Below are positions 1 to 64,000 of a DNA stretch of 64,000 nt, one piece after another. The stretch is from Planctomycetota bacterium (GTDB lineage Bacteria; Planctomycetota; PLA2; JAEUHO01): NCBI GenBank assembly GCA_965222115.1, contig CBDCTJ010000001.1, positions 160,001-224,000 on the forward strand. Direction: 5' to 3'. Every line of letters begins with the position of its first letter. Positions within the stretch are counted from its first letter, which is position 1. A model generated the notes under the pieces. It ran no database searches. It saw nothing but the letters and a program-made list of their open reading frames with translations, and had not been told where the DNA came from. Made by a program: the position numbers and the translations under genes.

Positions 1-4
1 CCAC

Positions 5-946
5 GTGGGCCGTTTCCTTAATCCCATGCAGGGGCACAAGGGTTCCCTCTTCTTCTACGTCCCGATCGTATTGCTAGGACTTGTCCCGTGGCTTCCGTAC
101 GTCCTTGGCGGCATGAACACCAAACTTCGGTCGCGGCTAAATCCAGATGCGCAACGAACGCTCCTCTTGTTCGGCATCTTTGCGGGCTTGACGTTCGTGT
201 TTTTCAGCGTGGCTGCCACGAAGCTTCCCAACTACGTGGCGCCCGTCTTTCCTGCCCTCTCGTTGTTCGGCGCCGTCCTACTCGACGACGAGCGAAAACA
301 CGCGGAACGCAATGAATCGCCGCGCACGTGGCTTTACAAGGGTCAAATCCTTGCGTTGCTTGTCGTGGCCGCGCTTGCCATGTGTCATGTCTCGCTCACC
401 GAATGGGCGCAGACCGATCCCCATCGCAGAGCACTCCGCGAGCTACCGGGTCTGGCACAGCCGTTTGACGCGGGCGCGGGCCCCTACGCGTTGGGTGGCC
501 TCGCGATGCTCATTGCCGGACTGGTGTATTGGCTGTGGAAGCAGATTCAGCCGCGCATGGTAGCGGTCGTATTGGCCCTGGGTTCGGCTGCAATCTTAGC
601 CACCTGCGCGCACATGGTGTTCCCCAGATACGACCGACACTTTCAAGCACCACTTCGATACTTAGCCACCCATGCGGCTACCTCAACCGGACCGGACGAA
701 CGCATTCTCATGCTCGGCATACGCCATCGACCAAGCATGCTGTTTTATGGCACACGTGGCACGGAGTACTTCAGCGTGAAGCACCCCGAGAAACTTAAGG
801 CCGCCCTTGCCGAATCCGCCCCGCGAGTGGGCATTGTGCGAACGCGCGAAGAGGTTCAACTCGTGGATGTTGCGACCGTGCAACGTCTCCAGTCGAGTGG
901 TGGCTGGTCGCTCGTACGTGTATCGTCACTGCCGGATACGAAGTAA
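5..946 (+). CDS. ArnT/PMT-like (GT83-type) membrane glycosyltransferase, C-terminal part (likely 5'-truncated by window edge)
   Basis: Motifs 'GHKGSLFFYVPIVLLGLVPW' and 'FFSVAATKLPNYVAPVFPAL' typical of ArnT-family; multiple TM segments. Confidence 0.75.
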   Translation: MGRFLNPMQGHKGSLFFYVPIVLLGLVPWLPYVLGGMNTKLRSRLNPDAQRTLLLFGIFAGLTFVFFSVAATKLPNYVAPVFPALSLFGAVLLDDERKHAERNESPRTWLYKGQILALLVVAALAMCHVSLTEWAQTDPHRRALRELPGLAQPFDAGAGPYALGGLAMLIAGLVYWLWKQIQPRMVAVVLALGSAAILATCAHMVFPRYDRHFQAPLRYLATHAATSTGPDERILMLGIRHRPSMLFYGTRGTEYFSVKHPEKLKAALAESAPRVGIVRTREEVQLVDVATVQRLQSSGGWSLVRVSSLPDTK

Positions 947-1018
947 CGCTAGCAGCCGGGGAACCTACGTTCGGATCGGGATTCACGAAGCGTGTGGCAG
1001 CGGTGAAGCAGGCCCTCG

Positions 1019-1948
1019 TCAATCGTCGAAATCCTGGCGTATGAGCTTGTACACGTCCTCGAACGGTTCTTCGTGAGATAGATCCAAGAAACGCACCACA
1101 CCCGTCTCGGCCAACGCGGCCATCGCCTTGAACTCTCGCGCCATGATGGCTTTGTCATCTAGCGCCAGGCGAAAGGAGTGTCTAAGTAGCTCGATTAGTG
1201 CATCGCCCGCATTGCACGGATGTATGCGAGATGCCGACGCTTCAGGGCGAACGACATAGATGCGTCCAATGCGCGTGAATCCATCGCTAAACCGAATGTG
1301 GGGAACATCTTCTGGTATGAAGCGACGTTTGTCTGCGTAATCGGACACCCGCCTATCTTTGGCAACCGGTGGCAAGAGGCGCGCCGCGTCTCGCGGCCAA
1401 AGACGAATTCCCTGGTAGGTAGCGAGTGCGCTCCAAACGCCGTTCCGCTCTCGGACAACAAGCGAGTCATCCCCGAGATGTTCAAAGCCGCGCAGCGCGA
1501 AATTGAGCGCCAGTGTCGACTTCCCTGCGCCCGTCTCGCCGAGGAAAATGATCGTTCGTCCCTTGGAGGCCACGGCACTCCCATGGACCAAATGTCTTCC
1601 ATGCAATGTAAGAGCGCGGGGTATTGCGTTGTCCAGGAGATAGTGCTCCATCGTGATCGCCGAACAACTCGGCGCCGTCTTGACCACCATGCCGCTTCCA
1701 TTGCGCTTTATGTCTGCGAATAGTTCATTCCACACGACAAGCTTGTACGAATCGTGGGTGCTATGAATGGTAAAGGAGGACGTCTCATCCTCTTCGTCTT
1801 CATAGATGCATGCGCCACCGGGTGACGCCCCATCCCATGTATCGCCACGACGGATATCCAGTAGCGCCTGGCCGTTATCCGCGGTGGGCAAGACATCCGA
1901 TGCGTCCGACATCGAGACGACGATGTCTCCGAATTTGTAGCGCCTCAC
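1019..1948 (-). CDS. HPr-kinase-like lasso peptide kinase (PadeK/ThcoK-like)
   Basis: 'LVHGSAV...FLGETGAGKST...HLGDD' = His motif, Walker A and DD motif; lacks the HprK N-terminal domain; follows RRE and methyltransferase genes. Start placed at GTG 1948, just after the upstream stop (ORF track extends to 2092). Confidence 0.75.
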   Translation of the reverse strand: MRRYKFGDIVVSMSDASDVLPTADNGQALLDIRRGDTWDGASPGGACIYEDEEDETSSFTIHSTHDSYKLVVWNELFADIKRNGSGMVVKTAPSCSAITMEHYLLDNAIPRALTLHGRHLVHGSAVASKGRTIIFLGETGAGKSTLALNFALRGFEHLGDDSLVVRERNGVWSALATYQGIRLWPRDAARLLPPVAKDRRVSDYADKRRFIPEDVPHIRFSDGFTRIGRIYVVRPEASASRIHPCNAGDALIELLRHSFRLALDDKAIMAREFKAMAALAETGVVRFLDLSHEEPFEDVYKLIRQDFDD

Positions 1949-1958
1949 TGCAGAAACC

Positions 1959-3104
1959 CTACTCGGCGTACTTTTCCGCCAACTCTCGAACGAACTGGAG
2001 AGCTGCGTCGCGTGACGGATAGGACTTGGGCGACATTGATTGGACGACGTCGGCAATCTCTTCCGTACTTCCTGTTCCGTCCATCTTGCCAAGTGCCTCG
2101 CGTGCCGTACGGCCTTTAGGGGTCAATGTAGGCCGATAGCCGGATGCATGCTTGCGGGCCATGTCCGCGTTGAACGTCTCTCCCAAGAACTCGGATTGCC
2201 TCATGGTAATGTCCTTGCGACCTGTGCCTCGAACGCTCGCACGCCAAGTCCATATGTATCCGTCGTGCGTTCGCGAACCGCGGAAGCCTATCGTCAATTC
2301 GTCGCCACGGCGCAACTCAACCGCGTCCCGCAGCGGAAAATAGGCTCTTCCGTAGGCGGGCACAGGCATGCCCGGCGAGTTTCGCATTTGAATGTTTTCC
2401 GTGAGATCAGATTCAAACCAGACCTGAGCGGCATCCACCGTTACCGGCCGATGTGCGGTCCAGGTGGCCTGCCCATGAAAGTCCTGCTTAGGTTCTTCGC
2501 GGTATTCAAGTGTTGCCCAATGCCGTGCGGGAAGCACGACCTCTTCGGCTTCGACACATTGCTTCTGCCAGCTATGGACCATCGTTTCGACAAGCGCGGC
2601 CACGTCGATGCCAAAGTCCCAGTCGCCCCAAGGCCGCATGTGATTCGTCCACGTATCGGGTGCGTAAACGGGAGCCACAAACATGCGGTCCCTGAGCGCG
2701 ATCACGGCGGCATCGCTTGTCACAAGTCGGGTCCGGGCGTCGTGTACCGACTGCCAATTGGCTCCATGGTGGGGCATGGTGCCGCGCATATCGGATAAGA
2801 GCACGCTCCCTTGCTCTGGCAAGTCGACGTTGGTTGAAACGTCATGAATCGTGGTTACGCGATCGGCGAATCCCTCCTTCTTGATCAGTTGCTTCGCCAA
2901 TGAAATCGACGCCCTGTCCGACTCAATGGCGTACACATGTTTTGCGCCCGCACGACAGGCCAAGATCGTGAAAAAACCGGTCCCGGACCCAAGCTCCACA
3001 ACGACATCCCCAGCGCCCACCACTTCGTCGATGGCGTCGGCGTACGCAGGTGCGCGTACGGGATCGATCATCGTTCCATAAGCACGTATCGAATATCCAC
3101 TCAT
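1959..3104 (-). CDS. PRMT-like class I SAM-dependent methyltransferase with C-terminal RRE/wHTH-like segment
   Basis: 'MIDPVRAPAYADAI', SAM motif 'VVELGSGTG', 'AGAKHVYAIE', PRMT-like C-terminal beta region 'VWFES..SPG..YG..YFPL'; tail 'ALGKMDGTGSTEEIADVVQ...ALQFVREL'. Confidence 0.7.
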   Translation of the reverse strand: MSGYSIRAYGTMIDPVRAPAYADAIDEVVGAGDVVVELGSGTGFFTILACRAGAKHVYAIESDRASISLAKQLIKKEGFADRVTTIHDVSTNVDLPEQGSVLLSDMRGTMPHHGANWQSVHDARTRLVTSDAAVIALRDRMFVAPVYAPDTWTNHMRPWGDWDFGIDVAALVETMVHSWQKQCVEAEEVVLPARHWATLEYREEPKQDFHGQATWTAHRPVTVDAAQVWFESDLTENIQMRNSPGMPVPAYGRAYFPLRDAVELRRGDELTIGFRGSRTHDGYIWTWRASVRGTGRKDITMRQSEFLGETFNADMARKHASGYRPTLTPKGRTAREALGKMDGTGSTEEIADVVQSMSPKSYPSRDAALQFVRELAEKYAE

Positions 3105-3216
3105 GACGACTCCATCGAATGACGCAAAGAAGCCTTGCGATCAACTCGACCACGACGAAACGGGTGCGCGGGTCATAGAACGGGCAACCGCAAGCACGCG
3201 AAATTTGTCTTGCGAC

Positions 3217-3510
3217 CTAGGAGCCCGGCTCAGCAACGAGCAATCCCTTTTCAAGGAGCTGCTCGACAAGGGCATGAATATCCCCGTTCGCTCGGTCGCG
3301 TTCAACATCAAACTCGCTCGTAAGCTCGTCCAGTGTCCGGGCAATCGAACCGTGTTCGCTTATAGAAGTCCAAATAAACGTACCCACTTCATTGAGGCCG
3401 AAGTACGTCCCAGAGGCGAGGTCTACGAGCACCGACTCTTCCTCGGAGAACGAACGAAAGAGCACATCGGGGGAGACGCGAACGTCTCGAGTTGTCTTGG
3501 ATGCGGTCAT
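3217..3510 (-). CDS. PqqD-family RiPP recognition element (lasso B1)
   Basis: 97 aa; 'ESVLVDLASGTYFGLNEVGTFIW...FDVERDRANGDIHALVEQLLEKGLL' is a canonical RRE pattern. Confidence 0.9.
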   Translation of the reverse strand: MTASKTTRDVRVSPDVLFRSFSEEESVLVDLASGTYFGLNEVGTFIWTSISEHGSIARTLDELTSEFDVERDRANGDIHALVEQLLEKGLLVAEPGS

Positions 3511-3833
3511 AGGTCTGTCCCATCCCCCAAAATTGAGAACAACGATGAATCGCCGGTTGCATTCAACATGGGGAGCTTGCCCGAGGCAACCTCATGTCGC
3601 TCGAATACTCAAACTAGAGGAATTCGACCGGCCAATTGGACGGTCTACGAGGCGAAGCGCCTAAACATCCGCGTTCGAGCGGCACTACCTCTGAATTCGA
3701 CCTTGGCGGCTTCCGAACTGCCTTACAGACGGGCGCACAGTTGCACCGCACATCGAGGAATCCCTCGCCCATGAAGGGTCCGTACGTAGCATTTATGAGC
3801 CCCGTCACGGGGTGCGGAGCTCTGGGAGGAGTC

Positions 3834-4961
3834 ATGGTTCGGATCGCGCTCACAATCCTCGCTGCAATGTTGATCTCGGGATGCGCAGCCCCATTTCTTC
3901 AACGTCCGCAGGCGGCTGACGACTGCCCCTCCTGCCAGCCCGCCTTGAGCGACGAGATCGCAAAGTCGGCATTCGCACACACGGCCGAACCCGATTCCGG
4001 CGACACCTACTACGGCGCCGGCGGGCACCTGATCCCCAGCATCGGCGCGTCGATTCACGGTGGCCGCGTCATTCGTCGCACCAAGGACTGGACACTGGCG
4101 CTTGAAGCCGAGTTGATGGGCCATTTCATTGACGACGAGGCGTTCGTGGACGACGGCAACCCGGCTGCGGACCCCTTCATTCAACTCAAGACGGGTGTGA
4201 AGTTTCGCTCCAACCCCTCGGGCTTTCGCCACTGGACGGCACGAGCCGGTCTCACCTACTTTTACGCGGGGAAAGACCCCAATATTGTCCAGGACGAGGG
4301 CAGCTACCTCGGCGTCTACGGCGGAATTGGTTACGAGACGGACATTACCCAAAACATCACGGTGGGCCCGGAGCTGAGCCTCACGGTCGCATCCAAAGCC
4401 GACGAAATCGACTTCAGTCATGGCGTCGTGCCAACGCTTTCGTGGCGCGTGACGTGGTGGCCGGGTGGAAACGGATGCTCCCTTGACCGCTGGCGCAAGC
4501 CCGGCGAACTCTACATGGACCTTGCGGCAATGGCACTGCCGTCCATAGGCGGCGGTTTCGGTTTCGGCCAGGTGTTCTCGCGCGAAGACGGTAAAACGTG
4601 GTCCTTTGAAGCCTTGGCGGGTCTCCAGTCGCTCGACGACGGCACGCTTTGGGCCGACTCCGATGGAGAGTTTGGTCAGTTCCGTGGCGGCGTCAAGGTT
4701 GCGTTTGCCGACCGGGGCATGGGCCACTGGGTCGGCCGCGCGGGGCTCGCCTTCTTAAGAAACACGGGCGAGATTCAGGGCTTTTCCGACACCGGCGACT
4801 ACTTCGGTGGCTATGTAGGCATCGGCTACGAGTTTGAAATCAATAAGTGGCTCACGATGGGTCCCGAGATCTCTCTCACCGTGGCCGACAAGGAAGGCCT
4901 CAGCGACATCGACATTGAGGTGCTGCCGCAGTTCCTCTGGCACGTCATCATCAAGTTCTAG
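3834..4961 (+). CDS. Putative lipoprotein with two tandem outer-membrane beta-barrel-like repeats
   Basis: GGAGG RBS before ATG 3834; lipobox 'LISGC'; internal repeat 'GSYLGVYGGIGYE..ITVGPELSLTVA' / 'GDYFGGYVGIGYE..LTMGPEISLTVA'; terminal Phe ('WHVIIKF'). Confidence 0.6.
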   Translation: MVRIALTILAAMLISGCAAPFLQRPQAADDCPSCQPALSDEIAKSAFAHTAEPDSGDTYYGAGGHLIPSIGASIHGGRVIRRTKDWTLALEAELMGHFIDDEAFVDDGNPAADPFIQLKTGVKFRSNPSGFRHWTARAGLTYFYAGKDPNIVQDEGSYLGVYGGIGYETDITQNITVGPELSLTVASKADEIDFSHGVVPTLSWRVTWWPGGNGCSLDRWRKPGELYMDLAAMALPSIGGGFGFGQVFSREDGKTWSFEALAGLQSLDDGTLWADSDGEFGQFRGGVKVAFADRGMGHWVGRAGLAFLRNTGEIQGFSDTGDYFGGYVGIGYEFEINKWLTMGPEISLTVADKEGLSDIDIEVLPQFLWHVIIKF

Positions 4962-4980
4962 ACCGCGCAAAGACTCCTGG

Positions 4981-6117
4981 ATGGCACGTATCCTGCAGGT
5001 CTGCAACACGGAATTCTACCTCCGTGGTTTCCTAATGCCTCTCGTTCATGGCCTTCGAGATCGCGGACACGACGTGGAGGCGGTGTGTGGCACCACGAGT
5101 GATAAGACGATCGAAGGCGTGCAAGTCCATTCGTTTTCATTTCCGCAATCACCGAACCCCTTGACGTTCTTTCGTTGTATTCGACGATTCCGTACATTCC
5201 TAAGGCAACATCGCTACAACGTAGTCAACGCGCACAATCGCAATGCGAGCATCGTAGCGCGCATCGCCGCATGGATGGAGCCTGTTCCACACAACATCTA
5301 CACGGCACACGGATTCTATTTCCATGACAATCAGTCGCGTGCAGCGTACGAAATGACTGTGCTTCTTGAGCGCGCGCTTTCGTGGACCAACACGCACACA
5401 TTCAGCCAGAGCCGAGAGGACCTCGATCGACTGGCGCGACGAGGCGCGTCCCTGATCCGCCGATCGCATTGGATTGGCAACGGGATCGATCAAGCGCGAT
5501 TCGAACGTCGCAGAGGCAAACGTGAAGCAGAGGCGAGCCTTGGCCTCGAACCGGACGTGTTTCGGATCGCGACGGTTGGACGCATCGTGCGTGGCAAGGG
5601 ACTCGAGGATCTCGTTGGCGTGCTACCCAGGCTTCGCGATCGCATCCCAAACGCCCGCCTGTTGATCATTGGCGGCAACATCGATCTAGACATCGAGCCC
5701 TGGGCCGAGGAGCTCTTCGCTTCTATCGACGCACGGGGACTACGTGAGTACGTACACGTCACGGGGCTCACGGATCGTGTGCCGGACTACTTGGAGGCGT
5801 CCGATGTGTACGTGTCGCCTTCCCGCCGCGAGGGCATTTCTCGATCCATGCTTGAAGCCATGTCGTTGCCACTCCCCGTCATCGCGACGCGCGTACGTGG
5901 CGCGCGCGAGGTCCTTCGACATGGGGAGAATGGCCTGCTGTACTCGCCGGGAGACTTGAAGGCGCTCGCCCAACGAATCGGGTCGTTGGCGTCAAACGCT
6001 CGACTCCGCGACGATCTCATGAAGGCGGCTAGACTGACGGTTGAGCGCACCTATACGCAAACCGCCTATGTTGAACGCCAGATCCGCGCCATTGATGAGA
6101 TTCTCCCAATCGCTTGA
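4981..6117 (+). CDS. Glycosyltransferase family 4
   Basis: 'IYTAHGFYF', 'IGNGID', 'VGRIVRGKG', 'PSRREGISRSMLEAMS'; start at MARILQ. Confidence 0.9.
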   Translation: MARILQVCNTEFYLRGFLMPLVHGLRDRGHDVEAVCGTTSDKTIEGVQVHSFSFPQSPNPLTFFRCIRRFRTFLRQHRYNVVNAHNRNASIVARIAAWMEPVPHNIYTAHGFYFHDNQSRAAYEMTVLLERALSWTNTHTFSQSREDLDRLARRGASLIRRSHWIGNGIDQARFERRRGKREAEASLGLEPDVFRIATVGRIVRGKGLEDLVGVLPRLRDRIPNARLLIIGGNIDLDIEPWAEELFASIDARGLREYVHVTGLTDRVPDYLEASDVYVSPSRREGISRSMLEAMSLPLPVIATRVRGAREVLRHGENGLLYSPGDLKALAQRIGSLASNARLRDDLMKAARLTVERTYTQTAYVERQIRAIDEILPIA

Positions 6118-6160
6118 TTCCCCGGGGATTCCGGCACTGAGAACTAGCTACCCACCAGAA

Positions 6161-6190
6161 ATGCGCGGGCGGACAAAGCCACCCGCGCAT
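6161..6190. terminator. Hairpin between convergent genes (putative terminator)
   Basis: ATGCGCGGG...CCCGCGCAT 9-bp perfect stem between stops at 6117 (+) and 6248 (-). Confidence 0.5.
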
Positions 6191-6247
6191 GTAGATACGT
6201 GATGTCACTACGCGCAGCGTAGCGCGCGAGACAGCTGATTGTTCAGC

Positions 6248-7420
6248 CTAGAAGTGCCAAGTGACGTGCCACTTGAGCATGGGGAATGAGGCGTCATCAC
6301 CACCGTGGGAAATGTTGGTTCCATAGACGAACGCAACTTCCGGCCCGGTCGAGATGTTGTCGGTGATGAACCAATCGAATCCGATGCCGGCATAGGCGCC
6401 GAGGTAGGAACCGTCGTTATCCACTGAGACCGTGTCCCAGCTAATGCGAATCGGTTCGCCGGTAAACTCAAACAACGTGGCGCCAGCGCGCACGAACGGA
6501 CGGAACGCGGAGTTTTTGTTTCCAAAAGCAAACTTGGCACCAAGGCGCAACGCCCAGAACTTCCCTGTCTCGGGCTCCTCCAGGATTTCCTCCCAGAGAT
6601 CTTGGTACGTGGTACTTACCTCAAGGGAAGTCGTTGCTCCGAAGTAGGTGCCAATCTCCTTACCCACGGTGATGCTGCCACCAATACCGGGGGAAATCTC
6701 GAACGCGCCCTCGACATACCACTTGTCGCAACAGCTCTTGCACGCGCAGACGGGCTTCTTCTTGCAGCACGTCTTCTTCTTGCATGCGCCACAAGCTGCT
6801 GCGGGCGAGGTGCGCGGGGCTACACCGCGGTCACTGCGCATAATGGTGGTACCGGCGATGGGCGCAGGCGTCACGTAGGGTTGCGCCATTGGCGTTGCGT
6901 AAGGCGTTGCCGGGTAGGCCGATGCGTAACCCGTAGCCGGCGCGGGTGAATAGGGCACGACCGGGGCAGGAGCGTAGTACGGAGCAGGAGTCGGGGTATA
7001 GGGAACCACAGGAACCGGCTCGCTGTAGGGGATGCTCTCGCTTGGCATAGGTACCGTTTCGGTGTACGGCGCCGGCATGCCATTCGAAGCTCCCTCAGCA
7101 GGGGGAAGTGGCACCGGCTCACCGGCCGGAGGTGCGTCTTCCGTAGCAAGTCGACTTACGTCATTCGAGGGTGCGACAACAACACCTTCCGTAGTCACGC
7201 CGGTCGTTGTGGCGTTCGCGGAACCCATCGCGCCGGTCGAATCCGCAGACGGCGCATTGATCGTCGCGAGTGCGTTGCCCTGTGCAGGCAATACGCCGTA
7301 GTCCAAGTCGGAACCGGAACCAAAGATGGCCCCCGATCGCTCGACACTCGATGCGCAGGCCGAAAGTCCAATGGCCGCCGCGAAGCACGCGCAAAGCGCT
7401 ACTGTGCGAATCATGTTCAC
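6248..7420 (-). CDS. Putative lipoprotein: Pro/Tyr-rich linker, Cys/Lys cluster and C-terminal beta-barrel (paralog of 3834..4961 repeats)
   Basis: Lipobox 'GLSAC'; 'CGACKKKTCCKKKPVCACKSCC'; 'GSYLGAYAGIGFDWFITDNISTGPEV...LKWHVTWHF'. Confidence 0.6.
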   Translation of the reverse strand: MNMIRTVALCACFAAAIGLSACASSVERSGAIFGSGSDLDYGVLPAQGNALATINAPSADSTGAMGSANATTTGVTTEGVVVAPSNDVSRLATEDAPPAGEPVPLPPAEGASNGMPAPYTETVPMPSESIPYSEPVPVVPYTPTPAPYYAPAPVVPYSPAPATGYASAYPATPYATPMAQPYVTPAPIAGTTIMRSDRGVAPRTSPAAACGACKKKTCCKKKPVCACKSCCDKWYVEGAFEISPGIGGSITVGKEIGTYFGATTSLEVSTTYQDLWEEILEEPETGKFWALRLGAKFAFGNKNSAFRPFVRAGATLFEFTGEPIRISWDTVSVDNDGSYLGAYAGIGFDWFITDNISTGPEVAFVYGTNISHGGDDASFPMLKWHVTWHF

Positions 7421-7607
7421 CCTCCCTCAAGATGCACGCCGCCCTCCTGGGACGTACCCTCGTGTGAATCGTCTAAGCTAGTTGAGTCGGTTGAAATGAT
7501 CCATTCATGCGCCCGCTGCTTCACAAGAAACGAGAAGGGAGGCGGCCGCCAGAGCTCATCGAATACGCTTACGTAGCGTGCTGTTCGGCTTGCTCATTGG
7601 TATCTCG

Positions 7608-8042
7608 TTAGCCCAGCTTTCCCAACCGAGTGTGACGACCCGGTCCCTCACCAACCGTTGGCGTTCCGTCAACCTCAACCCACGCATGGGCGCCAAAGTC
7701 CTGTTTCTTCCCACTTGCTGCGATATGAATCTCACTCGATACACCTGCCTGCGCATAGAGCGCCCGTGCGCCGAGGGCTTGCGGCAAACAAGACGCGCGC
7801 GGGACAAAGCGCGGCGTGGACGAAACGGCGGATTCGATCTCGGGTGGAGGCACACGAGACGATGCACGTAACTGGGGCGTGTACGCCGCCCCTCGACCCA
7901 AGAGCGCCAACGTCTTCTTGGTGCCGACCACGTTCAAGCTCATGCGGGCCGCGGCCACCCAAACAATAGCCCAAAATCGGATCTGGCCTCGTCGAATGCT
8001 GCGGGGACGTCGGGTGACAGGAAAGCGCACGGTTGCCCTCAC
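7608..8042 (-). CDS. Lasso peptide leader peptidase B2 (transglutaminase-like)
   Basis: Catalytic 'SCLPQAL' and 'FGAHAWVEVDG' motifs; 144 aa; exact start uncertain. Confidence 0.88.
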   Translation of the reverse strand: MRATVRFPVTRRPRSIRRGQIRFWAIVWVAAARMSLNVVGTKKTLALLGRGAAYTPQLRASSRVPPPEIESAVSSTPRFVPRASCLPQALGARALYAQAGVSSEIHIAASGKKQDFGAHAWVEVDGTPTVGEGPGRHTRLGKLG

Positions 8043-8078
8043 GGTGAGCGCCGCGTCATGAGTAGAGGATTACCTACC

Positions 8079-9839
8079 TCAAGCCAGCGGAACGTCATCG
8101 AACGGACCCTTCACGACGCGAACATGTCCGCGCTCTACGAGTAGACACCGATCGGCCGAGTTAAGAGTGCTTCGTCGGTGCGCAATGATGAACGTCGTTC
8201 GCCCCTCCATGAGCCGCTTCAGCGCGCCCAAGATTTCACGTTCCGTATCGACGTCGAGAGCACTCGTCGGTTCGTCGAGTATCAGTATCGGGGCATCGCG
8301 CAAGAACGCGCGCGCAATTGCAACGCGCTGCCGCTCGCCGCCGGAGAGCTTCACGCCACGCTCGCCAACCTGCGTGTCATATCCCTCGGGCATCGCTGAG
8401 ATAAACGCATGCGCGGAAGCGCGCCGGGCGGCATCTTCAACTTGTTCGCGGGAGGCATGTACATCGCCGACGATGATGTTGTCCACAATCGAACCGGAAA
8501 ACAGAACCGGGTCTTGTTGAACAATGGCGAACTGTCTCCTGAGATCTGCAAGAGCAATCGATCGAATGTCGACGCCATCCAGACTCACACTGCCCGAAAG
8601 AGGATCGTAAAACCGCGGAAGAAGCGAGAGCAATGTGCTCTTCCCCGATCCGGTGCGCCCGGCCACGCCCACGCAACTCCCGGCGGGAATCTCCGCGCTC
8701 ACGGCGTCAAGGACATGCCGCCCGTCTCCGTAACCAAAACGCACATCGCGCAGTGAGACATCGCCGCGGGCCCGATCGAGCCTTTTTGGATGCACCGCAT
8801 CTAAAATCTCCGGTTCTTCGTCGAATACGTCATAGACCCGGCTCACGCGAGCCAAAGCGCTTTGCAGATCGGCTACGCTTGCGCCAAGTGCTCGAATCGG
8901 TGCGTAGAGTTGAGACAGATACGTAAGCGCCATTAAGAGCTCGCCCAAAGTGATTTTGCCCTGCAACACGTGGCGCGTCCCTACGACCAATACTAGCGCG
9001 CCCCCTATAGCTGCGGCCATGCCCATGAGGAAGCCAAGTGCGTTTCGCGCGCGTACGGCCCCCATTTGATCATTGATGGCCGAGCGGTTCTTCTCGATGT
9101 GTGCCGCCTGCTGACGGGACTCCAGTCCATAGGCCTTTACCACGCGGATCGCGTTCAAAGATTCTGACACGATCGAAAGCGCAGCACTGTCGCTCTCATG
9201 CGCGGTCCGCCATCTACGCCTGAGCGCCCGCCGAAACATCTCCACCAAAACGAATACAACGGGCGCCCCGAGCAACGCAATGCCCACGAGCGTCGCATCG
9301 ATCTGCGCAGTAACGATTAGCAACAGCACGACCTTGGCCAGAAGAGGCATCATGGTGAGCATGCCTTCCATGACAACACTCTGAATGGCATACACATCAA
9401 CTTGCGCGCGATAGAGCAGATCCGAAGTTTTGTTGCGCTGATGAAACGCGAGCGACAAACGCTGCAAGTGGCCCAGAAGTTTCGCGCGAAAGTTCCGCAC
9501 GAGGTGCTCACTCGTCCATGAGTAATAAACCCAGTAGAAGTAGCGCCTCACGAGCGTAACGATCGCGATCACCACTAGCCCTACCGCGCAGAGGTAAAGC
9601 AACGCCTCTCCGTCCTGGGTCCACGACGTGAGAAGCCAGTTGGTGAGGTAGTCGGGTGCCGGCTCATCCCCAATCACACAGTCAACGACGATTTGAAGCG
9701 GAATTGGAAACAGTAGCGCCAGGGGCGCCGCGAGCAGCCCAAGCACCAACAACGCCGCCAAGTGTTTCCAAAGCGGACGCGCCTCACGAAAGAGCCGGCG
9801 ATAGAGTGTCCAGTCACCAAGGCGTGTGTATGGAGACAT
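8079..9839 (-). CDS. ABC exporter, fused permease/ATPase (candidate lasso D)
   Basis: N-terminal TM domain; Walker A 'GRTGSGKST', 'LSGGERQR', 'ILDEPTSALD'; directly upstream of B2. Confidence 0.9.
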   Translation of the reverse strand: MSPYTRLGDWTLYRRLFREARPLWKHLAALLVLGLLAAPLALLFPIPLQIVVDCVIGDEPAPDYLTNWLLTSWTQDGEALLYLCAVGLVVIAIVTLVRRYFYWVYYSWTSEHLVRNFRAKLLGHLQRLSLAFHQRNKTSDLLYRAQVDVYAIQSVVMEGMLTMMPLLAKVVLLLIVTAQIDATLVGIALLGAPVVFVLVEMFRRALRRRWRTAHESDSAALSIVSESLNAIRVVKAYGLESRQQAAHIEKNRSAINDQMGAVRARNALGFLMGMAAAIGGALVLVVGTRHVLQGKITLGELLMALTYLSQLYAPIRALGASVADLQSALARVSRVYDVFDEEPEILDAVHPKRLDRARGDVSLRDVRFGYGDGRHVLDAVSAEIPAGSCVGVAGRTGSGKSTLLSLLPRFYDPLSGSVSLDGVDIRSIALADLRRQFAIVQQDPVLFSGSIVDNIIVGDVHASREQVEDAARRASAHAFISAMPEGYDTQVGERGVKLSGGERQRVAIARAFLRDAPILILDEPTSALDVDTEREILGALKRLMEGRTTFIIAHRRSTLNSADRCLLVERGHVRVVKGPFDDVPLA

Positions 9840-10138
9840 GGAGCCGTCGTGTCCCTAAGAACCTGGGAAACCAACATACGTCAACGAGCCAGATCAACCA
9901 CGCCCTGTCCCGCTTGGAATCGCCTCCACGTTCGAGTACGCCCAAGATCACCATCCCCCCGGAACCGTTGACTTGACAGGGCGCGAGCATTTGCGATAGC
10001 CGGTCGCGACCGGGCATCACCGCCGCTTGTCTTGACTTCGGCGACATACTCGGAATCGATTGGAGGCGGAGGGGAACGGGCGGTGAAACATGTAACCGGC
10101 GCGGGTCGTTTCGTACACCCGCATTTGCGCACCCGGCA

Positions 10139-10969
10139 TTGATCGGTGGAGCTAGAGTGTTCCCTGTGACGGAAGGTCCCGAAATTCAATCCATGCTCCT
10201 GGGACGCAATTACCAGGACGGCGACGCGCGCGTGACGTGGAATTCTCGGTGTGGGCGGGCAGACGCTGCCCTCGCTCGCGGGCACGTCAAGCCGGAGAAC
10301 GAGGACGCGCTCCTGGTTCGATTTCGTGATGATACGTGGCTGGCGCTGGTTGCCGACGGCCATTTGGGACACGCCGCCAGCCACGAACTGACCGAGGCGT
10401 TTGCGCGGGCACCTGCGGGGATTACGGGCTCGCCGATGGCACTGGGGCACTTCATCGAAGAGACGCTCCATGGCGCGACACCCCAGCCGGAGGCAGGCAC
10501 TACCCTCACCGTGTGCGCATTGGACATGCGACGACGCGAGCTCTTTGGTTACTCGTGGGGCGACTCGACGGCGGCGATCCTTCGTTCCGGCAAACGTCCC
10601 CGTGTGCTGACCAACAAAAATGGCAACTTCATTCGACTAGACGAATCGATACCGCCTCCACGCCCACAAACGTTTTCATGCCGCATACCCTTTGAGAGCA
10701 CGTTGCTGCTCTACACGGACGGCGTTGACGAATGCCACTACCGGCATCCCGGATCTTCGATCCGCATTCATCACATTCAGAATATCTACGAACGAGCGCG
10801 GGCTTCATCGTCGTCAATGGCTGAACAACTCTTGGACGCAGCACTCGATGGTCTGTCGGGTATGCCGGGCGGCGAAGACAACATTGCCATCCTCTCGATC
10901 ACGCCCGATCAGCGTGCCAAGACGGGCGCGGGTGCTACGCCTGAACGATTCGTGCCCGTGGGTCCTTAA
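10139..10969 (+). CDS. PP2C/PPM-family Ser/Thr phosphatase
   Basis: 'ENEDA', 'LVADGHLG', 'WGDS', 'LLYTDGV', 'GGEDNI'; start may be a few codons later. Confidence 0.8.
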   Translation: MIGGARVFPVTEGPEIQSMLLGRNYQDGDARVTWNSRCGRADAALARGHVKPENEDALLVRFRDDTWLALVADGHLGHAASHELTEAFARAPAGITGSPMALGHFIEETLHGATPQPEAGTTLTVCALDMRRRELFGYSWGDSTAAILRSGKRPRVLTNKNGNFIRLDESIPPPRPQTFSCRIPFESTLLLYTDGVDECHYRHPGSSIRIHHIQNIYERARASSSSMAEQLLDAALDGLSGMPGGEDNIAILSITPDQRAKTGAGATPERFVPVGP

Positions 10970-12266
10970 TGCTTCGCATCGCGCCGCGGGTATCCACGAC
11001 CAACTGTGCGTATTGCGCTATCGCCTCATAGTCAAGCGTGCTGTGATTGGTTGAAATCACCACCACGTCGTAGGTTGCGAGCGACTCCGGCGTACAGGCC
11101 ACCGACTTCATGCCCGCGATCTCGGGGTGTTCCCGCATGTCCGGCACTTCGTCCACCAACGGGTCATGGAAGTCCACATGCGCGCCACCGGCTTTGAACA
11201 GTTCGATCAGGTGTGCCGAAGGCGTCTCGCGCACATCATCCACATCGGGCTTATACGCCAGACCCAAGATGAGCACGCGACTTCCCCGGAGCGGCTTCTC
11301 GTCGTGATTCAGGGCTTCAACCACGCGCTGCTTCACCCACTGGGGCATGCGCGTATTGACTTCACCGGCCAACTCAATAAAGCGCGTATGTTGGCCATAC
11401 TCACGCGCCTTCCACGTGAGATAGAACGGATCGATAGGAATGCAGTGCCCGCCGAGGCCCGGACCGGGCCAAAACGCCTGAAATCCAAACGGCTTCGTGC
11501 TCGCGGCCTCGATCACTTTCCACACATCGATGCCCATGGGCGTGAGCACCGTCTTCATTTCGTTGGCAAGCGCAATATTGACCGCGCGGTAGATGTTCTC
11601 AAACAGCTTGGCGGCCTCTGCGACTTCGCAGCTCTCCACGCGTATCGCCTCTTTCACTGCGCAGCCATAGAGCGCGGTAGCCAGCTCGCCGCACGTCTCG
11701 GTGAACCCCCCTACGAGCTTGGGAATGGTCTGCGTGTTGTGACTCTGGCGACCCGGATCTTCCCGCTCGGGCGAATAGGCCAAGAAGTAGTCACTGCCCG
11801 CCTCGAAACCCGATTGATCGAGAATCGGCTTCATGACGCCCGTCGTGGTCCCGGGATAGGTCGTGCTCTCAAGGCTCACGAGCTGCCCGGGCCGAAGGAC
11901 GTCTCGAATCGTCTCGCAGGTGGCCTCTACGTAACTCAGGTCGGGTTCTTGATGCTTTCCCAGGGGTGTGGGCACGCAGAGGATGAGCGCGTCGGCCGTA
12001 GAGAGCGCCGCCTGGCCCGACGTGGCGGCAAAGCTCTCGTGCTCGCTCATCGCGCGAACGAAGTCCTCGCCCAAGTGCTTGAGGTAATTCTCCCCGCGCC
12101 GCAGGGCGTCGATCTTGGCCGGATCCACATCGAATCCGAGCACGGGAAACCCCGCGTCGAAGAAGGCACGAAGCAGCGGTAGCCCCACATACCCGAGCCC
12201 CAATACGCCCACGGTTGCAGTTCGATTTTGAATCTTCTCTCGAAGTTGTTTGGCATTCTCGTTCAC
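10935..12266 (-). CDS. UDP-N-acetylhexosamine 6-dehydrogenase (WbpA/WbpO-like)
   Basis: 'GLGYVGLP', 'CVPTP', 'LESTTYPG', 'SPEREDPG', 'GGHCIPIDP'. Confidence 0.92.
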
Positions 12267-12388
12267 GGGGCGGGAGTATAGGGCCGGTGTCGAGCGCCCA
12301 AGAAAAAGCGCTCACCGAAATATCGGATCAAAACGTTTTCAGGTGCGACTACGTAATTGACGTAGGGCAGCAAAAGGGAAATGACCAC

Positions 12389-13462
12389 GTGGCTGGTGAC
12401 GTTCAAAATCCATCGACTCGCTACGCAACGGTCCAGCGCGACCTACGTGCGAGTCCCACACACTGGCTCGTCACCGGCTGTGCCGGGTTCATCGGCTCGA
12501 ATCTCATTGAGCGACTACTGCGACTGAATCAGCACGTGGTGGGACTCGACAATCTTTCGACGGGCTACCAGCACAATCTCGACGAGGTCCAATCCCTCGT
12601 GAGCGACGAGCAATGGTCGCGTTTCCGATTCATCCGCGGCGACATTCGAGACATCGACGTATGCCGCGATGCCACCAAGGGCGTCACGCACGTCTTGCAC
12701 CAGGCCGCCCTCGGCAGTGTCCCTCGCAGCCTTGAAGACCCCATAACGACCAACGCGTCCAATATCGACGGCTTCCTGAACATGCTCGTCGCCGCGCGCG
12801 ACGAGGGCGTATCGAGCTTTGTCTACGCCGCCAGTAGCTCCACCTATGGCGACCACCCCGCGCTCCCCAAGACCGAAGCCCAAATCGGCAATCCCCTCTC
12901 CCCCTACGCCGTCACCAAATACGTAAACGAGCTCTATGCCGACGTGTTCGCCCGCTGCTACGACTTCCCCTGCATCGGCCTACGCTACTTCAACGTCTTC
13001 GGGCCCCGCCAAGACCCAAACGGCGCCTACGCCGCCGTCATCCCCAAGTGGACCGCCGCCATGATCAACGGCGACGACGTCTTCATCAACGGCGACGGCG
13101 AGACCAGCCGCGACTTCTGCTTCATCGACAACGCCGTCCAAGCCAACCTCCTCGCCGCCACCGCCAAGGCGAAGGCACGTAATCAGGTCTACAATGTCGC
13201 AGTCGGCGACAGGACCACGCTCAATGAGCTCTATGAGGCGCTCAAGGACGCTCTTTCAACTCACGGTATTGAAGTCAGTAAGCCGCCCATCCACCGCGAG
13301 TTTCGCCCGGGCGACGTGCGGCATTCGCAGGCGGAAGTCAGCAAGGCAGAGAGGTTGCTTGGGTATGAGCCGAGTCATCGGATTGGAGAGGGTATTGGGG
13401 AGGCGATGGGGTGGTATGTTTCATCCTCTGTAGCAAGTGAATCGGCAGCGGCAACATCGTAG
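12389..13462 (+). CDS. UDP-GlcNAc(A) C4-epimerase (WbpP/TviC-like)
   Basis: '[13 protein letters not shown]', '[11 protein letters not shown]', 'SPYAVTK', '[22 protein letters not shown]'; start estimated. Confidence 0.9.
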
Positions 13463-13531
13463 GTGCCGATGAGAAAGCGCGAAAACCCGATGACCGATTC
13501 CGGGCAACGCACGCCAAGACGATAGAGTTAC

Positions 13532-14413
13532 ATGATGACTATTCGCAGAAAAGTCGGAAACGTCCTGCGGACGCTCTTGTTGCCGCCTGCGCGACTACTC
13601 CGAGCAATGCATGTTCGACTTCCTGAGCGAGTCTATCGACACTTGCACTCGACTGGTCCGTTCAGCACGCGTCTCCCATGCGGAAACCGCGTAGTTTTGA
13701 TGTCATGGGGTAACAAGGTCGAAAATCAGATCTATTGGAAAGGGGCATTGGGACACGAACCGGCGGCCATGTCCCGTTGGCTGACGCTATCGCGCCATGC
13801 ACGTTGCATACTAGATATTGGGGCCAACACTGGTGTATTCGCATTTTTCGCGAAAGCTACAAATCCTAACGCAGAAGTATTCGCATTCGAACCCATCCCG
13901 CGCATCGCGCAGAGGATACAGGAGAACCGAACTGTCTCAGGACTGGATGTATTGGTGTGCAAGACTGCTGTCGCGAATCAATCCGGCACGGTTTCGATCC
14001 ACGATCCAGGCGGAGAAAACGCATACAGCGCCTCACTCGACGCGAGCTTCCTAAGTAGCGCTACGACCGCAATTGAAGTACCTGTGACTTCGGTAGATGC
14101 GTTTTGTATGTCGCGCGACCTTACCCCGGACTTGATGAAGATCGATGTCGAAGGCGTTGAATCGGAAGTCCTACTAGGAGCGGCGTCGACTTTGCGAACG
14201 GCGCGGCCGTCAGTCATTTGTGAATGGCAAGGTGGCTCTGAATCGCACGCAGAAGTAGCGAAAATGCTTCGAGATTTAGGCTACACGTTGCTTAGCGATG
14301 AAGGTATGCCGTTACGGGCACTTGAGCATCGGAGAGGCCACGAAGATCGAAACGTCTTGTTCATACCGCAAGAGAGAGAAGACCGAATCAAAGTAATTAA
14401 CCACATGGGTTAG
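13532..14413 (+). CDS. FkbM-family methyltransferase
   Basis: 'LDIGANTG', 'VFAFEP', 'MKIDVEGVE'. Confidence 0.85.
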   Translation: MMTIRRKVGNVLRTLLLPPARLLRAMHVRLPERVYRHLHSTGPFSTRLPCGNRVVLMSWGNKVENQIYWKGALGHEPAAMSRWLTLSRHARCILDIGANTGVFAFFAKATNPNAEVFAFEPIPRIAQRIQENRTVSGLDVLVCKTAVANQSGTVSIHDPGGENAYSASLDASFLSSATTAIEVPVTSVDAFCMSRDLTPDLMKIDVEGVESEVLLGAASTLRTARPSVICEWQGGSESHAEVAKMLRDLGYTLLSDEGMPLRALEHRRGHEDRNVLFIPQEREDRIKVINHMG

Positions 14414-16302
14414 CGAATGAATCCCCTTCGCTTGAGTGTGGAAAAGATCATGCCTGCGGCATCCTCCACCGAAATTTCGTGTATTGGTATGTCGACATCC
14501 GGCGACGTTGGTGGTTCATACGGTGCAGTAACCCCGGTAAAATTTTCGATCTCGCCAGAGCGAGCGCGCTCATACAACCCTTCGTCGTCACGCTGCTCAC
14601 ACACCTCCAGAGGAGCCGAACAGTAGATTTCGATAAACTTCGTGTCTCCGATCACCGTTCGTATATACGCGCGGTCGTCTGAGAACGGTGAAACGAATGA
14701 CGCTATGGCTATAACTCCGGCGTCGTTCAAGAGCTTTGCAATGCCGGCTGCGCGACGAAGGTTCTCTGTCCGATCATCTGCGGAGTAGCCAAGGTCTACA
14801 TTGACCGTCTCGCGCAGCGACGGTCCATTCACGACGAAGCACGTCTTTCCTGCCTCCACAAGTCTCTCTTCTAACGCATAGGCGACCGAGGCCTTGCCTG
14901 ATCTGGGTAGCCCAGTGATCCAGACTGTCACCGCACGCTGATTTAGCACCTCTTCGCGCCTAGCCGTAGAAACGCGCGACCGCGTCAGCTTAGACTGCTT
15001 GTAGGTGTCTTTGTCGTGAGTTGCGCGCGTACCAACAATCATGCCGCATGCCACCGTAGCGTTGGTCATCCTGTCAATCATGACGAATGAGCCAGTGCGA
15101 CGATTCTTCTTGTACGTATCATGCGCTATGGCTCGTGTACACGTTATCGACACTCGAGCGATTTCATTCAACGCGATTCCACTTCCCTGCATCCGATGAA
15201 GTGAATTTGGGTCAAGTCGATATCGTATCGACGACACGAATCCGGTGACCTTTTCGCTTGCAAGTCGTATCCAATACCCTCTTTCCTGATCTAACGAATC
15301 TGATGACATCCACACCACCATTGCGTCGAAATCGTGCGATAGCTTCGGCACATTTCCTGGGTGAACAATCATGTCACCACGACTCAAGTCGATTTGATCT
15401 TCTAGTTGCACTGTCACGGCCATAGGCGGGAACGCTTCTTGAAGATCCCCTTCATGAGTGCTAATCGACGCGATTCGAGTCCGCATCCTTGATGGCAATG
15501 CCATGACGTCGTCACCACGACGCAAAATGCCGGAGGCAAGAGAACCAGCGAAACCTCTAAAGCTGGAATTTGGGCGGAGCACATACTGCACCGGAAAACG
15601 TAGATCGATGAGGTTGCGGTCAGACGCCACGTGTACGCGTTCTAGATAGTCCAAGAGCGGACTTCCCTGGTACCACGGCATGCGGCTGCTTCGGCTTACG
15701 ACGTTGTCTCCTTGTAACGCAGACACCGGGATAAATTGAACGTCTGTAAACTCCAACTTCGCTGCAAAGTCCGAAAATTCGTGCCGAATCTGGTCATATA
15801 CACGCTCATCCCAATTCACAGTATCCATCTTGTTGATCGCCACAGCAACGTGGCGGATGCCAAGCAGCGAAACAACGAAACTGTGCCTTCGAGTCTGTTC
15901 TAGCACTCCAGCACTTGCGTCAATTAGAATGACAGCTAAGTCGCATGACGATGCTCCGGTTGCCATATTTCGAGTGTACTGGGCATGTCCAGGTGCGTCC
16001 GCAATGATAAATTTTCGTTTGGGCGTGCTGAAGTAGCGGTACGCCACGTCAATCGTTATTCCCTGTTCTCGTTCAGCGCTAAGCCCGTCAGTCAGCAGTG
16101 AGAGATCCAGCATGCGTTCGTCACCAACACTTCCTTTGGCGCTATCTCGTTCCAATGCACTAAGCTGGTCCTCATAAATGCCCTTGGAGTCATATAGGAG
16201 TCGCCCGATTAGCGTGCTCTTGCCATCATCAACGCTCCCGGCTGCCAGAAACCGGAGCAGGTCCTTGCGAGCATTAAGCTCGAGGTACTCGCGAAAATGC
16301 AC
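14410..16302 (-). CDS. cysNC: Bifunctional sulfate adenylyltransferase subunit 1 / APS kinase (CysNC/NodQ)
   Basis: 'GSVDDGKSTLIGRLL', 'EREQGITIDVAYRYF', C-terminal APS kinase domain (P-loop 'GLPRSGKAS'). Confidence 0.95.
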   Translation of the reverse strand: MHFREYLELNARKDLLRFLAAGSVDDGKSTLIGRLLYDSKGIYEDQLSALERDSAKGSVGDERMLDLSLLTDGLSAEREQGITIDVAYRYFSTPKRKFIIADAPGHAQYTRNMATGASSCDLAVILIDASAGVLEQTRRHSFVVSLLGIRHVAVAINKMDTVNWDERVYDQIRHEFSDFAAKLEFTDVQFIPVSALQGDNVVSRSSRMPWYQGSPLLDYLERVHVASDRNLIDLRFPVQYVLRPNSSFRGFAGSLASGILRRGDDVMALPSRMRTRIASISTHEGDLQEAFPPMAVTVQLEDQIDLSRGDMIVHPGNVPKLSHDFDAMVVWMSSDSLDQERGYWIRLASEKVTGFVSSIRYRLDPNSLHRMQGSGIALNEIARVSITCTRAIAHDTYKKNRRTGSFVMIDRMTNATVACGMIVGTRATHDKDTYKQSKLTRSRVSTARREEVLNQRAVTVWITGLPRSGKASVAYALEERLVEAGKTCFVVNGPSLRETVNVDLGYSADDRTENLRRAAGIAKLLNDAGVIAIASFVSPFSDDRAYIRTVIGDTKFIEIYCSAPLEVCEQRDDEGLYERARSGEIENFTGVTAPYEPPTSPDVDIPIHEISVEDAAGMIFSTLKRRGFIR

Positions 16303-17216
16303 TAGAAGTATCCCTCACGCTTCTTCTGCTCCATAGCACCAGACTCTTCATGGTCAATGACTCTTCCAGATCGCTCAGAGTGTGACGCTGAAATCATCTC
16401 TTCGACGATTTCTTCGACGGAAGTTGCACTGCTTTCGACTGCACCCGTCAATGGGTAGCAACCCAGCGTGCGGAACCTGACGCGGCGATGCTGCGGAGCT
16501 TCCCCCGCCTTGAGTCTCATGCGATCGTCATCCACCAAGATAAGATTTCCTCCACGTTCCACGACCGGTCTCTTAGCCGCAAAGTAGAGCGGCACTACAG
16601 GAATCTGCTCTGTATAGATGTAGAGCCACACGTCGAGCTCGGTCCAGTTTGAAAGTGGGAAGACTCGGATGCTCTCACCAGGCTTGACCTCTGTGTTGTA
16701 CAACTGCCAGAGCTCGGGTCGTTGATTCTTGGGATCCCATTGATGGAATCTGTCTCGAAAGGAAAAGATGCGTTCTTTGGCGCGGGACGTTTCCTCGTCG
16801 CGCCTAGCCCCGCCAAACGCAGCATCAAACCCGTGGGTACTAAGTGCCTGCTTCAGCGCCTCTGTCTTCATTACCCTCGTGTAGTTAGAGGAGCCATGGT
16901 CAAAAGGATTGATACCCTCACGAACACCATCCGTGTTCTTGTGGACAATTAGCTTCACGCCCAGGTGGTCACACGTCTTGTCACGGAAATCGATCATCTC
17001 CTTGAACTTCCATGTCGTATCAACATGAAGAAGTGGAAACGGTAGTGGCGCGGGATGAAACGCTTTCTGTGCCAACCGGAGCATGACAGAAGAGTCTTTC
17101 CCCACTGAATACATCAATACCGGATTGGAAAACTCCGCAGCGACCTCGCGCATGATGTAGATGCTCTCGGCCTCAAGCTGCTGCAGATGACTAAGTACAT
17201 ACTTGGTTACAGGCAT
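16302..17216 (-). CDS. cysD: Sulfate adenylyltransferase subunit 2
   Basis: '[10 protein letters not shown]', 'GGARRDEE', '[11 protein letters not shown]', '[11 protein letters not shown]', 'KKREGYF'. Confidence 0.96.
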
Positions 17217-17227
17217 CTTGACATCTA

Positions 17228-17842
17228 CTACTTAATTCGATCAATCGCGAGTTGAACGACGTCGTACAACTGCGACACGCATTCAGATACACTGTGCTTG
17301 GCGGTGTCTAACGCAAGCGCCGGTGACTTAGGTACTTCGTAGGGGGCCGACACGCCAGTGAACTCCTCGATTTCGCCGGTTCGTGCGAGAGAGTACAATC
17401 CCTTCGGGTCCCGCGCCTCACACTGTTCAACCGTAGCTCTCACGAAAACTTCAAGGAATCGTTTAGGCCCCGAAGCTTGTCGAGCTGCTTCTCTGCCTTT
17501 CGCGTAAGGAGAAATGCAGGCCACGAGCACGACTACGCCCGCATCCGCAAATAACGCCGCTACCTCCCCCAGTCGTCGAACATTCTCTTCTCGGTCCAGC
17601 GGTGAAAAGCCAAGATCACTATTCAGCCCGTGACGGACGTTGTCTCCATCGAGACGATACGTCAGGACGTTGCTCTGGTGCAGGCGCTCCTCCAGACCGT
17701 TCGCCAAGGTGGACTTTCCTGATCCCGACAATCCAGTAAGCCAAACCACGAGCCCAGCCTGGCTAAGCATAGTTTCGCGATTCTCTCGCTCAACGGAACC
17801 GGCCGACCACTCGACACGATTCCTCTTGTCAGATGTCGTCAT
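17228..17842 (-). CDS. cysC: Adenylyl-sulfate kinase
   Basis: '[12 protein letters not shown]', '[10 protein letters not shown]', 'RDPKGLY', 'FTGVSAPYE'. Confidence 0.95.
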
Positions 17843-18232
17843 GCCGATCGCGCCCAATCTGTCCTCGAAGTCGCCAACTAGACATGGAATGTACTAGCTC
17901 CTGCTCAGCCTCTCATCCTTTGGCGCCACTTGAACTCTCGTCCAATTCGACTCCCCGCGCCTGGTATACGAGTCGAACGTCGCCACTGCAGCAATTTTCC
18001 GCCCCAAAAACGGGAAAGAACCACGAGCACAATGCCGCAACTCTGCGTCGGCCCTGCGCCGGGCTCCGTTTGAAATCTTCTCTACTACCTGATCCGATTC
18101 ACTCGCTGCGAGGTGCGTCCCTTCGAAATCGTCATCGTCGACGTGAACAGACCACGCCTACGGATCAATTTCTTAGTCCATCGCCCCTCGCTTCGGTATC
18201 GAATCACTCGCAACGAGCTTTCCAAACAAAAC

Positions 18233-19138
18233 TTAGCTCATCTTAAGCCAATTGGGGAGTAGTCGGCCGGTGACCTGCTCGAGCTTTCGCCGATCGGGTT
18301 CTAGCTTTTTGGCGATTGTCTTTGCCAATTCACGCGGAATTTCCTCGACACTGGCCCTTGCCATATTCGCCGCCTTGAGCCTTCTCCCTAAGTGGAGGCG
18401 ATCCCGTTTAAGCGCGCGCCGCAGCAATCTCGCAGAGGCTAGGACGATGGGACCAGGACGCTGAGTGATCCGAGCAATGGATTTGGAACGGCTACTTCGA
18501 GCAGCGTGAATCTTGGGGAACTCAGTACGGCCTCCATCCTGCAAGTCGAGGAAATTGAGAATCGCAAGGTATTCGCTCCGCGCGTCCGTGGTCCATCGGT
18601 CAAACCATACGATGTGGACCTGTTCGCGGGGAACATGGCGATACAAACGCTCAACTTGTTCGCCGAACGAGGCCACTGCGGCATAGTTTAGGAATGACGA
18701 CTCAAGGCATGTCTTTGGAATGTCTCTGCCAAACTTCCGTTCTTCCCACGCCACCCAGGCTTCGGCAAAAGAAGAATACACTTCGTTCTGTCCATAGAGT
18801 AACTCGTTGTGATAAGACGGCAAGAATGAGAGTGGTGGTCGAAGAAAAGCCAAGACTCTCGAGCTAGAATTGTGCTCGATGAGTCGTTGTACGGCGACAT
18901 CCGAGTATAGGTACATGACGGAGCACTCGCCCTCATACGCATATTTACTTGATTGGGGAAACAACTCTAGGTAAGAATCCCAGTCCCTGTACCAGCGAAA
19001 TCGGTCGTGGTCGAAGTTGAAGAAGTGAGGTTCTTTCGGTCCTGAAAAGAAGATTTCAGAATGGTCCGCTAGATATGTACGCCATGCGGTTGTTCCTGAC
19101 TTAGGAGCGCCCACGAGAAACAGGTTGGGCTTTCTCAT
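18233..19138 (-). CDS. Sulfotransferase (Sulfotransfer_1/3-like)
   Basis: 5'-PSB loop 'PNLFLVGAPKSGTT', 'KEPHFF'; GGAGG RBS before ATG 19138. Confidence 0.85.
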   Translation of the reverse strand: MRKPNLFLVGAPKSGTTAWRTYLADHSEIFFSGPKEPHFFNFDHDRFRWYRDWDSYLELFPQSSKYAYEGECSVMYLYSDVAVQRLIEHNSSSRVLAFLRPPLSFLPSYHNELLYGQNEVYSSFAEAWVAWEERKFGRDIPKTCLESSFLNYAAVASFGEQVERLYRHVPREQVHIVWFDRWTTDARSEYLAILNFLDLQDGGRTEFPKIHAARSSRSKSIARITQRPGPIVLASARLLRRALKRDRLHLGRRLKAANMARASVEEIPRELAKTIAKKLEPDRRKLEQVTGRLLPNWLKMS

Positions 19139-19359
19139 CTTTGCCTCCTTCATCCGAAGTGCGGACGCCAAATCCAGAACCACGACCAAGAATATGTCGG
19201 TCTCACAAGTCCCGCCCAGCTTCTTGAGTCGGAATCTAGAGTTCTTGGCAACACCGCTCGTGATACTACAGTCTTGTCGGGAGTATAGTTGTTCACGCGG
19301 CGCTGTGAGGGGGCTCTTTGGTGCGCCCCGTCAATCAAACTAGCCGCACAGGCCCAGAA

Positions 19360-20658
19360 ATGAAGATGACCCACTCCACTACCATTCGCGTTGTGGCCAA
19401 TCTTGGCGCAAAGGTATTCGCGGTCCTGTGCCGACTGCTAACTGCAATTCTCCTGGGTCGGTGGCTAGGACCAGCGGGATACGGGCTCTATGCGATCGGC
19501 GTCAGTGTCTTGCGTATAGGAGCGATACCCGCGGGTGTTGGACAAGAAGGGCTCCTGGTGCGCGTAGTTTCGCTCGTCGGGACCGGTGAACCCGCCTATT
19601 CGCGCGCGCGTGAAATAGGCGCGCTGTGGGGAAGCGCCATGGGGATCGTCGTAACTTGCTCCACCGGAGTCGTTGTGGCTGGCTTGGCCGCAGTTTCTCT
19701 CAGCTCCGAACCGAGCCCAGGAGTCTACATAGCTGCGATTGCTGCAATCCCCTTGGTCTCTCTGTCCGCAGCTCAACAAGGACTACTACGGGGCCTGAAC
19801 CACGTAGTTCAGGCCGCGATTCCGCGCCTAGTCGTAGCGCCAGCGATAACTCTAATACTCATTCTTATAGTTCGGTCACAAAATCCCCAACCCATGCTGG
19901 GAGTGATCTGCGTGGGGATAGGCGGTCTCGCTTCTTGCTCATGCGCAGCCATACTTGTGATGCGAACAGGTCAAGTCCGTTCGCCCAGTATTGACAGACA
20001 AACATGGAAGCGACTTGTTCGAGAAGGCGCGCCTTTCATGGTCATTGCCGGACTTGGCGTGATTGCCAGACAAATCGACATTCTGTGTCTTGCGTCTATT
20101 CGAGGCGAGACAGAAACGGGGCTCTACAGTGCTGCCTCCAGGTTGTCCGCCTTACCAATATTCACCCTTGGCGCAATCAATGCAGTTATCTCGCCCAAGC
20201 TTGCTCGCTTGCACGAGAATGGCCAACAAGATCGACTGCAGAGGCTAGTGACAAAAGCCATGTGGGCTATCTCGGCATCCACAACACTTTCGACGATAGG
20301 CCTCCTACTATTCGCTCCATTTGTCTTCTCGCTATTTGGTGCCGGATTCGAGACATCGATGCCGATTCTGGTGGTCCTCGTAGCAGGTGCAGCGATCAAC
20401 AGTCTTTGCGGACCGTGTGGGACGCTAATGCTCATGGCGGGACATCAACGTGTAGTAACAAAGACGTTCACCTATACCTGCCTAGGAAACTTGGCCATGA
20501 ACTTGCTCCTGGTCCCAATCTACGGCGCAATTGGTGCGGCAATCGCTACGGGGGCGACTCAAGTTGCCTGGAACGTTGCACTTACCGCACTGTGTCGATC
20601 AAGATTAGGAATAGATCCGAGTCTTGCAGTACTCTTGAAACCACCCCGAACCGGTTAG
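19360..20658 (+). CDS. Wzx-type polysaccharide flippase
   Basis: 'RWLGPAGYGLY', 'QIDILCL...TGLYSAASRL', 'NLLLVPIYGAIGAAIAT'; many TM helices. Confidence 0.88.
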   Translation: MKMTHSTTIRVVANLGAKVFAVLCRLLTAILLGRWLGPAGYGLYAIGVSVLRIGAIPAGVGQEGLLVRVVSLVGTGEPAYSRAREIGALWGSAMGIVVTCSTGVVVAGLAAVSLSSEPSPGVYIAAIAAIPLVSLSAAQQGLLRGLNHVVQAAIPRLVVAPAITLILILIVRSQNPQPMLGVICVGIGGLASCSCAAILVMRTGQVRSPSIDRQTWKRLVREGAPFMVIAGLGVIARQIDILCLASIRGETETGLYSAASRLSALPIFTLGAINAVISPKLARLHENGQQDRLQRLVTKAMWAISASTTLSTIGLLLFAPFVFSLFGAGFETSMPILVVLVAGAAINSLCGPCGTLMLMAGHQRVVTKTFTYTCLGNLAMNLLLVPIYGAIGAAIATGATQVAWNVALTALCRSRLGIDPSLAVLLKPPRTG

Positions 20659-20928
20659 AAGCGTGTCCCGAGCAAGTCAAGAGAATGTGGAAGAATATTG
20701 CATGACTGGAATCCACGTTCGACAATCAAGGGTGACGGAGTTCATCACTCACCTTACTCGTCAAATTTTGCAAGGACCCAGACACGCGACAAAGGAGACC
20801 AATTGTGTACTCAGCGGACAGTAAGCTAGACGGGAAACTGAGACAGACACCACTGAGTTGACCCGTCTTCGGTACAGGCTGGATCGATGTCCACGAAAAC
20901 GGGTCAACTCCACGATCTTGTAGTCGTC

Positions 20929-21810
20929 TCAGGCGGGAGATTGGTGCTCTCGCGCCAAGCGTGTCAAATACGCGCCATAAGGCGAATCTCCGAGTTCTGA
21001 CGCTAGGGCGCGCAGTTGTGCGCGATCGATGAGTCTCTGATCGAACGCAGTCTCTTCGAGACACCCCACCGCTAGTCCCTGTCTCCGCTCAATGACTTGT
21101 ATGAAATTGCCCGCCTGGAGCAACGCATCGTGAGTACCTGTGTCTAGCCAAGCAACACCGCGCCCAAGCCGACTGACATGCAGCGCGCCTCGTTCCAAGT
21201 AGACCTGATTGACATCGGTAATCTCAAGCTCTCCACGCGCGGATGGCGTGAGTTGGCGCGCAATCTCGACTACTTCTGAGTCGTAGAAATAGAGCCCGGT
21301 GATGGCCCAGGGAGATGTTGGACAATTGGGCTTCTCCTCAATCTTAGCGGCATGACCGGATTCGTCAAAGTCGACCACTCCGTAGCGCTCTGGATCATGG
21401 ACTCGGGAAGCGAATACTCGAGCGCCCTCATTGTGCTTGCCAGCCTGAGACAGTTGTGCACGCAGGCCTCCGCCATAGAACAAGTTGTCGCCAAGAACGA
21501 GGGCCACGCCCTGCCCCGCAAGAAACGACTCGCCCAATAGAAACGCTTGGGCGATTCCCTCGGGCCTGGGCTGCACTTTGTACTCAAATCGTATGCCTAA
21601 GCGCGACCCGTCCCCAAGCAGTCGCTCGAGTAGTGGTGTGTCGTGCGGTGTGCTGATGACAAGAATGTCTCGAATTCCGGCCATCATCAGGCAGTTGATT
21701 GGGTAGTAGATAAGTGGCTTGTTGTAGACCGGCAGCAACTGCTTACAGACCCCGTGTGTGACTGGCGCCAAACGAGTGCCTGCGCCTCCAGCAAGTACAA
21801 TACCTTTCAT
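20929..21810 (-). CDS. rfbA: Glucose-1-phosphate thymidylyltransferase
   Basis: 'MKGIVLAGGAGTRL', 'KQLLPVYNKPLIYYP', 'PSARGELEITD', 'WLDTGT'. Confidence 0.96.
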   Translation of the reverse strand: MKGIVLAGGAGTRLAPVTHGVCKQLLPVYNKPLIYYPINCLMMAGIRDILVISTPHDTPLLERLLGDGSRLGIRFEYKVQPRPEGIAQAFLLGESFLAGQGVALVLGDNLFYGGGLRAQLSQAGKHNEGARVFASRVHDPERYGVVDFDESGHAAKIEEKPNCPTSPWAITGLYFYDSEVVEIARQLTPSARGELEITDVNQVYLERGALHVSRLGRGVAWLDTGTHDALLQAGNFIQVIERRQGLAVGCLEETAFDQRLIDRAQLRALASELGDSPYGAYLTRLAREHQSPA

Positions 21811-21903
21811 TGACCCAAATGACTCCTGTCCTCAGTGCTGACCGGCGGAATGGTACCTGGGCAGCGTTGCGCGACAAACGACGGACGGGGAGAAGTAGAA
21901 ACC

Positions 21904-22935
21904 ATGAAGAACGACGTGGCGAATCTCAACTCTATTCTGGTTACCGGGTCTGCGGGCTTTATCGGCAACGCGGTAGTACGGAGGCTCTTAGCTCAGACGC
22001 CTGATTCGCGTGTGGTCTCATTGGATGCACTAACCTACGCCGGACACGAAGCAAATCTAACGGACCTTCCTCACGCCGAGCGTCACACCCTTGTTCGGGG
22101 CGACATTTCAGATGACAGCCACGTACGTGGCGTCTTCCAGAAGTACAGGCCGAGCGCCATCATCAACGTTGCCGCCGAAACACACGTGGATCAAAGTAAT
22201 GTGGACGCGCGGCCCTTCGCGCGCACCAATGTATTGGGCACCCAAGTGCTTCTTGAGCACGCACGGAGCGCCGGCATACCACTGGTTCACGTTTCGACTG
22301 ACGAGGTTTACGGAAGCCTGCCTGCTCCCGAGAAGGCCGTCCCAAGTACACCGCTCAACCCAACCAACCCTTACGCCGCTAGCAAAGCAGCGGGCGATTT
22401 GATGGCACTGTCGGCGTTCAAGACGCATGGTCAAGACGTTCGCATCACACGCTGCACGAATAACTTCGGACCCCGCCAAACGCCGGAGAAGTTGATTCCA
22501 CTCATGACGCTGCGGGCAATGGCGGGCGAAACGCTGCCCGTGTACGGCGATGGTCTTCAGGTACGTGACTGGATCCACGTTGACGATCACGCGGCGGGAA
22601 TCATCGCAGCGCTATTCGCGGGTCGAGCCGGACAGGTCTACCACTTCACGGCCGATGAGCCCCGCAACAACCTCGACGTTGTAGGCGCGATCATCAAACA
22701 TACGGGCGCAAAGCAGTCTCAAATTGTTCACGTTGAAGACCGCCCCGCTCATGACCGACGGTACGCAATTGAAGACGATGCCACGCGCTCAGAACTCGAC
22801 TGGTCACCGCACATCGGATTCGACCAGGGGTTGGCTGAAACAGTAGCTTGGTACAAAACGAACACTGAATGGTGTCAACTAGTTGGGTGCGATGACCCTC
22901 CAAAATTGTTGAAGCGTAACTGTGCCTCTGGCTAG
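21904..22935 (+). CDS. rfbB: dTDP-glucose 4,6-dehydratase
   Basis: 'LVTGSAGFIG', 'DALTYAG', 'AAETHVD', 'HVSTDEVYG', 'PYAASKA', 'RDWIHVDDH'. Confidence 0.93.
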   Translation: MKNDVANLNSILVTGSAGFIGNAVVRRLLAQTPDSRVVSLDALTYAGHEANLTDLPHAERHTLVRGDISDDSHVRGVFQKYRPSAIINVAAETHVDQSNVDARPFARTNVLGTQVLLEHARSAGIPLVHVSTDEVYGSLPAPEKAVPSTPLNPTNPYAASKAAGDLMALSAFKTHGQDVRITRCTNNFGPRQTPEKLIPLMTLRAMAGETLPVYGDGLQVRDWIHVDDHAAGIIAALFAGRAGQVYHFTADEPRNNLDVVGAIIKHTGAKQSQIVHVEDRPAHDRRYAIEDDATRSELDWSPHIGFDQGLAETVAWYKTNTEWCQLVGCDDPPKLLKRNCASG

Positions 22936-23083
22936 CGTGCGTAGCGTATGGTCGCCTCCAAAGCGAAGAGGGGATTCACCGCCAACTTTGTCAACCCCAG
23001 ACTGCGTAAACATGACGAAACTCGGTATTCATCAATGTAGGCAGATCTACATACAACCATGCGTTAACGTCAAAAGTCCTCCT

Positions 23084-23869
23084 TCAAACCGGACTTCTTC
23101 TGCGCGCCCAAAGTATGACTGATCCGAGGCAAACGTAGTACCCCCATGTCGCGAGAACCGGTAGCTCGTTGCTCAAGATGAAAATCAGCGCAACAGCAGG
23201 AGTCACAACAACGTAATTGCCGAGCATAAAGCTCGGGCGCTTCCGTTCAGGGATAAACAGCCTGCCCTTGCCATCTTGGTAGGTCAGAAGGCGGGGAAAC
23301 GAAAATAGGAGCGCACCTACTGCGAGGACCGTTGGCTCACTCTGAGACGTGCCAGCTAGCAGTATTGGTACAGCGAATCTCATGACAGACAACTGAAAGA
23401 ACGAAGTCATCTTAAACTCTTCACGCGACAGCGCATTGTGCACAAGGATTGCAGCTGCGAGTAGTCCAAGTATGCCCCAGTAGCCGGGGGTCACAAGAGA
23501 GTCTAGACATATCGCAATGCCGACGACTGCCAAGAGCCGAATCAATGCAAACAGAAAATAGAAAGGTTTCTGATAGTCGATCTCTATGCGCCGCCTCGGC
23601 GTAGAGTCGTGGCGTAGGCCCCAAGTATCGTTGATTATATATCCAATTTCATAGACCGAAATGAACGCGGCATAGCCAGCGAAGTAGCGCCAAACCACCT
23701 CGTTCCAGCCCATGGAATCGTTTCCGGCGGTCAGAATGAGGCCAGGGATCCAAAGCGTGGCAGCATTGAAACCAAATCCCCGTGCTCCTCGCATCCGAGA
23801 GAAGAATGCATACAGGAAAGGAACTAGCAGGAGGTAGTGATTGTCTCTAGTAATGAATGACTTTGGCAT
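23084..23869 (-). CDS. Hypothetical integral membrane protein (UbiA-like 'YEIGYIIND' segment)
   Basis: 261 aa, several TM segments; overlaps the end of the HAD gene. Confidence 0.55.
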   Translation of the reverse strand: MPKSFITRDNHYLLLVPFLYAFFSRMRGARGFGFNAATLWIPGLILTAGNDSMGWNEVVWRYFAGYAAFISVYEIGYIINDTWGLRHDSTPRRRIEIDYQKPFYFLFALIRLLAVVGIAICLDSLVTPGYWGILGLLAAAILVHNALSREEFKMTSFFQLSVMRFAVPILLAGTSQSEPTVLAVGALLFSFPRLLTYQDGKGRLFIPERKRPSFMLGNYVVVTPAVALIFILSNELPVLATWGYYVCLGSVILWARRRSPV

Positions 23870-24500
23870 CCCAGCACCTCATCCACGGCTTCATTGCGCC
23901 CTTGACCACTAGCCAAGTTTCATCGGCAGCGCCTGCGAGATCACTATCACTGCGGTTATCAGTAATTACAGCAAGTGAGCGTCTTTCAGCAGTGACCGCA
24001 TGCAGGGCTGAGAGCTTTGATCCAGTTAGGTCTCGGGCGAGCCGGCCAGCGCAACGTTCGCCTTCAAATTCAAGAGTCGACGCAATCGCATCGATACCCA
24101 GTAGCTCGCCAACTGCATGTACAACAACATCGAGACTATTGGAAACCAGCATTGGGGACCATCCGCATGCCGTCGCTCGGGCCAGCCATGTACGTACGGG
24201 TTCGATTCGCCGTACCTCCTCAAGGTGTCGGGCGTAGTCTCGAGATGCCGAAACAAGCATCTGACGAGTTGTTCCGCGAAGACAGAGTATGTAGTTTTCA
24301 CGGAAGAGGTCGCGACGCAAGAGTCTACCAAGTGCAATCACACCATTTCTAGCGACGCTCCTCCTAAGTAGTTCGAGGACTCTGAAGCGCGCTCCAAGTG
24401 ATACACGTTTGCTGAGAAAGCGAACGAACCCTGCCGTGGTGTTCTCGTCGTAGAGCGTCCCACAAACATCGACGGCCAATATCTTCGTGGGCATGATCAT
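23847..24500 (-). CDS. HAD-superfamily hydrolase-like protein
   Basis: Motif I variant 'VDVCGTL', motif II 'LVSNS', 'GSK', 'TDNRSD'. Confidence 0.7.
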   Translation of the reverse strand: MIMPTKILAVDVCGTLYDENTTAGFVRFLSKRVSLGARFRVLELLRRSVARNGVIALGRLLRRDLFRENYILCLRGTTRQMLVSASRDYARHLEEVRRIEPVRTWLARATACGWSPMLVSNSLDVVVHAVGELLGIDAIASTLEFEGERCAGRLARDLTGSKLSALHAVTAERRSLAVITDNRSDSDLAGAADETWLVVKGAMKPWMRCWDAKVIHY

Positions 24501-25753
24501 AGCGCCTCATTGAAGCTGCGGTAGATGCCGTCGTAAGCCCTAATTGCGCGAGTCAGCGAAAATCTATCTCGGCTTGACGACTTGATTTCATCTCGCGAGG
24601 TCGCGATGCTGCCGACAAGAGCGGCACAACGCAAGATCTCAGAAGAACTATCGTCCCGCAAAACGGCGCCGTTCATGCCCTCGCTGAGAATCTGATTGAT
24701 GTCCCCAATACCGGTGTTTGACACGACCGGTAGACCACACGCCAAATATTCGCCTAACTTGGTAGCCGATACACCAAGACTAGAGCCCGTACGGATAACA
24801 AAAGATAATCCGACATCGGAGGCACTTAGCAGTTGGGGAACATCCGCATGGGGCACTCGGACGCAAGTCACCTCAGACGGGTGGAGCTGAATGCCGAATC
24901 TGGCAGCGCGCGTAGCGTGGGAGGCCGCATCGTGGTTGCCGACAAACAAGAGCCGCCCCTTCCCGGCGCCACTGCGCACCGCGTCAAAGAACCGATACAC
25001 CAGATCTATTCGATAGACCTCACTCGCTGAACCGAGCCAGGTCACGACCGGTTCATCTTCGCTTACGTTCAACTCCGCTCGCCTCCTAGCACGTGCTTCT
25101 GGATCAAACGTAAAATGCGCCTGATCGACGCAACACGGGATTACTGAGACTGGGGCACCGCGATAGGCAGCGTGCGATTCTACGACTTCCTTAGCATCTT
25201 CAGTGAGTACAACGATTGCTGCAGATTGCTCGAGCCCCATACTTTCCAGTTTTCGGAAGTACCGGATAATCGCTCGCGTAAGGGGTCTAGCTGGATTCCA
25301 AATTCCGCTTTCGACTCGTTGATCTATCCAAAATCCGCGCATGTCAAACAGGAGAGGCAAAGACTCCCTCTTCGACACCCGTAGCGCCGATGAGAGTGGC
25401 ATGTAGCTCCGACAATGAATGAGATCTGGTCGCTCTTGCGCCACTAGCCTGGCCAGCCGGCGGCGCAATCGGCAAGGAACTAGAAATCGGTCAATTGCGC
25501 CCCAAACCCCATTACGACGAGTGATGGCTGCGAGTTCAATACCTTGGGATTCAATGTCCGAGATTGCACTCGTCGAAGCCAATGCGCGATGCGATTCAAC
25601 AGTGAGGGCACGGACTTGATGTCCAAGATTGGCGAGCCCATCGAGATAAGGCAATACCTGCGAACGCCCGATGCCATCCAAGATTCCATTGTTGCTTACA
25701 AATATCGACCGAGCAGGACGGCGAACATAGCCACGAAAGGAGTCTCTAGACAT
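24497..25753 (-). CDS. Glycosyltransferase family 4
   Basis: 'SQVLPYL', 'IHCRSY', 'FDMRGFW', 'IPCCVD', 'SATKLGEYLACGLPVV'. Confidence 0.88.
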   Translation of the reverse strand: MSRDSFRGYVRRPARSIFVSNNGILDGIGRSQVLPYLDGLANLGHQVRALTVESHRALASTSAISDIESQGIELAAITRRNGVWGAIDRFLVPCRLRRRLARLVAQERPDLIHCRSYMPLSSALRVSKRESLPLLFDMRGFWIDQRVESGIWNPARPLTRAIIRYFRKLESMGLEQSAAIVVLTEDAKEVVESHAAYRGAPVSVIPCCVDQAHFTFDPEARARRRAELNVSEDEPVVTWLGSASEVYRIDLVYRFFDAVRSGAGKGRLLFVGNHDAASHATRAARFGIQLHPSEVTCVRVPHADVPQLLSASDVGLSFVIRTGSSLGVSATKLGEYLACGLPVVSNTGIGDINQILSEGMNGAVLRDDSSSEILRCAALVGSIATSRDEIKSSSRDRFSLTRAIRAYDGIYRSFNEAL

Positions 25754-26731
25754 CCGAGCCCCTCTCGCAGTTAGCTCGCCAGCGATCTAGTTCACCTGGA
25801 CTGAGAAAAGAGCGGACTATCCAGTGCTGCGCCATCCTAAAGGCACTCTTTTGTACTCTGCATCCGCTGAAACTTGCTGTTGGCATTAATTGGCATCCGA
25901 TCGGTGTGAACGGCAGGACTGGTTTGCAAATCCACAGTTTCGCGCTCGTCAGTGTCAGATGCGACGCGCATTCCTTACTTGTCCTCATGTCTCCTGTTCT
26001 AGTTGCAGGACACCCGACAAATCTACTTCAGCCAGTGACGTGCCACCTATATATAACTCCGCCTTGAACGACGAGTACAGAACCTGGCCATTCGCGCATC
26101 TCTATGCTCCCAATCGGTCAGACAACGATCACGCCAAGTTTGCCCGGGCGAGCCCAATGTGTTCTCGTCTCGGTAACCGATTGGGCGATCTTACATTTGA
26201 CTTCCAGAGTCTAATAAGATGGCGGGCCCGAGATTTCCGCTTAGAGCGATCAGCCCTGAGGTCGCGCGGCCATTGCCACAAATGCGCGCCAGCGCCACAA
26301 CTGACTGTCGAACCGCTGTTCCCTGTAGAGAGACTCTGAACGGATGGGAATTGGACGGACGTATTTTGGCCGAACAACCGCGGAGTATGGACGGTGTGTT
26401 CTACGCTCTAGAGTACCGGAATCTAGCCGAACACATCGATCCCCCTGGAGTCGAGCAGCAAGTACTTGAAGTACTAAAAGTACTAACCCATACATCCCTT
26501 GTCGCGAGTCACTGTGCTGACGGGGTGTCCTGAGGTCCGGCTGAACACTTAGAGCCGCTCTCATTCTCGAATCCGTTGTTGCGGTTCTCGCTCGGGAGCG
26601 AGTAGTGGACTAGGATTTGACTGACGAGCAAATTACAGGGATCTACAATCTCGCTGTGAACTGCCAAGATGGCACTAGGGCGTAATGGTCCATTTTGCAC
26701 AACTTCGAGCCGTTAGGACAAAGGGATAAAG

Positions 26732-27970
26732 ATGTTTATCGACGCGCTAGTCGCCACTGCAATCTGCGCGTTAGGGACCGCGATATGGCTAGCACTTTCG
26801 AGTCGTTGGCGCAATAAGATTGGCACAGGTGCGACGGCAGTGTTCGTGATCGCACTAATTCTTCGCCTAGCACTGGCAGTAATTTACTCGGCAGGCGCTG
26901 AATACGAGATGGGGCTGACGAAGGACGGATTCGGCTATGATCGAGACGGATGGAGCATAGCCAAGTCATGGCAGGGCTTGGCACCACCTGTCGATCGACC
27001 GCTTCGTGATCACGCCTACTACAATGTGGTCGCCGCTGTTTACTACGTATTCGGGCACATTCCGCTTGCCGCAAAAGCGATTAACTGCTTGGCGGGAGCC
27101 CTCGTTGCCATCACTGTTCTGTCGATTGCGTACAGCGTATATGGAAATCGACGGCTCGCGCTGGTCGCAGGAGCCATTACGGCATGTATGCCCTCCTTCG
27201 TTCATTGGTCATCACTGTTGATCAAGGACGCATTAGCCACACTAGCGGTACTTGCGATCGTACATGGGACCATGCGCATTCGGCACTACGGCTTAAACGT
27301 GCCGGGGATTCTGCAGGTGGGTGTAGGACTCCTCACTGTCGTCGGCCTTCGGGCATATCTTGTACCGATACTTTCGATTTGCGTTGTCATCGCACTGATG
27401 ACATTCCCCCTTCGTTCTCGCAAGAGCGTCCACTTCGCGAACGGTGCGCTAGCAGCGACAGCCGTTCTTCTGCTTGCCTTCACTGTGGGTGGGGGGTGGT
27501 TCGGCATGGAGATCTTGGAAGAAGAAGAGCTAACGAATATAGAACGAATCGCTCACTTACGAAACAAGTTGGGTCGAGGGCAGGGTGGCTTTGGCAGCGG
27601 GGATAATTTCTCAACCATACCTGAGCAGATCGCTTCTGTAGGGCGCGGAATCGGATACTTCTTCGTCGGAATTAATGTGCTGAATCCAACGAGCGGCCGA
27701 CAACTTGCAGCGTTACCAGAGGCCATCGCGGCGCTCGCGCTCCTACCGTTTGTATTGGTTGGGATTTGGCGCACCCTCCGTTACCGAATGCGCCAGGCGA
27801 TTCCGGCCCTAGGTGTTGGCATTGCAGTAATGCTGGCCTACAGCACTGTAACAACGAACGCAGGACCTCTTTATCGGTGGCGGATGCAGGTGCTTCCCAT
27901 TTTTATCATGTTTGGAGTTGCGGGAGTGATGCGTTCGTGGATCAAAAGTAGCGAGGAGAACACTTCATGA
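26732..27970 (+). CDS. Multi-pass membrane protein, putative Wzy-like polymerase / GT-C
   Basis: ~11 TM segments, 'DGFGYD', 'LLIKDAL', C-terminal 'NAGPLYRWRMQVLP'. Confidence 0.6.
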   Translation: MFIDALVATAICALGTAIWLALSSRWRNKIGTGATAVFVIALILRLALAVIYSAGAEYEMGLTKDGFGYDRDGWSIAKSWQGLAPPVDRPLRDHAYYNVVAAVYYVFGHIPLAAKAINCLAGALVAITVLSIAYSVYGNRRLALVAGAITACMPSFVHWSSLLIKDALATLAVLAIVHGTMRIRHYGLNVPGILQVGVGLLTVVGLRAYLVPILSICVVIALMTFPLRSRKSVHFANGALAATAVLLLAFTVGGGWFGMEILEEEELTNIERIAHLRNKLGRGQGGFGSGDNFSTIPEQIASVGRGIGYFFVGINVLNPTSGRQLAALPEAIAALALLPFVLVGIWRTLRYRMRQAIPALGVGIAVMLAYSTVTTNAGPLYRWRMQVLPIFIMFGVAGVMRSWIKSSEENTS

Positions 27971-28254
27971 CGTATGCCTGCACGCGTCGGCAAGGCCTGC
28001 CCAAGCTCAAGAAAGATCAGCGTGGCGAGAGTACTTCGCGTCGGGCGAACTCGCGGCTCTTCGAATTTGATCGGAGTGAACTCGTGGTAGTGTCTGGGGC
28101 GAATTTCGAAGGCCCACTCACGGATTTCGCAAGGCAAGTCTTCGAGATTTCAGCGACGGTCGCGCGGGCCACAATCGAGCTAACGCCCGCGACATTGAGG
28201 TATGGAGTGGTCAACTGTGGGACTAGAGTCTGGAGCGATGGGAATCACAGATGA
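27967..28254 (+). CDS. Small hypothetical protein (doubtful)
   Basis: ATGA overlaps with both neighbours; no recognisable motif. Confidence 0.3.
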   Translation: MTYACTRRQGLPKLKKDQRGESTSRRANSRLFEFDRSELVVVSGANFEGPLTDFARQVFEISATVARATIELTPATLRYGVVNCGTRVWSDGNHR

Positions 28255-29006
28255 GTGAGAGTTTCGACGACACGCACTCTGCAAATCTCTCAACTCTCAC
28301 TGTGCAAGACAAGTTTGAGATACGTGTCAAAGACACTCTGTTTGGGGCCCCAGTACCTAGGTGGGTCTATCGCACTCTATGGCGAGGAGGGGATCCAGTT
28401 GTCGCCCAGTTTCACGAGCACCATGCCATTTTCGTTCATATACCGAAGACTGCCGGGAGCAGCGTGGCAAATGCCCTCTTTGGGAGTCAGGTGGGCCATC
28501 GCCCAATCCGTCGCCACCTTGCTTACCACCCAGTCCTAGTTAGGTCCTACTTCAAATTTGCATTCGTCAGGAACCCATGGGACCGACTACACTCTGCATA
28601 CAAATACTTCGCAAACTCGGTTGGATCTAGAGCGCATCGCGATCATCGCTGGGCAAATGAGCATATCGCTCCTTTCGGCTCGTTTCTAGAATTCGTATCT
28701 GCGCTGGACAGACCCTCGTTCGCCAAACGAGTCAGACGCTACTCTCACTTTCGAGATCAGTTGGACTGGGTCGTCGATCCACGCACGGGTGAAGTCGCCC
28801 TGGATTTCATAGGTAGATTCGAGTCACTTGCCGAGGATTTCGCGGAAATTTGCCGTCGACTTGAGGTAGACGTAGCGCTCCCGCACCGGAGGCCGAGTGG
28901 AGGCGGCGACTATCGATCCGAGTACGACGCACATTCAATAGAGATCATCCGCAAGGTCTATGTACGAGACATCGACGCCTTTGGCTACGACTTCGCGGAT
29001 TACTAG
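28251..29006 (+). CDS. Sulfotransferase family 2 (carbohydrate sulfotransferase-like)
   Basis: 'FVHIPKTAGSSV', 'KFAFVRNPWDRLHSAY', 'DFIGRFESL', 'DIDAFGYDF'. Confidence 0.88.
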   Translation: MSESFDDTHSANLSTLTVQDKFEIRVKDTLFGAPVPRWVYRTLWRGGDPVVAQFHEHHAIFVHIPKTAGSSVANALFGSQVGHRPIRRHLAYHPVLVRSYFKFAFVRNPWDRLHSAYKYFANSVGSRAHRDHRWANEHIAPFGSFLEFVSALDRPSFAKRVRRYSHFRDQLDWVVDPRTGEVALDFIGRFESLAEDFAEICRRLEVDVALPHRRPSGGGDYRSEYDAHSIEIIRKVYVRDIDAFGYDFADY

Positions 29007-29301
29007 TCGCCATAGCGTCACCCGTCCCCCATCCTCTGACGATTGGGCGTACCTACGAAGCTTGATTGGGGACTCGAAATTAATCGAAATCTTCTGCTCC
29101 GCGCCGGTTGAAGTGTGTGAACAACGTGACGACGAGAGATTGTATACGCACGAGCCGGCGAGATTACTAATTTTTGAGGAATAAGTGCGCCCTACTAACC
29201 GCCGACATCGCCGGATGTCAACATACCCACTCATGAAATCAGCAATAGTGAAGCAGCCGAGAAGAGTATGTACGATGCTTGCGCGGCGAGGATTCACTTG
29301 A
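29007..29301 (+). pseudogene. Decayed 3' fragment of a CysNC-type APS kinase domain
   Basis: Translates as 'AIASPVPPSSDDWAYLRSLIGDSKLIEIFCSAPVEVCEQRDDERLY / RAGEITNF*GISAPY*PPTSPDVNIPTHEIS / MLARRGFT*', matching the CysNC C-terminus with frameshifts and stops. Confidence 0.85.
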
Positions 29302-29348
29302 CTTTTTCACAGAAACAGCAGACCAATCAGAATTATGGAACGCACGTT

Positions 29349-30569
29349 TCAATCCTCGGCGCTGCCCCCTCGTCGAAAAAGTAGTCGCCAAGCGTAGTAT
29401 CGCCATTGTGTCAGTGCGGGAGCTCGATCATCACGAGCGAAGATGGCGCCCACAGTTTTGCGAGCTCGTCTCCTCCGCCTGTCACGCCAGTCACCGAGCA
29501 GCCGCAACTGAGAGTGTCCCATCCGAAATCTAGCAAATTGACGCTGCCACCACGCTGCTAGTGAACGAACGAAGAAGCGCCAGCGAACACCGTCTTCCTG
29601 ATGCTCTTCGTACTTTTGGCTATTCGATAGTAACGAAGCCAACGTACAAAACTGACTATATATGGGGTCAACGCCAGAGGCGCTCGCAAGTCCAAACCAC
29701 AGGCATGGGCGCGGGTTGACTTCAATGAGTTTCCATCTGCCGGTCCTACTATCGCGCTTCCACTCGGTACCGCAGACGCCCTCATACCCGATCGCTTCCA
29801 GGAATCGAGCACTCTCCGCAACGACTTCGTCTACGCGCTCACTAATCACAACCGCAGCAGACCCGAATCCGACTGGATGCTGATGAATCTTGCGGGCAGA
29901 AAACGAGGAGCAGACGCCCTCCTTGCGTTCCCTGTGAATCGCGCAAACCACGATTTCGGACTCAGGCCCGGGGACGACTTCTTGAAACAAGAAATCGTCG
30001 ATCTCTCCAACCTCACGCATCAACCGATGCAATTCACTCTCTCCATTCACCCCGATGACCTTCTTCCCATCGAGCCTCGATGCCCATCTGTGTATCGACT
30101 TCGGCTTCGCTACCAACGGAAATTCTATAGATCGCCCGGAATCCAACTCGCGACGAAGCTGTGTCGAGGTCCAGGTCTTCGGCCTAGGAACTCCGTGTCT
30201 ATCGCAGAGCGCTTTCAGACTTTCCTTATTCATCAGCGAAAGCGCATTGCCATCCGAATAACAGGTTGCGAGCTCAAAGACTTCAACAAGCGCTTTGTGA
30301 TGGCGAGCCACAAACTCAACATAGAAGTCGCTTGTCGGAATTACAACGGGTCGACTCTCGTAACCCAGAAACCGAGAGACCAGATAGCTGCACAGTGCCG
30401 CGTCGTGCAACCCTCTCGTATCTAAGACGCGGCAGTACTTGCTTGCTCCTCCCACGGTAAAGCGACGTTCGTCCACACCAAATAGGATGGCACCATGCCT
30501 TCCAAGCTCACGTACGACTGCAAGTCCAGTGGGTGACAGCCCCAGGACAACTCCGACTGAGCTCATCAT
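29349..30569 (-). CDS. ATP-grasp carboxylate-amine ligase (D-aspartate ligase-like)
   Basis: 'GLAVVRELGR', 'IPTSD', 'FPLVAKP', 'QEVVPG', 'EWKRD', 'LIEVNPR'. Confidence 0.8.
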   Translation of the reverse strand: MMSSVGVVLGLSPTGLAVVRELGRHGAILFGVDERRFTVGGASKYCRVLDTRGLHDAALCSYLVSRFLGYESRPVVIPTSDFYVEFVARHHKALVEVFELATCYSDGNALSLMNKESLKALCDRHGVPRPKTWTSTQLRRELDSGRSIEFPLVAKPKSIHRWASRLDGKKVIGVNGESELHRLMREVGEIDDFLFQEVVPGPESEIVVCAIHRERKEGVCSSFSARKIHQHPVGFGSAAVVISERVDEVVAESARFLEAIGYEGVCGTEWKRDSRTGRWKLIEVNPRPCLWFGLASASGVDPIYSQFCTLASLLSNSQKYEEHQEDGVRWRFFVRSLAAWWQRQFARFRMGHSQLRLLGDWRDRRRRRARKTVGAIFARDDRAPALTQWRYYAWRLLFRRGGSAED

Positions 30570-31532
30570 CTATTCCTGAGAACGTTTGACGCGGAGCAGC
30601 GCGTCCTTCAATCGCACCACCCCCCGCAGATCTTTGAGCCAGTAGATATCTAGCGATCCTCGAAGAATGCCCTCCAGTATCTGATCGGAGTCGCCCGTTT
30701 CTACTACATTTCTACACAACTCCAAGGCTGGCGTTCCCTGTACGTTCTTGCCCGCTCGCGTAGAAAAGGCAACGCGGTATCCAACGTCTCGAAGCATCGA
30801 CGTGTGTTCATTTCGATAGGCGCCTGATGGATACGCCCAAGCGTCTACCGCGCGACCGATTCGATCTTCAATCAACTCTTTCGAAATCTTCAGCTCTGTA
30901 AGGCACTCGCGATCCGTCAACTCAGTGAATTTTCTGTGAGTCATTCCATGTGATCCTATGGAGATACCTTGATCGGCAAGCTCTCTCACTTGACTCCAAT
31001 TCATAAGCCGCGACTCTGCAGCGCTTAGACCATATCGTACATCGTGCGGGAGCTGTGCTTGAGATTCGACAAGCCCGGCCGTAACGAACACTGTAGCTGG
31101 CATGGACATGGCTCTCAACGCAGGCCATGCCTCGGTATAGTTATCTAGGTACCCATCGTCAAACGTGATGAGAAGCTCGTGATCTCCACAATGAATGGCG
31201 CCTGAGACTACTTGGATATCTTCAAGCGAAATCACTCGGTACTTTGAGCGACGGATTGCATCTAGGTGGGACTGGAATCGCGCAGGCGATACTCTAAGAG
31301 GTTGGCGTTCATGGAGGTTTACGCGGTGGTACATTAGTGCTCGAACGCCACATACATCGCGTGATCTTTGCATCCTACTGGCTCTGATCAAGAGTAGCCG
31401 CATGAAGCGCTTGACTCGCTTCTCCCAGTGAAAGTCTCTAATGGAGGAATGGTCCTGAGCAGAAGCCATGAGGTAGTTACCGAGTCTCCAAGCATTTTGA
31501 GAGATGTACAACCGCTGGGCCGTGTTTGGCAC
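30570..31532 (-). CDS. Polysaccharide deacetylase (CE4/NodB)
   Basis: 'LMYHRV', 'ITFDDGY', 'IGSHGMTH', 'AYPSG'; true start probably downstream (e.g. 31469). Confidence 0.88.
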   Translation of the reverse strand: MPNTAQRLYISQNAWRLGNYLMASAQDHSSIRDFHWEKRVKRFMRLLLIRASRMQRSRDVCGVRALMYHRVNLHERQPLRVSPARFQSHLDAIRRSKYRVISLEDIQVVSGAIHCGDHELLITFDDGYLDNYTEAWPALRAMSMPATVFVTAGLVESQAQLPHDVRYGLSAAESRLMNWSQVRELADQGISIGSHGMTHRKFTELTDRECLTELKISKELIEDRIGRAVDAWAYPSGAYRNEHTSMLRDVGYRVAFSTRAGKNVQGTPALELCRNVVETGDSDQILEGILRGSLDIYWLKDLRGVVRLKDALLRVKRSQE

Positions 31533-31552
31533 AATGGAAACAGAAGTGGAAC

Positions 31553-32644
31553 TCAGGTCGAGGTTCGATCCAGCTCATCGTAGAGCGACAGTAGCGTATC
31601 GACGTACCTGGCGGGATCGTGGTTACGTTTGGCATTTTCGCGTCCCGCAAACCCCATGCGTACGCGGAGTTCTTTGCTCGTGACTAACTCTTTAAGCCGA
31701 GCGGCGAGCGCAGACACGCTCCCGGGCTCAACGAGGAAGCCTTCTACTCCATCACTTATGAGCTCCGGAATGCCGCCCGTGTGGCTCGCTACTATTGGAA
31801 TCCCAAACGCCATCGCCTCCACCACGGCGATTCCTAGCCCCTCGCTCATCGAAGGAAACGCGAATATGTCATATGAACTCAACCAATAGGTTACGTCCAT
31901 CTGTGATCCAGCGAACTGGACACTTTGCTCAAGCCCTAGGTCCCGAACTTGACGTTCAAGCACCGGCCGACGCGCCCCCTCACCTACTATGGCGAGACGC
32001 ACAGGAAGGCCGGAGTCATGGAGCAAGGCAAATGCCTCAATGAGCACATGATGTGCCTTCTCGATGCGAAGATTTCCAACGGTGCCAATTGTGACAGTCG
32101 AACTCTGTCGCTTGGGTATGCCCTCGGGCACGCTCACGCAGCACGGGTTTCGCATCGTCACGAGTCGACTTGGGTGGATACCAACGACCTCTACATTAAA
32201 TTTGGCAACAGCATCGGAGACCGCCACAATTCGAGATGTGATGCGAGACAGGCCACGGTCGATCCAGCGGTGTATTCGACTTTTCCAGGCATGCATGCCA
32301 TGCTCTTCCGCGATGCGGACGGGCGTACGCGCAAGCCATCCGGCAATTCGAGCATGAAAGTTGCTGTCGAATTGGCTACCCTGAACCACGCGCGCATTGT
32401 TCCGACGAATGTAGCGCCAAAGTGCCCACGTAGTTCTTGTGGAATAAAATGCATGAGAGCGCCCAAGCACCTCGACAGAAACACCCTCGTCGCGCAGATG
32501 TGCTGCAAGTTCGGACTCCCCACCCAATATGCAGATGGAAAACGGAACGCCTCGACGAATCAACTCACGTGCCACGCAGGCACGCAACACCTCAGCGCCT
32601 CCAAGACCAAACGTACCATGAACGAATACTATGGGACGGCGCAT
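31553..32644 (-). CDS. Glycosyltransferase family 4
   Basis: 'GLGGAE', 'VGNLRIEKAH', 'FPSMSEGLGIAVVEAMA'; start at MRRPIV. Confidence 0.9.
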   Translation of the reverse strand: MRRPIVFVHGTFGLGGAEVLRACVARELIRRGVPFSICILGGESELAAHLRDEGVSVEVLGRSHAFYSTRTTWALWRYIRRNNARVVQGSQFDSNFHARIAGWLARTPVRIAEEHGMHAWKSRIHRWIDRGLSRITSRIVAVSDAVAKFNVEVVGIHPSRLVTMRNPCCVSVPEGIPKRQSSTVTIGTVGNLRIEKAHHVLIEAFALLHDSGLPVRLAIVGEGARRPVLERQVRDLGLEQSVQFAGSQMDVTYWLSSYDIFAFPSMSEGLGIAVVEAMAFGIPIVASHTGGIPELISDGVEGFLVEPGSVSALAARLKELVTSKELRVRMGFAGRENAKRNHDPARYVDTLLSLYDELDRTST

Positions 32645-32697
32645 GGGTCTGGAGCTCGGTCTAGTGGCGATTGCACTAAACCTCTGGGGAAAAACTC

Positions 32698-33267
32698 GTG
32701 AGAGGCGCACTCGCGAAAACGAATCGAATCTTTGTGCGTACATGGCGATTCGTTCGCACGAAGATTCGTCATGCTGTGCTTCGAACAAGGTACCCCACGT
32801 TGCGCATAGGACGCGGCGCGAAAATCCGCGAAGGTGTAGAGATAGCGATCACGGACAACGGATCGTGCTCGATCGGAAGAGATGTCGTGATCAAGCGCGG
32901 CACAACGATCGTTGTGAAATATGGGCGACTTACGATTGGTCACGGCGTTGAAATCGGCGAGTGGAATGTGATTGTGGCACGAGGACGAGTACACATTGGC
33001 AAAGGCACGCTCACCGCGGAGCGCGTCACCATTCGAGATCAGAATCACGTCACCGCTAGCCGATCGGTTCCAATCAAAGAGCAGGGATTGGAGTGCAAGC
33101 CCGTGCGCGTCGGCGCTGATGTGTGGGTCGGAGCAAACGTTGTAGTTGTGGCGGGAACCCGTATCGGTCGGGGGAGCGTTATTGGTGCAGGAAGCGTCGT
33201 AACGCGTGACATCCCGCGATACTCCGTTGCAATGGGAGTTCCAGCGCGAGTTCATCGGTCGAGGTAG
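32698..33267 (+). CDS. Hexapeptide-repeat O-acyltransferase
   Basis: 'IRDQNH', 'PVRVGADVWVGAN', 'IGAGSVVTRDIP...GVPAR'. Confidence 0.88.
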   Translation: MRGALAKTNRIFVRTWRFVRTKIRHAVLRTRYPTLRIGRGAKIREGVEIAITDNGSCSIGRDVVIKRGTTIVVKYGRLTIGHGVEIGEWNVIVARGRVHIGKGTLTAERVTIRDQNHVTASRSVPIKEQGLECKPVRVGADVWVGANVVVVAGTRIGRGSVIGAGSVVTRDIPRYSVAMGVPARVHRSR

Positions 33268-33279
33268 CACAAGTTCACC

Positions 33280-35982
33280 CTACGAAGCCCCATCCTCAAT
33301 CCGATACTTATAGTCCTTCCCATAGCCGTAGTACCCATACACGCTGTACCCGTACCTTGATCGATCCGGCTTGCGTGCATCAAACCCATTGAATATCGCG
33401 CCGAACAACGTACCACCGAGCCGTTCCACGCGGTCCGCCGCGCTCTGAACGACGTCGAGCGACGACTTTCCGTAACGCACAAGCAACAAGATACCGTCGA
33501 GTTCTCGAAAGAATGATGCCGAGTCGGCCACCGCCAGTACGGGCGGAACGTCGAACAACACCTGATCGTAGCTCTCCTTAAACTGGGCAATGAGGCGGCG
33601 GAAGCGGTCCGAGTCGAGGAGCGCACCGGGATTGGCGTGCGACGTTCCGGCACCAATGACATGCAGGGTCTTGCCCTTCGTGGGTACAGTCTGGAGGAAA
33701 GGTCGGTAGTCGTCCGACTCCGGCATGGCTTCGAGGCAGTCCGTGAGTCCGGGCGCGCGCTCGATATCGAGGTGCTTGTGGGAAGTGGGACGCCGGAGGT
33801 CGGCGTCCACCAACAGCACGCGGTCACCGGCCTGCGCCATGGCAACGGCAAGATTGAGGCTGGTGACCGTCTTGCCTTCGGCGGGTTGCGCAGAGGTGAT
33901 CGCGATGGCCTTCATGTCGCGCTCTGCATCGGCGTAGCGGACGTTGGCACGCAGGGTGCGATAGGTCTCGGAGATGACGCTTCTCGGCCTTGTGAGCGTA
34001 ACGAGCGTAGAACCGCGCACGGGACGCTCCTTGCGAGGGACCGTCTTGTGGTCGGGAATGGCGGCGTGAACGGGGAGGTCGAGGCCGTCCTCCAACTCAC
34101 CCGGGCCGCGAATCTTGCGGTTTAGCTGATCGAGAAGTAGCGCGACGGCGAGAGCCAAGCCGAGGCCCAGCACAAAGGCAACGACAGCCTTGTTCATAAG
34201 CTGAGGACTAATGCGGCGGGTGGGGACGAGTGCGGAGTCCACCAACAGTGCCGTGTCTTGAAGCGTTGATGTGGCAAGGTTGAACTCGGTGTTTCGATCG
34301 AGAAGCTGACCCAACTCAGAGCGGGGGGTTTCGACTTTTCGCCGGAGTTCGACAAGCTTGAGTTCGACGTCTGGCACCCGACCCAACATCGCGTCGGTAT
34401 CGTCGCGGCGACTCCTAATGTTCTTGATCTCGGCTTCCAAGGCGCGGATGCGCTCGTGGATCGCCGCTGACTGGTTCTCGCGTAGTGCGGCAATGGAAGC
34501 TGGGAGCTCGTTGTTAATCAGGCCAAGTGAAATGCGCAGGTTTTTGATGGTCGAGTCGGCCTCCGTGAGGCTCCCTTCTTTGAGCAGCGCATCGAGCTGA
34601 CGTTTGGTTTCCACATAGTCGGACGCGAGCTTGCTCGTGATCGAGTCAATGCCACGTGCACCGAGGGGAATCAGTCGCTGCTGCAAATCGTTGGCGCTGG
34701 CAATTGGACCGGTCGCCTTGTTGGCAGCCAATTGTTGTTGCTCCCAGCGGATGGACGTGAGCTTTGCCCGTGCCGCTTCGAGATCCAATTTGAGTTTGGC
34801 ACTGGTATCAATCAGTGACTTTGCCCGTTCACTCAAGTTTCGGGCCTCATCGCTATACATGTACTTATCGAGGTTGCGCTCCGCCTGAGTGATGGAGCGT
34901 TGAATCTCCCAAAGCCGCCTCTTGGTCCAATCGCGACCGGCGGAGATGGTCTTATAGCGATTCTTCCACCGGTGCAGGAGGTAACCCTCGGCCAGGGCAT
35001 CGGCCATGCGCGCCGTGTGTGAAGGCCAACTCGATGTGGCGCCCACGGCGATCAGGCCCGTGTTGTAGCCTATGGACTGCACCGTGCCACTGCGCTTGAA
35101 GACCGCGGCGAGCGCCCCGAGGCCGCGTACATACACCAGGATGACGCGACCGTTGAGCGGCGTATTTGAAGCAAAGCGAAAACGGCGATCAAACGCCTTC
35201 ACGACTTTGTCGAGTTTGAAGTCCTCGATCATCTCTGCAGGGGATGGGTCACCCAGTCGCTCAACGGAAGCCGATCGACCGTCCGCACGCATAGAGAAGC
35301 GAAACGTCTGGTTGAGCCCCGCGAGTGTTTCTTCATCGATGTAGTCGGTGTGTACGCGCACGTCCACGGGGCGGCGGCCGAATCCAAAGGAGCGCAGCGT
35401 AGTCTCAAGGGGGCGGTAGCCGTGTTCCTCTACCGCCATGACTTCCACGAACGGCGGTGGGTCGGGCTCCTCCCTCTCCTTGGTTGGCTTCCACGTCTCT
35501 TCTTGCTCTGTATTGCTGCCCGCATCACTGTCGTCGTCACTGCCTGAGTCTTTGCCGTCGTCTTCGCCCTTCTTCTTTCTTGACGTCTGTTCCGGACTCA
35601 GCGTCTGGCGAACCATCTTTTCATACTCTTCGAGCCGCCAGCCAACCCCCGAATAGATCTTGGCTGCCAACTTCGCAACGGCACGAGAACGCACCATCTG
35701 CATTTCGGTCTCGAGCGTAGAGGCACCCTCAAGCGCGGCAATGTCTTCCACCAACTTGCCCGAGCGTTCCGCGTCGAGAATGCGTACCGTCGCGCTGGAC
35801 GTATACGTGGGCACGGAGTAGAGGGTCTTGGCAGACATGAGCCCAAAAACGGTCAAGAACGCAAGGAGCGCGCCGAGCTTGTGCTCGCGCAGGATCCCCA
35901 AATAGTGCGCGATCTGATTACGTCCACGGCGCTTGGGCGAACGCTTGCGACGCTGCGGGCGCTCTGTGGACGTACTGCTCAT
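33280..35982 (-). CDS. wzc: Polysaccharide co-polymerase / BY-kinase
   Basis: Two TMs flanking coiled coils; 'ETYRTLRAN', Walker A 'AQPAEGKT', 'VDADLRRP', 'FDVPP', Tyr tail 'YGYSVYGYYGYGKDYKY'. Confidence 0.92.
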   Translation of the reverse strand: MSSTSTERPQRRKRSPKRRGRNQIAHYLGILREHKLGALLAFLTVFGLMSAKTLYSVPTYTSSATVRILDAERSGKLVEDIAALEGASTLETEMQMVRSRAVAKLAAKIYSGVGWRLEEYEKMVRQTLSPEQTSRKKKGEDDGKDSGSDDDSDAGSNTEQEETWKPTKEREEPDPPPFVEVMAVEEHGYRPLETTLRSFGFGRRPVDVRVHTDYIDEETLAGLNQTFRFSMRADGRSASVERLGDPSPAEMIEDFKLDKVVKAFDRRFRFASNTPLNGRVILVYVRGLGALAAVFKRSGTVQSIGYNTGLIAVGATSSWPSHTARMADALAEGYLLHRWKNRYKTISAGRDWTKRRLWEIQRSITQAERNLDKYMYSDEARNLSERAKSLIDTSAKLKLDLEAARAKLTSIRWEQQQLAANKATGPIASANDLQQRLIPLGARGIDSITSKLASDYVETKRQLDALLKEGSLTEADSTIKNLRISLGLINNELPASIAALRENQSAAIHERIRALEAEIKNIRSRRDDTDAMLGRVPDVELKLVELRRKVETPRSELGQLLDRNTEFNLATSTLQDTALLVDSALVPTRRISPQLMNKAVVAFVLGLGLALAVALLLDQLNRKIRGPGELEDGLDLPVHAAIPDHKTVPRKERPVRGSTLVTLTRPRSVISETYRTLRANVRYADAERDMKAIAITSAQPAEGKTVTSLNLAVAMAQAGDRVLLVDADLRRPTSHKHLDIERAPGLTDCLEAMPESDDYRPFLQTVPTKGKTLHVIGAGTSHANPGALLDSDRFRRLIAQFKESYDQVLFDVPPVLAVADSASFFRELDGILLLVRYGKSSLDVVQSAADRVERLGGTLFGAIFNGFDARKPDRSRYGYSVYGYYGYGKDYKYRIEDGAS

Positions 35983-36077
35983 GATTGCGAATAATCCCCT
36001 GTTTCCAGTGACTTAGGCATCCACTGATCTACGGGTCTTGCGAGCGCGCGACGGCTCGATTCGGTGATCCTATGCGA

Positions 36078-37139
36078 CTAACGGCCAATCGCGGTGGAAA
36101 CAGCGGCCGCCGAAGTCGCCAGATTGATCGGGGTCTGAATAATGGGGAAGATTTGCTTGAGTGCTCTCGCATAACAACCCATTTCGGACGTTCCCACGAG
36201 AACGCGATCACCGGGCTTGAGCTGGATACTGGCCCCCGCCTTCATCATGTCGCAGTGAGAGACCGTGTAGCAGCCGGGTTGACACCAGTTGCCGCGAAAT
36301 ACACGGATCATGCCACACTCGGCGAAGTCGCGGTTGACGTCCCCCGAGGCCGCAATCGCCTCGACCAGCGACAGGCCGTCTCTGGGAATGGGGACGACGC
36401 CCGGCTTCTTGACCTCGCCGACCACATACACACGCGGTTCTTTGCGGGTGGGAACGAAGAGCACGTCATTGTCCTGGATACGAACATTGTTGCGCAGGTC
36501 CCCCACCTGAACGAGCCGCGTGAGGTTTACGGGAATCAACTGCGAGTGCCGCGCCAGCACCGCTTGGTCGATGTCGCCGTCGTCGGGTATCCCACCGCAC
36601 TCACTCACGGCGTCGAGCAAACGTGTCTTCTCTCCAATGAAGAACTTGCCAGGGTTGTTGACCGCACCGAACACGTAATAGGAGCGGCTTTTGTTCTCCA
36701 CAAGATCTACGGAAACGAAGGGATCCTTCTTGTACTTGCTTGCAAGTTTGGCAATTTCGCCCTGGAGTTGGACCGCGGTGAGCCCTTCGGCCTTGACGGC
36801 TCCGAGTCGCGGCAAGTAGATATTGCCGTCGCTCTTGATGCGGGTGCCTACGACATCGCCTTTGCTGGTTTCGCCGAATGCAGCCAAGAATGGGGCGTCG
36901 CTTACAACCTGAACGCGATCGCCAACGCCCAGTACGTAGGGCAAGCTTGCAACGTTGGCAAGCTGTACGAGTTCGCTTGGGGGAACCGGCTCAAACTTCG
37001 GAGGATTCGCCTGCATGAGTGCCTGGACGCTTTGGGGATGCGTCTGCGGAACTTCTCGAGATGCGCAACCAGGCATGACGCCGTAGGTCAAACCGAGCCC
37101 GAGCACACCCAAGGCAAGCATTCGAATCGAACGTGTCAT
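36078..37139 (-). CDS. wza: Polysaccharide export lipoprotein (Wza-like, SLBB domains)
   Basis: Lipobox 'MPGC', 'YVLGVGDRV', 'DGNIYLPRLG', 'VYVVGEVKKPG'. Confidence 0.88.
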   Translation of the reverse strand: MTRSIRMLALGVLGLGLTYGVMPGCASREVPQTHPQSVQALMQANPPKFEPVPPSELVQLANVASLPYVLGVGDRVQVVSDAPFLAAFGETSKGDVVGTRIKSDGNIYLPRLGAVKAEGLTAVQLQGEIAKLASKYKKDPFVSVDLVENKSRSYYVFGAVNNPGKFFIGEKTRLLDAVSECGGIPDDGDIDQAVLARHSQLIPVNLTRLVQVGDLRNNVRIQDNDVLFVPTRKEPRVYVVGEVKKPGVVPIPRDGLSLVEAIAASGDVNRDFAECGMIRVFRGNWCQPGCYTVSHCDMMKAGASIQLKPGDRVLVGTSEMGCYARALKQIFPIIQTPINLATSAAAVSTAIGR

Positions 37140-37373
37140 AGGACCTGTCTCCCTCCGACGAACGGTCCTCAGTCCGCCGACCGCTAGCGTATCCATTACT
37201 CGGTTCACCTGACGAGAACTGGTGCTAGAGAGTCGAGGATTACGACCTAGTAGCCCAATCTTCGTATGAGGGTTCGTATCGAGTTAGCAGTCAGGTACGG
37301 CTGATGGGAAGCACGCGGTCCTCGAGCACCGCGCGTAGGGTCTCAGTCGAGTTTTGGCAGCGAGGATCGAACC

Positions 37374-38567
37374 GTGGTGCGTCGGCGAATCGGGATCATC
37401 ACCACATTTGCCTACCTGTTCACGTTGCCTTGGATGGCGCACAGGTTTCTACTGCTGGACAAACACCAAGTCATCGCCGCAGATCTGTTGTTCGCCGCTG
37501 CCGCTGTCGTCGCATTGATTCGCATCACGGATCGTGACGTTCGTACGCGCCTCTTGAGGAGCCGTGTCGCATGGGGATGCGGGGCGTTTTTCGCTGTAAC
37601 GGCAGCAGCAGCACTTGCAGGCCCGACCCCCGAGGCCAGCAAGACGGTATTGCTTCGAACGCTCTACTTGGTCTCAGTCCCTCCGGTTCTGATTGTCAAT
37701 CTCGGTGACGTACGTCGTGCCTGGATCGCACGAGCATGGTTGGGCGGCGCTGCCCTCGCATGCGCCGTGGCAGCGTGGGGAGTGGCTTCGTACTACGTGA
37801 GCAGACCTACATTCGCGGTGGCTGCCCCCGGCAACATCCCCAGTGGATTCGTTCCCCGGATTCAAGGGCCGTTTCACTCGCCGAACACATTCTGCAACTA
37901 TCTGATTGCGACACTGGCTGTAGCGGCGTGGTGCGCGAGTCGCCCCATCGCCAGAGGATGGGCCATTTGCTGTTCGCTCACGGGCGTCTTTACGCTTTCA
38001 CCGGGACTAGGAGCGCTTGCCGTCATGGTCTCACGGATGTGGTCGAGTCGCCTGTTGCGTGGACTTGCCTAGTGTGCAGCGGTAGGAAGCGTTGTGTTGG
38101 CCGCACTCTCCATTAGCGATCTTATGCGTGGCGAAATCGAGGCGTCACATCGCGTCCGCTTGTGGGAGCAATCGTTGGAAACGATGGTCGCCCATCCACT
38201 CACTGGCGCGGGGCTGGGTAACGAGGTATGTGCCACGCATCACGTGACGCCGAACGGCGAACGCCAGCGGCTCAATGACCCGCACGAGACCTTCTTGAGC
38301 ATCGGTGCACAGTCCGGACTGCCGGCCCTCATGGCGTTCATGCTGCTGCTTGTCCTTGTCATTCGTGCGAGACGAACCCTTGCACCGAGCCTCGCCTTGG
38401 GCGTGGGACTCTGCTGGATACTCCACGGCCTATCAGGCTCGTTTGAGGAAACGCGGCATGTGTGGGCATTGCTGGGGCTGCTCTGTGTCGCTGAGACCTC
38501 AGGACGCCTCACCGGAGACACGGCCTTTGCGCCGTCGGATGAGCCAACGAGCCAACAAGATGCCTAG
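37374..38567 (+). pseudogene. O-antigen ligase/Wzy_C-like membrane protein interrupted by one in-frame TAG (38070-38072)
   Basis: ORFs 37374..38072 and 38094..38567 are in the same frame; 'RIQGPFHSPN' before the stop and 'RVRLW...HPLTGAGLG...PHETFLSIGAQSGL' after it. Confidence 0.7.
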
Positions 38568-38963
38568 AACGGCACCCACGGCATCGAGCGCGAGGTCTCT
38601 GAGTTGCCCGTGGCGCATGGGATTGCTCGACTGAAGCATCTCGTCACACACGGCCACCAACATTGCGACGAGAAAGGCCCACTTGTATCTCGGCCGTAAC
38701 GCCCATGCGGCCACGAATCCTATGGCGGCGTAGGCCGGAATGTGAAGCGCCTTGCGGGTGAGTGGAATCAACCAACTCGCCGTTTCCTGTTCGATACCGA
38801 GCGCGGTGTACACCCTCCTCAAGAACGGCCATAGCCCCGTCGCGAAGCCCTGTTTCTGTGCCGCCCACAACACGGTACCTGTTCCAACAAGCAGCAAGAC
38901 GACGCCCGCAGATCGCCACTTCATCGGCCGATTCGTTGGAAATTCGCTCATGCCACTACACAC
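38499..38963 (-). CDS. VanZ-family membrane protein
   Basis: 'RKALHIPAY', 'DEMLQS..PMRHG..DLALD'. Confidence 0.8.
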   Translation of the reverse strand: MCSGMSEFPTNRPMKWRSAGVVLLLVGTGTVLWAAQKQGFATGLWPFLRRVYTALGIEQETASWLIPLTRKALHIPAYAAIGFVAAWALRPRYKWAFLVAMLVAVCDEMLQSSNPMRHGQLRDLALDAVGAVLGILLARWLIRRRKGRVSGEAS

Positions 38964-39192
38964 GATTGGCCGATTGCGAGAGTGTTAACATCCCATAAAC
39001 GTAGCCGGCACCTGGTCGAATCGGTCGAGCAAAGTGAATCCTCCGTGGCCTACCCCTACAGCTAAATACGAGCATGGGAATCAACTCGACCGTTTTCGTT
39101 CATCGCCGGACCGGCGAGTACCTACAGAATTTCTTGCGTTCGATCGTTCTCCCCCTACAACCACAACCATTGGTGGCGGGGAGAGACTCGTG

Positions 39193-40635
39193 ATGAAGCA
39201 TCCATGGAAGACGTTCCCGGGGATACGAAGGCGAGTTGTCATCATCGCGGTGGTTGTCTCGATCGCTGCGGCCCTGATCTTCGCAGTCGGACATACCCTC
39301 CTGGCTGTTGCGCTTGTTGCGGGCACGCTCACAACTTCTCTCCTGGTGCCCGTAACAAGCCATTTTGCCGATCGGCTCGGCGCCGTCAGCGAACCCGGCG
39401 GACGCGCCGTACACGATGCGCCAACACCGCTGTTCGGCGGTATCGCGCTCATGCTGCCGGTGCTTGGACTCCTCACATGGTCTGCACTCCAGGGTAACCA
39501 CTATCTACTCGGCGTGACGATTGGCAGCGCCATCATCTTCGCGCTTGGCGTGCTGGACGATGTGAATGGCGTTCGCGCACGAACCAAGCTCATTGTGCAG
39601 CTCTTGGCCGCGACGGTACTTGTGGCCTTTGGCGCGTCGATTCCGGCACTCGGCGTTCACGGCTTGGGGACACTCTCCACAGGCTGGGCAGCCATCCCCC
39701 TGGCCGTGGTCTTCGTCATCGTCATGACCAATGCGATGAACATTGTGGACGGTCTCGACGGACTGGCGTCGAGTATGGGCCTCTTGGCGGCCGGCTCGCT
39801 CGCTCTGCTAGGTATCCACCCGCTGATCACCGTAACGCTAGCGGGCTGTTGCCTGGGGTTTTTGATATTCAATCTTCCGCGTGCGAGGGCCTTCCTGGGT
39901 GACACGGGTAGCCTCACGTTGGGATTCCTGCTTAGTGCGTTGGCACTCAAACTTCCCGTTGAACAGAACGTGCCCCTTGCCCTTGCCCTCTTTGCCTACC
40001 CCGTCGGAGACGTTGCGCTGGCCATCGCGAGGCGTGTGGCTCGCGGCAAACCCATCATGTCGCCCGATTCGGGACACGTACACCACAAGCTGCGTGAACA
40101 CCTCGGCGGCACGGCCCCCGCGCTCTTGTTCATTGTCAGCATGACCGCAATCGTCACGCTGGTCGGCATGCTACGCCCCACGATCCTGTTCTTAGGGCTC
40201 GCCAGCGCCGCCTGGATCTCGCTTGCTGCCATGCTGGCCGTTGCAGGCAACTACCGAATGAACACCGTGCTGGCCTCCAGAAACCCCTTCCGCCGCCTCC
40301 ACGTGGTTCACCGCTATGCGGCCGACAGCATCCGCTTGGCTCCTTCATTGGCACACGTCAATCAGGCGCTTCGCCATGCATTTGAGGCGCTCAATGTGGA
40401 TGTGGCGCTGCTGGAGTCCGTTACCGGCAAGACGCTGAATCCAAAGTTTGACGCCTTGAGGGCCGTAAAGGCCCCCGCCAAGGCGTCGACCATGACACCT
40501 GCGGTCCAGCGAGAGCGCATCAATCTCGTGGTGGATATCCTCGCCCGCGCCTCAAATCGAATTGATGCGCTTGAACGAAGCGGGAATCGGCAGACAGTCT
40601 CAACGGCTCGAAGGCGGCGATCGGCGGTTTCTTAA
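39193..40635 (+). CDS. WecA/TagO-like undecaprenyl-phosphate GlcNAc-1-P transferase
   Basis: 'PTPLFGG', 'GVLDD', 'NAMNIVDGLDGLA', 'FLGDTGS', 'PDSGHVHH'. Confidence 0.88.
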   Translation: MKHPWKTFPGIRRRVVIIAVVVSIAAALIFAVGHTLLAVALVAGTLTTSLLVPVTSHFADRLGAVSEPGGRAVHDAPTPLFGGIALMLPVLGLLTWSALQGNHYLLGVTIGSAIIFALGVLDDVNGVRARTKLIVQLLAATVLVAFGASIPALGVHGLGTLSTGWAAIPLAVVFVIVMTNAMNIVDGLDGLASSMGLLAAGSLALLGIHPLITVTLAGCCLGFLIFNLPRARAFLGDTGSLTLGFLLSALALKLPVEQNVPLALALFAYPVGDVALAIARRVARGKPIMSPDSGHVHHKLREHLGGTAPALLFIVSMTAIVTLVGMLRPTILFLGLASAAWISLAAMLAVAGNYRMNTVLASRNPFRRLHVVHRYAADSIRLAPSLAHVNQALRHAFEALNVDVALLESVTGKTLNPKFDALRAVKAPAKASTMTPAVQRERINLVVDILARASNRIDALERSGNRQTVSTARRRRSAVS

Positions 40636-40706
40636 GATCTCACCTAAAAGGTGGCCCCGCTGGTGCGCGAAACACGTACCGATGGCAGGGCTGGATAACG
40701 AGAGTT

Positions 40707-40853
40707 TTAAGGCATTCGCATTGCGTTTCGACCGTCTGAAAGGTGTGGTTGCTCCATATATACCCCGGAAGCACTCTGCGTCAGTGAGCGAATCGAGCCG
40801 AAGCTCTGCAGATTGGGAGCAGCATATCGTCGACGTGTCTTTGCCTTGGTCAT
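40707..40853 (-). CDS. Lasso peptide precursor A1 (48 aa; predicted core SASGVYMEQPHLSDGRNAMRMP)
   Basis: Leader 'YAAPNLQSFGSIRSLTQ' fits YxxPxLxxxGxxxxxT(-2); Glu at core position 8; GGAG RBS; next to cyclase. Confidence 0.85.
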   Translation of the reverse strand: MTKAKTRRRYAAPNLQSFGSIRSLTQSASGVYMEQPHLSDGRNAMRMP

Positions 40854-41067
40854 GTCAATCTCCGATTCCGATCCACCGATCTCAGGGACCACCGGAGAGG
40901 TTACGGGCAGGATGAAAGGCCTGAACAAATTTTCAATGGGCTCAGAAGAAAGTGGTGCGCCCGGGCGATTTGACAGAAACGCGCACTGAGAAGTCGGTGC
41001 TCAGACTCGAGAGTGTTTGTCGATGCGGTATCCCAGTCGTTCCTCGCCGCCGATCTTAATGCGCTTC

Positions 41068-42843
41068 TCACAAGTTCAGCCAACGTAAGGCAACGGCGGC
41101 GTGCCACCGTTTCGCCTCCGGAAAGGAGCCCGATGTCATGTCGGCGACCCAATCCGAACGTGCGCTAAGGGGTACATACCCGGCGGTCCAGTCTTCGTGG
41201 CGCTTGAAGAACGCCTTAGAGAAGTCAGGGTTTTGTGCCCATCGGCGCGTTCGCACGGCAGGTGGTACCCATCCGACATTCGCTGCCACCAGAGGTCCCT
41301 TGAAATAGGGGAGGTGGGCCCAATCCGCACCACGCAAAGCCAGTGACCAATCAACGATGCGCCGGTCTACGAATGGATACGTAACCGTGAGACCAAATGG
41401 TCGAGCCGATTGTGCGTACCGCTCAAATGCGCACGCGTAGTCATTGCCATTGAGCATTGCCGCCACACCATGCGGCGGCGGGAGGAACTTGGTGCGACGA
41501 AACGCGTCCGCTAGCCGCTCCCAAACCTGTGTTTCTTGAGCGAACTTCACCCGAATCATATCGCTACTACGCCGCTGCTTAAATGGTCTACGAAGTCCGG
41601 TGATGCGGCGCACGACAGAAGGCAAGAATGGACGCACAATCTGATGGATCACCGCCGATGGCAATGAACAGGAATATCCGTGGCGATAGGCTTGCAGCGT
41701 GCGTAGCGCCGACGGTACTCGGAGATGCCGGAGCAGAGCCCACGTTGTGGATTGGTTAACGGCCAGAAGCTCATCGGGCCCGATGCCAACCATGGCTTGC
41801 TTCATGCCTTTTCGGCCCGCGTGCCAAAACAGTCCGGCACGCAGTCCGGCTTGAGTCAACGCAAAAAGCGCATCACAATGCTTGAGCATTTCCCGAAACG
41901 GTTCGCTAAGAAACCCCGGGGTTTGAGGTGAAACAACATCACAAGGGCCGCTGTGACCAGTGAGCATGTTTCGCACAAATCGTGCATCGGGGCAGGTTTG
42001 CTCGTTAGATTCGACCGCCGAAAACGTGTGAATTGAGGCTCCCGCCGCCCTACTCGCGCCCAATAGCGTGCCCGAGTCAACGCCTCCACTTAGAAGTAGC
42101 CCCGTAGCGGGTTCGCCATGAATCCGACTGCGGATTGCATCCAAGATAAGCGGCCGCAAACTCTCTCCCATCTCCTTGGCATTTCGAAATCCGTGGGCGG
42201 TTTGAGGCTCAGCCCTCCACCATCGATGTTCCTTCTCGCGACCGGAAGGGTCAATAACAACGACGTGTGCCGGTGGAACGCGGGATACGCGTTGAAAAAA
42301 CGTTCGACGTGAATCGCTCCATTCGAGAGGTGGGACGAGGTAGTCAGCTACTCGGTAGGGATCGGGTGTCAGCGGAACGAATGGAGTACACCGAAACGCA
42401 TCGGGTGTTGATGCGAAAGCAATGAACTCGCTCCCTACGTGGTAGTAGAGCGGTCGAACAGCGAATATGTCCACGCCAATCATGAGCTCACGAGTCTGTG
42501 TGTCGAGTACCGCGAACGAGAAGTCGCCGTACATGTGTTTCGCGGCGTCCCGTCCATACGTCTCGTACGAAGCGAGGAACTCACTGGATAGCCCCCCCTT
42601 TGCATCCAAACCACGACGTGCACGGACCTCGTCGAGGTTGTCGATGCGCGCGTCGCACACGGCGACTCCTTTGGGGCTGGACGCGGGATCCTCAGTACCC
42701 GTCTGTCCCAAAGCCGCCCCATCGCACTCGTAAATGTGATACGCCCCGCCGAAGGGCGCGCTAACGCGTTGGCCCATTGCCTGCAAAACTTCGGAATCGA
42801 TCGGCGCGCCATCGAGTGAGACAATGCCGAAGATGCCAGACAT
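41068..42843 (-). CDS. Lasso cyclase C1 (asparagine-synthetase-like)
   Basis: N-terminus 'MSGIFG' lacks the glutaminase Cys; 'DARIDN', 'GDFSF', ATP motif 'LSGGVDS', 'YPFVDRRIV'. Confidence 0.85.
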   Translation of the reverse strand: MSGIFGIVSLDGAPIDSEVLQAMGQRVSAPFGGAYHIYECDGAALGQTGTEDPASSPKGVAVCDARIDNLDEVRARRGLDAKGGLSSEFLASYETYGRDAAKHMYGDFSFAVLDTQTRELMIGVDIFAVRPLYYHVGSEFIAFASTPDAFRCTPFVPLTPDPYRVADYLVPPLEWSDSRRTFFQRVSRVPPAHVVVIDPSGREKEHRWWRAEPQTAHGFRNAKEMGESLRPLILDAIRSRIHGEPATGLLLSGGVDSGTLLGASRAAGASIHTFSAVESNEQTCPDARFVRNMLTGHSGPCDVVSPQTPGFLSEPFREMLKHCDALFALTQAGLRAGLFWHAGRKGMKQAMVGIGPDELLAVNQSTTWALLRHLRVPSALRTLQAYRHGYSCSLPSAVIHQIVRPFLPSVVRRITGLRRPFKQRRSSDMIRVKFAQETQVWERLADAFRRTKFLPPPHGVAAMLNGNDYACAFERYAQSARPFGLTVTYPFVDRRIVDWSLALRGADWAHLPYFKGPLVAANVGWVPPAVRTRRWAQNPDFSKAFFKRHEDWTAGYVPLSARSDWVADMTSGSFPEAKRWHAAVALRWLNL

Positions 42844-43044
42844 AGACTGGTGCTCCGGGTTTTCGGGTTGCGACTAGGCTACAGATGCCGACACGCAGTC
42901 CGCAACCCAATCCATTGTGCCCGAACGCTCCAGGCAGAAGCTGCTATTTCAGTGTAGGCAGGATGAGGCAAAGCCGGATATCGACTGGCCGTAACCGTGT
43001 CCGATTCGGTGCGTTTTTACGTTGGCGCCAAGCTCGAGCCGTAA

Positions 43045-44172
43045 ATGATGCACCAGCGGTTCAAAATGAGGTGCGCCTTGGCCTACGTGAGAGAAGAGGT
43101 AGATTTCCGATCCTCAATCCGAATCTCCGTTGCAATGGGTACATACAATGGCGCACAGTTTCTATATGAGCAACTGGAGAGCCTCGCGTCGCAGCAAACA
43201 CTTCCGCTTGAATTGGTCGTATGCGACGACGACTCGCAAGACGCAACGCTGGATATTCTATCTGACTTTGCCTCATCGGCGCCATTCCCCGTACATGTCC
43301 ATCGGAACGAACACAGACTTGGTTTTACCAAGAATTTCTTGAGAGCTGCCAGCCTCTGCATAGGCGAGTGGGTGTCGTTTTGCGATCAAGATGATGTATG
43401 GCTACCCAACAAGCTCTCAAACGCGGCGAATGCCATTGTGCGCTACAAGGAGGCAAACTTGATTCTTCAGAAGGCGCACGTATGTGATGAGAATCTATCC
43501 AAGGCCGGCACACTATTTCCCACGGGATTTGCGGCTGGCGCCTATGGACCGCGGAAGATCTACGGCTTCTGGCTATGGCCTGGATTCTTACAGACAGTTC
43601 GGCGCGAGTTATTGAACTTGTCAGTGAACACGACCTTGCCGCCGAATTACGACTCAGGTATGCGACTGCAGTCGCACGACAAGTGGGTGTGCATGCTCGG
43701 CAATTCGTTGGGAGGAGTCGTCATACTCGCTCCTGCGTCGGCCTTGTATCGCCGACACCGGCGCACCGTTAGCAATAGCGGCGGCGCCCGATCTATGCGC
43801 CAACGCGTAAAAAAGTCGATATCTGTGGGAGCAAGTCGCTACCGATTTCTAGAGCAAGTTGCTATTGCATGTGGCAACCATTTGAGAGAGATAGCCGTCA
43901 CATCCAATCGGGAAGACTGGCGCAAAATGCTCCGCGCGTCCGCAGTCGCGTTCGACCGGCTTGCGGGTGTACAGGCGCGTCGGGCAACTATTCATGGAAG
44001 CCGCTCCATATTGACTCGAACGCGGCATTTCGGCTCGCTGCTCATACGGGGTGGCTACGTAGGTCCGACGTTTGTGGCGTCGGGGTGGAAGAGCGCGGCT
44101 AAGGATGTACTAGCTGTATTCACACCCTCACTGCTACGCCGGATGCGGAACTTCGGGAACGGAAAGAACTGA
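43045..44172 (+). CDS. Glycosyltransferase family 2
   Basis: 'ISVAMGTYNGAQFL..QLES', 'VCDDDS', 'FCDQDDVW', 'HDKW', 'YRRH'; start uncertain. Confidence 0.88.
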   Translation: MMHQRFKMRCALAYVREEVDFRSSIRISVAMGTYNGAQFLYEQLESLASQQTLPLELVVCDDDSQDATLDILSDFASSAPFPVHVHRNEHRLGFTKNFLRAASLCIGEWVSFCDQDDVWLPNKLSNAANAIVRYKEANLILQKAHVCDENLSKAGTLFPTGFAAGAYGPRKIYGFWLWPGFLQTVRRELLNLSVNTTLPPNYDSGMRLQSHDKWVCMLGNSLGGVVILAPASALYRRHRRTVSNSGGARSMRQRVKKSISVGASRYRFLEQVAIACGNHLREIAVTSNREDWRKMLRASAVAFDRLAGVQARRATIHGSRSILTRTRHFGSLLIRGGYVGPTFVASGWKSAAKDVLAVFTPSLLRRMRNFGNGKN

Positions 44173-44245
44173 ACCTAGTTACAACCGCGATACGATCAGG
44201 CCAACTCAGGCGTTGGAATCTCAAGAGGCGACACCGTCGGAAACG

Positions 44246-46054
44246 TCAGCACAAGATGGGACCCGAAGACTCCCAATGAAGAAGGCGCCAACTCTCAAGC
44301 GTTGAAACGTTCCAATACTCCGGCGATTCGAGGCGGGACGCAGAATGCTCGTTCTTCACCCACCCCGACCCACGCGCTGACTCGACGAGACCGGTCATCC
44401 ACTCGATTCGATTCGCATAGAGCGTCGTCTCGAAGTCCGGATTTCCGTCCTGAGCACGCGTTCGGACACTTTCGGGAACCCACGGTTTGGCAGCGGCTGC
44501 CAGGGGCGCCTTGACATGGGGCAACAAGGACCACGCACTGGCATCAAGGCCGAGCGCCCAGTCCACAATTCGCCGATCCACGTAGGGATGGGTGGGCACC
44601 ACGCCGAAGGGACGGGCCATTTGAGCGTAGCGCTCAAATGCGCAGGGAAAGTCACCGTCGTTTAATACGCGGGCAATGCACTCGCCTGCCGATGCGATCG
44701 GCTGAATGGGATACGCCTCGGCGAGTCGTTCGCGTACGCGAGTTTGGGTCGCCAGCCCCTTACTGATGAGGTGACCAATGCGACTCGCACGAACGGAACG
44801 AAGGGAGCGAATGATCCTCCGGATGGGGAAAGGAACCGCAGGTCGAAGAAGACGATGAAACAGCACGCTGCGCTTGGATCCACCGTAACTGCGATGGTAG
44901 GAGCGAAGCGTGCGTAAGGACTGACGCAGGCGCGCTCGACGTAGAAGCCACGACGGTGCGAATAAGGGGAGTCCCATGCACTCGTCGGGCCCTACGCCCG
45001 TCATGACGACGTCCACACCCTTCGTACCGGCATGAGCGAATAGAGAAGTTCGGAGACCTGCCTGCCCGAATACGAAGAGTGCATCGCAATTGGATAACAA
45101 CGTGTCGATGTGCGAACCCATGAGGCCCGGCATATCGGGTGTCAAGATCTCTGACGGACCCTCGTGTTGCTGAAGCACATCGCGTACATAACGAGCATCG
45201 GGACACTTCGTTTCGTCTCTCTCGATACCAGAAAACGTATGCAACGTGGCGCCGGCGGCGCGACTGGCGCCTAGCAACGTCCCGGAATCGAGCCCGCCGC
45301 TGAGCAAAAGCCCTGGGTGTTTGGCTTGCGATGCCCTGGAGCGAATGGCCTCCACAATCAGGGGTCGAAGACTCTCGCCCATCTCCTCTGCGCTTCGAAA
45401 CCGATGCGGCGTTCCGGGCTCCGCCTTCCACCACCGATATTCTCGTACTGTCGCGTCCGTTGCAATCGAGACGACATGTGCCGGTGGTACGCGTTTGACC
45501 GCACGGAAAAACGTGCGACGGCTCGTACTCCACTCCAGTGCGGGCACAAGGTAGTCGGCCACACGATAGAGATCGGGATCGAGTGGTACGTGGGGAACAT
45601 AGCGAAATGCGTCGGGCGTTGACGCAAACACGATCCACGCCTTGCCTACGTGAAAATACAGCGGCCGGGTAGCGAAGACATCGACACAGAGAACGAGCGT
45701 ACGCGACGTCGAGTCATACACAGCGAAGGCGAAGTCGCCGAACATAGACGTGCACGCGTCGCGCCCCCACTTCTCGTATGAGGCCAAAAACTCGCCGGAA
45801 AGGACGCTAGAAGATTCTGTGCCGAGCCGCGTACGTAGCTCGTTCAGGTTGTCAATCCGCGCATCACACACCGCGATACCGGCCGGACTTTCCGCGGGTA
45901 GCTCGCTGCCTACCTGACCGAGTGCTACACCCTTGGCGCGGTAGGTCTTGAACGCTCCGCCGAAGGGTGCTGCAACGTGACGGCCCAACGCTTGAAAAAC
46001 TGTCTCGTCAATGGGCGTACCGTCGCGTGCGATGATTCCGAAGATGCCGGACAT
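44246..46054 (-). CDS. Lasso cyclase C2 (paralog of C1)
   Basis: 'MSGIFG', 'DARIDN', 'GDFAF', 'LSGGLDS', 'HPYVDRRIV'; start set by alignment to C1. Confidence 0.85.
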   Translation of the reverse strand: MSGIFGIIARDGTPIDETVFQALGRHVAAPFGGAFKTYRAKGVALGQVGSELPAESPAGIAVCDARIDNLNELRTRLGTESSSVLSGEFLASYEKWGRDACTSMFGDFAFAVYDSTSRTLVLCVDVFATRPLYFHVGKAWIVFASTPDAFRYVPHVPLDPDLYRVADYLVPALEWSTSRRTFFRAVKRVPPAHVVSIATDATVREYRWWKAEPGTPHRFRSAEEMGESLRPLIVEAIRSRASQAKHPGLLLSGGLDSGTLLGASRAAGATLHTFSGIERDETKCPDARYVRDVLQQHEGPSEILTPDMPGLMGSHIDTLLSNCDALFVFGQAGLRTSLFAHAGTKGVDVVMTGVGPDECMGLPLFAPSWLLRRARLRQSLRTLRSYHRSYGGSKRSVLFHRLLRPAVPFPIRRIIRSLRSVRASRIGHLISKGLATQTRVRERLAEAYPIQPIASAGECIARVLNDGDFPCAFERYAQMARPFGVVPTHPYVDRRIVDWALGLDASAWSLLPHVKAPLAAAAKPWVPESVRTRAQDGNPDFETTLYANRIEWMTGLVESARGSGWVKNEHSASRLESPEYWNVSTLESWRLLHWESSGPILC

Positions 46055-46231
46055 GCCGCAGTTTTCGCTCCCACCACACGCGCGGGCACTCGGGCAGCCG
46101 CTATATTCGACGCAGTAGACCAAACCGAATTGTCTCGGGCGCACAACGAGTACGATAAGATCTTCTAATTCCTATCTCAACGGCAACGCGACTCAGTAAG
46201 CCCGCTCGATCATTCGTAACTACACATGCAT

Positions 46232-46375
46232 CTACGACATTTGCTTTTTCGGGGCATTGCCGTTTCCCTCTGCCTTTGACCCCGAGCCGCCCAGTGTGAG
46301 ATCCTCAATAGTCCCAAGCTGCCGAAGGATCGGCGAGGCGTACGACTTGGCTGGCGGTCTAGGAGCGGACTGCAT
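46232..46375 (-). CDS. Lasso peptide precursor A2 (47 aa; predicted core GGSGSKAEGNGNAPKKQMS)
   Basis: Leader 'YASPILRQLGTIEDLTL'; Gly1, Glu8, C-terminal Ser; GGAG RBS. Confidence 0.87.
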   Translation of the reverse strand: MQSAPRPPAKSYASPILRQLGTIEDLTLGGSGSKAEGNGNAPKKQMS

Positions 46376-46635
46376 GTAGGTCTCCAGAAACGTAGACCGG
46401 GTACTTGAGACTTGCTGGCGCGTCAACAGGCTATCACAGCAACCTGGGGATCTTGAGAACTTAAGGAAAATGATGCCACCAAGAAGCATCGACAGGTGGT
46501 AGCAGCGCGTACATGTGCGTGTCGGTTGAGTTCGGCTGAATCCGTAGAGAACAGAACAATCGGTCGGTGCACGCGAAATCCTCAACGGCTTCCGCGAAAC
46601 ACCCGCGTGGCATGTAGCCGACCGCCATAGATTCG

Positions 46636-47628
46636 TTATGGTTTCGACCGAAACCACCACTTCGCTTCTACGTAGGCTCGCGCAAGCCCTATCGCCTCGC
46701 CGGGGCCCTCCAGTAACGAGATCTTTCGCATGAGCTGGCGTAGTCGCCCTGGCTCACGAAACTGAACCAGTTCGTCGGCTCCAGGAGCACATCGGGGGGA
46801 GACATCCTGAACCCGGGCCTCGTGCCGCCTCAACATATCCACCACAGCCAGGCTTGCGCGGATGGCCTTGCCGAGGCGAAACCTGTGGGCCCGATCAAGC
46901 AGGCGTTCGCGGCCGCCATCGCCAAGACGATACAGGAGACGCGAAGCGTCTACATAGGCGATGCACGGAACCCAGAACTGATGGCGCGATGCGTGAACCA
47001 AGTGAAATAGTGTTTCGTCTAAGGGGTCGAGGAGAAAGGTTGTGGGAGCGTCGGGCAGGGGTAGGGCACGTTGCCACACGTCGTTCAGGTCGATGCGGCT
47101 TCGGTAGGGCTGCGTAATGGAGCGGTGCAGGTCGATGCAACCCGTCCATGGCGCGGGTTGGCCGAGTGTCAATGCGTGGTGTGCCCTCGACAGTCCATGA
47201 AACTTGCCGTCGATGGTGTAGCCGAGTTCTTTGAGCGTGTCTGTTGCGCGTTGGAACTGCGCCTGGGGCACGAGAAGGTCGAGGTCGTCCATCGGTCGCA
47301 GGGCGGCATCAGCATAAATCGTACGGACATATGACGCGCCCTTGATGAGCGCGACTTTGACGGAAGCGTTGCCCAGCGCATCGAGTGCTTCGCGAAGTTG
47401 ACGTTCGCGCTCGAGTGCTTGGGCGGCACTTGCAATGAAGTCGTTTCGAAAAGCTTCATGCCCACGATGAAAGCATAGGGGCGCAAGCCGGTTGTGTCGG
47501 ACGAGGCCCACGGGCATAGGATGATCGTCGAGACGTGCGGAGTTTTCGTCCGCGGTCATGAGTAGCTGGAGCAAACGCCGCATTGCAGCGATGTCATGAT
47601 CAGCGACGTTAGGGTCCATGGAAGCCAA
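46636..47628 (-). CDS. Nucleotidyltransferase (NTP_transf_5-like, PsmN/PadeN-like)
   Basis: 'LIKGASY', 'RPMDDLDLLVP', 'IDLH', 'HLVH'; directly upstream of precursor A2. Confidence 0.8.
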   Translation of the reverse strand: MASMDPNVADHDIAAMRRLLQLLMTADENSARLDDHPMPVGLVRHNRLAPLCFHRGHEAFRNDFIASAAQALERERQLREALDALGNASVKVALIKGASYVRTIYADAALRPMDDLDLLVPQAQFQRATDTLKELGYTIDGKFHGLSRAHHALTLGQPAPWTGCIDLHRSITQPYRSRIDLNDVWQRALPLPDAPTTFLLDPLDETLFHLVHASRHQFWVPCIAYVDASRLLYRLGDGGRERLLDRAHRFRLGKAIRASLAVVDMLRRHEARVQDVSPRCAPGADELVQFREPGRLRQLMRKISLLEGPGEAIGLARAYVEAKWWFRSKP

Positions 47629-47651
47629 TCATGGCGTAGGCCCCGATAGAG

Positions 47652-49568
47652 CTACGTCATCCCATACTTATCGAGCTTACGTTGGAGCGTAAATCGGGAG
47701 ATGCCAAGGAGGTCGGCGGCGCGGGTCTTGTTGTTGCTGGTGACGCGGAGGGCCTTTTCGATCTCGGTGCGCTCGACGTTTTCGACGAGTTCGATGATGT
47801 TGCGGACTTCGCCGTCGTCTTCGTCGGCAAGGCCTTTGGCGCCGCGTAAGACGTGATCGGAGAGATCCTGTTCATTGACGACATCGCCGGATAGCGCGAC
47901 CATGCGCTTGACTTCATTCTCAAGTTCGCGAATGTTGCCAGGCCAATCGTAGGCCGCGAGTATGTCGAGTACTCCATCGTCCAGTCGACGCACGGAACGG
48001 CGCTCGCGGGCGGCGTGACCGTGGAGGAAGTGATCCACGAGCAGTGGGATGTCTTCCTTGCGATCACGAAGAGGCGGGAGATCGACCGTGAGCACGCGCA
48101 GGCGGTAGAAAAGATCCTCGCGGAATTCGCCGGCACGAACCAAGCGATCGAGGCGCTTGTTGCTGGCACTGACGATACGCACGTCCACCTTGCGGACTCG
48201 CTTGCCCCCCACCGGCCGCACTTCGCCTTCTTGCAAGGTGCGCAGCAGCTTCTTCTGCATGTCGGGACTCATGTCGGCAACTTCGTCGAGGAAGAGCGTG
48301 CCCTTGTCGGCGAGTTCAAAAAGACCCTTCTTGTCGCGATCGGCACCGGTAAACGAACCGCGCACATGACCGAAGAGCTCACTCTCAAGCAACGTGTCGG
48401 TGAGTGCTGCGCAGTTCTCAGAAAGGAATGGAAGTTTGGCGCGCGGGCCATTGGCGTGAATCGCTTTGGCGATCAGTTCCTTGCCCGTGCCCGACTCACC
48501 CGTAATGAGAACCGGCTCGTCGGTAGCCACAATCTTGTCGAGCAGCCGCAACACGTCGCGCATGGCCTTGGAGCTACCGATGATCTTGGGATAGACGCCC
48601 TGTTGCTCACCCACGCTGCGTAGGCGATCACGCACCACATTGAGTTCGCGCGCTTGGCTGTCTACGCGATTCTCAAGACTGCGATTGAGCACTTCCAACT
48701 CGCGCAGATGGCGCTCGTTCTCTTCGTAGAGCGACGCGCGCTCAATTGCCGTGCCCGCGAGGTCGGCAAACGAAAGCAATACGTCTTGATTGCCGCTCTT
48801 GAACGCATCCATCTGGAGGCGATTGTCTACGTAGACAGCGCCGAGAATCTTGTCGCGCACGCGGAAGGGAAGACACATCACGCTGCGCGCACGAATCGCA
48901 TTGATCGACAGCGTGCCCGCAAAGCGATCGTCTTCGACGGCGTTGGCGGTCACGATCAGCTCGCCGCTCTTCATCACGCGATCCACGATGGATGCCGAGA
49001 ACGACGCTTCGGGGCTCTGGACGTCTTCCTGCTCGAAGTTTCGCGCGACGCGCACGCGCAGCTTGCCATCGGGTTCGGCGAGCACGAGGAAGCCACGCTC
49101 GGCGCCGGTGAGTTCAACCAAGTGGTCCATGACGATGCGGAGCAACGGGTCGAGGTGAAGCTGACTATTGAGTGCTTGGGCCACGCGCTGAAGGCGCTCG
49201 AGCTTGTCGGCGCCCTCGGTGTCGAGTCCCAACTCCTCGGGCGTTGAAATCATGGTCTGGCTGAGGCGCGGATCGTCGGGGGGCGGTGCCTCTTCGAAAA
49301 AGAGGCGAGCATTGCCCACGCCGATTTCGTCGCCACGTTTCAGGGACACGCGTTCGACAAGATGGCCGTTGAGTCGGGTGCCGTTTTGGCTGCCAAGGTC
49401 TACGAGGACGAACTGTTCCTTGTGGCGATCGACGCGGCAGTGCTCACGGGACGCGCGAAGATCCAGCACCGCGATGTCGCTTTCGGCCGCCCGGCCCACA
49501 ACGACCTGGGGCTGGTCGAGTTCAAACACGGTGCGCGTGTCGCGTTCGTCGAGGATGAACCGTGGCAC
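47652..49568 (-). CDS. Sigma54-dependent activator FHA-GAF-AAA+-HTH
   Basis: FHA 'VGR..SREHC..DLGSQNGT'; GAF; 'GESGTGKE', 'ESELFGH..GSFTGA', 'WPGNIREL', Fis-type HTH. Confidence 0.93.
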   Translation of the reverse strand: MPRFILDERDTRTVFELDQPQVVVGRAAESDIAVLDLRASREHCRVDRHKEQFVLVDLGSQNGTRLNGHLVERVSLKRGDEIGVGNARLFFEEAPPPDDPRLSQTMISTPEELGLDTEGADKLERLQRVAQALNSQLHLDPLLRIVMDHLVELTGAERGFLVLAEPDGKLRVRVARNFEQEDVQSPEASFSASIVDRVMKSGELIVTANAVEDDRFAGTLSINAIRARSVMCLPFRVRDKILGAVYVDNRLQMDAFKSGNQDVLLSFADLAGTAIERASLYEENERHLRELEVLNRSLENRVDSQARELNVVRDRLRSVGEQQGVYPKIIGSSKAMRDVLRLLDKIVATDEPVLITGESGTGKELIAKAIHANGPRAKLPFLSENCAALTDTLLESELFGHVRGSFTGADRDKKGLFELADKGTLFLDEVADMSPDMQKKLLRTLQEGEVRPVGGKRVRKVDVRIVSASNKRLDRLVRAGEFREDLFYRLRVLTVDLPPLRDRKEDIPLLVDHFLHGHAARERRSVRRLDDGVLDILAAYDWPGNIRELENEVKRMVALSGDVVNEQDLSDHVLRGAKGLADEDDGEVRNIIELVENVERTEIEKALRVTSNNKTRAADLLGISRFTLQRKLDKYGMT

Positions 49569-49878
49569 TGAACTCCCTTCTCGGTGTGGGCCGTCTTGAG
49601 GTGCCTCGTCACTGGCGAGGGGCCGATGAGGCGGCCCGTGCTTACGATATTTTTGCGGATCCTACCGAAGTGAATGCGCACGTGGGCGCGCATCACACCG
49701 CTATCTTAGGGGATGAGCGCGCGCCGTGTCGCGCCCTGCCAGGGCTCTTCCGGGCCGATGACGTGGTCGGCAAGTCCAAATCGTCTTGCTCGTCGAGTTG
49801 GGGGACCGCAGGGCTACAGTGCGCGTAGCGCTGGGCGGGCTCGATCCGCCTCGTTTTGTGCCCGCGAGGGAGTCGGCA

Positions 49879-50919
49879 ATGAAGACGTACGAAGTGGATG
49901 AACTGGCCGCATTGGCCGGTGTTGCCCAGAGTCAGATTCGCGACTGGGAGGTCCAGGGCTACTTGGGCGAAGTCGAGAAGGACGAACAGGGCTACTCCAT
50001 CTACCGCTTCCCGCAAGCAGAACGGTGCGTAGAACTTGGCGGTCGTGGCATTCCACGTCGCATTTGTGTGGTGAATCAAAAGGGCGGTGTGGGCAAAACC
50101 ACCACGGCCTTTACGCTCGCAGCCGCCTTCGCCGACCTCGGACGTCGCGTGCTGGCTATCGACCTGGATGCACAGGCCAATCTCACGACGTCGTTTGGTT
50201 TGGATCCCGACGCGCTCGACCTCACCAGCGCCGACCTCTTTACCGACGAGCGTGTGGGCCCCGAAAACGTCATCCTGGAAACGGGTATCGAAGGCGTGCA
50301 TGCCATTCCCGCCGACATCACCATGTGCAATGTGGAAGCGCGCATTCAAGACGCCATCCAACGCGAGCGCATTCTCGACTCAAAGCTTGAGATGCTCTAC
50401 GACCGCTACCACATTATCTTGTTCGACTGCCCGCCCAACTTGAGTCGCATCACCATCAATGCACTGTGTGCCAGCCAAGAAGTTGTGGTGCCCATCGAAA
50501 CGCAGTCCTATTCCATCAAAGCTATCAGCGACTTGACGAACACGTTTTCGCTGCTCAAAGAAAAGATGGGCCACGAACTCGTTACGTGGATTCTTCCAAC
50601 AAAAGTCGACCGACGCATTCGATTGGCCACCGACATTTTGGAAGCCCTCGACGAAGCCTTTCGCGGGCGCATCCTCGATCCCATTCACGTCGATTCCAAT
50701 CTCGTGCGCGCGCCGCTCGTTTGCGAACCCGTAACACGCGCGTTTCCCACGTCGCGCTCTGCACTCGAGTACGCGCGTCTCGCTCGCTTCCTCACACTGC
50801 CCGACCAAGACCGCACGCAGTGGATGGCCATGACCCTCGACGAACGCCGCCGCATCATCGAACAGGTCGAACGCGAGCGTCACGAAGACAGCGACACCGG
50901 CGTTTCTCGCACTGGATAA
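49879..50919 (+). CDS. ParA/Soj-family ATPase with N-terminal MerR-like HTH
   Basis: 'YEVDELAALAGVAQSQIRDWEVQGYL' followed by 'NQKGGVGKTT', 'DLDAQANLT', 'FDCPP'. Confidence 0.85.
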   Translation: MKTYEVDELAALAGVAQSQIRDWEVQGYLGEVEKDEQGYSIYRFPQAERCVELGGRGIPRRICVVNQKGGVGKTTTAFTLAAAFADLGRRVLAIDLDAQANLTTSFGLDPDALDLTSADLFTDERVGPENVILETGIEGVHAIPADITMCNVEARIQDAIQRERILDSKLEMLYDRYHIILFDCPPNLSRITINALCASQEVVVPIETQSYSIKAISDLTNTFSLLKEKMGHELVTWILPTKVDRRIRLATDILEALDEAFRGRILDPIHVDSNLVRAPLVCEPVTRAFPTSRSALEYARLARFLTLPDQDRTQWMAMTLDERRRIIEQVERERHEDSDTGVSRTG

Positions 50920-51033
50920 CGCGCCAGCGCACCCCGGTCGTGCGCCACAAAAGCCTGGCTTTTGTGGCGCATCGGGTGGCAGCGATCGGCGACAGAGGCC
51001 CATTCGCTCCGGCGTGCGCCAGAAATACCAGGT

Positions 51034-52131
51034 TTATTTGGCGCTTTTGAGGAGGGCGGCGAGGTGGGTGAGGACGCGGACGGGGGAAATCTTGGTGAGG
51101 CAGGGGTGGCCCGGAATGGGGCAGGTGCGAAGGAAGCAGGGGCTGCAGGGCTCGGGGTCGTAGATGAGACGACAGGGCGCGGAGACGTTGGGACTTGACA
51201 CCACAGGATCGGTGGCACCAAAGATGGCGACGAGGGGAATGCCGAGGGCCGCGGACACGTGCATGGGGCCGGTATCGTTGGATACGACAGCATCGGCGGA
51301 CGCGATGACGCCCATAAGGGCACCTACGTCGGGTGTTTTTCCGACGCCGCGCAAGAGTTTCGGACCGGCAACGCGTGCAATCTTGTGTTCGACGAGCGCG
51401 GACTCGCTGGTGCCGACGGTGAGGACCTCGCAGCCCAACTCGTGAATCGCGGCGCGTGCGAGTTCGCCAAACTGCTGTGCCGACCAGCACTTTGCCGGTC
51501 CGTAGCTGGCACCAGGTTCGAGCACAACCAGCGGCTTATCCCGGTCGCGCCCGAGGCGAATGAGGATCGCGTCTGCGGCATCGCGGTGGTCCTTCGTCGG
51601 AATCGCACGCCATGCGGGAAGCGTGACATCGCCGAACGGCTTTGCGACCGCGGCATAGTAGGCACTGCGATGAAACGAACGGAGCGGACGCCAGTTTTCA
51701 ACGCGATGCGTGAGCATGCGACGGCGTCCGGTGGCGCCTAGGCCAAGTCGTGTGGGTATGCGAGCGAGCCAGGGAGCAATTGCGGCTCGCGTAGACCGCG
51801 GAAACACCACCGCCAAATCGAACTCATACGTACGAAGCCGGTTACGGCTAGCACGGAAATCGGCAAGACGTCGATCACGTCCGCACGGGACCGTCTCGGA
51901 TACGCCGGGAAGCAATGCCGCCAAGGGAAGAAAAGGGGCGGGTGCTGATGCAACGATGTGGGCCTGTGGATGTGCCTTCGCGATGGTGTGCACGGCAGGT
52001 GCCGCCATCACGATGTCACCCAACCAATTGGGCAGTCGGAGGAGAATGCGCCGCGCGTTTGCGTCGATGGACGGAATCGCTAGCGCGCCGAGGGCTGCTT
52101 GCGCGCCAGGATCAAGAAGCCCGCCCGCCAT
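51034..52131 (-). CDS. waaF: Lipopolysaccharide heptosyltransferase II (GT9)
   Basis: 'PNWLGDIVMA', 'PGASYGPAKCW', 'NDTGPMHVSAALG', 'CSPCFLRTCP'. Confidence 0.85.
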   Translation of the reverse strand: MAGGLLDPGAQAALGALAIPSIDANARRILLRLPNWLGDIVMAAPAVHTIAKAHPQAHIVASAPAPFLPLAALLPGVSETVPCGRDRRLADFRASRNRLRTYEFDLAVVFPRSTRAAIAPWLARIPTRLGLGATGRRRMLTHRVENWRPLRSFHRSAYYAAVAKPFGDVTLPAWRAIPTKDHRDAADAILIRLGRDRDKPLVVLEPGASYGPAKCWSAQQFGELARAAIHELGCEVLTVGTSESALVEHKIARVAGPKLLRGVGKTPDVGALMGVIASADAVVSNDTGPMHVSAALGIPLVAIFGATDPVVSSPNVSAPCRLIYDPEPCSPCFLRTCPIPGHPCLTKISPVRVLTHLAALLKSAK

Positions 52132-52154
52132 GACGTGGGGATCGGTCGTTGACG

Positions 52155-52337
52155 CTATTTAAACTGCGCCGCTGTGGGCTGCGCACCGACCAAGTACGTC
52201 ACGAGATACACCACCGCAACGAGGTAGAGGAAGCCCAGAAAGCCCAAGAACCACTTGGGGGCCGGTGCGTCACCTTCAATAATCCCCGCATCTTCAAAGA
52301 CGTGTTCGCCGTGTCCCGAATCCGACGCTGAACTCAT
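52155..52337 (-). CDS. Small membrane protein resembling the FixP/CcoP N-terminal domain
   Basis: 'EHVFEDAGIIEGDAPAPKWF' + TM resembles CcoP 'H.yDGIeE.dNplPrWw'. Confidence 0.55.
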   Translation of the reverse strand: MSSASDSGHGEHVFEDAGIIEGDAPAPKWFLGFLGFLYLVAVVYLVTYLVGAQPTAAQFK

Positions 52338-52394
52338 CTGACCCTACCTCTCTGCTTGCAAGCAATCCCGTGCGCACCGCCACGTAAGTGAGCG

Positions 52395-52619
52395 TCACGA
52401 CTTGGCTTGCATGGCTTTCGCGGACTTTGCCTCCGCGCCCTCCGCTTTGGGCGTATACCAAACCTGTCGATCTTGCTCGAGCATGGCCTCCGCAACCGCA
52501 TCGGGGTCATCGAACTGACCCGTGCGAATGCTCCACGCGAATACAAGCCAGGCCGCCAACCCCATGAGGAGGCAAACGGCGAAGATCCACCAGATGACGG
52601 ATACGGCGAGCGGAATCAT
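52395..52619 (-). CDS. ccoS: cbb3 oxidase maturation protein
   Basis: TM helix followed by 'WSIRTGQFDD'. Confidence 0.8.
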   Translation of the reverse strand: MIPLAVSVIWWIFAVCLLMGLAAWLVFAWSIRTGQFDDPDAVAEAMLEQDRQVWYTPKAEGAEAKSAKAMQAKS

Positions 52620-52650
52620 GCCCGCATTCTACGTCGCGACCGGACCGAGG

Positions 52651-54768
52651 TCACGACGAGGATCGGGGCTCAGGCAGCTCTTTTGATTCGCGCGCCAATT
52701 CACTCCCGAGTTCGGCCCGCAGGCGCAATGAATTGCCGATCACGCAGAGGCTCGACACGATCATGGCCAGGGCCGCGAGCAGAGGCGGCAGCCCCATCCA
52801 CACCGCCCACACGACTGCGGCGAGGTTGTAGCCGAAGGCCCATACCAAGTTCCAGATGACGGCCCGCCGGGTCTTGCGCGCGGCACCAAAGAGCAGCGGA
52901 ATGCGCGCGAGATCGGCGCCGAGCAGACTCACATCGGCTGACTCTCGCGCCAAGTCGGTTCCGCTCCCCACAGCGATACCAAGATCGGCTGCGGCCAATG
53001 CGGGTGCGTCATTGATTCCGTCCCCCACGAACACCACGGCCCCCTCGGTTTGCCCCGTGAGACGCGCCACGACGTCCACCTTTTCAGCGGGAAGCAATCC
53101 GCCATGCGCGTGTTCATTCGGCACGTGGAGTTGCGCGGCGATCGCGTGAACAACAGTCTGAGCATCGCCCGATACCAGGTGAACCCCAACGCCCTCGCCT
53201 CGCAGTCGCTCAACAGCTGCGTGCGAACTCTGCCGCAACGGATCGCTGAGTGAGATCGTGCCTACCAATTTGTCGTTGCGCATGACCACCACATCGGACG
53301 ACGAAGCGTCGCCCGCCAACCAGGCAGAGGAACCTACGCGAACCACGTCGCCATTCTTGAACGTGGCTTCGATGCCTCGCCCTGCGTTCACATGCATCGC
53401 GTTCGGTCGCTCCAGCGTAATGTCCTCGCGCCGCGCCTCGTCTACGATGCCGCGCGCCCACGGGTGTTCACTTTCGAGTTCCGCGGAAGCGGCCCAGCGC
53501 AGCAACGATTCGCGCGACTCATTGGCAGACGGTGTCAATTCATCAACACGCGGCGCTCCCTGTGTAAGGGTACCCGTCTTGTCAAAGGCCACAACGGCAA
53601 CGCGTCGGAGCGCTGCGAGGGCTTCACCATGGCGAACAAGAATGCCGTGTTCCGCAAGTCGGCCGAGCGCGGCCGTAACGGCAAGCGGCGTTGCAATGCC
53701 AAGCGCACATGGACACGCAACCACCAACACACTTAGTGCGTGAAAACACGCGGGCTCAAAGCCCTTGCCCCCCACCACGATGTCGTAGATCGCAACGACG
53801 ATGGCAAGCAGGATCACTAGCGGCACAAAGACGGTGGCCACACGGTCCACGAGGCGTTCCATCGGACTTCGCCGCGCACGCGCCTCCACCAAGATGCGTT
53901 GCACCTCCGCCACGACGGTATCGCGCCCCACGGCCGATGCTCGAACGTCGATCGCGCCGTCAAGTGGCACGGTCATGGCACGTACGACGTCATTAAGACC
54001 CACGACGCGAGGACGCGCTTCGCCGGTGAGCGCCGCTTCCTCGACTCGCGCGCCACCGGAGACGACAACGCCATCCACCGGAATGCGCTCGCCCGGTTTG
54101 ACGCGCACGACGTCATCCACGGCAAGCTGTGATACATCGACATCGATCGTTTCGCCCGTGGGCACGACCCGCCGCGCCGACCGTTGATCGTCACTCAAGA
54201 ACCGCCGCAGACTCGCGCTTGTCTGTCGCTTGGCAGCGGCTTCAATCCAACGACCGACGGTCATGAGTGTGGCAAGTCCGGCCGCGGTATCAAAGTAAAG
54301 CGGCTCGCGCTCGCCTTTGAGCAACGTAAAACAACTCACGCCGTACGTGGCGGTGATGCCCAGTGCCACCAACACATCGGCACCCACGCGACCGGATTGC
54401 AACTGCTTGACAGCGCTCCACACATACGGCACGCCCAGCAAGAGCATGACCGGCGTACACAGAATCCACTGAGCGATGGGAGCAATGGAAGCATAGCTTT
54501 CGCGATCTATCGCTGTCGGATCGAGATACACCACCCACTGAATGAACATGACGACCATTGTGAGCAGAAAGCCGAGGCCCAGGCGCGCAAGCAATGACGC
54601 CGACTCACTGCCCCCCTCGCGCTTGACGTCGCCCGCAAGCCGAAAGGCAATCGAACACCCCACACAACAGAAGTGCGCCTCGACGTCCTTGATGGCGCGC
54701 GTCACACGACCGGCCCCCGCTGGAAGTTGGCAGTGTTCACAGAAGAGCGGTGCGCTTGCTTCGTTCAC
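52651..54768 (-). CDS. ccoI: Heavy-metal P1B-type ATPase (CcoI/FixI-like)
   Basis: N-terminal 'CEHC...FCCVGC', 'LTGEA', 'ACPCALG', 'DKTGT', 'SEHP', 'GDGINDAP'. Confidence 0.88.
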   Translation of the reverse strand: MNEASAPLFCEHCQLPAGAGRVTRAIKDVEAHFCCVGCSIAFRLAGDVKREGGSESASLLARLGLGFLLTMVVMFIQWVVYLDPTAIDRESYASIAPIAQWILCTPVMLLLGVPYVWSAVKQLQSGRVGADVLVALGITATYGVSCFTLLKGEREPLYFDTAAGLATLMTVGRWIEAAAKRQTSASLRRFLSDDQRSARRVVPTGETIDVDVSQLAVDDVVRVKPGERIPVDGVVVSGGARVEEAALTGEARPRVVGLNDVVRAMTVPLDGAIDVRASAVGRDTVVAEVQRILVEARARRSPMERLVDRVATVFVPLVILLAIVVAIYDIVVGGKGFEPACFHALSVLVVACPCALGIATPLAVTAALGRLAEHGILVRHGEALAALRRVAVVAFDKTGTLTQGAPRVDELTPSANESRESLLRWAASAELESEHPWARGIVDEARREDITLERPNAMHVNAGRGIEATFKNGDVVRVGSSAWLAGDASSSDVVVMRNDKLVGTISLSDPLRQSSHAAVERLRGEGVGVHLVSGDAQTVVHAIAAQLHVPNEHAHGGLLPAEKVDVVARLTGQTEGAVVFVGDGINDAPALAAADLGIAVGSGTDLARESADVSLLGADLARIPLLFGAARKTRRAVIWNLVWAFGYNLAAVVWAVWMGLPPLLAALAMIVSSLCVIGNSLRLRAELGSELARESKELPEPRSSS

Positions 54769-54780
54769 ACGATCATTCTG

Positions 54781-55473
54781 CTAGAGATGATGATGCCCAT
54801 GACCAAAGAGACCGTGGAGAAACTCGGGAAACGCACCGCGAATGGCCGTAACGAGGCCCAAAAGAATGATCCACACGCCCGCCACCCGAACCATACGACG
54901 ACGCAGGGCCGGTCCCATGGCGGAACCACCGAGAACCACTGCCATCAACGCGGGCATGCTGGCGAGACCGAGAATGGCCATTACAAGTATGGCGCGAAAG
55001 AGGGAACCCTGTTCAAGGGCCGCTGCGAGAAACGCATACACCAATGGACACGGTAAAAACCCGGTGAGCATGCCCATGGCTGCCGGCGCCGCGGCGCCCC
55101 GCATATTGACCACGCTCTTCACCGCGCGTCCGTACAGCGAGTCAGGGCCAAAGAGTCCCCCCACGGGAAGCTCTTTCAACACGCCCAGGAATTGAAGTCC
55201 GGCCACGATCATGAGCAGGCCAGCCAAGACGGAGAGCAGCGTTTGCACGGCCGAAAACCATGGCGCCTTCACTAGCGCTACGCCCGCGATCCCAACGATG
55301 GCACCGAGAAACACATAGGTAAGCGTCTTGCCCAAGTGAAACAGCACTTGCGTGGCAATGCGCGAGGACGCAGTGCGTTCGGATCGGTCCACGGCAAGCA
55401 CAAAACCGCCGCACATCCCAACGCAATGAAACGAGCCGAGTAGTCCGGCGGTTAAGAGCGCCCACATCGGCAA
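54781..55473 (-). CDS. DsbD_2/TauE-like membrane protein of cbb3 clusters
   Basis: 'GSFHCVGMCG' and 'GFLPCPLVY'. Confidence 0.82.
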   Translation of the reverse strand: MPMWALLTAGLLGSFHCVGMCGGFVLAVDRSERTASSRIATQVLFHLGKTLTYVFLGAIVGIAGVALVKAPWFSAVQTLLSVLAGLLMIVAGLQFLGVLKELPVGGLFGPDSLYGRAVKSVVNMRGAAAPAAMGMLTGFLPCPLVYAFLAAALEQGSLFRAILVMAILGLASMPALMAVVLGGSAMGPALRRRMVRVAGVWIILLGLVTAIRGAFPEFLHGLFGHGHHHL

Positions 55474-55492
55474 GCGCTCCTCACGATGCCTC

Positions 55493-57523
55493 TTATTCTT
55501 CTTCCATGATGTTGGGCCATTCGAGACCCGACAGGTGCATCACGTAGTAGACGAGCGCCCAGTCATCGCCGAAGACCCATTCGTCATCGACGACTTCGCT
55601 GCGGACGAGTGACTCGACGTACTCGGTGACGGTGCCGTCTTCGCCGGTTTCGGTGACCACACCCTCAAGATTCTCGTCCTTCAATGGAATGAAGAGCGAA
55701 CGGCGGGCACGCTTTGCGAGCTTGGCGATCTCGTCTTCGGATGCACCGGCCTTCTTCGCGGCTTTCAATGCATCGGCTTGATCAAATGCATTTTCAAAGT
55801 CGACGATGTTGGCCGGCATACCAGTGCCTTCCAGACCCGTCATGATGGTACGATAGAGGTCTTGGGGTGTTGCGCCCGCGCGGTAGCGCATCTCGGGCTG
55901 ATCACGATCGCTGCGAGGCGCGAAGTCGCGCGGCCGCACTATGCCGCCGTTGTCCTTTGTCGTGCCATTCCAACCGGGACCATCACCGCGGCCTGTAGCA
56001 CCGTGGCAGTTGCTGCACTTCATTGCCGAGTACATCATTTTGCCGCGTGCCAAGATCTCTTCTTCCATCTCCGGATCGAGCGGCGGTACGGGAGGCACGG
56101 CGAGTGCTGCGTCGTCGTCGTCCCACGGCTTGCCACGGTCCCCGTCGGTGGTCTCTGCGAAGTGCTTGAGGTAGTCGACAAGAATCCAGAGATTCTCGTC
56201 ACCGAGTTTTCGCCAATCGGGCATCGAGGTGCCCGGCAAACCGCGATAGAGCGTGCGATAGAGATCGCCATCCAGCGGACGGTTGCCGACGGTTGTGCTG
56301 CGGTAGCGATACTTGGCTCGCGTAAAGTCGCGCGGACGAATGCGAAGCCATTGAGCGGCCTCACCATTGCCGCGGCCCTCTGCGCCGTGACACGGAGCAC
56401 AGTTTTCCACGTAGAGCTCTTCGCCCTTACGCAGTCGCGTGTCCCACTCAGGGTTCGCCTTGCGCCACGCCTTCATGAGTACGTCGTACTCGCGAATCGT
56501 GTCGTCTCGCTCCTGCAAATCCTCTTTGGATGCCTTTTCAAGCGCCAAACCGTACATCCGTGCTTCCACAGCGCGCATGGGCATGAGCCCGTCGGCAATG
56601 GAGACGGTCCAGTCCTCTGTGTCGTCGCCTTCACCAGTCGCCTTCTCTATAAGTACGTCTTCGACACCCTTCATGGGTGGCGTGTAAGCACGCGTGGGCG
56701 TTCCTCCGGGGATGGGCCTACGCCACTTGCCAATCGCAATGCCGAGGCGCTGCAAATAGGCCACGAGGTCTTTCGCTTCCTGAGTGGGACGCGGACGGAT
56801 GTCGTAGTCGGTCAAGAGGCCGTCACCTACGTCTCGACCTGTCCACTCGTCTTTGTAGGACCCGTCTCGAACATCGTCGCCGCTCAGTGAGTGAGCCTTT
56901 GTTGGTGCAAGTACGCCGCCTGCGTCAATACGAGCGATACGAACTTCCTTGAGCACATCAAGACCACCAGGCCATACCGACTTGTCGTCAAACTTAGGGG
57001 AAACGATGCCGTCCCCGTCGGTGTCGAGGGCTCGCAACAACTTGCCGGCCTCTTCCGCGTTCCCCCAAGGCTTGAACAACCAGGTGAACGCCGGCATGAC
57101 CGACGTGCCCACCGTGTAGCGTGGGTTGTAGAGATGGGCCATCTGCCAATCGTCGTGACGGCGACCGCCTTCGCGCGCGAGGTCGGGGCCGATTCGGCGC
57201 GTCGAAAACAAATGCGGCTGATCCACCATGCTCTCGCCCGCTTGGCTCACGGGTCCCCAACGCACGTCCTCTTCATTCACAGGACGAACAAACTGGCTGT
57301 GGCAGTGCCAACAAATCTCGCGAATGTAAATCTCACGCCCACGGGCTTCCTGCTCGGTGTACTCGGGAACCGGAATCTTTTCGCCGGTCTCAAAGTGGCG
57401 CACCATGGGTATGGCGGCGTCGGTCATGATGTGAGGCGCCACAATCAGCAGGCAAAAGGCAAATGCGTAACACAGCACGCCGCCAATAATCGCGATGCCA
57501 CCAAATCGTTCGAAGAAGTTCAT
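55493..57523 (-). CDS. ccoO: cbb3 oxidase subunit II fused to two additional cytochrome c domains
   Basis: 'GREIYIREICWHCHSQFVRP', 'RIGPDLAR', 'SVMPAF'; extra CAPCH and CSNCH; EF-hand-like 'DTDGDGIVS'. Confidence 0.85.
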   Translation of the reverse strand: MNFFERFGGIAIIGGVLCYAFAFCLLIVAPHIMTDAAIPMVRHFETGEKIPVPEYTEQEARGREIYIREICWHCHSQFVRPVNEEDVRWGPVSQAGESMVDQPHLFSTRRIGPDLAREGGRRHDDWQMAHLYNPRYTVGTSVMPAFTWLFKPWGNAEEAGKLLRALDTDGDGIVSPKFDDKSVWPGGLDVLKEVRIARIDAGGVLAPTKAHSLSGDDVRDGSYKDEWTGRDVGDGLLTDYDIRPRPTQEAKDLVAYLQRLGIAIGKWRRPIPGGTPTRAYTPPMKGVEDVLIEKATGEGDDTEDWTVSIADGLMPMRAVEARMYGLALEKASKEDLQERDDTIREYDVLMKAWRKANPEWDTRLRKGEELYVENCAPCHGAEGRGNGEAAQWLRIRPRDFTRAKYRYRSTTVGNRPLDGDLYRTLYRGLPGTSMPDWRKLGDENLWILVDYLKHFAETTDGDRGKPWDDDDAALAVPPVPPLDPEMEEEILARGKMMYSAMKCSNCHGATGRGDGPGWNGTTKDNGGIVRPRDFAPRSDRDQPEMRYRAGATPQDLYRTIMTGLEGTGMPANIVDFENAFDQADALKAAKKAGASEDEIAKLAKRARRSLFIPLKDENLEGVVTETGEDGTVTEYVESLVRSEVVDDEWVFGDDWALVYYVMHLSGLEWPNIMEEE

Positions 57524-57536
57524 TGCAGGTTCCCTT

Positions 57537-58991
57537 CTACGCCGCCGTGCCAGAGTCGTCGTCGCCGATCTCTGGCATTGTGATGGATTCGTGTGAGTCG
57601 TACGGCACGCGCTTGCCGCACGCCATGGTCATGATCATGTTGTAGAAAAAGAACGCGATGCCCACATCCATCATGGAGCCACCGAGCGTTCGCATAATCC
57701 AATAGGGCCGAATCGCCGTTACGGTGTCGATCCAACGCGTGTCGTCGGTCTGGAGCAAGGCGCCCTGGGCGAGACCCGCAATTGTTAGCGCTGCGAACAT
57801 GACGCCGAAGCCGAGGATCTGCAACCACCAGTGCCACGCCATGAGTTTCTGACTCCACACGCGACGACCGGTCACGCGCGGCAATACGTAATAGATGGCC
57901 GCCATCATCCAAACGATGAACGCGCCATAGACCGCACTGTGGGCGTGCCCAACGTTGTAATCACCGAAGTGTGTTAGCGCCTGCATATCGCGGAACGCCT
58001 CGGTGGGTCCCTGAATACACGTTGCGAGGTACCACACGGTGCCCAACACCGTAAGTTTCAAGGTGTAGTTGCGACCCGCGAACTGCTTCCACTCGCCGAA
58101 CATGGTTCCGAACATGTTGAGGACGAACGCGCCGACGGGAAGCATAAGCATCCACGACGCGGTGATTGCAATCGTCTGTGCCCAGTCAGCGATCGGGCTG
58201 TAGATGTAGTGGTGAACACCATTGAGAGGATAGAAGAATGCCAATCCCCAGAAGCCGATGAGCGACAACTTGTGGCTAAACAACTTCGCCTTCGTAGTGG
58301 CCGGCATCATGTAGTAGGCAACACCCAAGCCAAGCGGCGTAATCCACAGTCCCACCACGTTGTGGAGGTAGAAGCCATGCATTGCAGCGCTAGTAACACC
58401 CTTCATTTGCGGGAGGATGAGCGAACCGAGGGGCAGATTGATCACGCTCCACACAATGCCCGCGACCCAGTACCAGAGGCTCACGTACATGCGCGAATTC
58501 TCGCGCTTGATGATGGTGTGGAGGTACACGCCCACGGTGAGCACGATGCCCACGGTGGCAACGAGGTCCACGGCCATGGGGTATTCGCCGGCCTCGACCG
58601 GCTGGATGTAACCCAAGAGGATGCAGATTTCACCCGCCAATACGGCGAGGTTGAAGAAGCCGTAGCCCCACCACGCCATGCGCGTGCTCGTGAGCGGCCG
58701 TCCGCACAGCTTGGGAATCGCGTAGTTCATAAACGCGAAACATGCCGCGGTGAAGAAGCCGAACACAACACCGTTTACGTGTGCAACACGAAGTCGACCG
58801 AACTGCAGCCAGTGAATATTGCGAAGAAACTCGGGATCATCGAGCTTCATGGCCGCGATCAGGCCGAACACGGGCGTGATCACGCCCCAAAAGAGCGCCG
58901 TCATGATCCATGCGAGCGCCAACTGGCGGTTTACAAGTGGAACTTGCCCGGGGCTACGAGGCGGCTGGACTACCGCGGCTTCCGTGCTCAT
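57537..58991 (-). CDS. ccoN: cbb3-type heme-copper oxidase subunit I
   Basis: 'FGRLRVAHVN', 'MYVSLWY', 'YLHNVVG', 'FYPLNGVHHY', 'GHAH'. Confidence 0.88.
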   Translation of the reverse strand: MSTEAAVVQPPRSPGQVPLVNRQLALAWIMTALFWGVITPVFGLIAAMKLDDPEFLRNIHWLQFGRLRVAHVNGVVFGFFTAACFAFMNYAIPKLCGRPLTSTRMAWWGYGFFNLAVLAGEICILLGYIQPVEAGEYPMAVDLVATVGIVLTVGVYLHTIIKRENSRMYVSLWYWVAGIVWSVINLPLGSLILPQMKGVTSAAMHGFYLHNVVGLWITPLGLGVAYYMMPATTKAKLFSHKLSLIGFWGLAFFYPLNGVHHYIYSPIADWAQTIAITASWMLMLPVGAFVLNMFGTMFGEWKQFAGRNYTLKLTVLGTVWYLATCIQGPTEAFRDMQALTHFGDYNVGHAHSAVYGAFIVWMMAAIYYVLPRVTGRRVWSQKLMAWHWWLQILGFGVMFAALTIAGLAQGALLQTDDTRWIDTVTAIRPYWIMRTLGGSMMDVGIAFFFYNMIMTMACGKRVPYDSHESITMPEIGDDDSGTAA

Positions 58992-59073
58992 CGCTTCCTC
59001 CCGTTTCGACCCGACCCGCGACCCTCACCGCGAGCACGCACCCTGCCCTTCTCGAGACTTTCGCGCGAACTTT

Positions 59074-60099
59074 CTATTTACCGACGGGCATCTTGAAGTC
59101 GGCCGTGGCCGTTTCGCCTGCCTTGACTTCAATCTCGCGCGTCTCCACCCAATCGTCGCCGTAGTTGTAGGACGAGATCTTGCCGCCTGTGCCCATGACC
59201 GGCACTTCAACGATGCTCTCGTGCCAAACCTCTAGGGTGTACTTGCCCGGAGGCACGTCGCTGATCGTGAACTGACCATCCGTGCCCGTGACGGCGAAGT
59301 AAGGATTGGTTACGGCATGCAAGTAGGCATTCATCCAGGGGTGAATATCGCACTTGACAATGTACTTGCCCGGCTTCTTCATCTTTGTATCGGCCGTACT
59401 CATGGGCTCAGCCCCGGCAGGCGTCGTGATGTTGCACCACGTGTTGGCAAACGAACCGAAGTAGCCGTGAATGTTGTGCTCCGTGTTGTCGGAGTTACCA
59501 AACTTCATCTTCGTTCCGGCGCGAACGACTTTTACGTGCGGGATGTACTTGCATGCCTTCTGATCGAGAACCGCGGTGGGCTTCTTTTCGGCCATGGGCC
59601 CTGTCCAGGCTTTGCCCGTCTTCACATCGAGGAGGCGCACGACGCAGTTAGCAAGCGTAAGCGTCTTGGGATCAAACACGCAGCGTTCACTTGGATGCGA
59701 TTCATGCCCACACTTGGCCGTATCGCGATCGAGCTTCACGTCTTTCACGGTGGGTGCCGATGCCAACGTAATGGTCCCGCTGATCGTTCCGCCCCCTTCA
59801 ACGGTCATGGGCTTGTACTTGGTGCCTTTGCCCTTTTTCTTACTCCGTCGCTTGGCGGGCGTTGCTGTGGCGCCCTTCTTTGACGACGAAGACGTTTTCG
59901 GTGCGTCGACCCGCGTTTCACCGACTTCAAGGTCAACACCGCCGCCTTGCTTGGGCGCTGCATCAGCCAGTTCCCAATTCACACCGTAGCGCTTAACCCC
60001 GGGGCCATTCAAGTCCACCTCGTCGCTGTCACACCCACCGAGTGGAAGGAGCGAGAGGACGGCCAAACCCGCAAACACGCGCGTGAGATTTCGATGCAT
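59074..60099 (-). CDS. Lipoprotein with cupredoxin-like and carboxypeptidase-regulatory-like domains
   Basis: Lipobox 'LGGC'; 'NSDNTEHNIH' and 'KCDIHPWM' (His/Cys/His/Met); 'GQFTISDVPPGKYTLEVWHE'. Confidence 0.7.
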   Translation of the reverse strand: MHRNLTRVFAGLAVLSLLPLGGCDSDEVDLNGPGVKRYGVNWELADAAPKQGGGVDLEVGETRVDAPKTSSSSKKGATATPAKRRSKKKGKGTKYKPMTVEGGGTISGTITLASAPTVKDVKLDRDTAKCGHESHPSERCVFDPKTLTLANCVVRLLDVKTGKAWTGPMAEKKPTAVLDQKACKYIPHVKVVRAGTKMKFGNSDNTEHNIHGYFGSFANTWCNITTPAGAEPMSTADTKMKKPGKYIVKCDIHPWMNAYLHAVTNPYFAVTGTDGQFTISDVPPGKYTLEVWHESIVEVPVMGTGGKISSYNYGDDWVETREIEVKAGETATADFKMPVGK

Positions 60100-60332
60100 G
60101 GTGATTGAACTCCGTGGTTGGGATGCGCCGATCTCGAATTGGAGCGCGACGCATCAAGTCAATCTTAGTTACCAAGCACGCTCGGTCCCCGGAATGTCGG
60201 CCACGGAATGCAGAAAAATCCAGCGATCGGTAGTCGCCCGACGAGTAGTCTACCGTGAGAACTTGCGAATGAATTTCAACGCGAGGGCTGCGCCTACGTC
60301 CAGGCGTCACACCGACCGAGTTTCAGACGACG

Positions 60333-60554
60333 TCAGTCTCCTGACCCGCTTTCCGTCCGTGCCTCGCCGGTCCCAACCGTTGGCGGAAGTGGCACAACCT
60401 GTTCGGGTGACGCCTTGGGCCCCACGATCCAGCGACGGGCGTCCTCGCCTTCCTTCGTGCCGCAGTTGCGAACGAGTGCGAACACACCCGCGGCAAGGAA
60501 CACGAGCGCCATAAACGCGCCCCACTTCCAGCGCTGCACAAAGGTCGAACTCAC
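60333..60554 (-). CDS. Small single-TM hypothetical protein
   Basis: Starts immediately after the multiheme stop; one hydrophobic helix. Confidence 0.4.
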   Translation of the reverse strand: MSSTFVQRWKWGAFMALVFLAAGVFALVRNCGTKEGEDARRWIVGPKASPEQVVPLPPTVGTGEARTESGSGD

Positions 60555-63500
60555 CTACTTATCCTCTGACGACGATGACTCAACCGGCGATAGGTCGTCC
60601 TCATAGTGCCAAATGACATAATCGGTGAGTGCATCCATCTGAACACGAGCCAACTCGCGGAACGCGCGTGCCTTGCGCTCGGCGTCGTCGCTCTCAAAGT
60701 CGGCCACCCACTGGAGGTCGTTTCGAAGCTGAAACTGGAACTTGCGAACGTTTTCGTCCACCTTCCGCGAGTTGCCATCGAGCTGCGAGTAGAAGCCCGG
60801 CATGCTCGTGCCGTCGATCAGATGCAGCGGCTCGTTGATGAGCATGCGCACCCAGCCGTGGCGGAGGCGCTCACGCGTGAGCGAGAAGGGCGGCGAAACA
60901 CCGCCCTTTCCAGGCTCAACGCCTGGCGTGCCCTCTGGCAGGTGACACATATTGCAATTGTGGGCCTCAAAGAGCTGCTTGGCCTCGTCAATCGCGTTCT
61001 CGAAACCACCCCCGTACGACTTGCCCACGAGCTGGCTGTCGGGCTGTGGAATCGTCATGCCCTGATCGGGTCCCGCCAAACGAATGAAGTAGCGCGTGAG
61101 GGCCTCGGCCTCTTCGTCCGTGAATTCAAACTCCGGCATATGAACCTGGACGATCGGACGTAAGTCGATGGGTTTCTTCAAGAACTTGTGCAGCCACTCG
61201 GTGCGTGTTCGCAGGCCTTGCGTAAACAGATTGGGCGGCAGCACTTTACCTGGCACCGACTGATCGCTCAGGTAGCCCCAAAGCAACCCGCGCTTGCCCT
61301 CAATGGTGTGGCAGTTGTTGCAGCCATAGCGATTGACGACGCGGCGGCCATTGATAATGTCGCGTTGATAGTTATTGGGCTTGAAGAGCGCGCCATCCTT
61401 GATGGGCTCCTTGACGAAACCAAGCAGCATGCCCACAACCGATGTGCGCGTGGGAATCCACGTCTCGGCTTCTTCTTCGTCGGCGGGCGGCTCTTCATCC
61501 ATGCGGAAATTGAAGCGCGGCATGCGCGACTTGTCTTGCCACACTTTCTCGCGCGCGTAGTCCCAGATCCGCGGGGTCTTGATCTTGTTGAGGAAGAACG
61601 ACTGACGCGAATGGTGAATGAGATCGTGGGGAATCATGCCAAAGTCGAGCTGGTGCAAGTCTTTGATGCCGTGGCGCGACAACTCAACGCCAATGGGCTG
61701 ATCCTTTTCATGCCCCGCAACGCCGTGGCAACCAAAGCAGCCATGTTGCGCCATGAGTTTCTCGCCAACCTTTGCAAGCAGCGTCGCGAGGCTCGAGGCG
61801 TCGCCGACGCCCCCGGCCTCCGCCTCAATCGCGCGACGGCGCAACCACGTGCCTTCCTTGGTCTTGCCGAAGAAGGTCTCGTACATATCGGCCAAGATGT
61901 CTTTGTAGTTGGATGGGAACTGCGTGGCCGGCAGCCCGTCGAACTCTTCATCCTTGAACGACAAAAGGTAATCGATGATGTCGGCGCGTTGTTGTGCCGC
62001 AGAGATCTCAACCTTGCCTGAAACGGGATTCACCACGTCCTCGATGCGCATATTGGGCATCAACGTGTGTGCGGTGTAGTGGCGGGGACGCATCAACCAA
62101 GCGTTGAGCCACTTGCGATCTTTGAGCTTGCTTCCAAGCGAATTGAGTCGCGGGCCGCGCATTAGGAGCGGGTCGCCATTGAAGCGCGGATTCATGGGGC
62201 TGTCGGGCTCGTAGTTCTCGCCAGCGCCCACCTTTACCTCAGGCAACACGTGACAGGCAGAACACCCGAGTTCATTTACGAGTTTGCGACCGTTCTCGAT
62301 GTTTCCTTGCGGAAGCTCAAGGTGATAGTTGGGATCGGCATCGGGGCCTTCGTCCAAGCGCGAGAAGATGGGGCCAACCGCGTTGCCTTCTTTGTCCTTG
62401 GGGCGCTGGTTCATCAAGTACGTGGCCATCGCCTTGATTTCGACGTTGATGCGATCGACATCGGCCTGCGTCATCTGTGGACCCAAGCGCTCGGCGAACT
62501 TGGGATCGAGCATGTGCGCGTCCATCACGGCACGGATGTCGAGTTTGCCGTCGGCGGTACGCTTGGCGTTCCAGTCGCGATCCTTGTTCACGAAGTAGAA
62601 GAACGAAGGCATCTTGGTGTCAATGCGATAGGCCTCGGGATAACGAATCCACTTTTCGAGCCACGTCATGTCCACCTTGTCTCGAATGTAGGTGAGGTCG
62701 GGGCCCACGCGCGGCGGTGTATCGGGATAGCCGACTTGCTTGCCGAAGTCTTTGACTTTGTGGCATCCCTGGCAGCCATAACGGATAATGGCGTCTTCGC
62801 CCCGCGCGTAGCGCTCGGCCTCCCAGTCAAATGCGTGCACCATGCTGTCGAGCACGCTTTCGTCCACTTCTTCGTTGTCTTCGAAGTGATCGGCGAGCGA
62901 ATCGTATAGCGCGTCGGCGATGTCAATGCGCGTGCCATCAACGGGCTTGGGCGCGCGCGGCAGGCGGAACTCGTCGTAGACCTCCATCGGGCCCAAGAGG
63001 CGATTGCCCAGTGCGCCGGGATCTTCGGGGTCGGCCCACTGGCCGAGCGGCATGTAGTCCTTGCGCGTCTTGTCAACGTCAGGGGGATCTTTCACCATCC
63101 CATGGTCAAGCGACTCGTGATACGTGACGGGATAAAACATCCCTTCTTTGTGGCACTTAAAGCACTGCCCCTGAACGTACTTAAGCGGAATCATGGGAAA
63201 ATCGATGTATTTAGCTTTGTACCAATCGTGTTGCTCTTCCCACTGATGCTGTTGTTCGTGGTCGCGCGGCGTGTGTGAGGCGCGCGCAAAATCGGTGGAC
63301 CACCCCACGCCGTGGTGACAAACACTGCAACCAATCTTGTCCATCTTGTGAGGACTCTTCGATCCCAACATGAGATCGAGGCCCGGGTGCGCCTGCATGA
63401 AGGCCGGAATGTCGAGCGACTCGATGAGTTCGGTCCGCGCCACGTCTTCTTCGTCTTCTGATTCGGGATCGAACTCGAAGTCTTTTTGATCGACGCCCGT

Positions 63501-64000
63501 GTGACACGTAATGCAGCGATCGACCTTTCTATTGGTTGCGAAGTTCCAGTTGTCGTGAATGTCGTCGAGGACGATCTGCCGCACCTTGATAGACGGCGAA
63601 ATGAAGTCAGCAAACGGCGCGTTACGCCACTGGTTCTTCTCGTAGAGTCCCGAAAGTCCCTCCAGCTTGGCCTGCTGCGTGGTGAGCGTGTGTTCGATTT
63701 CGGCAAGTTCCGCAGTCTTGACACGCCAGTCTTCTTCTAGCGCCGCGATGGCGTCGCGAACTTCCGCGTGATCGGCAGCTCGGTTTCGAAATTCCGTCTC
63801 GGCATCGAACAACATCTGCGCTTGACGATTGACATCTTTGCCCGCTTCGATCATGGCCTCGCGGGCGCTCTTCACTTCGCTGCTGTCGGGAGCGTGCCCG
63901 GCCTGGAGCTCTTCCTGCACACGCCGCTTGGCCATCTCGTAGATGTACTTTGCCGGTCCGAGGAGGCCCTTAATGCCCTTCACTTTTGCGTCGGCCGCCA
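60555..64000 (-). CDS. Large multiheme cytochrome c (at least 8 CxxCH; 5' end outside window)
   Basis: CITCH, CSVCH, CFKCH, CQGCH, CSACH, CFGCH, CNNCH, CNMCH; frame open to the window edge; N-terminal coiled coil. Confidence 0.88.
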   Translation of the reverse strand, partial: AADAKVKGIKGLLGPAKYIYEMAKRRVQEELQAGHAPDSSEVKSAREAMIEAGKDVNRQAQMLFDAETEFRNRAADHAEVRDAIAALEEDWRVKTAELAEIEHTLTTQQAKLEGLSGLYEKNQWRNAPFADFISPSIKVRQIVLDDIHDNWNFATNRKVDRCITCHTGVDQKDFEFDPESEDEEDVARTELIESLDIPAFMQAHPGLDLMLGSKSPHKMDKIGCSVCHHGVGWSTDFARASHTPRDHEQQHQWEEQHDWYKAKYIDFPMIPLKYVQGQCFKCHKEGMFYPVTYHESLDHGMVKDPPDVDKTRKDYMPLGQWADPEDPGALGNRLLGPMEVYDEFRLPRAPKPVDGTRIDIADALYDSLADHFEDNEEVDESVLDSMVHAFDWEAERYARGEDAIIRYGCQGCHKVKDFGKQVGYPDTPPRVGPDLTYIRDKVDMTWLEKWIRYPEAYRIDTKMPSFFYFVNKDRDWNAKRTADGKLDIRAVMDAHMLDPKFAERLGPQMTQADVDRINVEIKAMATYLMNQRPKDKEGNAVGPIFSRLDEGPDADPNYHLELPQGNIENGRKLVNELGCSACHVLPEVKVGAGENYEPDSPMNPRFNGDPLLMRGPRLNSLGSKLKDRKWLNAWLMRPRHYTAHTLMPNMRIEDVVNPVSGKVEISAAQQRADIIDYLLSFKDEEFDGLPATQFPSNYKDILADMYETFFGKTKEGTWLRRRAIEAEAGGVGDASSLATLLAKVGEKLMAQHGCFGCHGVAGHEKDQPIGVELSRHGIKDLHQLDFGMIPHDLIHHSRQSFFLNKIKTPRIWDYAREKVWQDKSRMPRFNFRMDEEPPADEEEAETWIPTRTSVVGMLLGFVKEPIKDGALFKPNNYQRDIINGRRVVNRYGCNNCHTIEGKRGLLWGYLSDQSVPGKVLPPNLFTQGLRTRTEWLHKFLKKPIDLRPIVQVHMPEFEFTDEEAEALTRYFIRLAGPDQGMTIPQPDSQLVGKSYGGGFENAIDEAKQLFEAHNCNMCHLPEGTPGVEPGKGGVSPPFSLTRERLRHGWVRMLINEPLHLIDGTSMPGFYSQLDGNSRKVDENVRKFQFQLRNDLQWVADFESDDAERKARAFRELARVQMDALTDYVIWHYEDDLSPVESSSSEDK

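Follow-up and report, generated by a model that had tools for sequence, protein, structure and literature searches.

Genes for two lasso peptides lie dispersed within a polysaccharide locus of an uncultured planctomycete

Organization of the locus

The window analysed here, a stretch of 64,000 nucleotides from the 4.55 Mb genome of an uncultured planctomycete, contains a full gene set for two lasso peptides, in pieces amid a polysaccharide gene cluster. A previous interpretation made from the sequence alone (the sequence-only reading) had placed ten lasso genes on the minus strand in two arms, neither of them complete: an RRE, a B2 peptidase, an ABC exporter, a kinase and a methyltransferase at 1–10 kb, and two precursors, two cyclases and a nucleotidyltransferase at 40.7–47.6 kb. 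Pfam and NCBIfam profiles, together with a leader motif for the precursors, agree with these identities, and all ten genes are indeed on the minus strand. The lasso assignment stands, with matches to PF05402, PF00733, PF14907 and NF033537, as do the two precursor-cyclase pairs (A1 and A2 adjoin C1 and C2), the paeninodin-type accessory genes (a kinase and a PF14907 nucleotidyltransferase) and the incompleteness of either arm by itself. B1, B2 and this nucleotidyltransferase each occur only once in the genome, and therefore both arms must cooperate. The genes are not divided into two arms, however, but into at least four blocks spread over 47 kb, as 4 kb separate B1 from B2 and a GT2 gene intervenes between C1 and C2.

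Several other genes lie among the first blocks, including two outer-membrane beta-barrel proteins (3636–4961, plus strand, PF13505 33 bits; 6248–7420, minus strand, downstream of B2, 31.8 bits) and a PP2C/SpoIIE-type protein phosphatase (10139–10969, plus strand, PF07228 37.5 bits). The latter occupies the site of a minus-strand ORF (9881–10471) that looks spurious.

Core lasso genes

B1 (3217–3510, minus strand) is a PqqD-like RiPP recognition element (PF05402, 64.8 bits; NF033530, 51.6 bits, under the cut-off of 70) and the single PqqD match in the genome. The B2 leader peptidase (7608–8042, minus strand; NF033537, 62.1 bits, cut-off 33), also a single match, has Cys85 and His119, which are invariant in an alignment of B2 proteins (alignment A1). 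The cyclases C1 (41068–42843, minus strand; PF00733, 66.5 bits) and C2 (44246–46054, minus strand, with its start placed at 46054; Pfam, NCBIfam) are 53% identical. The best NCBIfam match of C1 is NF033535, with 177.9 bits, and both cyclases score far under the cut-off of 525 of this profile. C1 begins with MSG rather than MCG; an (M/V)SG or VVSG start was found in all six precursor-adjacent cyclases examined, and MCG in three out of three other AsnB-like genes. The AsnB-like set of the genome consists of C1, C2 and one distant AsnB of the MCG type.

Precursor A1 (48 aa; 40707–40853, minus strand) has the leader YAAPNLQSFGSIRSLTQ and the core SASGVYMEQPHLSDGRNAMRMP (Ser1, Glu8), and lies downstream of its own cyclase. 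Precursor A2 (47 aa; 46232–46375, minus strand) has the leader YASPILRQLGTIEDLTL and the core GGSGSKAEGNGNAPKKQMS (Gly1, Glu8, C-terminal Ser). A six-frame search of the whole genome with the leader motif Y..P.[LIVM]...G.....T. followed by a tail of 10–40 residues gave three matches, two of which are A1 and A2, beside the cyclases. The Tyr, Pro, Gly and Thr(-2) are invariant among 12 precursors, and an acidic residue is present at core position 7–10 in all 12. A1 and A2 are real lasso precursors. The C-terminal residue of A1 is Pro, not Ser, and only six of 72 precursors of the subfamily end in Ser; the target of the kinase is therefore uncertain.

Tailoring enzymes, exporter and regulator

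The HPr-kinase-like lasso peptide kinase (1019–1948, minus strand) probably starts at GTG 1948, although its ORF extends to 2092. It scores 24.2 bits against PF07475, below the cut-off of 33.3, while its homologue in one genome of the phylum (G240) clears this cut-off (36.9 bits); another homologue is found in the lasso locus of genome G325 (86 bits). The block HGSAV...GxxGxGKST...DD aligns to HPr kinase and is invariant with the kinases of four other lasso loci (alignment A3). The neighbouring protein of 381 aa (1959–3104, minus strand; class I methyltransferase domains in Pfam) is a SAM methyltransferase, as had been proposed, but its likeness is to protein arginine methyltransferases, with PDB matches to PRMT7 (E 7.9e-17) and PRMT6 (E 1.6e-13). 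Full-length homologues adjoin the kinase or nucleotidyltransferase gene in G240 and G325, and are present in 80 loci from many phyla.

The ABC exporter (8079–9839, minus strand) has fused TMD and NBD (PF00664, 122.6 bits; PF00005, 108.3 bits), and a homologue adjoins the cyclase in genome G153 (273 bits). The PsmN-type nucleotidyltransferase (46636–47628, minus strand; PF14907, 103.3 bits) is the sole match in the genome. Directly upstream of it lies an FHA-GAF sigma-54 activator (47652–49568, minus strand; Pfam), a 41% identical homologue of which adjoins the nucleotidyltransferase in two surveyed loci (L071 and L104); a scan for sigma-54 promoters gave matches not above chance.

Polysaccharide and sulfation genes

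Pfam and NCBIfam searches identified the wza, wzc, wzx, wecA, glycosyltransferase, cysDNC and sulfotransferase genes that had been reported between and among the lasso genes. The gap of about 30 kb between the arms is present, and part of it is accounted for by a low-GC cassette (GC 0.51–0.57) of about 19 kb (14410–32788; GC profile, Pfam). This cassette, at 14–33 kb, contains the sulfation and glycosyltransferase genes of the gap: CysN-CysC, CysD, CysC, a sulfotransferase, Wzx, RmlA, a dehydratase, a HAD protein and a GT4, and also a multi-pass membrane protein, a second sulfotransferase, an ATP-grasp protein, a deacetylase and GT4 (three GT4 in the gap). It is preceded by genes of genome-typical GC for a Ugd-type dehydrogenase, an NAD epimerase and an FkbM methyltransferase (10935–14413; Pfam), and followed by those for the Wzc tyrosine autokinase/co-polymerase (33280–35982, minus strand; TIGR01007, 147 bits, cut-off 108), the Wza outer-membrane polysaccharide exporter (36078–37208, minus strand; PF02563, 57.4 bits; PF22461, 83.6 bits), a Wzy_C protein of the O-antigen ligase/polymerase family (37374–38567, plus strand) and a WecA-type initiating phosphoglycosyl transferase (39034–40635, plus strand; PF00953, 119.3 bits). 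In GC, Wzc, Wza, WecA and Ugd match the host genome. An in-frame TAG (38070–38072) interrupts the Wzy_C gene, the reading frame being identical before and after it, and the Wzy_C match spans the break when the codon is read as X.

Two further glycosyltransferases lie between lasso genes, a GT4 between B1 and B2 (4834–6117, plus strand; PF00534, 117 bits) and a GT2 between the cyclases (43045–44172, plus strand; PF00535, 84.6 bits; GC 0.538). Their presence inside both arms had been taken to favour coupling of peptide and glycan, but this argument is weak because both are on the opposite strand and GT2 has a low, foreign GC.

Wzx/Wzy-dependent capsule or EPS loci of Group 1 type contain Wza and Wzc. 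The window resembles these loci in its Wza, Wzc, Wzx, WecA initiator, glycosyltransferases, sugar-nucleotide genes and variable centre of lower GC, but differs in its PAPS synthesis genes, two sulfotransferases and threaded RiPP pathway. The polysaccharide is probably sulfated. CysD is the single copy in the genome, so sulfate activation may be a housekeeping function rather than a dedicated one.

Integrity of the locus

For a metagenome-derived genome with about 3x depth in public runs and GC steps at 14 and 33 kb, a false joining of unrelated DNA has to be considered. At both edges of the low-GC block, assemblies made independently from two samples run through without a single difference and at even depth (about 3x): contigs cover 13400–27043 and 13400–21285, and a further contig covers 31496–33399 and extends about 7.7 kb beyond. 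Continuity across the two GC steps is supported, and an assembly artefact is barely conceivable.

Rearrangement could also mean that the cluster makes peptide no more. The unusual dispersal, the position of A1, the stop codon in the Wzy_C gene and the lack of the cyclase in all 40 close relatives, which have not kept the cluster, would fit such decay. Nevertheless, the frames of all ten lasso genes are intact, neither the leader motif nor the catalytic Cys and His has been lost, and Glu8 and Thr(-2) persist in both A-C pairs despite their divergence (53% and 40% identity), making a decaying pathway very unlikely.

Linkage of lasso and polysaccharide genes

Within the phylum, B2 was found in 33 of 401 genomes. 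Among the 32 other B2 genomes, five have Wza within 30 kb of B2, compared to 0.91 expected (Poisson P 0.0024), or four when counted by genus (P 0.014); these P-values are optimistic because related genomes are not independent. In G150 the lasso cluster is flanked by Wza/Wzc and by GT2/AlgX/epimerase genes. In G240 the nucleotidyltransferase, B2, cyclase, precursor, kinase and methyltransferase genes are bordered by WecA/Bac_transf/CapD on one side and by GT2/Wzx/GT4/Wza/Wzc on the other, all co-directional. The nucleotidyltransferase, kinase-precursor-cyclase and B2 genes of G325 are dispersed among glycosyltransferases, Wzy_C and Wza, and in G224 a precursor-cyclase pair is found inside a Wzc/WecA/Wzx/GT/Wzy_C/CysD/CysN/Wza locus, with B2 and the nucleotidyltransferase on another contig. 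Several families of the phylum keep lasso and wza/wzc genes together, as the sequence-only reading had suggested checking; no Wza was found within 90 kb of B2 in G344, G162 and G006.

Across many phyla, 80 methyltransferase-anchored loci were surveyed, 56 of which have both kinase and cyclase and represent the lasso loci of the subfamily. Wza, Wzc, WecA or Bac_transf (at least 80 bits) was found in the 10 kb flanks of 18 of these 56, and of 10 of the 35 whose flanks are complete to 10 kb on either side, often directly adjoining the lasso operon and co-directional with it. No marker was present in the DNA examined of the other 38 (25 of the 35 with full flanks), among them G344, G162 and a Pirellulaceae locus (L085), and there are also contiguous clusters without a marker nearby. 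Relatives with a contiguous, unlinked lasso cluster had been named beforehand as telling against coupling, and obligatory coupling is refuted. The linkage is recurrent but facultative, because markers accompany some subfamily loci and genomes and are absent from many others. Its recurrence in other bacteria hints that lasso peptides work together with the sugar coat of the cell.

The neighbourhood could still be accidental, a polysaccharide island or variable cassette having landed in a lasso cluster, with a plastic region as the only shared trait. The lasso genes share a single strand, as if one contiguous operon had been interrupted, GC is lower in the 19 kb block and in GT2, and subfamily clusters elsewhere are mostly contiguous. 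The two gene sets are, however, interleaved at several points rather than one, with no tRNA, integrase or flanking repeat found, and Wzc, Wza, WecA and Ugd are not of foreign GC. Moreover, EPS genes are enriched beside the subfamily within the phylum and across phyla, and G224 shows the same split with cysDN nearby. A one-off insertion of EPS genes without any functional link, insertion being one option offered by the sequence-only reading, is disfavoured by this recurrence, and we regard mere accident as unlikely.

Proposed pathway

The explanation that we favour, with moderate confidence, is one working lasso pathway with a kinase, a PRMT-like methyltransferase and a PF14907 nucleotidyltransferase, dispersed in a Wzx/Wzy-type, probably sulfated, polysaccharide locus as a co-regulated module. 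Its steps are modelled on characterised lasso systems. The single B1 would bind the YxxPxLx3Gx5Tx leader common to A1 and A2, and the single B2 (Cys85/His119) would cleave on the C-terminal side of the residue following Thr(-2). Each precursor has its own cyclase alongside; these enzymes, C1 and C2, are putative recent paralogues without the glutaminase cysteine, and would activate Glu8 by adenylation and join it to Ser1 in A1 or Gly1 in A2 as an 8-residue macrolactam. Lasso kinases act on the C-terminal Ser of linear precursors, according to the available text of PMC8498205; here the kinase may phosphorylate a Ser or Thr at the C-terminus, which in A2 would be Ser19, the nucleotidyltransferase may put a sugar on that phosphate, like PsmN, the PRMT-like enzyme may methylate the tail, and the product would leave via the ABC pump. 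The dispersal may represent a rearranged form of a normally contiguous B1-B2-C-A-Kin-MT-(ABC)-NT operon, apparently wired beside WecA or Wzy_C-Wza-Wzc in many lineages, which in the window the 19 kb low-GC sulfation/GT cassette would have pulled further apart. Most likely, the cell produces and exports peptide and glycan together, as a single co-regulated module of its envelope or matrix. The TAG in Wzy_C, the sub-cut-off scores of kinase and cyclases and the facultative linkage count against this explanation, as do the terminal Pro of A1, the single CysD and the chance-level result of the sigma-54 scan.

A covalent peptide-glycan link is possible. The exported lasso peptide would then serve as acceptor or primer for a sulfated glycan linked to undecaprenyl, built by WecA and glycosyltransferases and flipped by Wzx, with transfer by a Wzy_C-family ligase, or by the nucleotidyltransferase on phospho-Ser, and release of a glyco-lasso conjugate by Wza/Wzc. 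The Wzy_C family also takes in O-oligosaccharyltransferases, which counts for such a route, as does the direct, co-directional adjacency of WecA or Wzy_C-Wza-Wzc to the lasso operon in several phyla. A lasso peptide with phospho-Ser that receives a hexose on the phosphate in a PsmN-dependent manner is described in the available part of PMC6993621, and some Firmicutes lasso clusters carry sulfotransferase genes, as stated in that of PMC8498205. We nevertheless consider this specific route rather unlikely: about 70% of subfamily loci are without these polysaccharide genes within 10 kb, a stop codon interrupts the Wzy_C of the window, sulfation genes are nearly absent among the 80 loci (one sulfotransferase, no CysD or CysN), and the window Wzc is no nearer to lasso-linked Wzc of other phyla (137–171 bits) than to that of G240 from the same phylum (157 bits).

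Comparison with known systems

The pathway that we favour is of the paeninodin (pade)/pseudomycoidin (psmCAKB1B2ND) type of Paenibacillus and Bacillus, tailored by kinase, methyltransferase and nucleotidyltransferase. It shares with these systems the split B1/B2, the Asn-synthetase-like cyclase, the HPr-kinase-like kinase, the PsmN-type nucleotidyltransferase, the ABC exporter and, in A2, the C-terminal Ser that is the known kinase target. It differs in its Gram-negative planctomycete host, the non-contiguous genes, a second precursor-cyclase pair, the extra PRMT-like methyltransferase, an A1 without C-terminal Ser, and the interleaving with outer-membrane barrels, Wza/Wzc and sulfation genes. 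In 2016, Zhu et al. reportedly described polyphosphorylated lasso peptides from Proteobacteria (SyanK type). Like the window, these have a Gram-negative host and a kinase-bearing lasso cluster, but their clusters, in the available part of PMC8498205, are compact and not described as EPS-linked.

A kinase-type lasso cluster inside a polysaccharide locus is already known from Bacilli, in which, according to the available text of PMC13381572 (Nat Commun 2026), paeninodin-like lasso and LPP clusters lie within capsular polysaccharide loci and the paeninodin-like clusters are up-regulated synchronously with an eps gene, the role of the peptide being left open there. Compared with the clusters in that text, the window differs in phylum and envelope type, has no visible SipW-type LPP partner, has its lasso genes themselves parted by polysaccharide genes, and carries a PAPS/sulfotransferase cassette.

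Lasso peptide biosynthesis genes

Every gene named in the sequence-only reading was recovered, all on the minus strand, by ORF listing and by Pfam and NCBIfam searches, so that at the level of single genes this reading is good; the PF05402, PF00733 and PF14907 profiles all score above cut-off in the window. The HPr-kinase-like P-loop protein (1019–2092, minus strand) reaches only 24.2 bits with PF07475 against a cut-off of 33.3. Despite this score it can be assigned to the paeninodin/pseudomycoidin type of kinase, as its alignment retains the HxSAV, GxxGxGKST and DD blocks and it is homologous to other lasso-linked kinases, one of which exceeds the PF07475 cut-off. Its most likely start is the GTG at 1948, 10 nt past the stop of the preceding gene, which encodes a SAM-dependent methyltransferase resembling protein arginine methyltransferases (PRMTs; 1959–3104, minus strand). 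The PqqD-like recognition element B1 (3217–3510, minus strand) scores 64.8 bits with PF05402 (cut-off 23.4) and 51.6 bits with the lasso-specific NF033530, under the cut-off of 70. The leader peptidase B2 (7608–8042, minus strand; NF033537, 62.1 bits, cut-off 33) has an invariant Cys85 and His119 in the alignment, as found in the transglutaminase-like cysteine proteases of class II lasso pathways, while for the third, acidic residue the alignment offers no more than a plausible candidate. An ABC exporter follows at 8079–9839 (minus strand).

The two cyclases C1 (41068–42843) and C2 (44246–46054), both on the minus strand and above the PF00733 cut-off, share 53% identity. NF033535 is the top NCBIfam match of both, albeit with 178–197 bits against a cut-off of 525. 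Both start with MSG and are asparagine synthetase-like proteins without the glutaminase cysteine; at five other loci, the cyclases next to a precursor similarly start with (M/V)SG or VVSG, whereas other AsnB-like genes, two in a polysaccharide (EPS) locus of another genome of the phylum (G325) and one on contig C7 of the window's own genome, start with MCG, which includes the glutaminase nucleophile. The nucleotidyltransferase (46636–47628, minus strand) scores 103.3 bits with PF14907 (cut-off 31.2) and is of the same type as PsmN of pseudomycoidin, which we take to be a PF14907 member itself.

The dispersal of these genes is real, but they do not form two arms as had been claimed. B1 and B2 are separated by 4 kb holding two outer-membrane barrel genes and a GT4 glycosyltransferase, and a GT2 gene sits between C1 and C2; the lasso genes therefore lie in at least four blocks over 1–47.6 kb, and not in the one contiguous cluster of a class II pathway. 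The claim that neither the genes at 1–10 kb nor those at 40–48 kb suffice alone holds: in the genome, which is 90% complete, B2, PqqD and PF14907 genes each occur once, so that the two groups need each other, and the only cyclases are C1 and C2, apart from a distant AsnB on another contig. One 48 kb contig of this genome (C6) has a GC content of 39.7%, compared to about 58.6% in the other six contigs, and could represent contamination or a foreign element.

An ORF at 9881–10471 (minus strand) was rejected as a gene; it looks spurious, and a PP2C/SpoIIE-type phosphatase (10139–10969, plus strand) occupies the site. This phosphatase lies between the ABC exporter and a Ugd-type dehydrogenase, in the vicinity of the peptide kinase, the Wzc tyrosine kinase and an FHA-domain sigma-54 activator.

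Precursor peptides

Two precursors had been proposed, and both were found to carry the leader motif Y-x-x-P-x-L-x3-G-x5-T-x, with Thr at position −2. A1 (40707–40853, minus strand) is a short frame with a core that has Ser1 and Glu8 and ends in Pro; A2 (46232–46375, minus strand) is likewise short, with Gly1, Glu8 and a final Ser. Both thus have a small first residue and an acidic residue within positions 7–9. Across all six reading frames of the 4.55 Mb genome, the motif followed by a tail of 10–40 residues has three matches, two of which are A1 and A2, and two matches beside two cyclases is far above chance. In 12 aligned precursors from the phylum the Tyr, Pro, Gly and Thr(−2) are invariant, and an acidic residue is found at core position 7–10.

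Kinases of the paeninodin type are described as targeting a C-terminal Ser (PMC8498205). This potential phospho-acceptor is present in A2 and replaced by Pro in A1. Among the best 80 loci identified with the methyltransferase (see below), 76 motif matches were found across 65 loci; four of these were set aside as spurious (L031 +13970, L079, L081 −7114 and L098). Only six of the 72 precursors kept have a C-terminal Ser, and most end in [KR]-T-x. A Met in the core was considered as a rule marking clusters with the methyltransferase, since in the phylum it is present in 7/7 precursors with and 0/5 without this gene, but with 52/72 in the wider set it represents an enrichment and not a rule.

The polysaccharide and sulfation locus

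The genes between the two outer groups of lasso genes encode Ugd, an epimerase, FkbM, CysN-CysC, CysD, CysC, two sulfotransferases, Wzx, RmlA, a dehydratase, a HAD protein, three GT4 glycosyltransferases, an ATP-grasp protein, a deacetylase, Wzc, Wza, a Wzy_C protein and WecA. The region contains Wza, Wzc, Wzx, an initiating transferase and glycosyltransferases, as in a Wzx/Wzy-type Wza-Wzc locus. In the Wzy_C gene (37374–38567, plus strand; O-antigen ligase/polymerase family) a lone in-frame TAG at 38070–38072 breaks an otherwise continuous frame. The break could be a sequencing error, at a depth of about 3x, or the gene could be a pseudogene or be read through. A 412-residue multi-pass membrane protein (26732–27970) could be assigned to no family. 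PAPS synthesis genes (CysN-CysC, CysD and CysC) and sulfotransferases occur together, as in sulfated-glycan loci; CysD is the sole copy in the genome, and the sulfotransferases score about 30 bits with Sulfotransfer_1/_3 and 56.5 bits with Sulfotransfer_2. A 93 nt inverted repeat (14474–14566 and 29147–29239, 71% complementary) connects the APS-kinase end of cysNC with a site after the second sulfotransferase, and may be the remnant of a second cysC.

A block at 14.0–33.0 kb has a GC content of 0.51–0.57, compared to 0.58–0.61 around it; the GT2 gene at 43–44 kb has 0.538. This block carries the sulfation genes, Wzx, rhamnose-type genes and glycosyltransferases, and native GC is found for the lasso genes, Wzc, Wza, WecA and Ugd. 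No tRNA, integrase or meaningful flanking repeats mark its edges. The block resembles the exchangeable centre of a capsule-type locus, and a large part of the gap between the outer lasso groups is due to it.

The unusual architecture could in principle be due to misassembly at the two GC steps. Four public runs, all from a single study, contain the lasso genes at 40–48 kb; no RNA run is listed for the stretch. Two samples gave independently assembled contigs that cover 13400–27043 and 13400–21285, and a further contig spans 31496–33399 and continues for about 7.7 kb beyond; none covers all 47 kb, but over both steps they match the window with 0 differences, and the depth stays even at about 3x, which argues against misassembly there.

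A scan for the sigma-54 consensus gave 39 matches, compared to 32.5 ± 5.7 expected, and is uninformative; sigma-70 and terminator scans of 38–50 kb remained at chance level. The end of the window (51034–63983) encodes DsbD_2, a P-type ATPase and a GT9 heptosyltransferase, together with a cbb3-type oxidase set including a 1142-residue multi-haem protein. All four named matches to the CcoN protein of the window at 55% identity or more come from Planctomycetota.

Lasso and polysaccharide genes in other Planctomycetota

None of 40 close relatives has a cyclase at an E-value of 1e-30 or better, and only two have B2-like genes; a single-protein scan of genome contigs found no relative, and the closest cyclase in a collection of 5.8 billion proteins is 32% identical. 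Synteny with near kin is therefore unusable. In the wider phylum, B2 was found in 33 of 401 genomes (the window's genome included), all 33 of which also have PF14907 and Poly_export genes. Whether relatives keep lasso and wza/wzc genes together had been put forward as a check, and some of them do: in five of the 32 other genomes (G150, G153, G240, G224 and G325) B2 and a Wza gene share a contig at a distance of at most 30 kb, compared to 0.91 expected from Wza counts and genome sizes (Poisson P = 0.0024; counted by genus four, P = 0.014). It should be noted that related genomes are not independent samples and that many of the contigs are short.

In G240, lasso genes continue into polysaccharide genes on the same strand: WecA, Bac_transf, ABC, GT2, CapD, nucleotidyltransferase, B2, cyclase, precursor, kinase, methyltransferase, GT2, Wzx, three GT4, Wza and Wzc. 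In G150 the order is GT, Wza, Wzc-like, cyclase, precursor, kinase, precursor, ABC, nucleotidyltransferase, B2, B1, GT2, AlgX-like, GT2 and epimerase. G325 has GTs, FkbM, methyltransferase, nucleotidyltransferase, an ice-binding-like giant protein, kinase, precursor, cyclase, unrelated genes, B2, Wzy_C-TPR and Wza. In G224, of the same genus as G325, a precursor and a cyclase lie within a locus of Wzc, WecA, Wzx, GT2, two GT4, Wzy_C-TPR, CysD, CysN and Wza, while B2 and the nucleotidyltransferase are on a different contig; here, too, the pathway is split and accompanied by genes for sulfate activation. Contig C45 of G224 and the locus of G153 were rejected as examples of embedding, because unrelated genes (WD40 proteins and kinases, and CarAB, respectively) separate B2 from Wza, at 19.6 kb and 10.5 kb; both still count in the distance statistic. 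Counter-examples are the complete genomes G344 and G162, and G006, in which no Wza lies within 90 kb of B2.

Four loci of one family (L019, L020, L021 and L027, from G344, G162, G180 and G330) contain B1, B2, nucleotidyltransferase and kinase genes and short precursor-like peptides with F-x-E-P-K-L-T-K-H-G-D-A-T-x-I-T-x plus 8–11 residues; no cyclase match was found in the 17–20 kb around B2. Giant ice-binding-like proteins (PF11999; L013:9780–13058 and L016:3533–6487) adjoin kinase-precursor-cyclase or precursor-cyclase genes in both genomes of genus g183. At L025:548–2324 (G163) a second RiPP system, an MbnB/TglH/ChrH and DUF2063 pair, adjoins the lasso cluster; the L025 and L026 loci have 75% GC.

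A subfamily with a PRMT-like methyltransferase

The methyltransferase of the window matches PRMT7 (E-value 7.9e-17) and PRMT6 (1.6e-13) in the PDB, and PRMT-type Pfam domains are found in its homologues. When species-representative genomes were scanned with the methyltransferase alignment, 447 relatives were identified; the analysis was continued with the best 80 loci, which belong to Acidobacteriota, Gemmatimonadota, Chloroflexota, Pseudomonadota, Myxococcota, Cyanobacteria, Planctomycetota and others. Searched by tblastn with proteins of the window and its relatives, these best 80 contain the kinase in 70, a cyclase at 100 bits or more in 58, and both in 56. The usual gene order is B1-B2-cyclase-precursor-kinase-methyltransferase-(ABC)-nucleotidyltransferase, and duplicated cyclases and precursors also occur at three loci (L058, L043 and L033). 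The lasso-linked PRMT-like methyltransferase thus defines a widespread subfamily; our literature search found no paper on PRMT-like enzymes in lasso clusters, and this tailoring enzyme is unstudied in the literature searched.

Wza, Wzc, WecA or Bac_transf (80 bits or more) were found in the available flanks of 18 of the 56 loci with kinase and cyclase, and in 10 of the 35 with full 10 kb flanks; none of these markers was found in the DNA examined at the other 38 (25 with full flanks), including L085 of Pirellulaceae. Where present, they are often directly adjacent to the lasso operon and co-directional, in two patterns: WecA(-CapD) ahead of B1, or nucleotidyltransferase-x-Wzy_C-Wza-Wzc-epimerase behind. 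At two Acidoferrum loci a sigma-54 activator, 41% identical to that of the window (47652–49568), lies by the nucleotidyltransferase. A lasso-specific clade of Wzc proteins was considered and rejected, as the window's Wzc, with 137–171 bits, resembles the lasso-linked Wzc proteins from other phyla no more than that of G240 from its own phylum (157 bits).

Relation to known systems and possible function

The pathway has the defining gene set of paeninodin and pseudomycoidin and would work in the same way, but differs from them in contiguity and, for A1, in the C-terminal Ser. Paeninodin-like clusters inside capsule loci of Bacilli have been described, with synchronous up-regulation of an eps gene (PMC13381572); that study, the only one found on the role of kinase-type lasso peptides, leaves this role open and mentions biofilms as speculation. 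No further paper on lasso clusters in polysaccharide loci was found in the literature search, and none of the matches listed describes, judged by title and abstract, a lasso cluster of Planctomycetes. The system is not near-unique: it is an unusually dispersed, two-precursor, PRMT-tailored member of a lasso subfamily linked to polysaccharide genes, and an extreme case in which peptide genes are dispersed among sugar genes. The linkage of kinase-type lasso clusters to such genes is hereby extended to a Gram-negative planctomycete, to other families of its phylum, and to Acidobacteriota, Gemmatimonadota, Chloroflexota and Pseudomonadota, with WecA or Wzy_C-Wza-Wzc as recurring partners. We consider this of moderate to high interest, because a published but unexplained association is widened across phyla and testable partner genes are named. 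These are concrete candidates for knock-out in cultivable relatives; the organism of the window is uncultured, and the chemistry of its peptides is predicted.

By analogy with the known pathways, B1 would bind the leaders of A1 and A2, B2 would cleave past the residue after Thr(−2), and C1 and C2 would each close an eight-residue ring onto Glu8. The kinase would act on the linear precursor, giving a phosphorylated peptide. The nucleotidyltransferase may put a hexose on the phosphate, as PsmN is described to do for a lasso peptide (PMC6993621), and the product would leave via the ABC pump.

The recurrent pattern points to a shared envelope or matrix role for lasso peptide and glycan. Beyond the observed gene content, motifs, single-copy components and recurrent linkage, we infer that the two belong to a single module of the envelope or matrix and are regulated together. 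That they are coupled covalently, by WecA, Wzy_C or the glycosyltransferases, is a minority reading, and the idea of sulfo- or glyco-conjugates has a low probability. In its most specific and rather improbable form, the lasso peptide would be a structural part of the glycan coat instead of a free product resembling an antibiotic: its phosphorylated C-terminal tail would accept a WecA-initiated, sulfated, undecaprenyl-linked glycan after export, and Wza and Wzc would release a protease-proof, peptide-capped polysaccharide. If this were true, the recurrent wiring to Wzy_C-Wza-Wzc or WecA across phyla would represent a new class of peptide-glycan conjugate. The PF14907 family may have a polysaccharide-related role of its own; PF14907 genes were also observed 1–21 kb from Wza on five contigs without B2 (G156:C19, G213:C18, G414:C2, G310:C3 and G124:C68).
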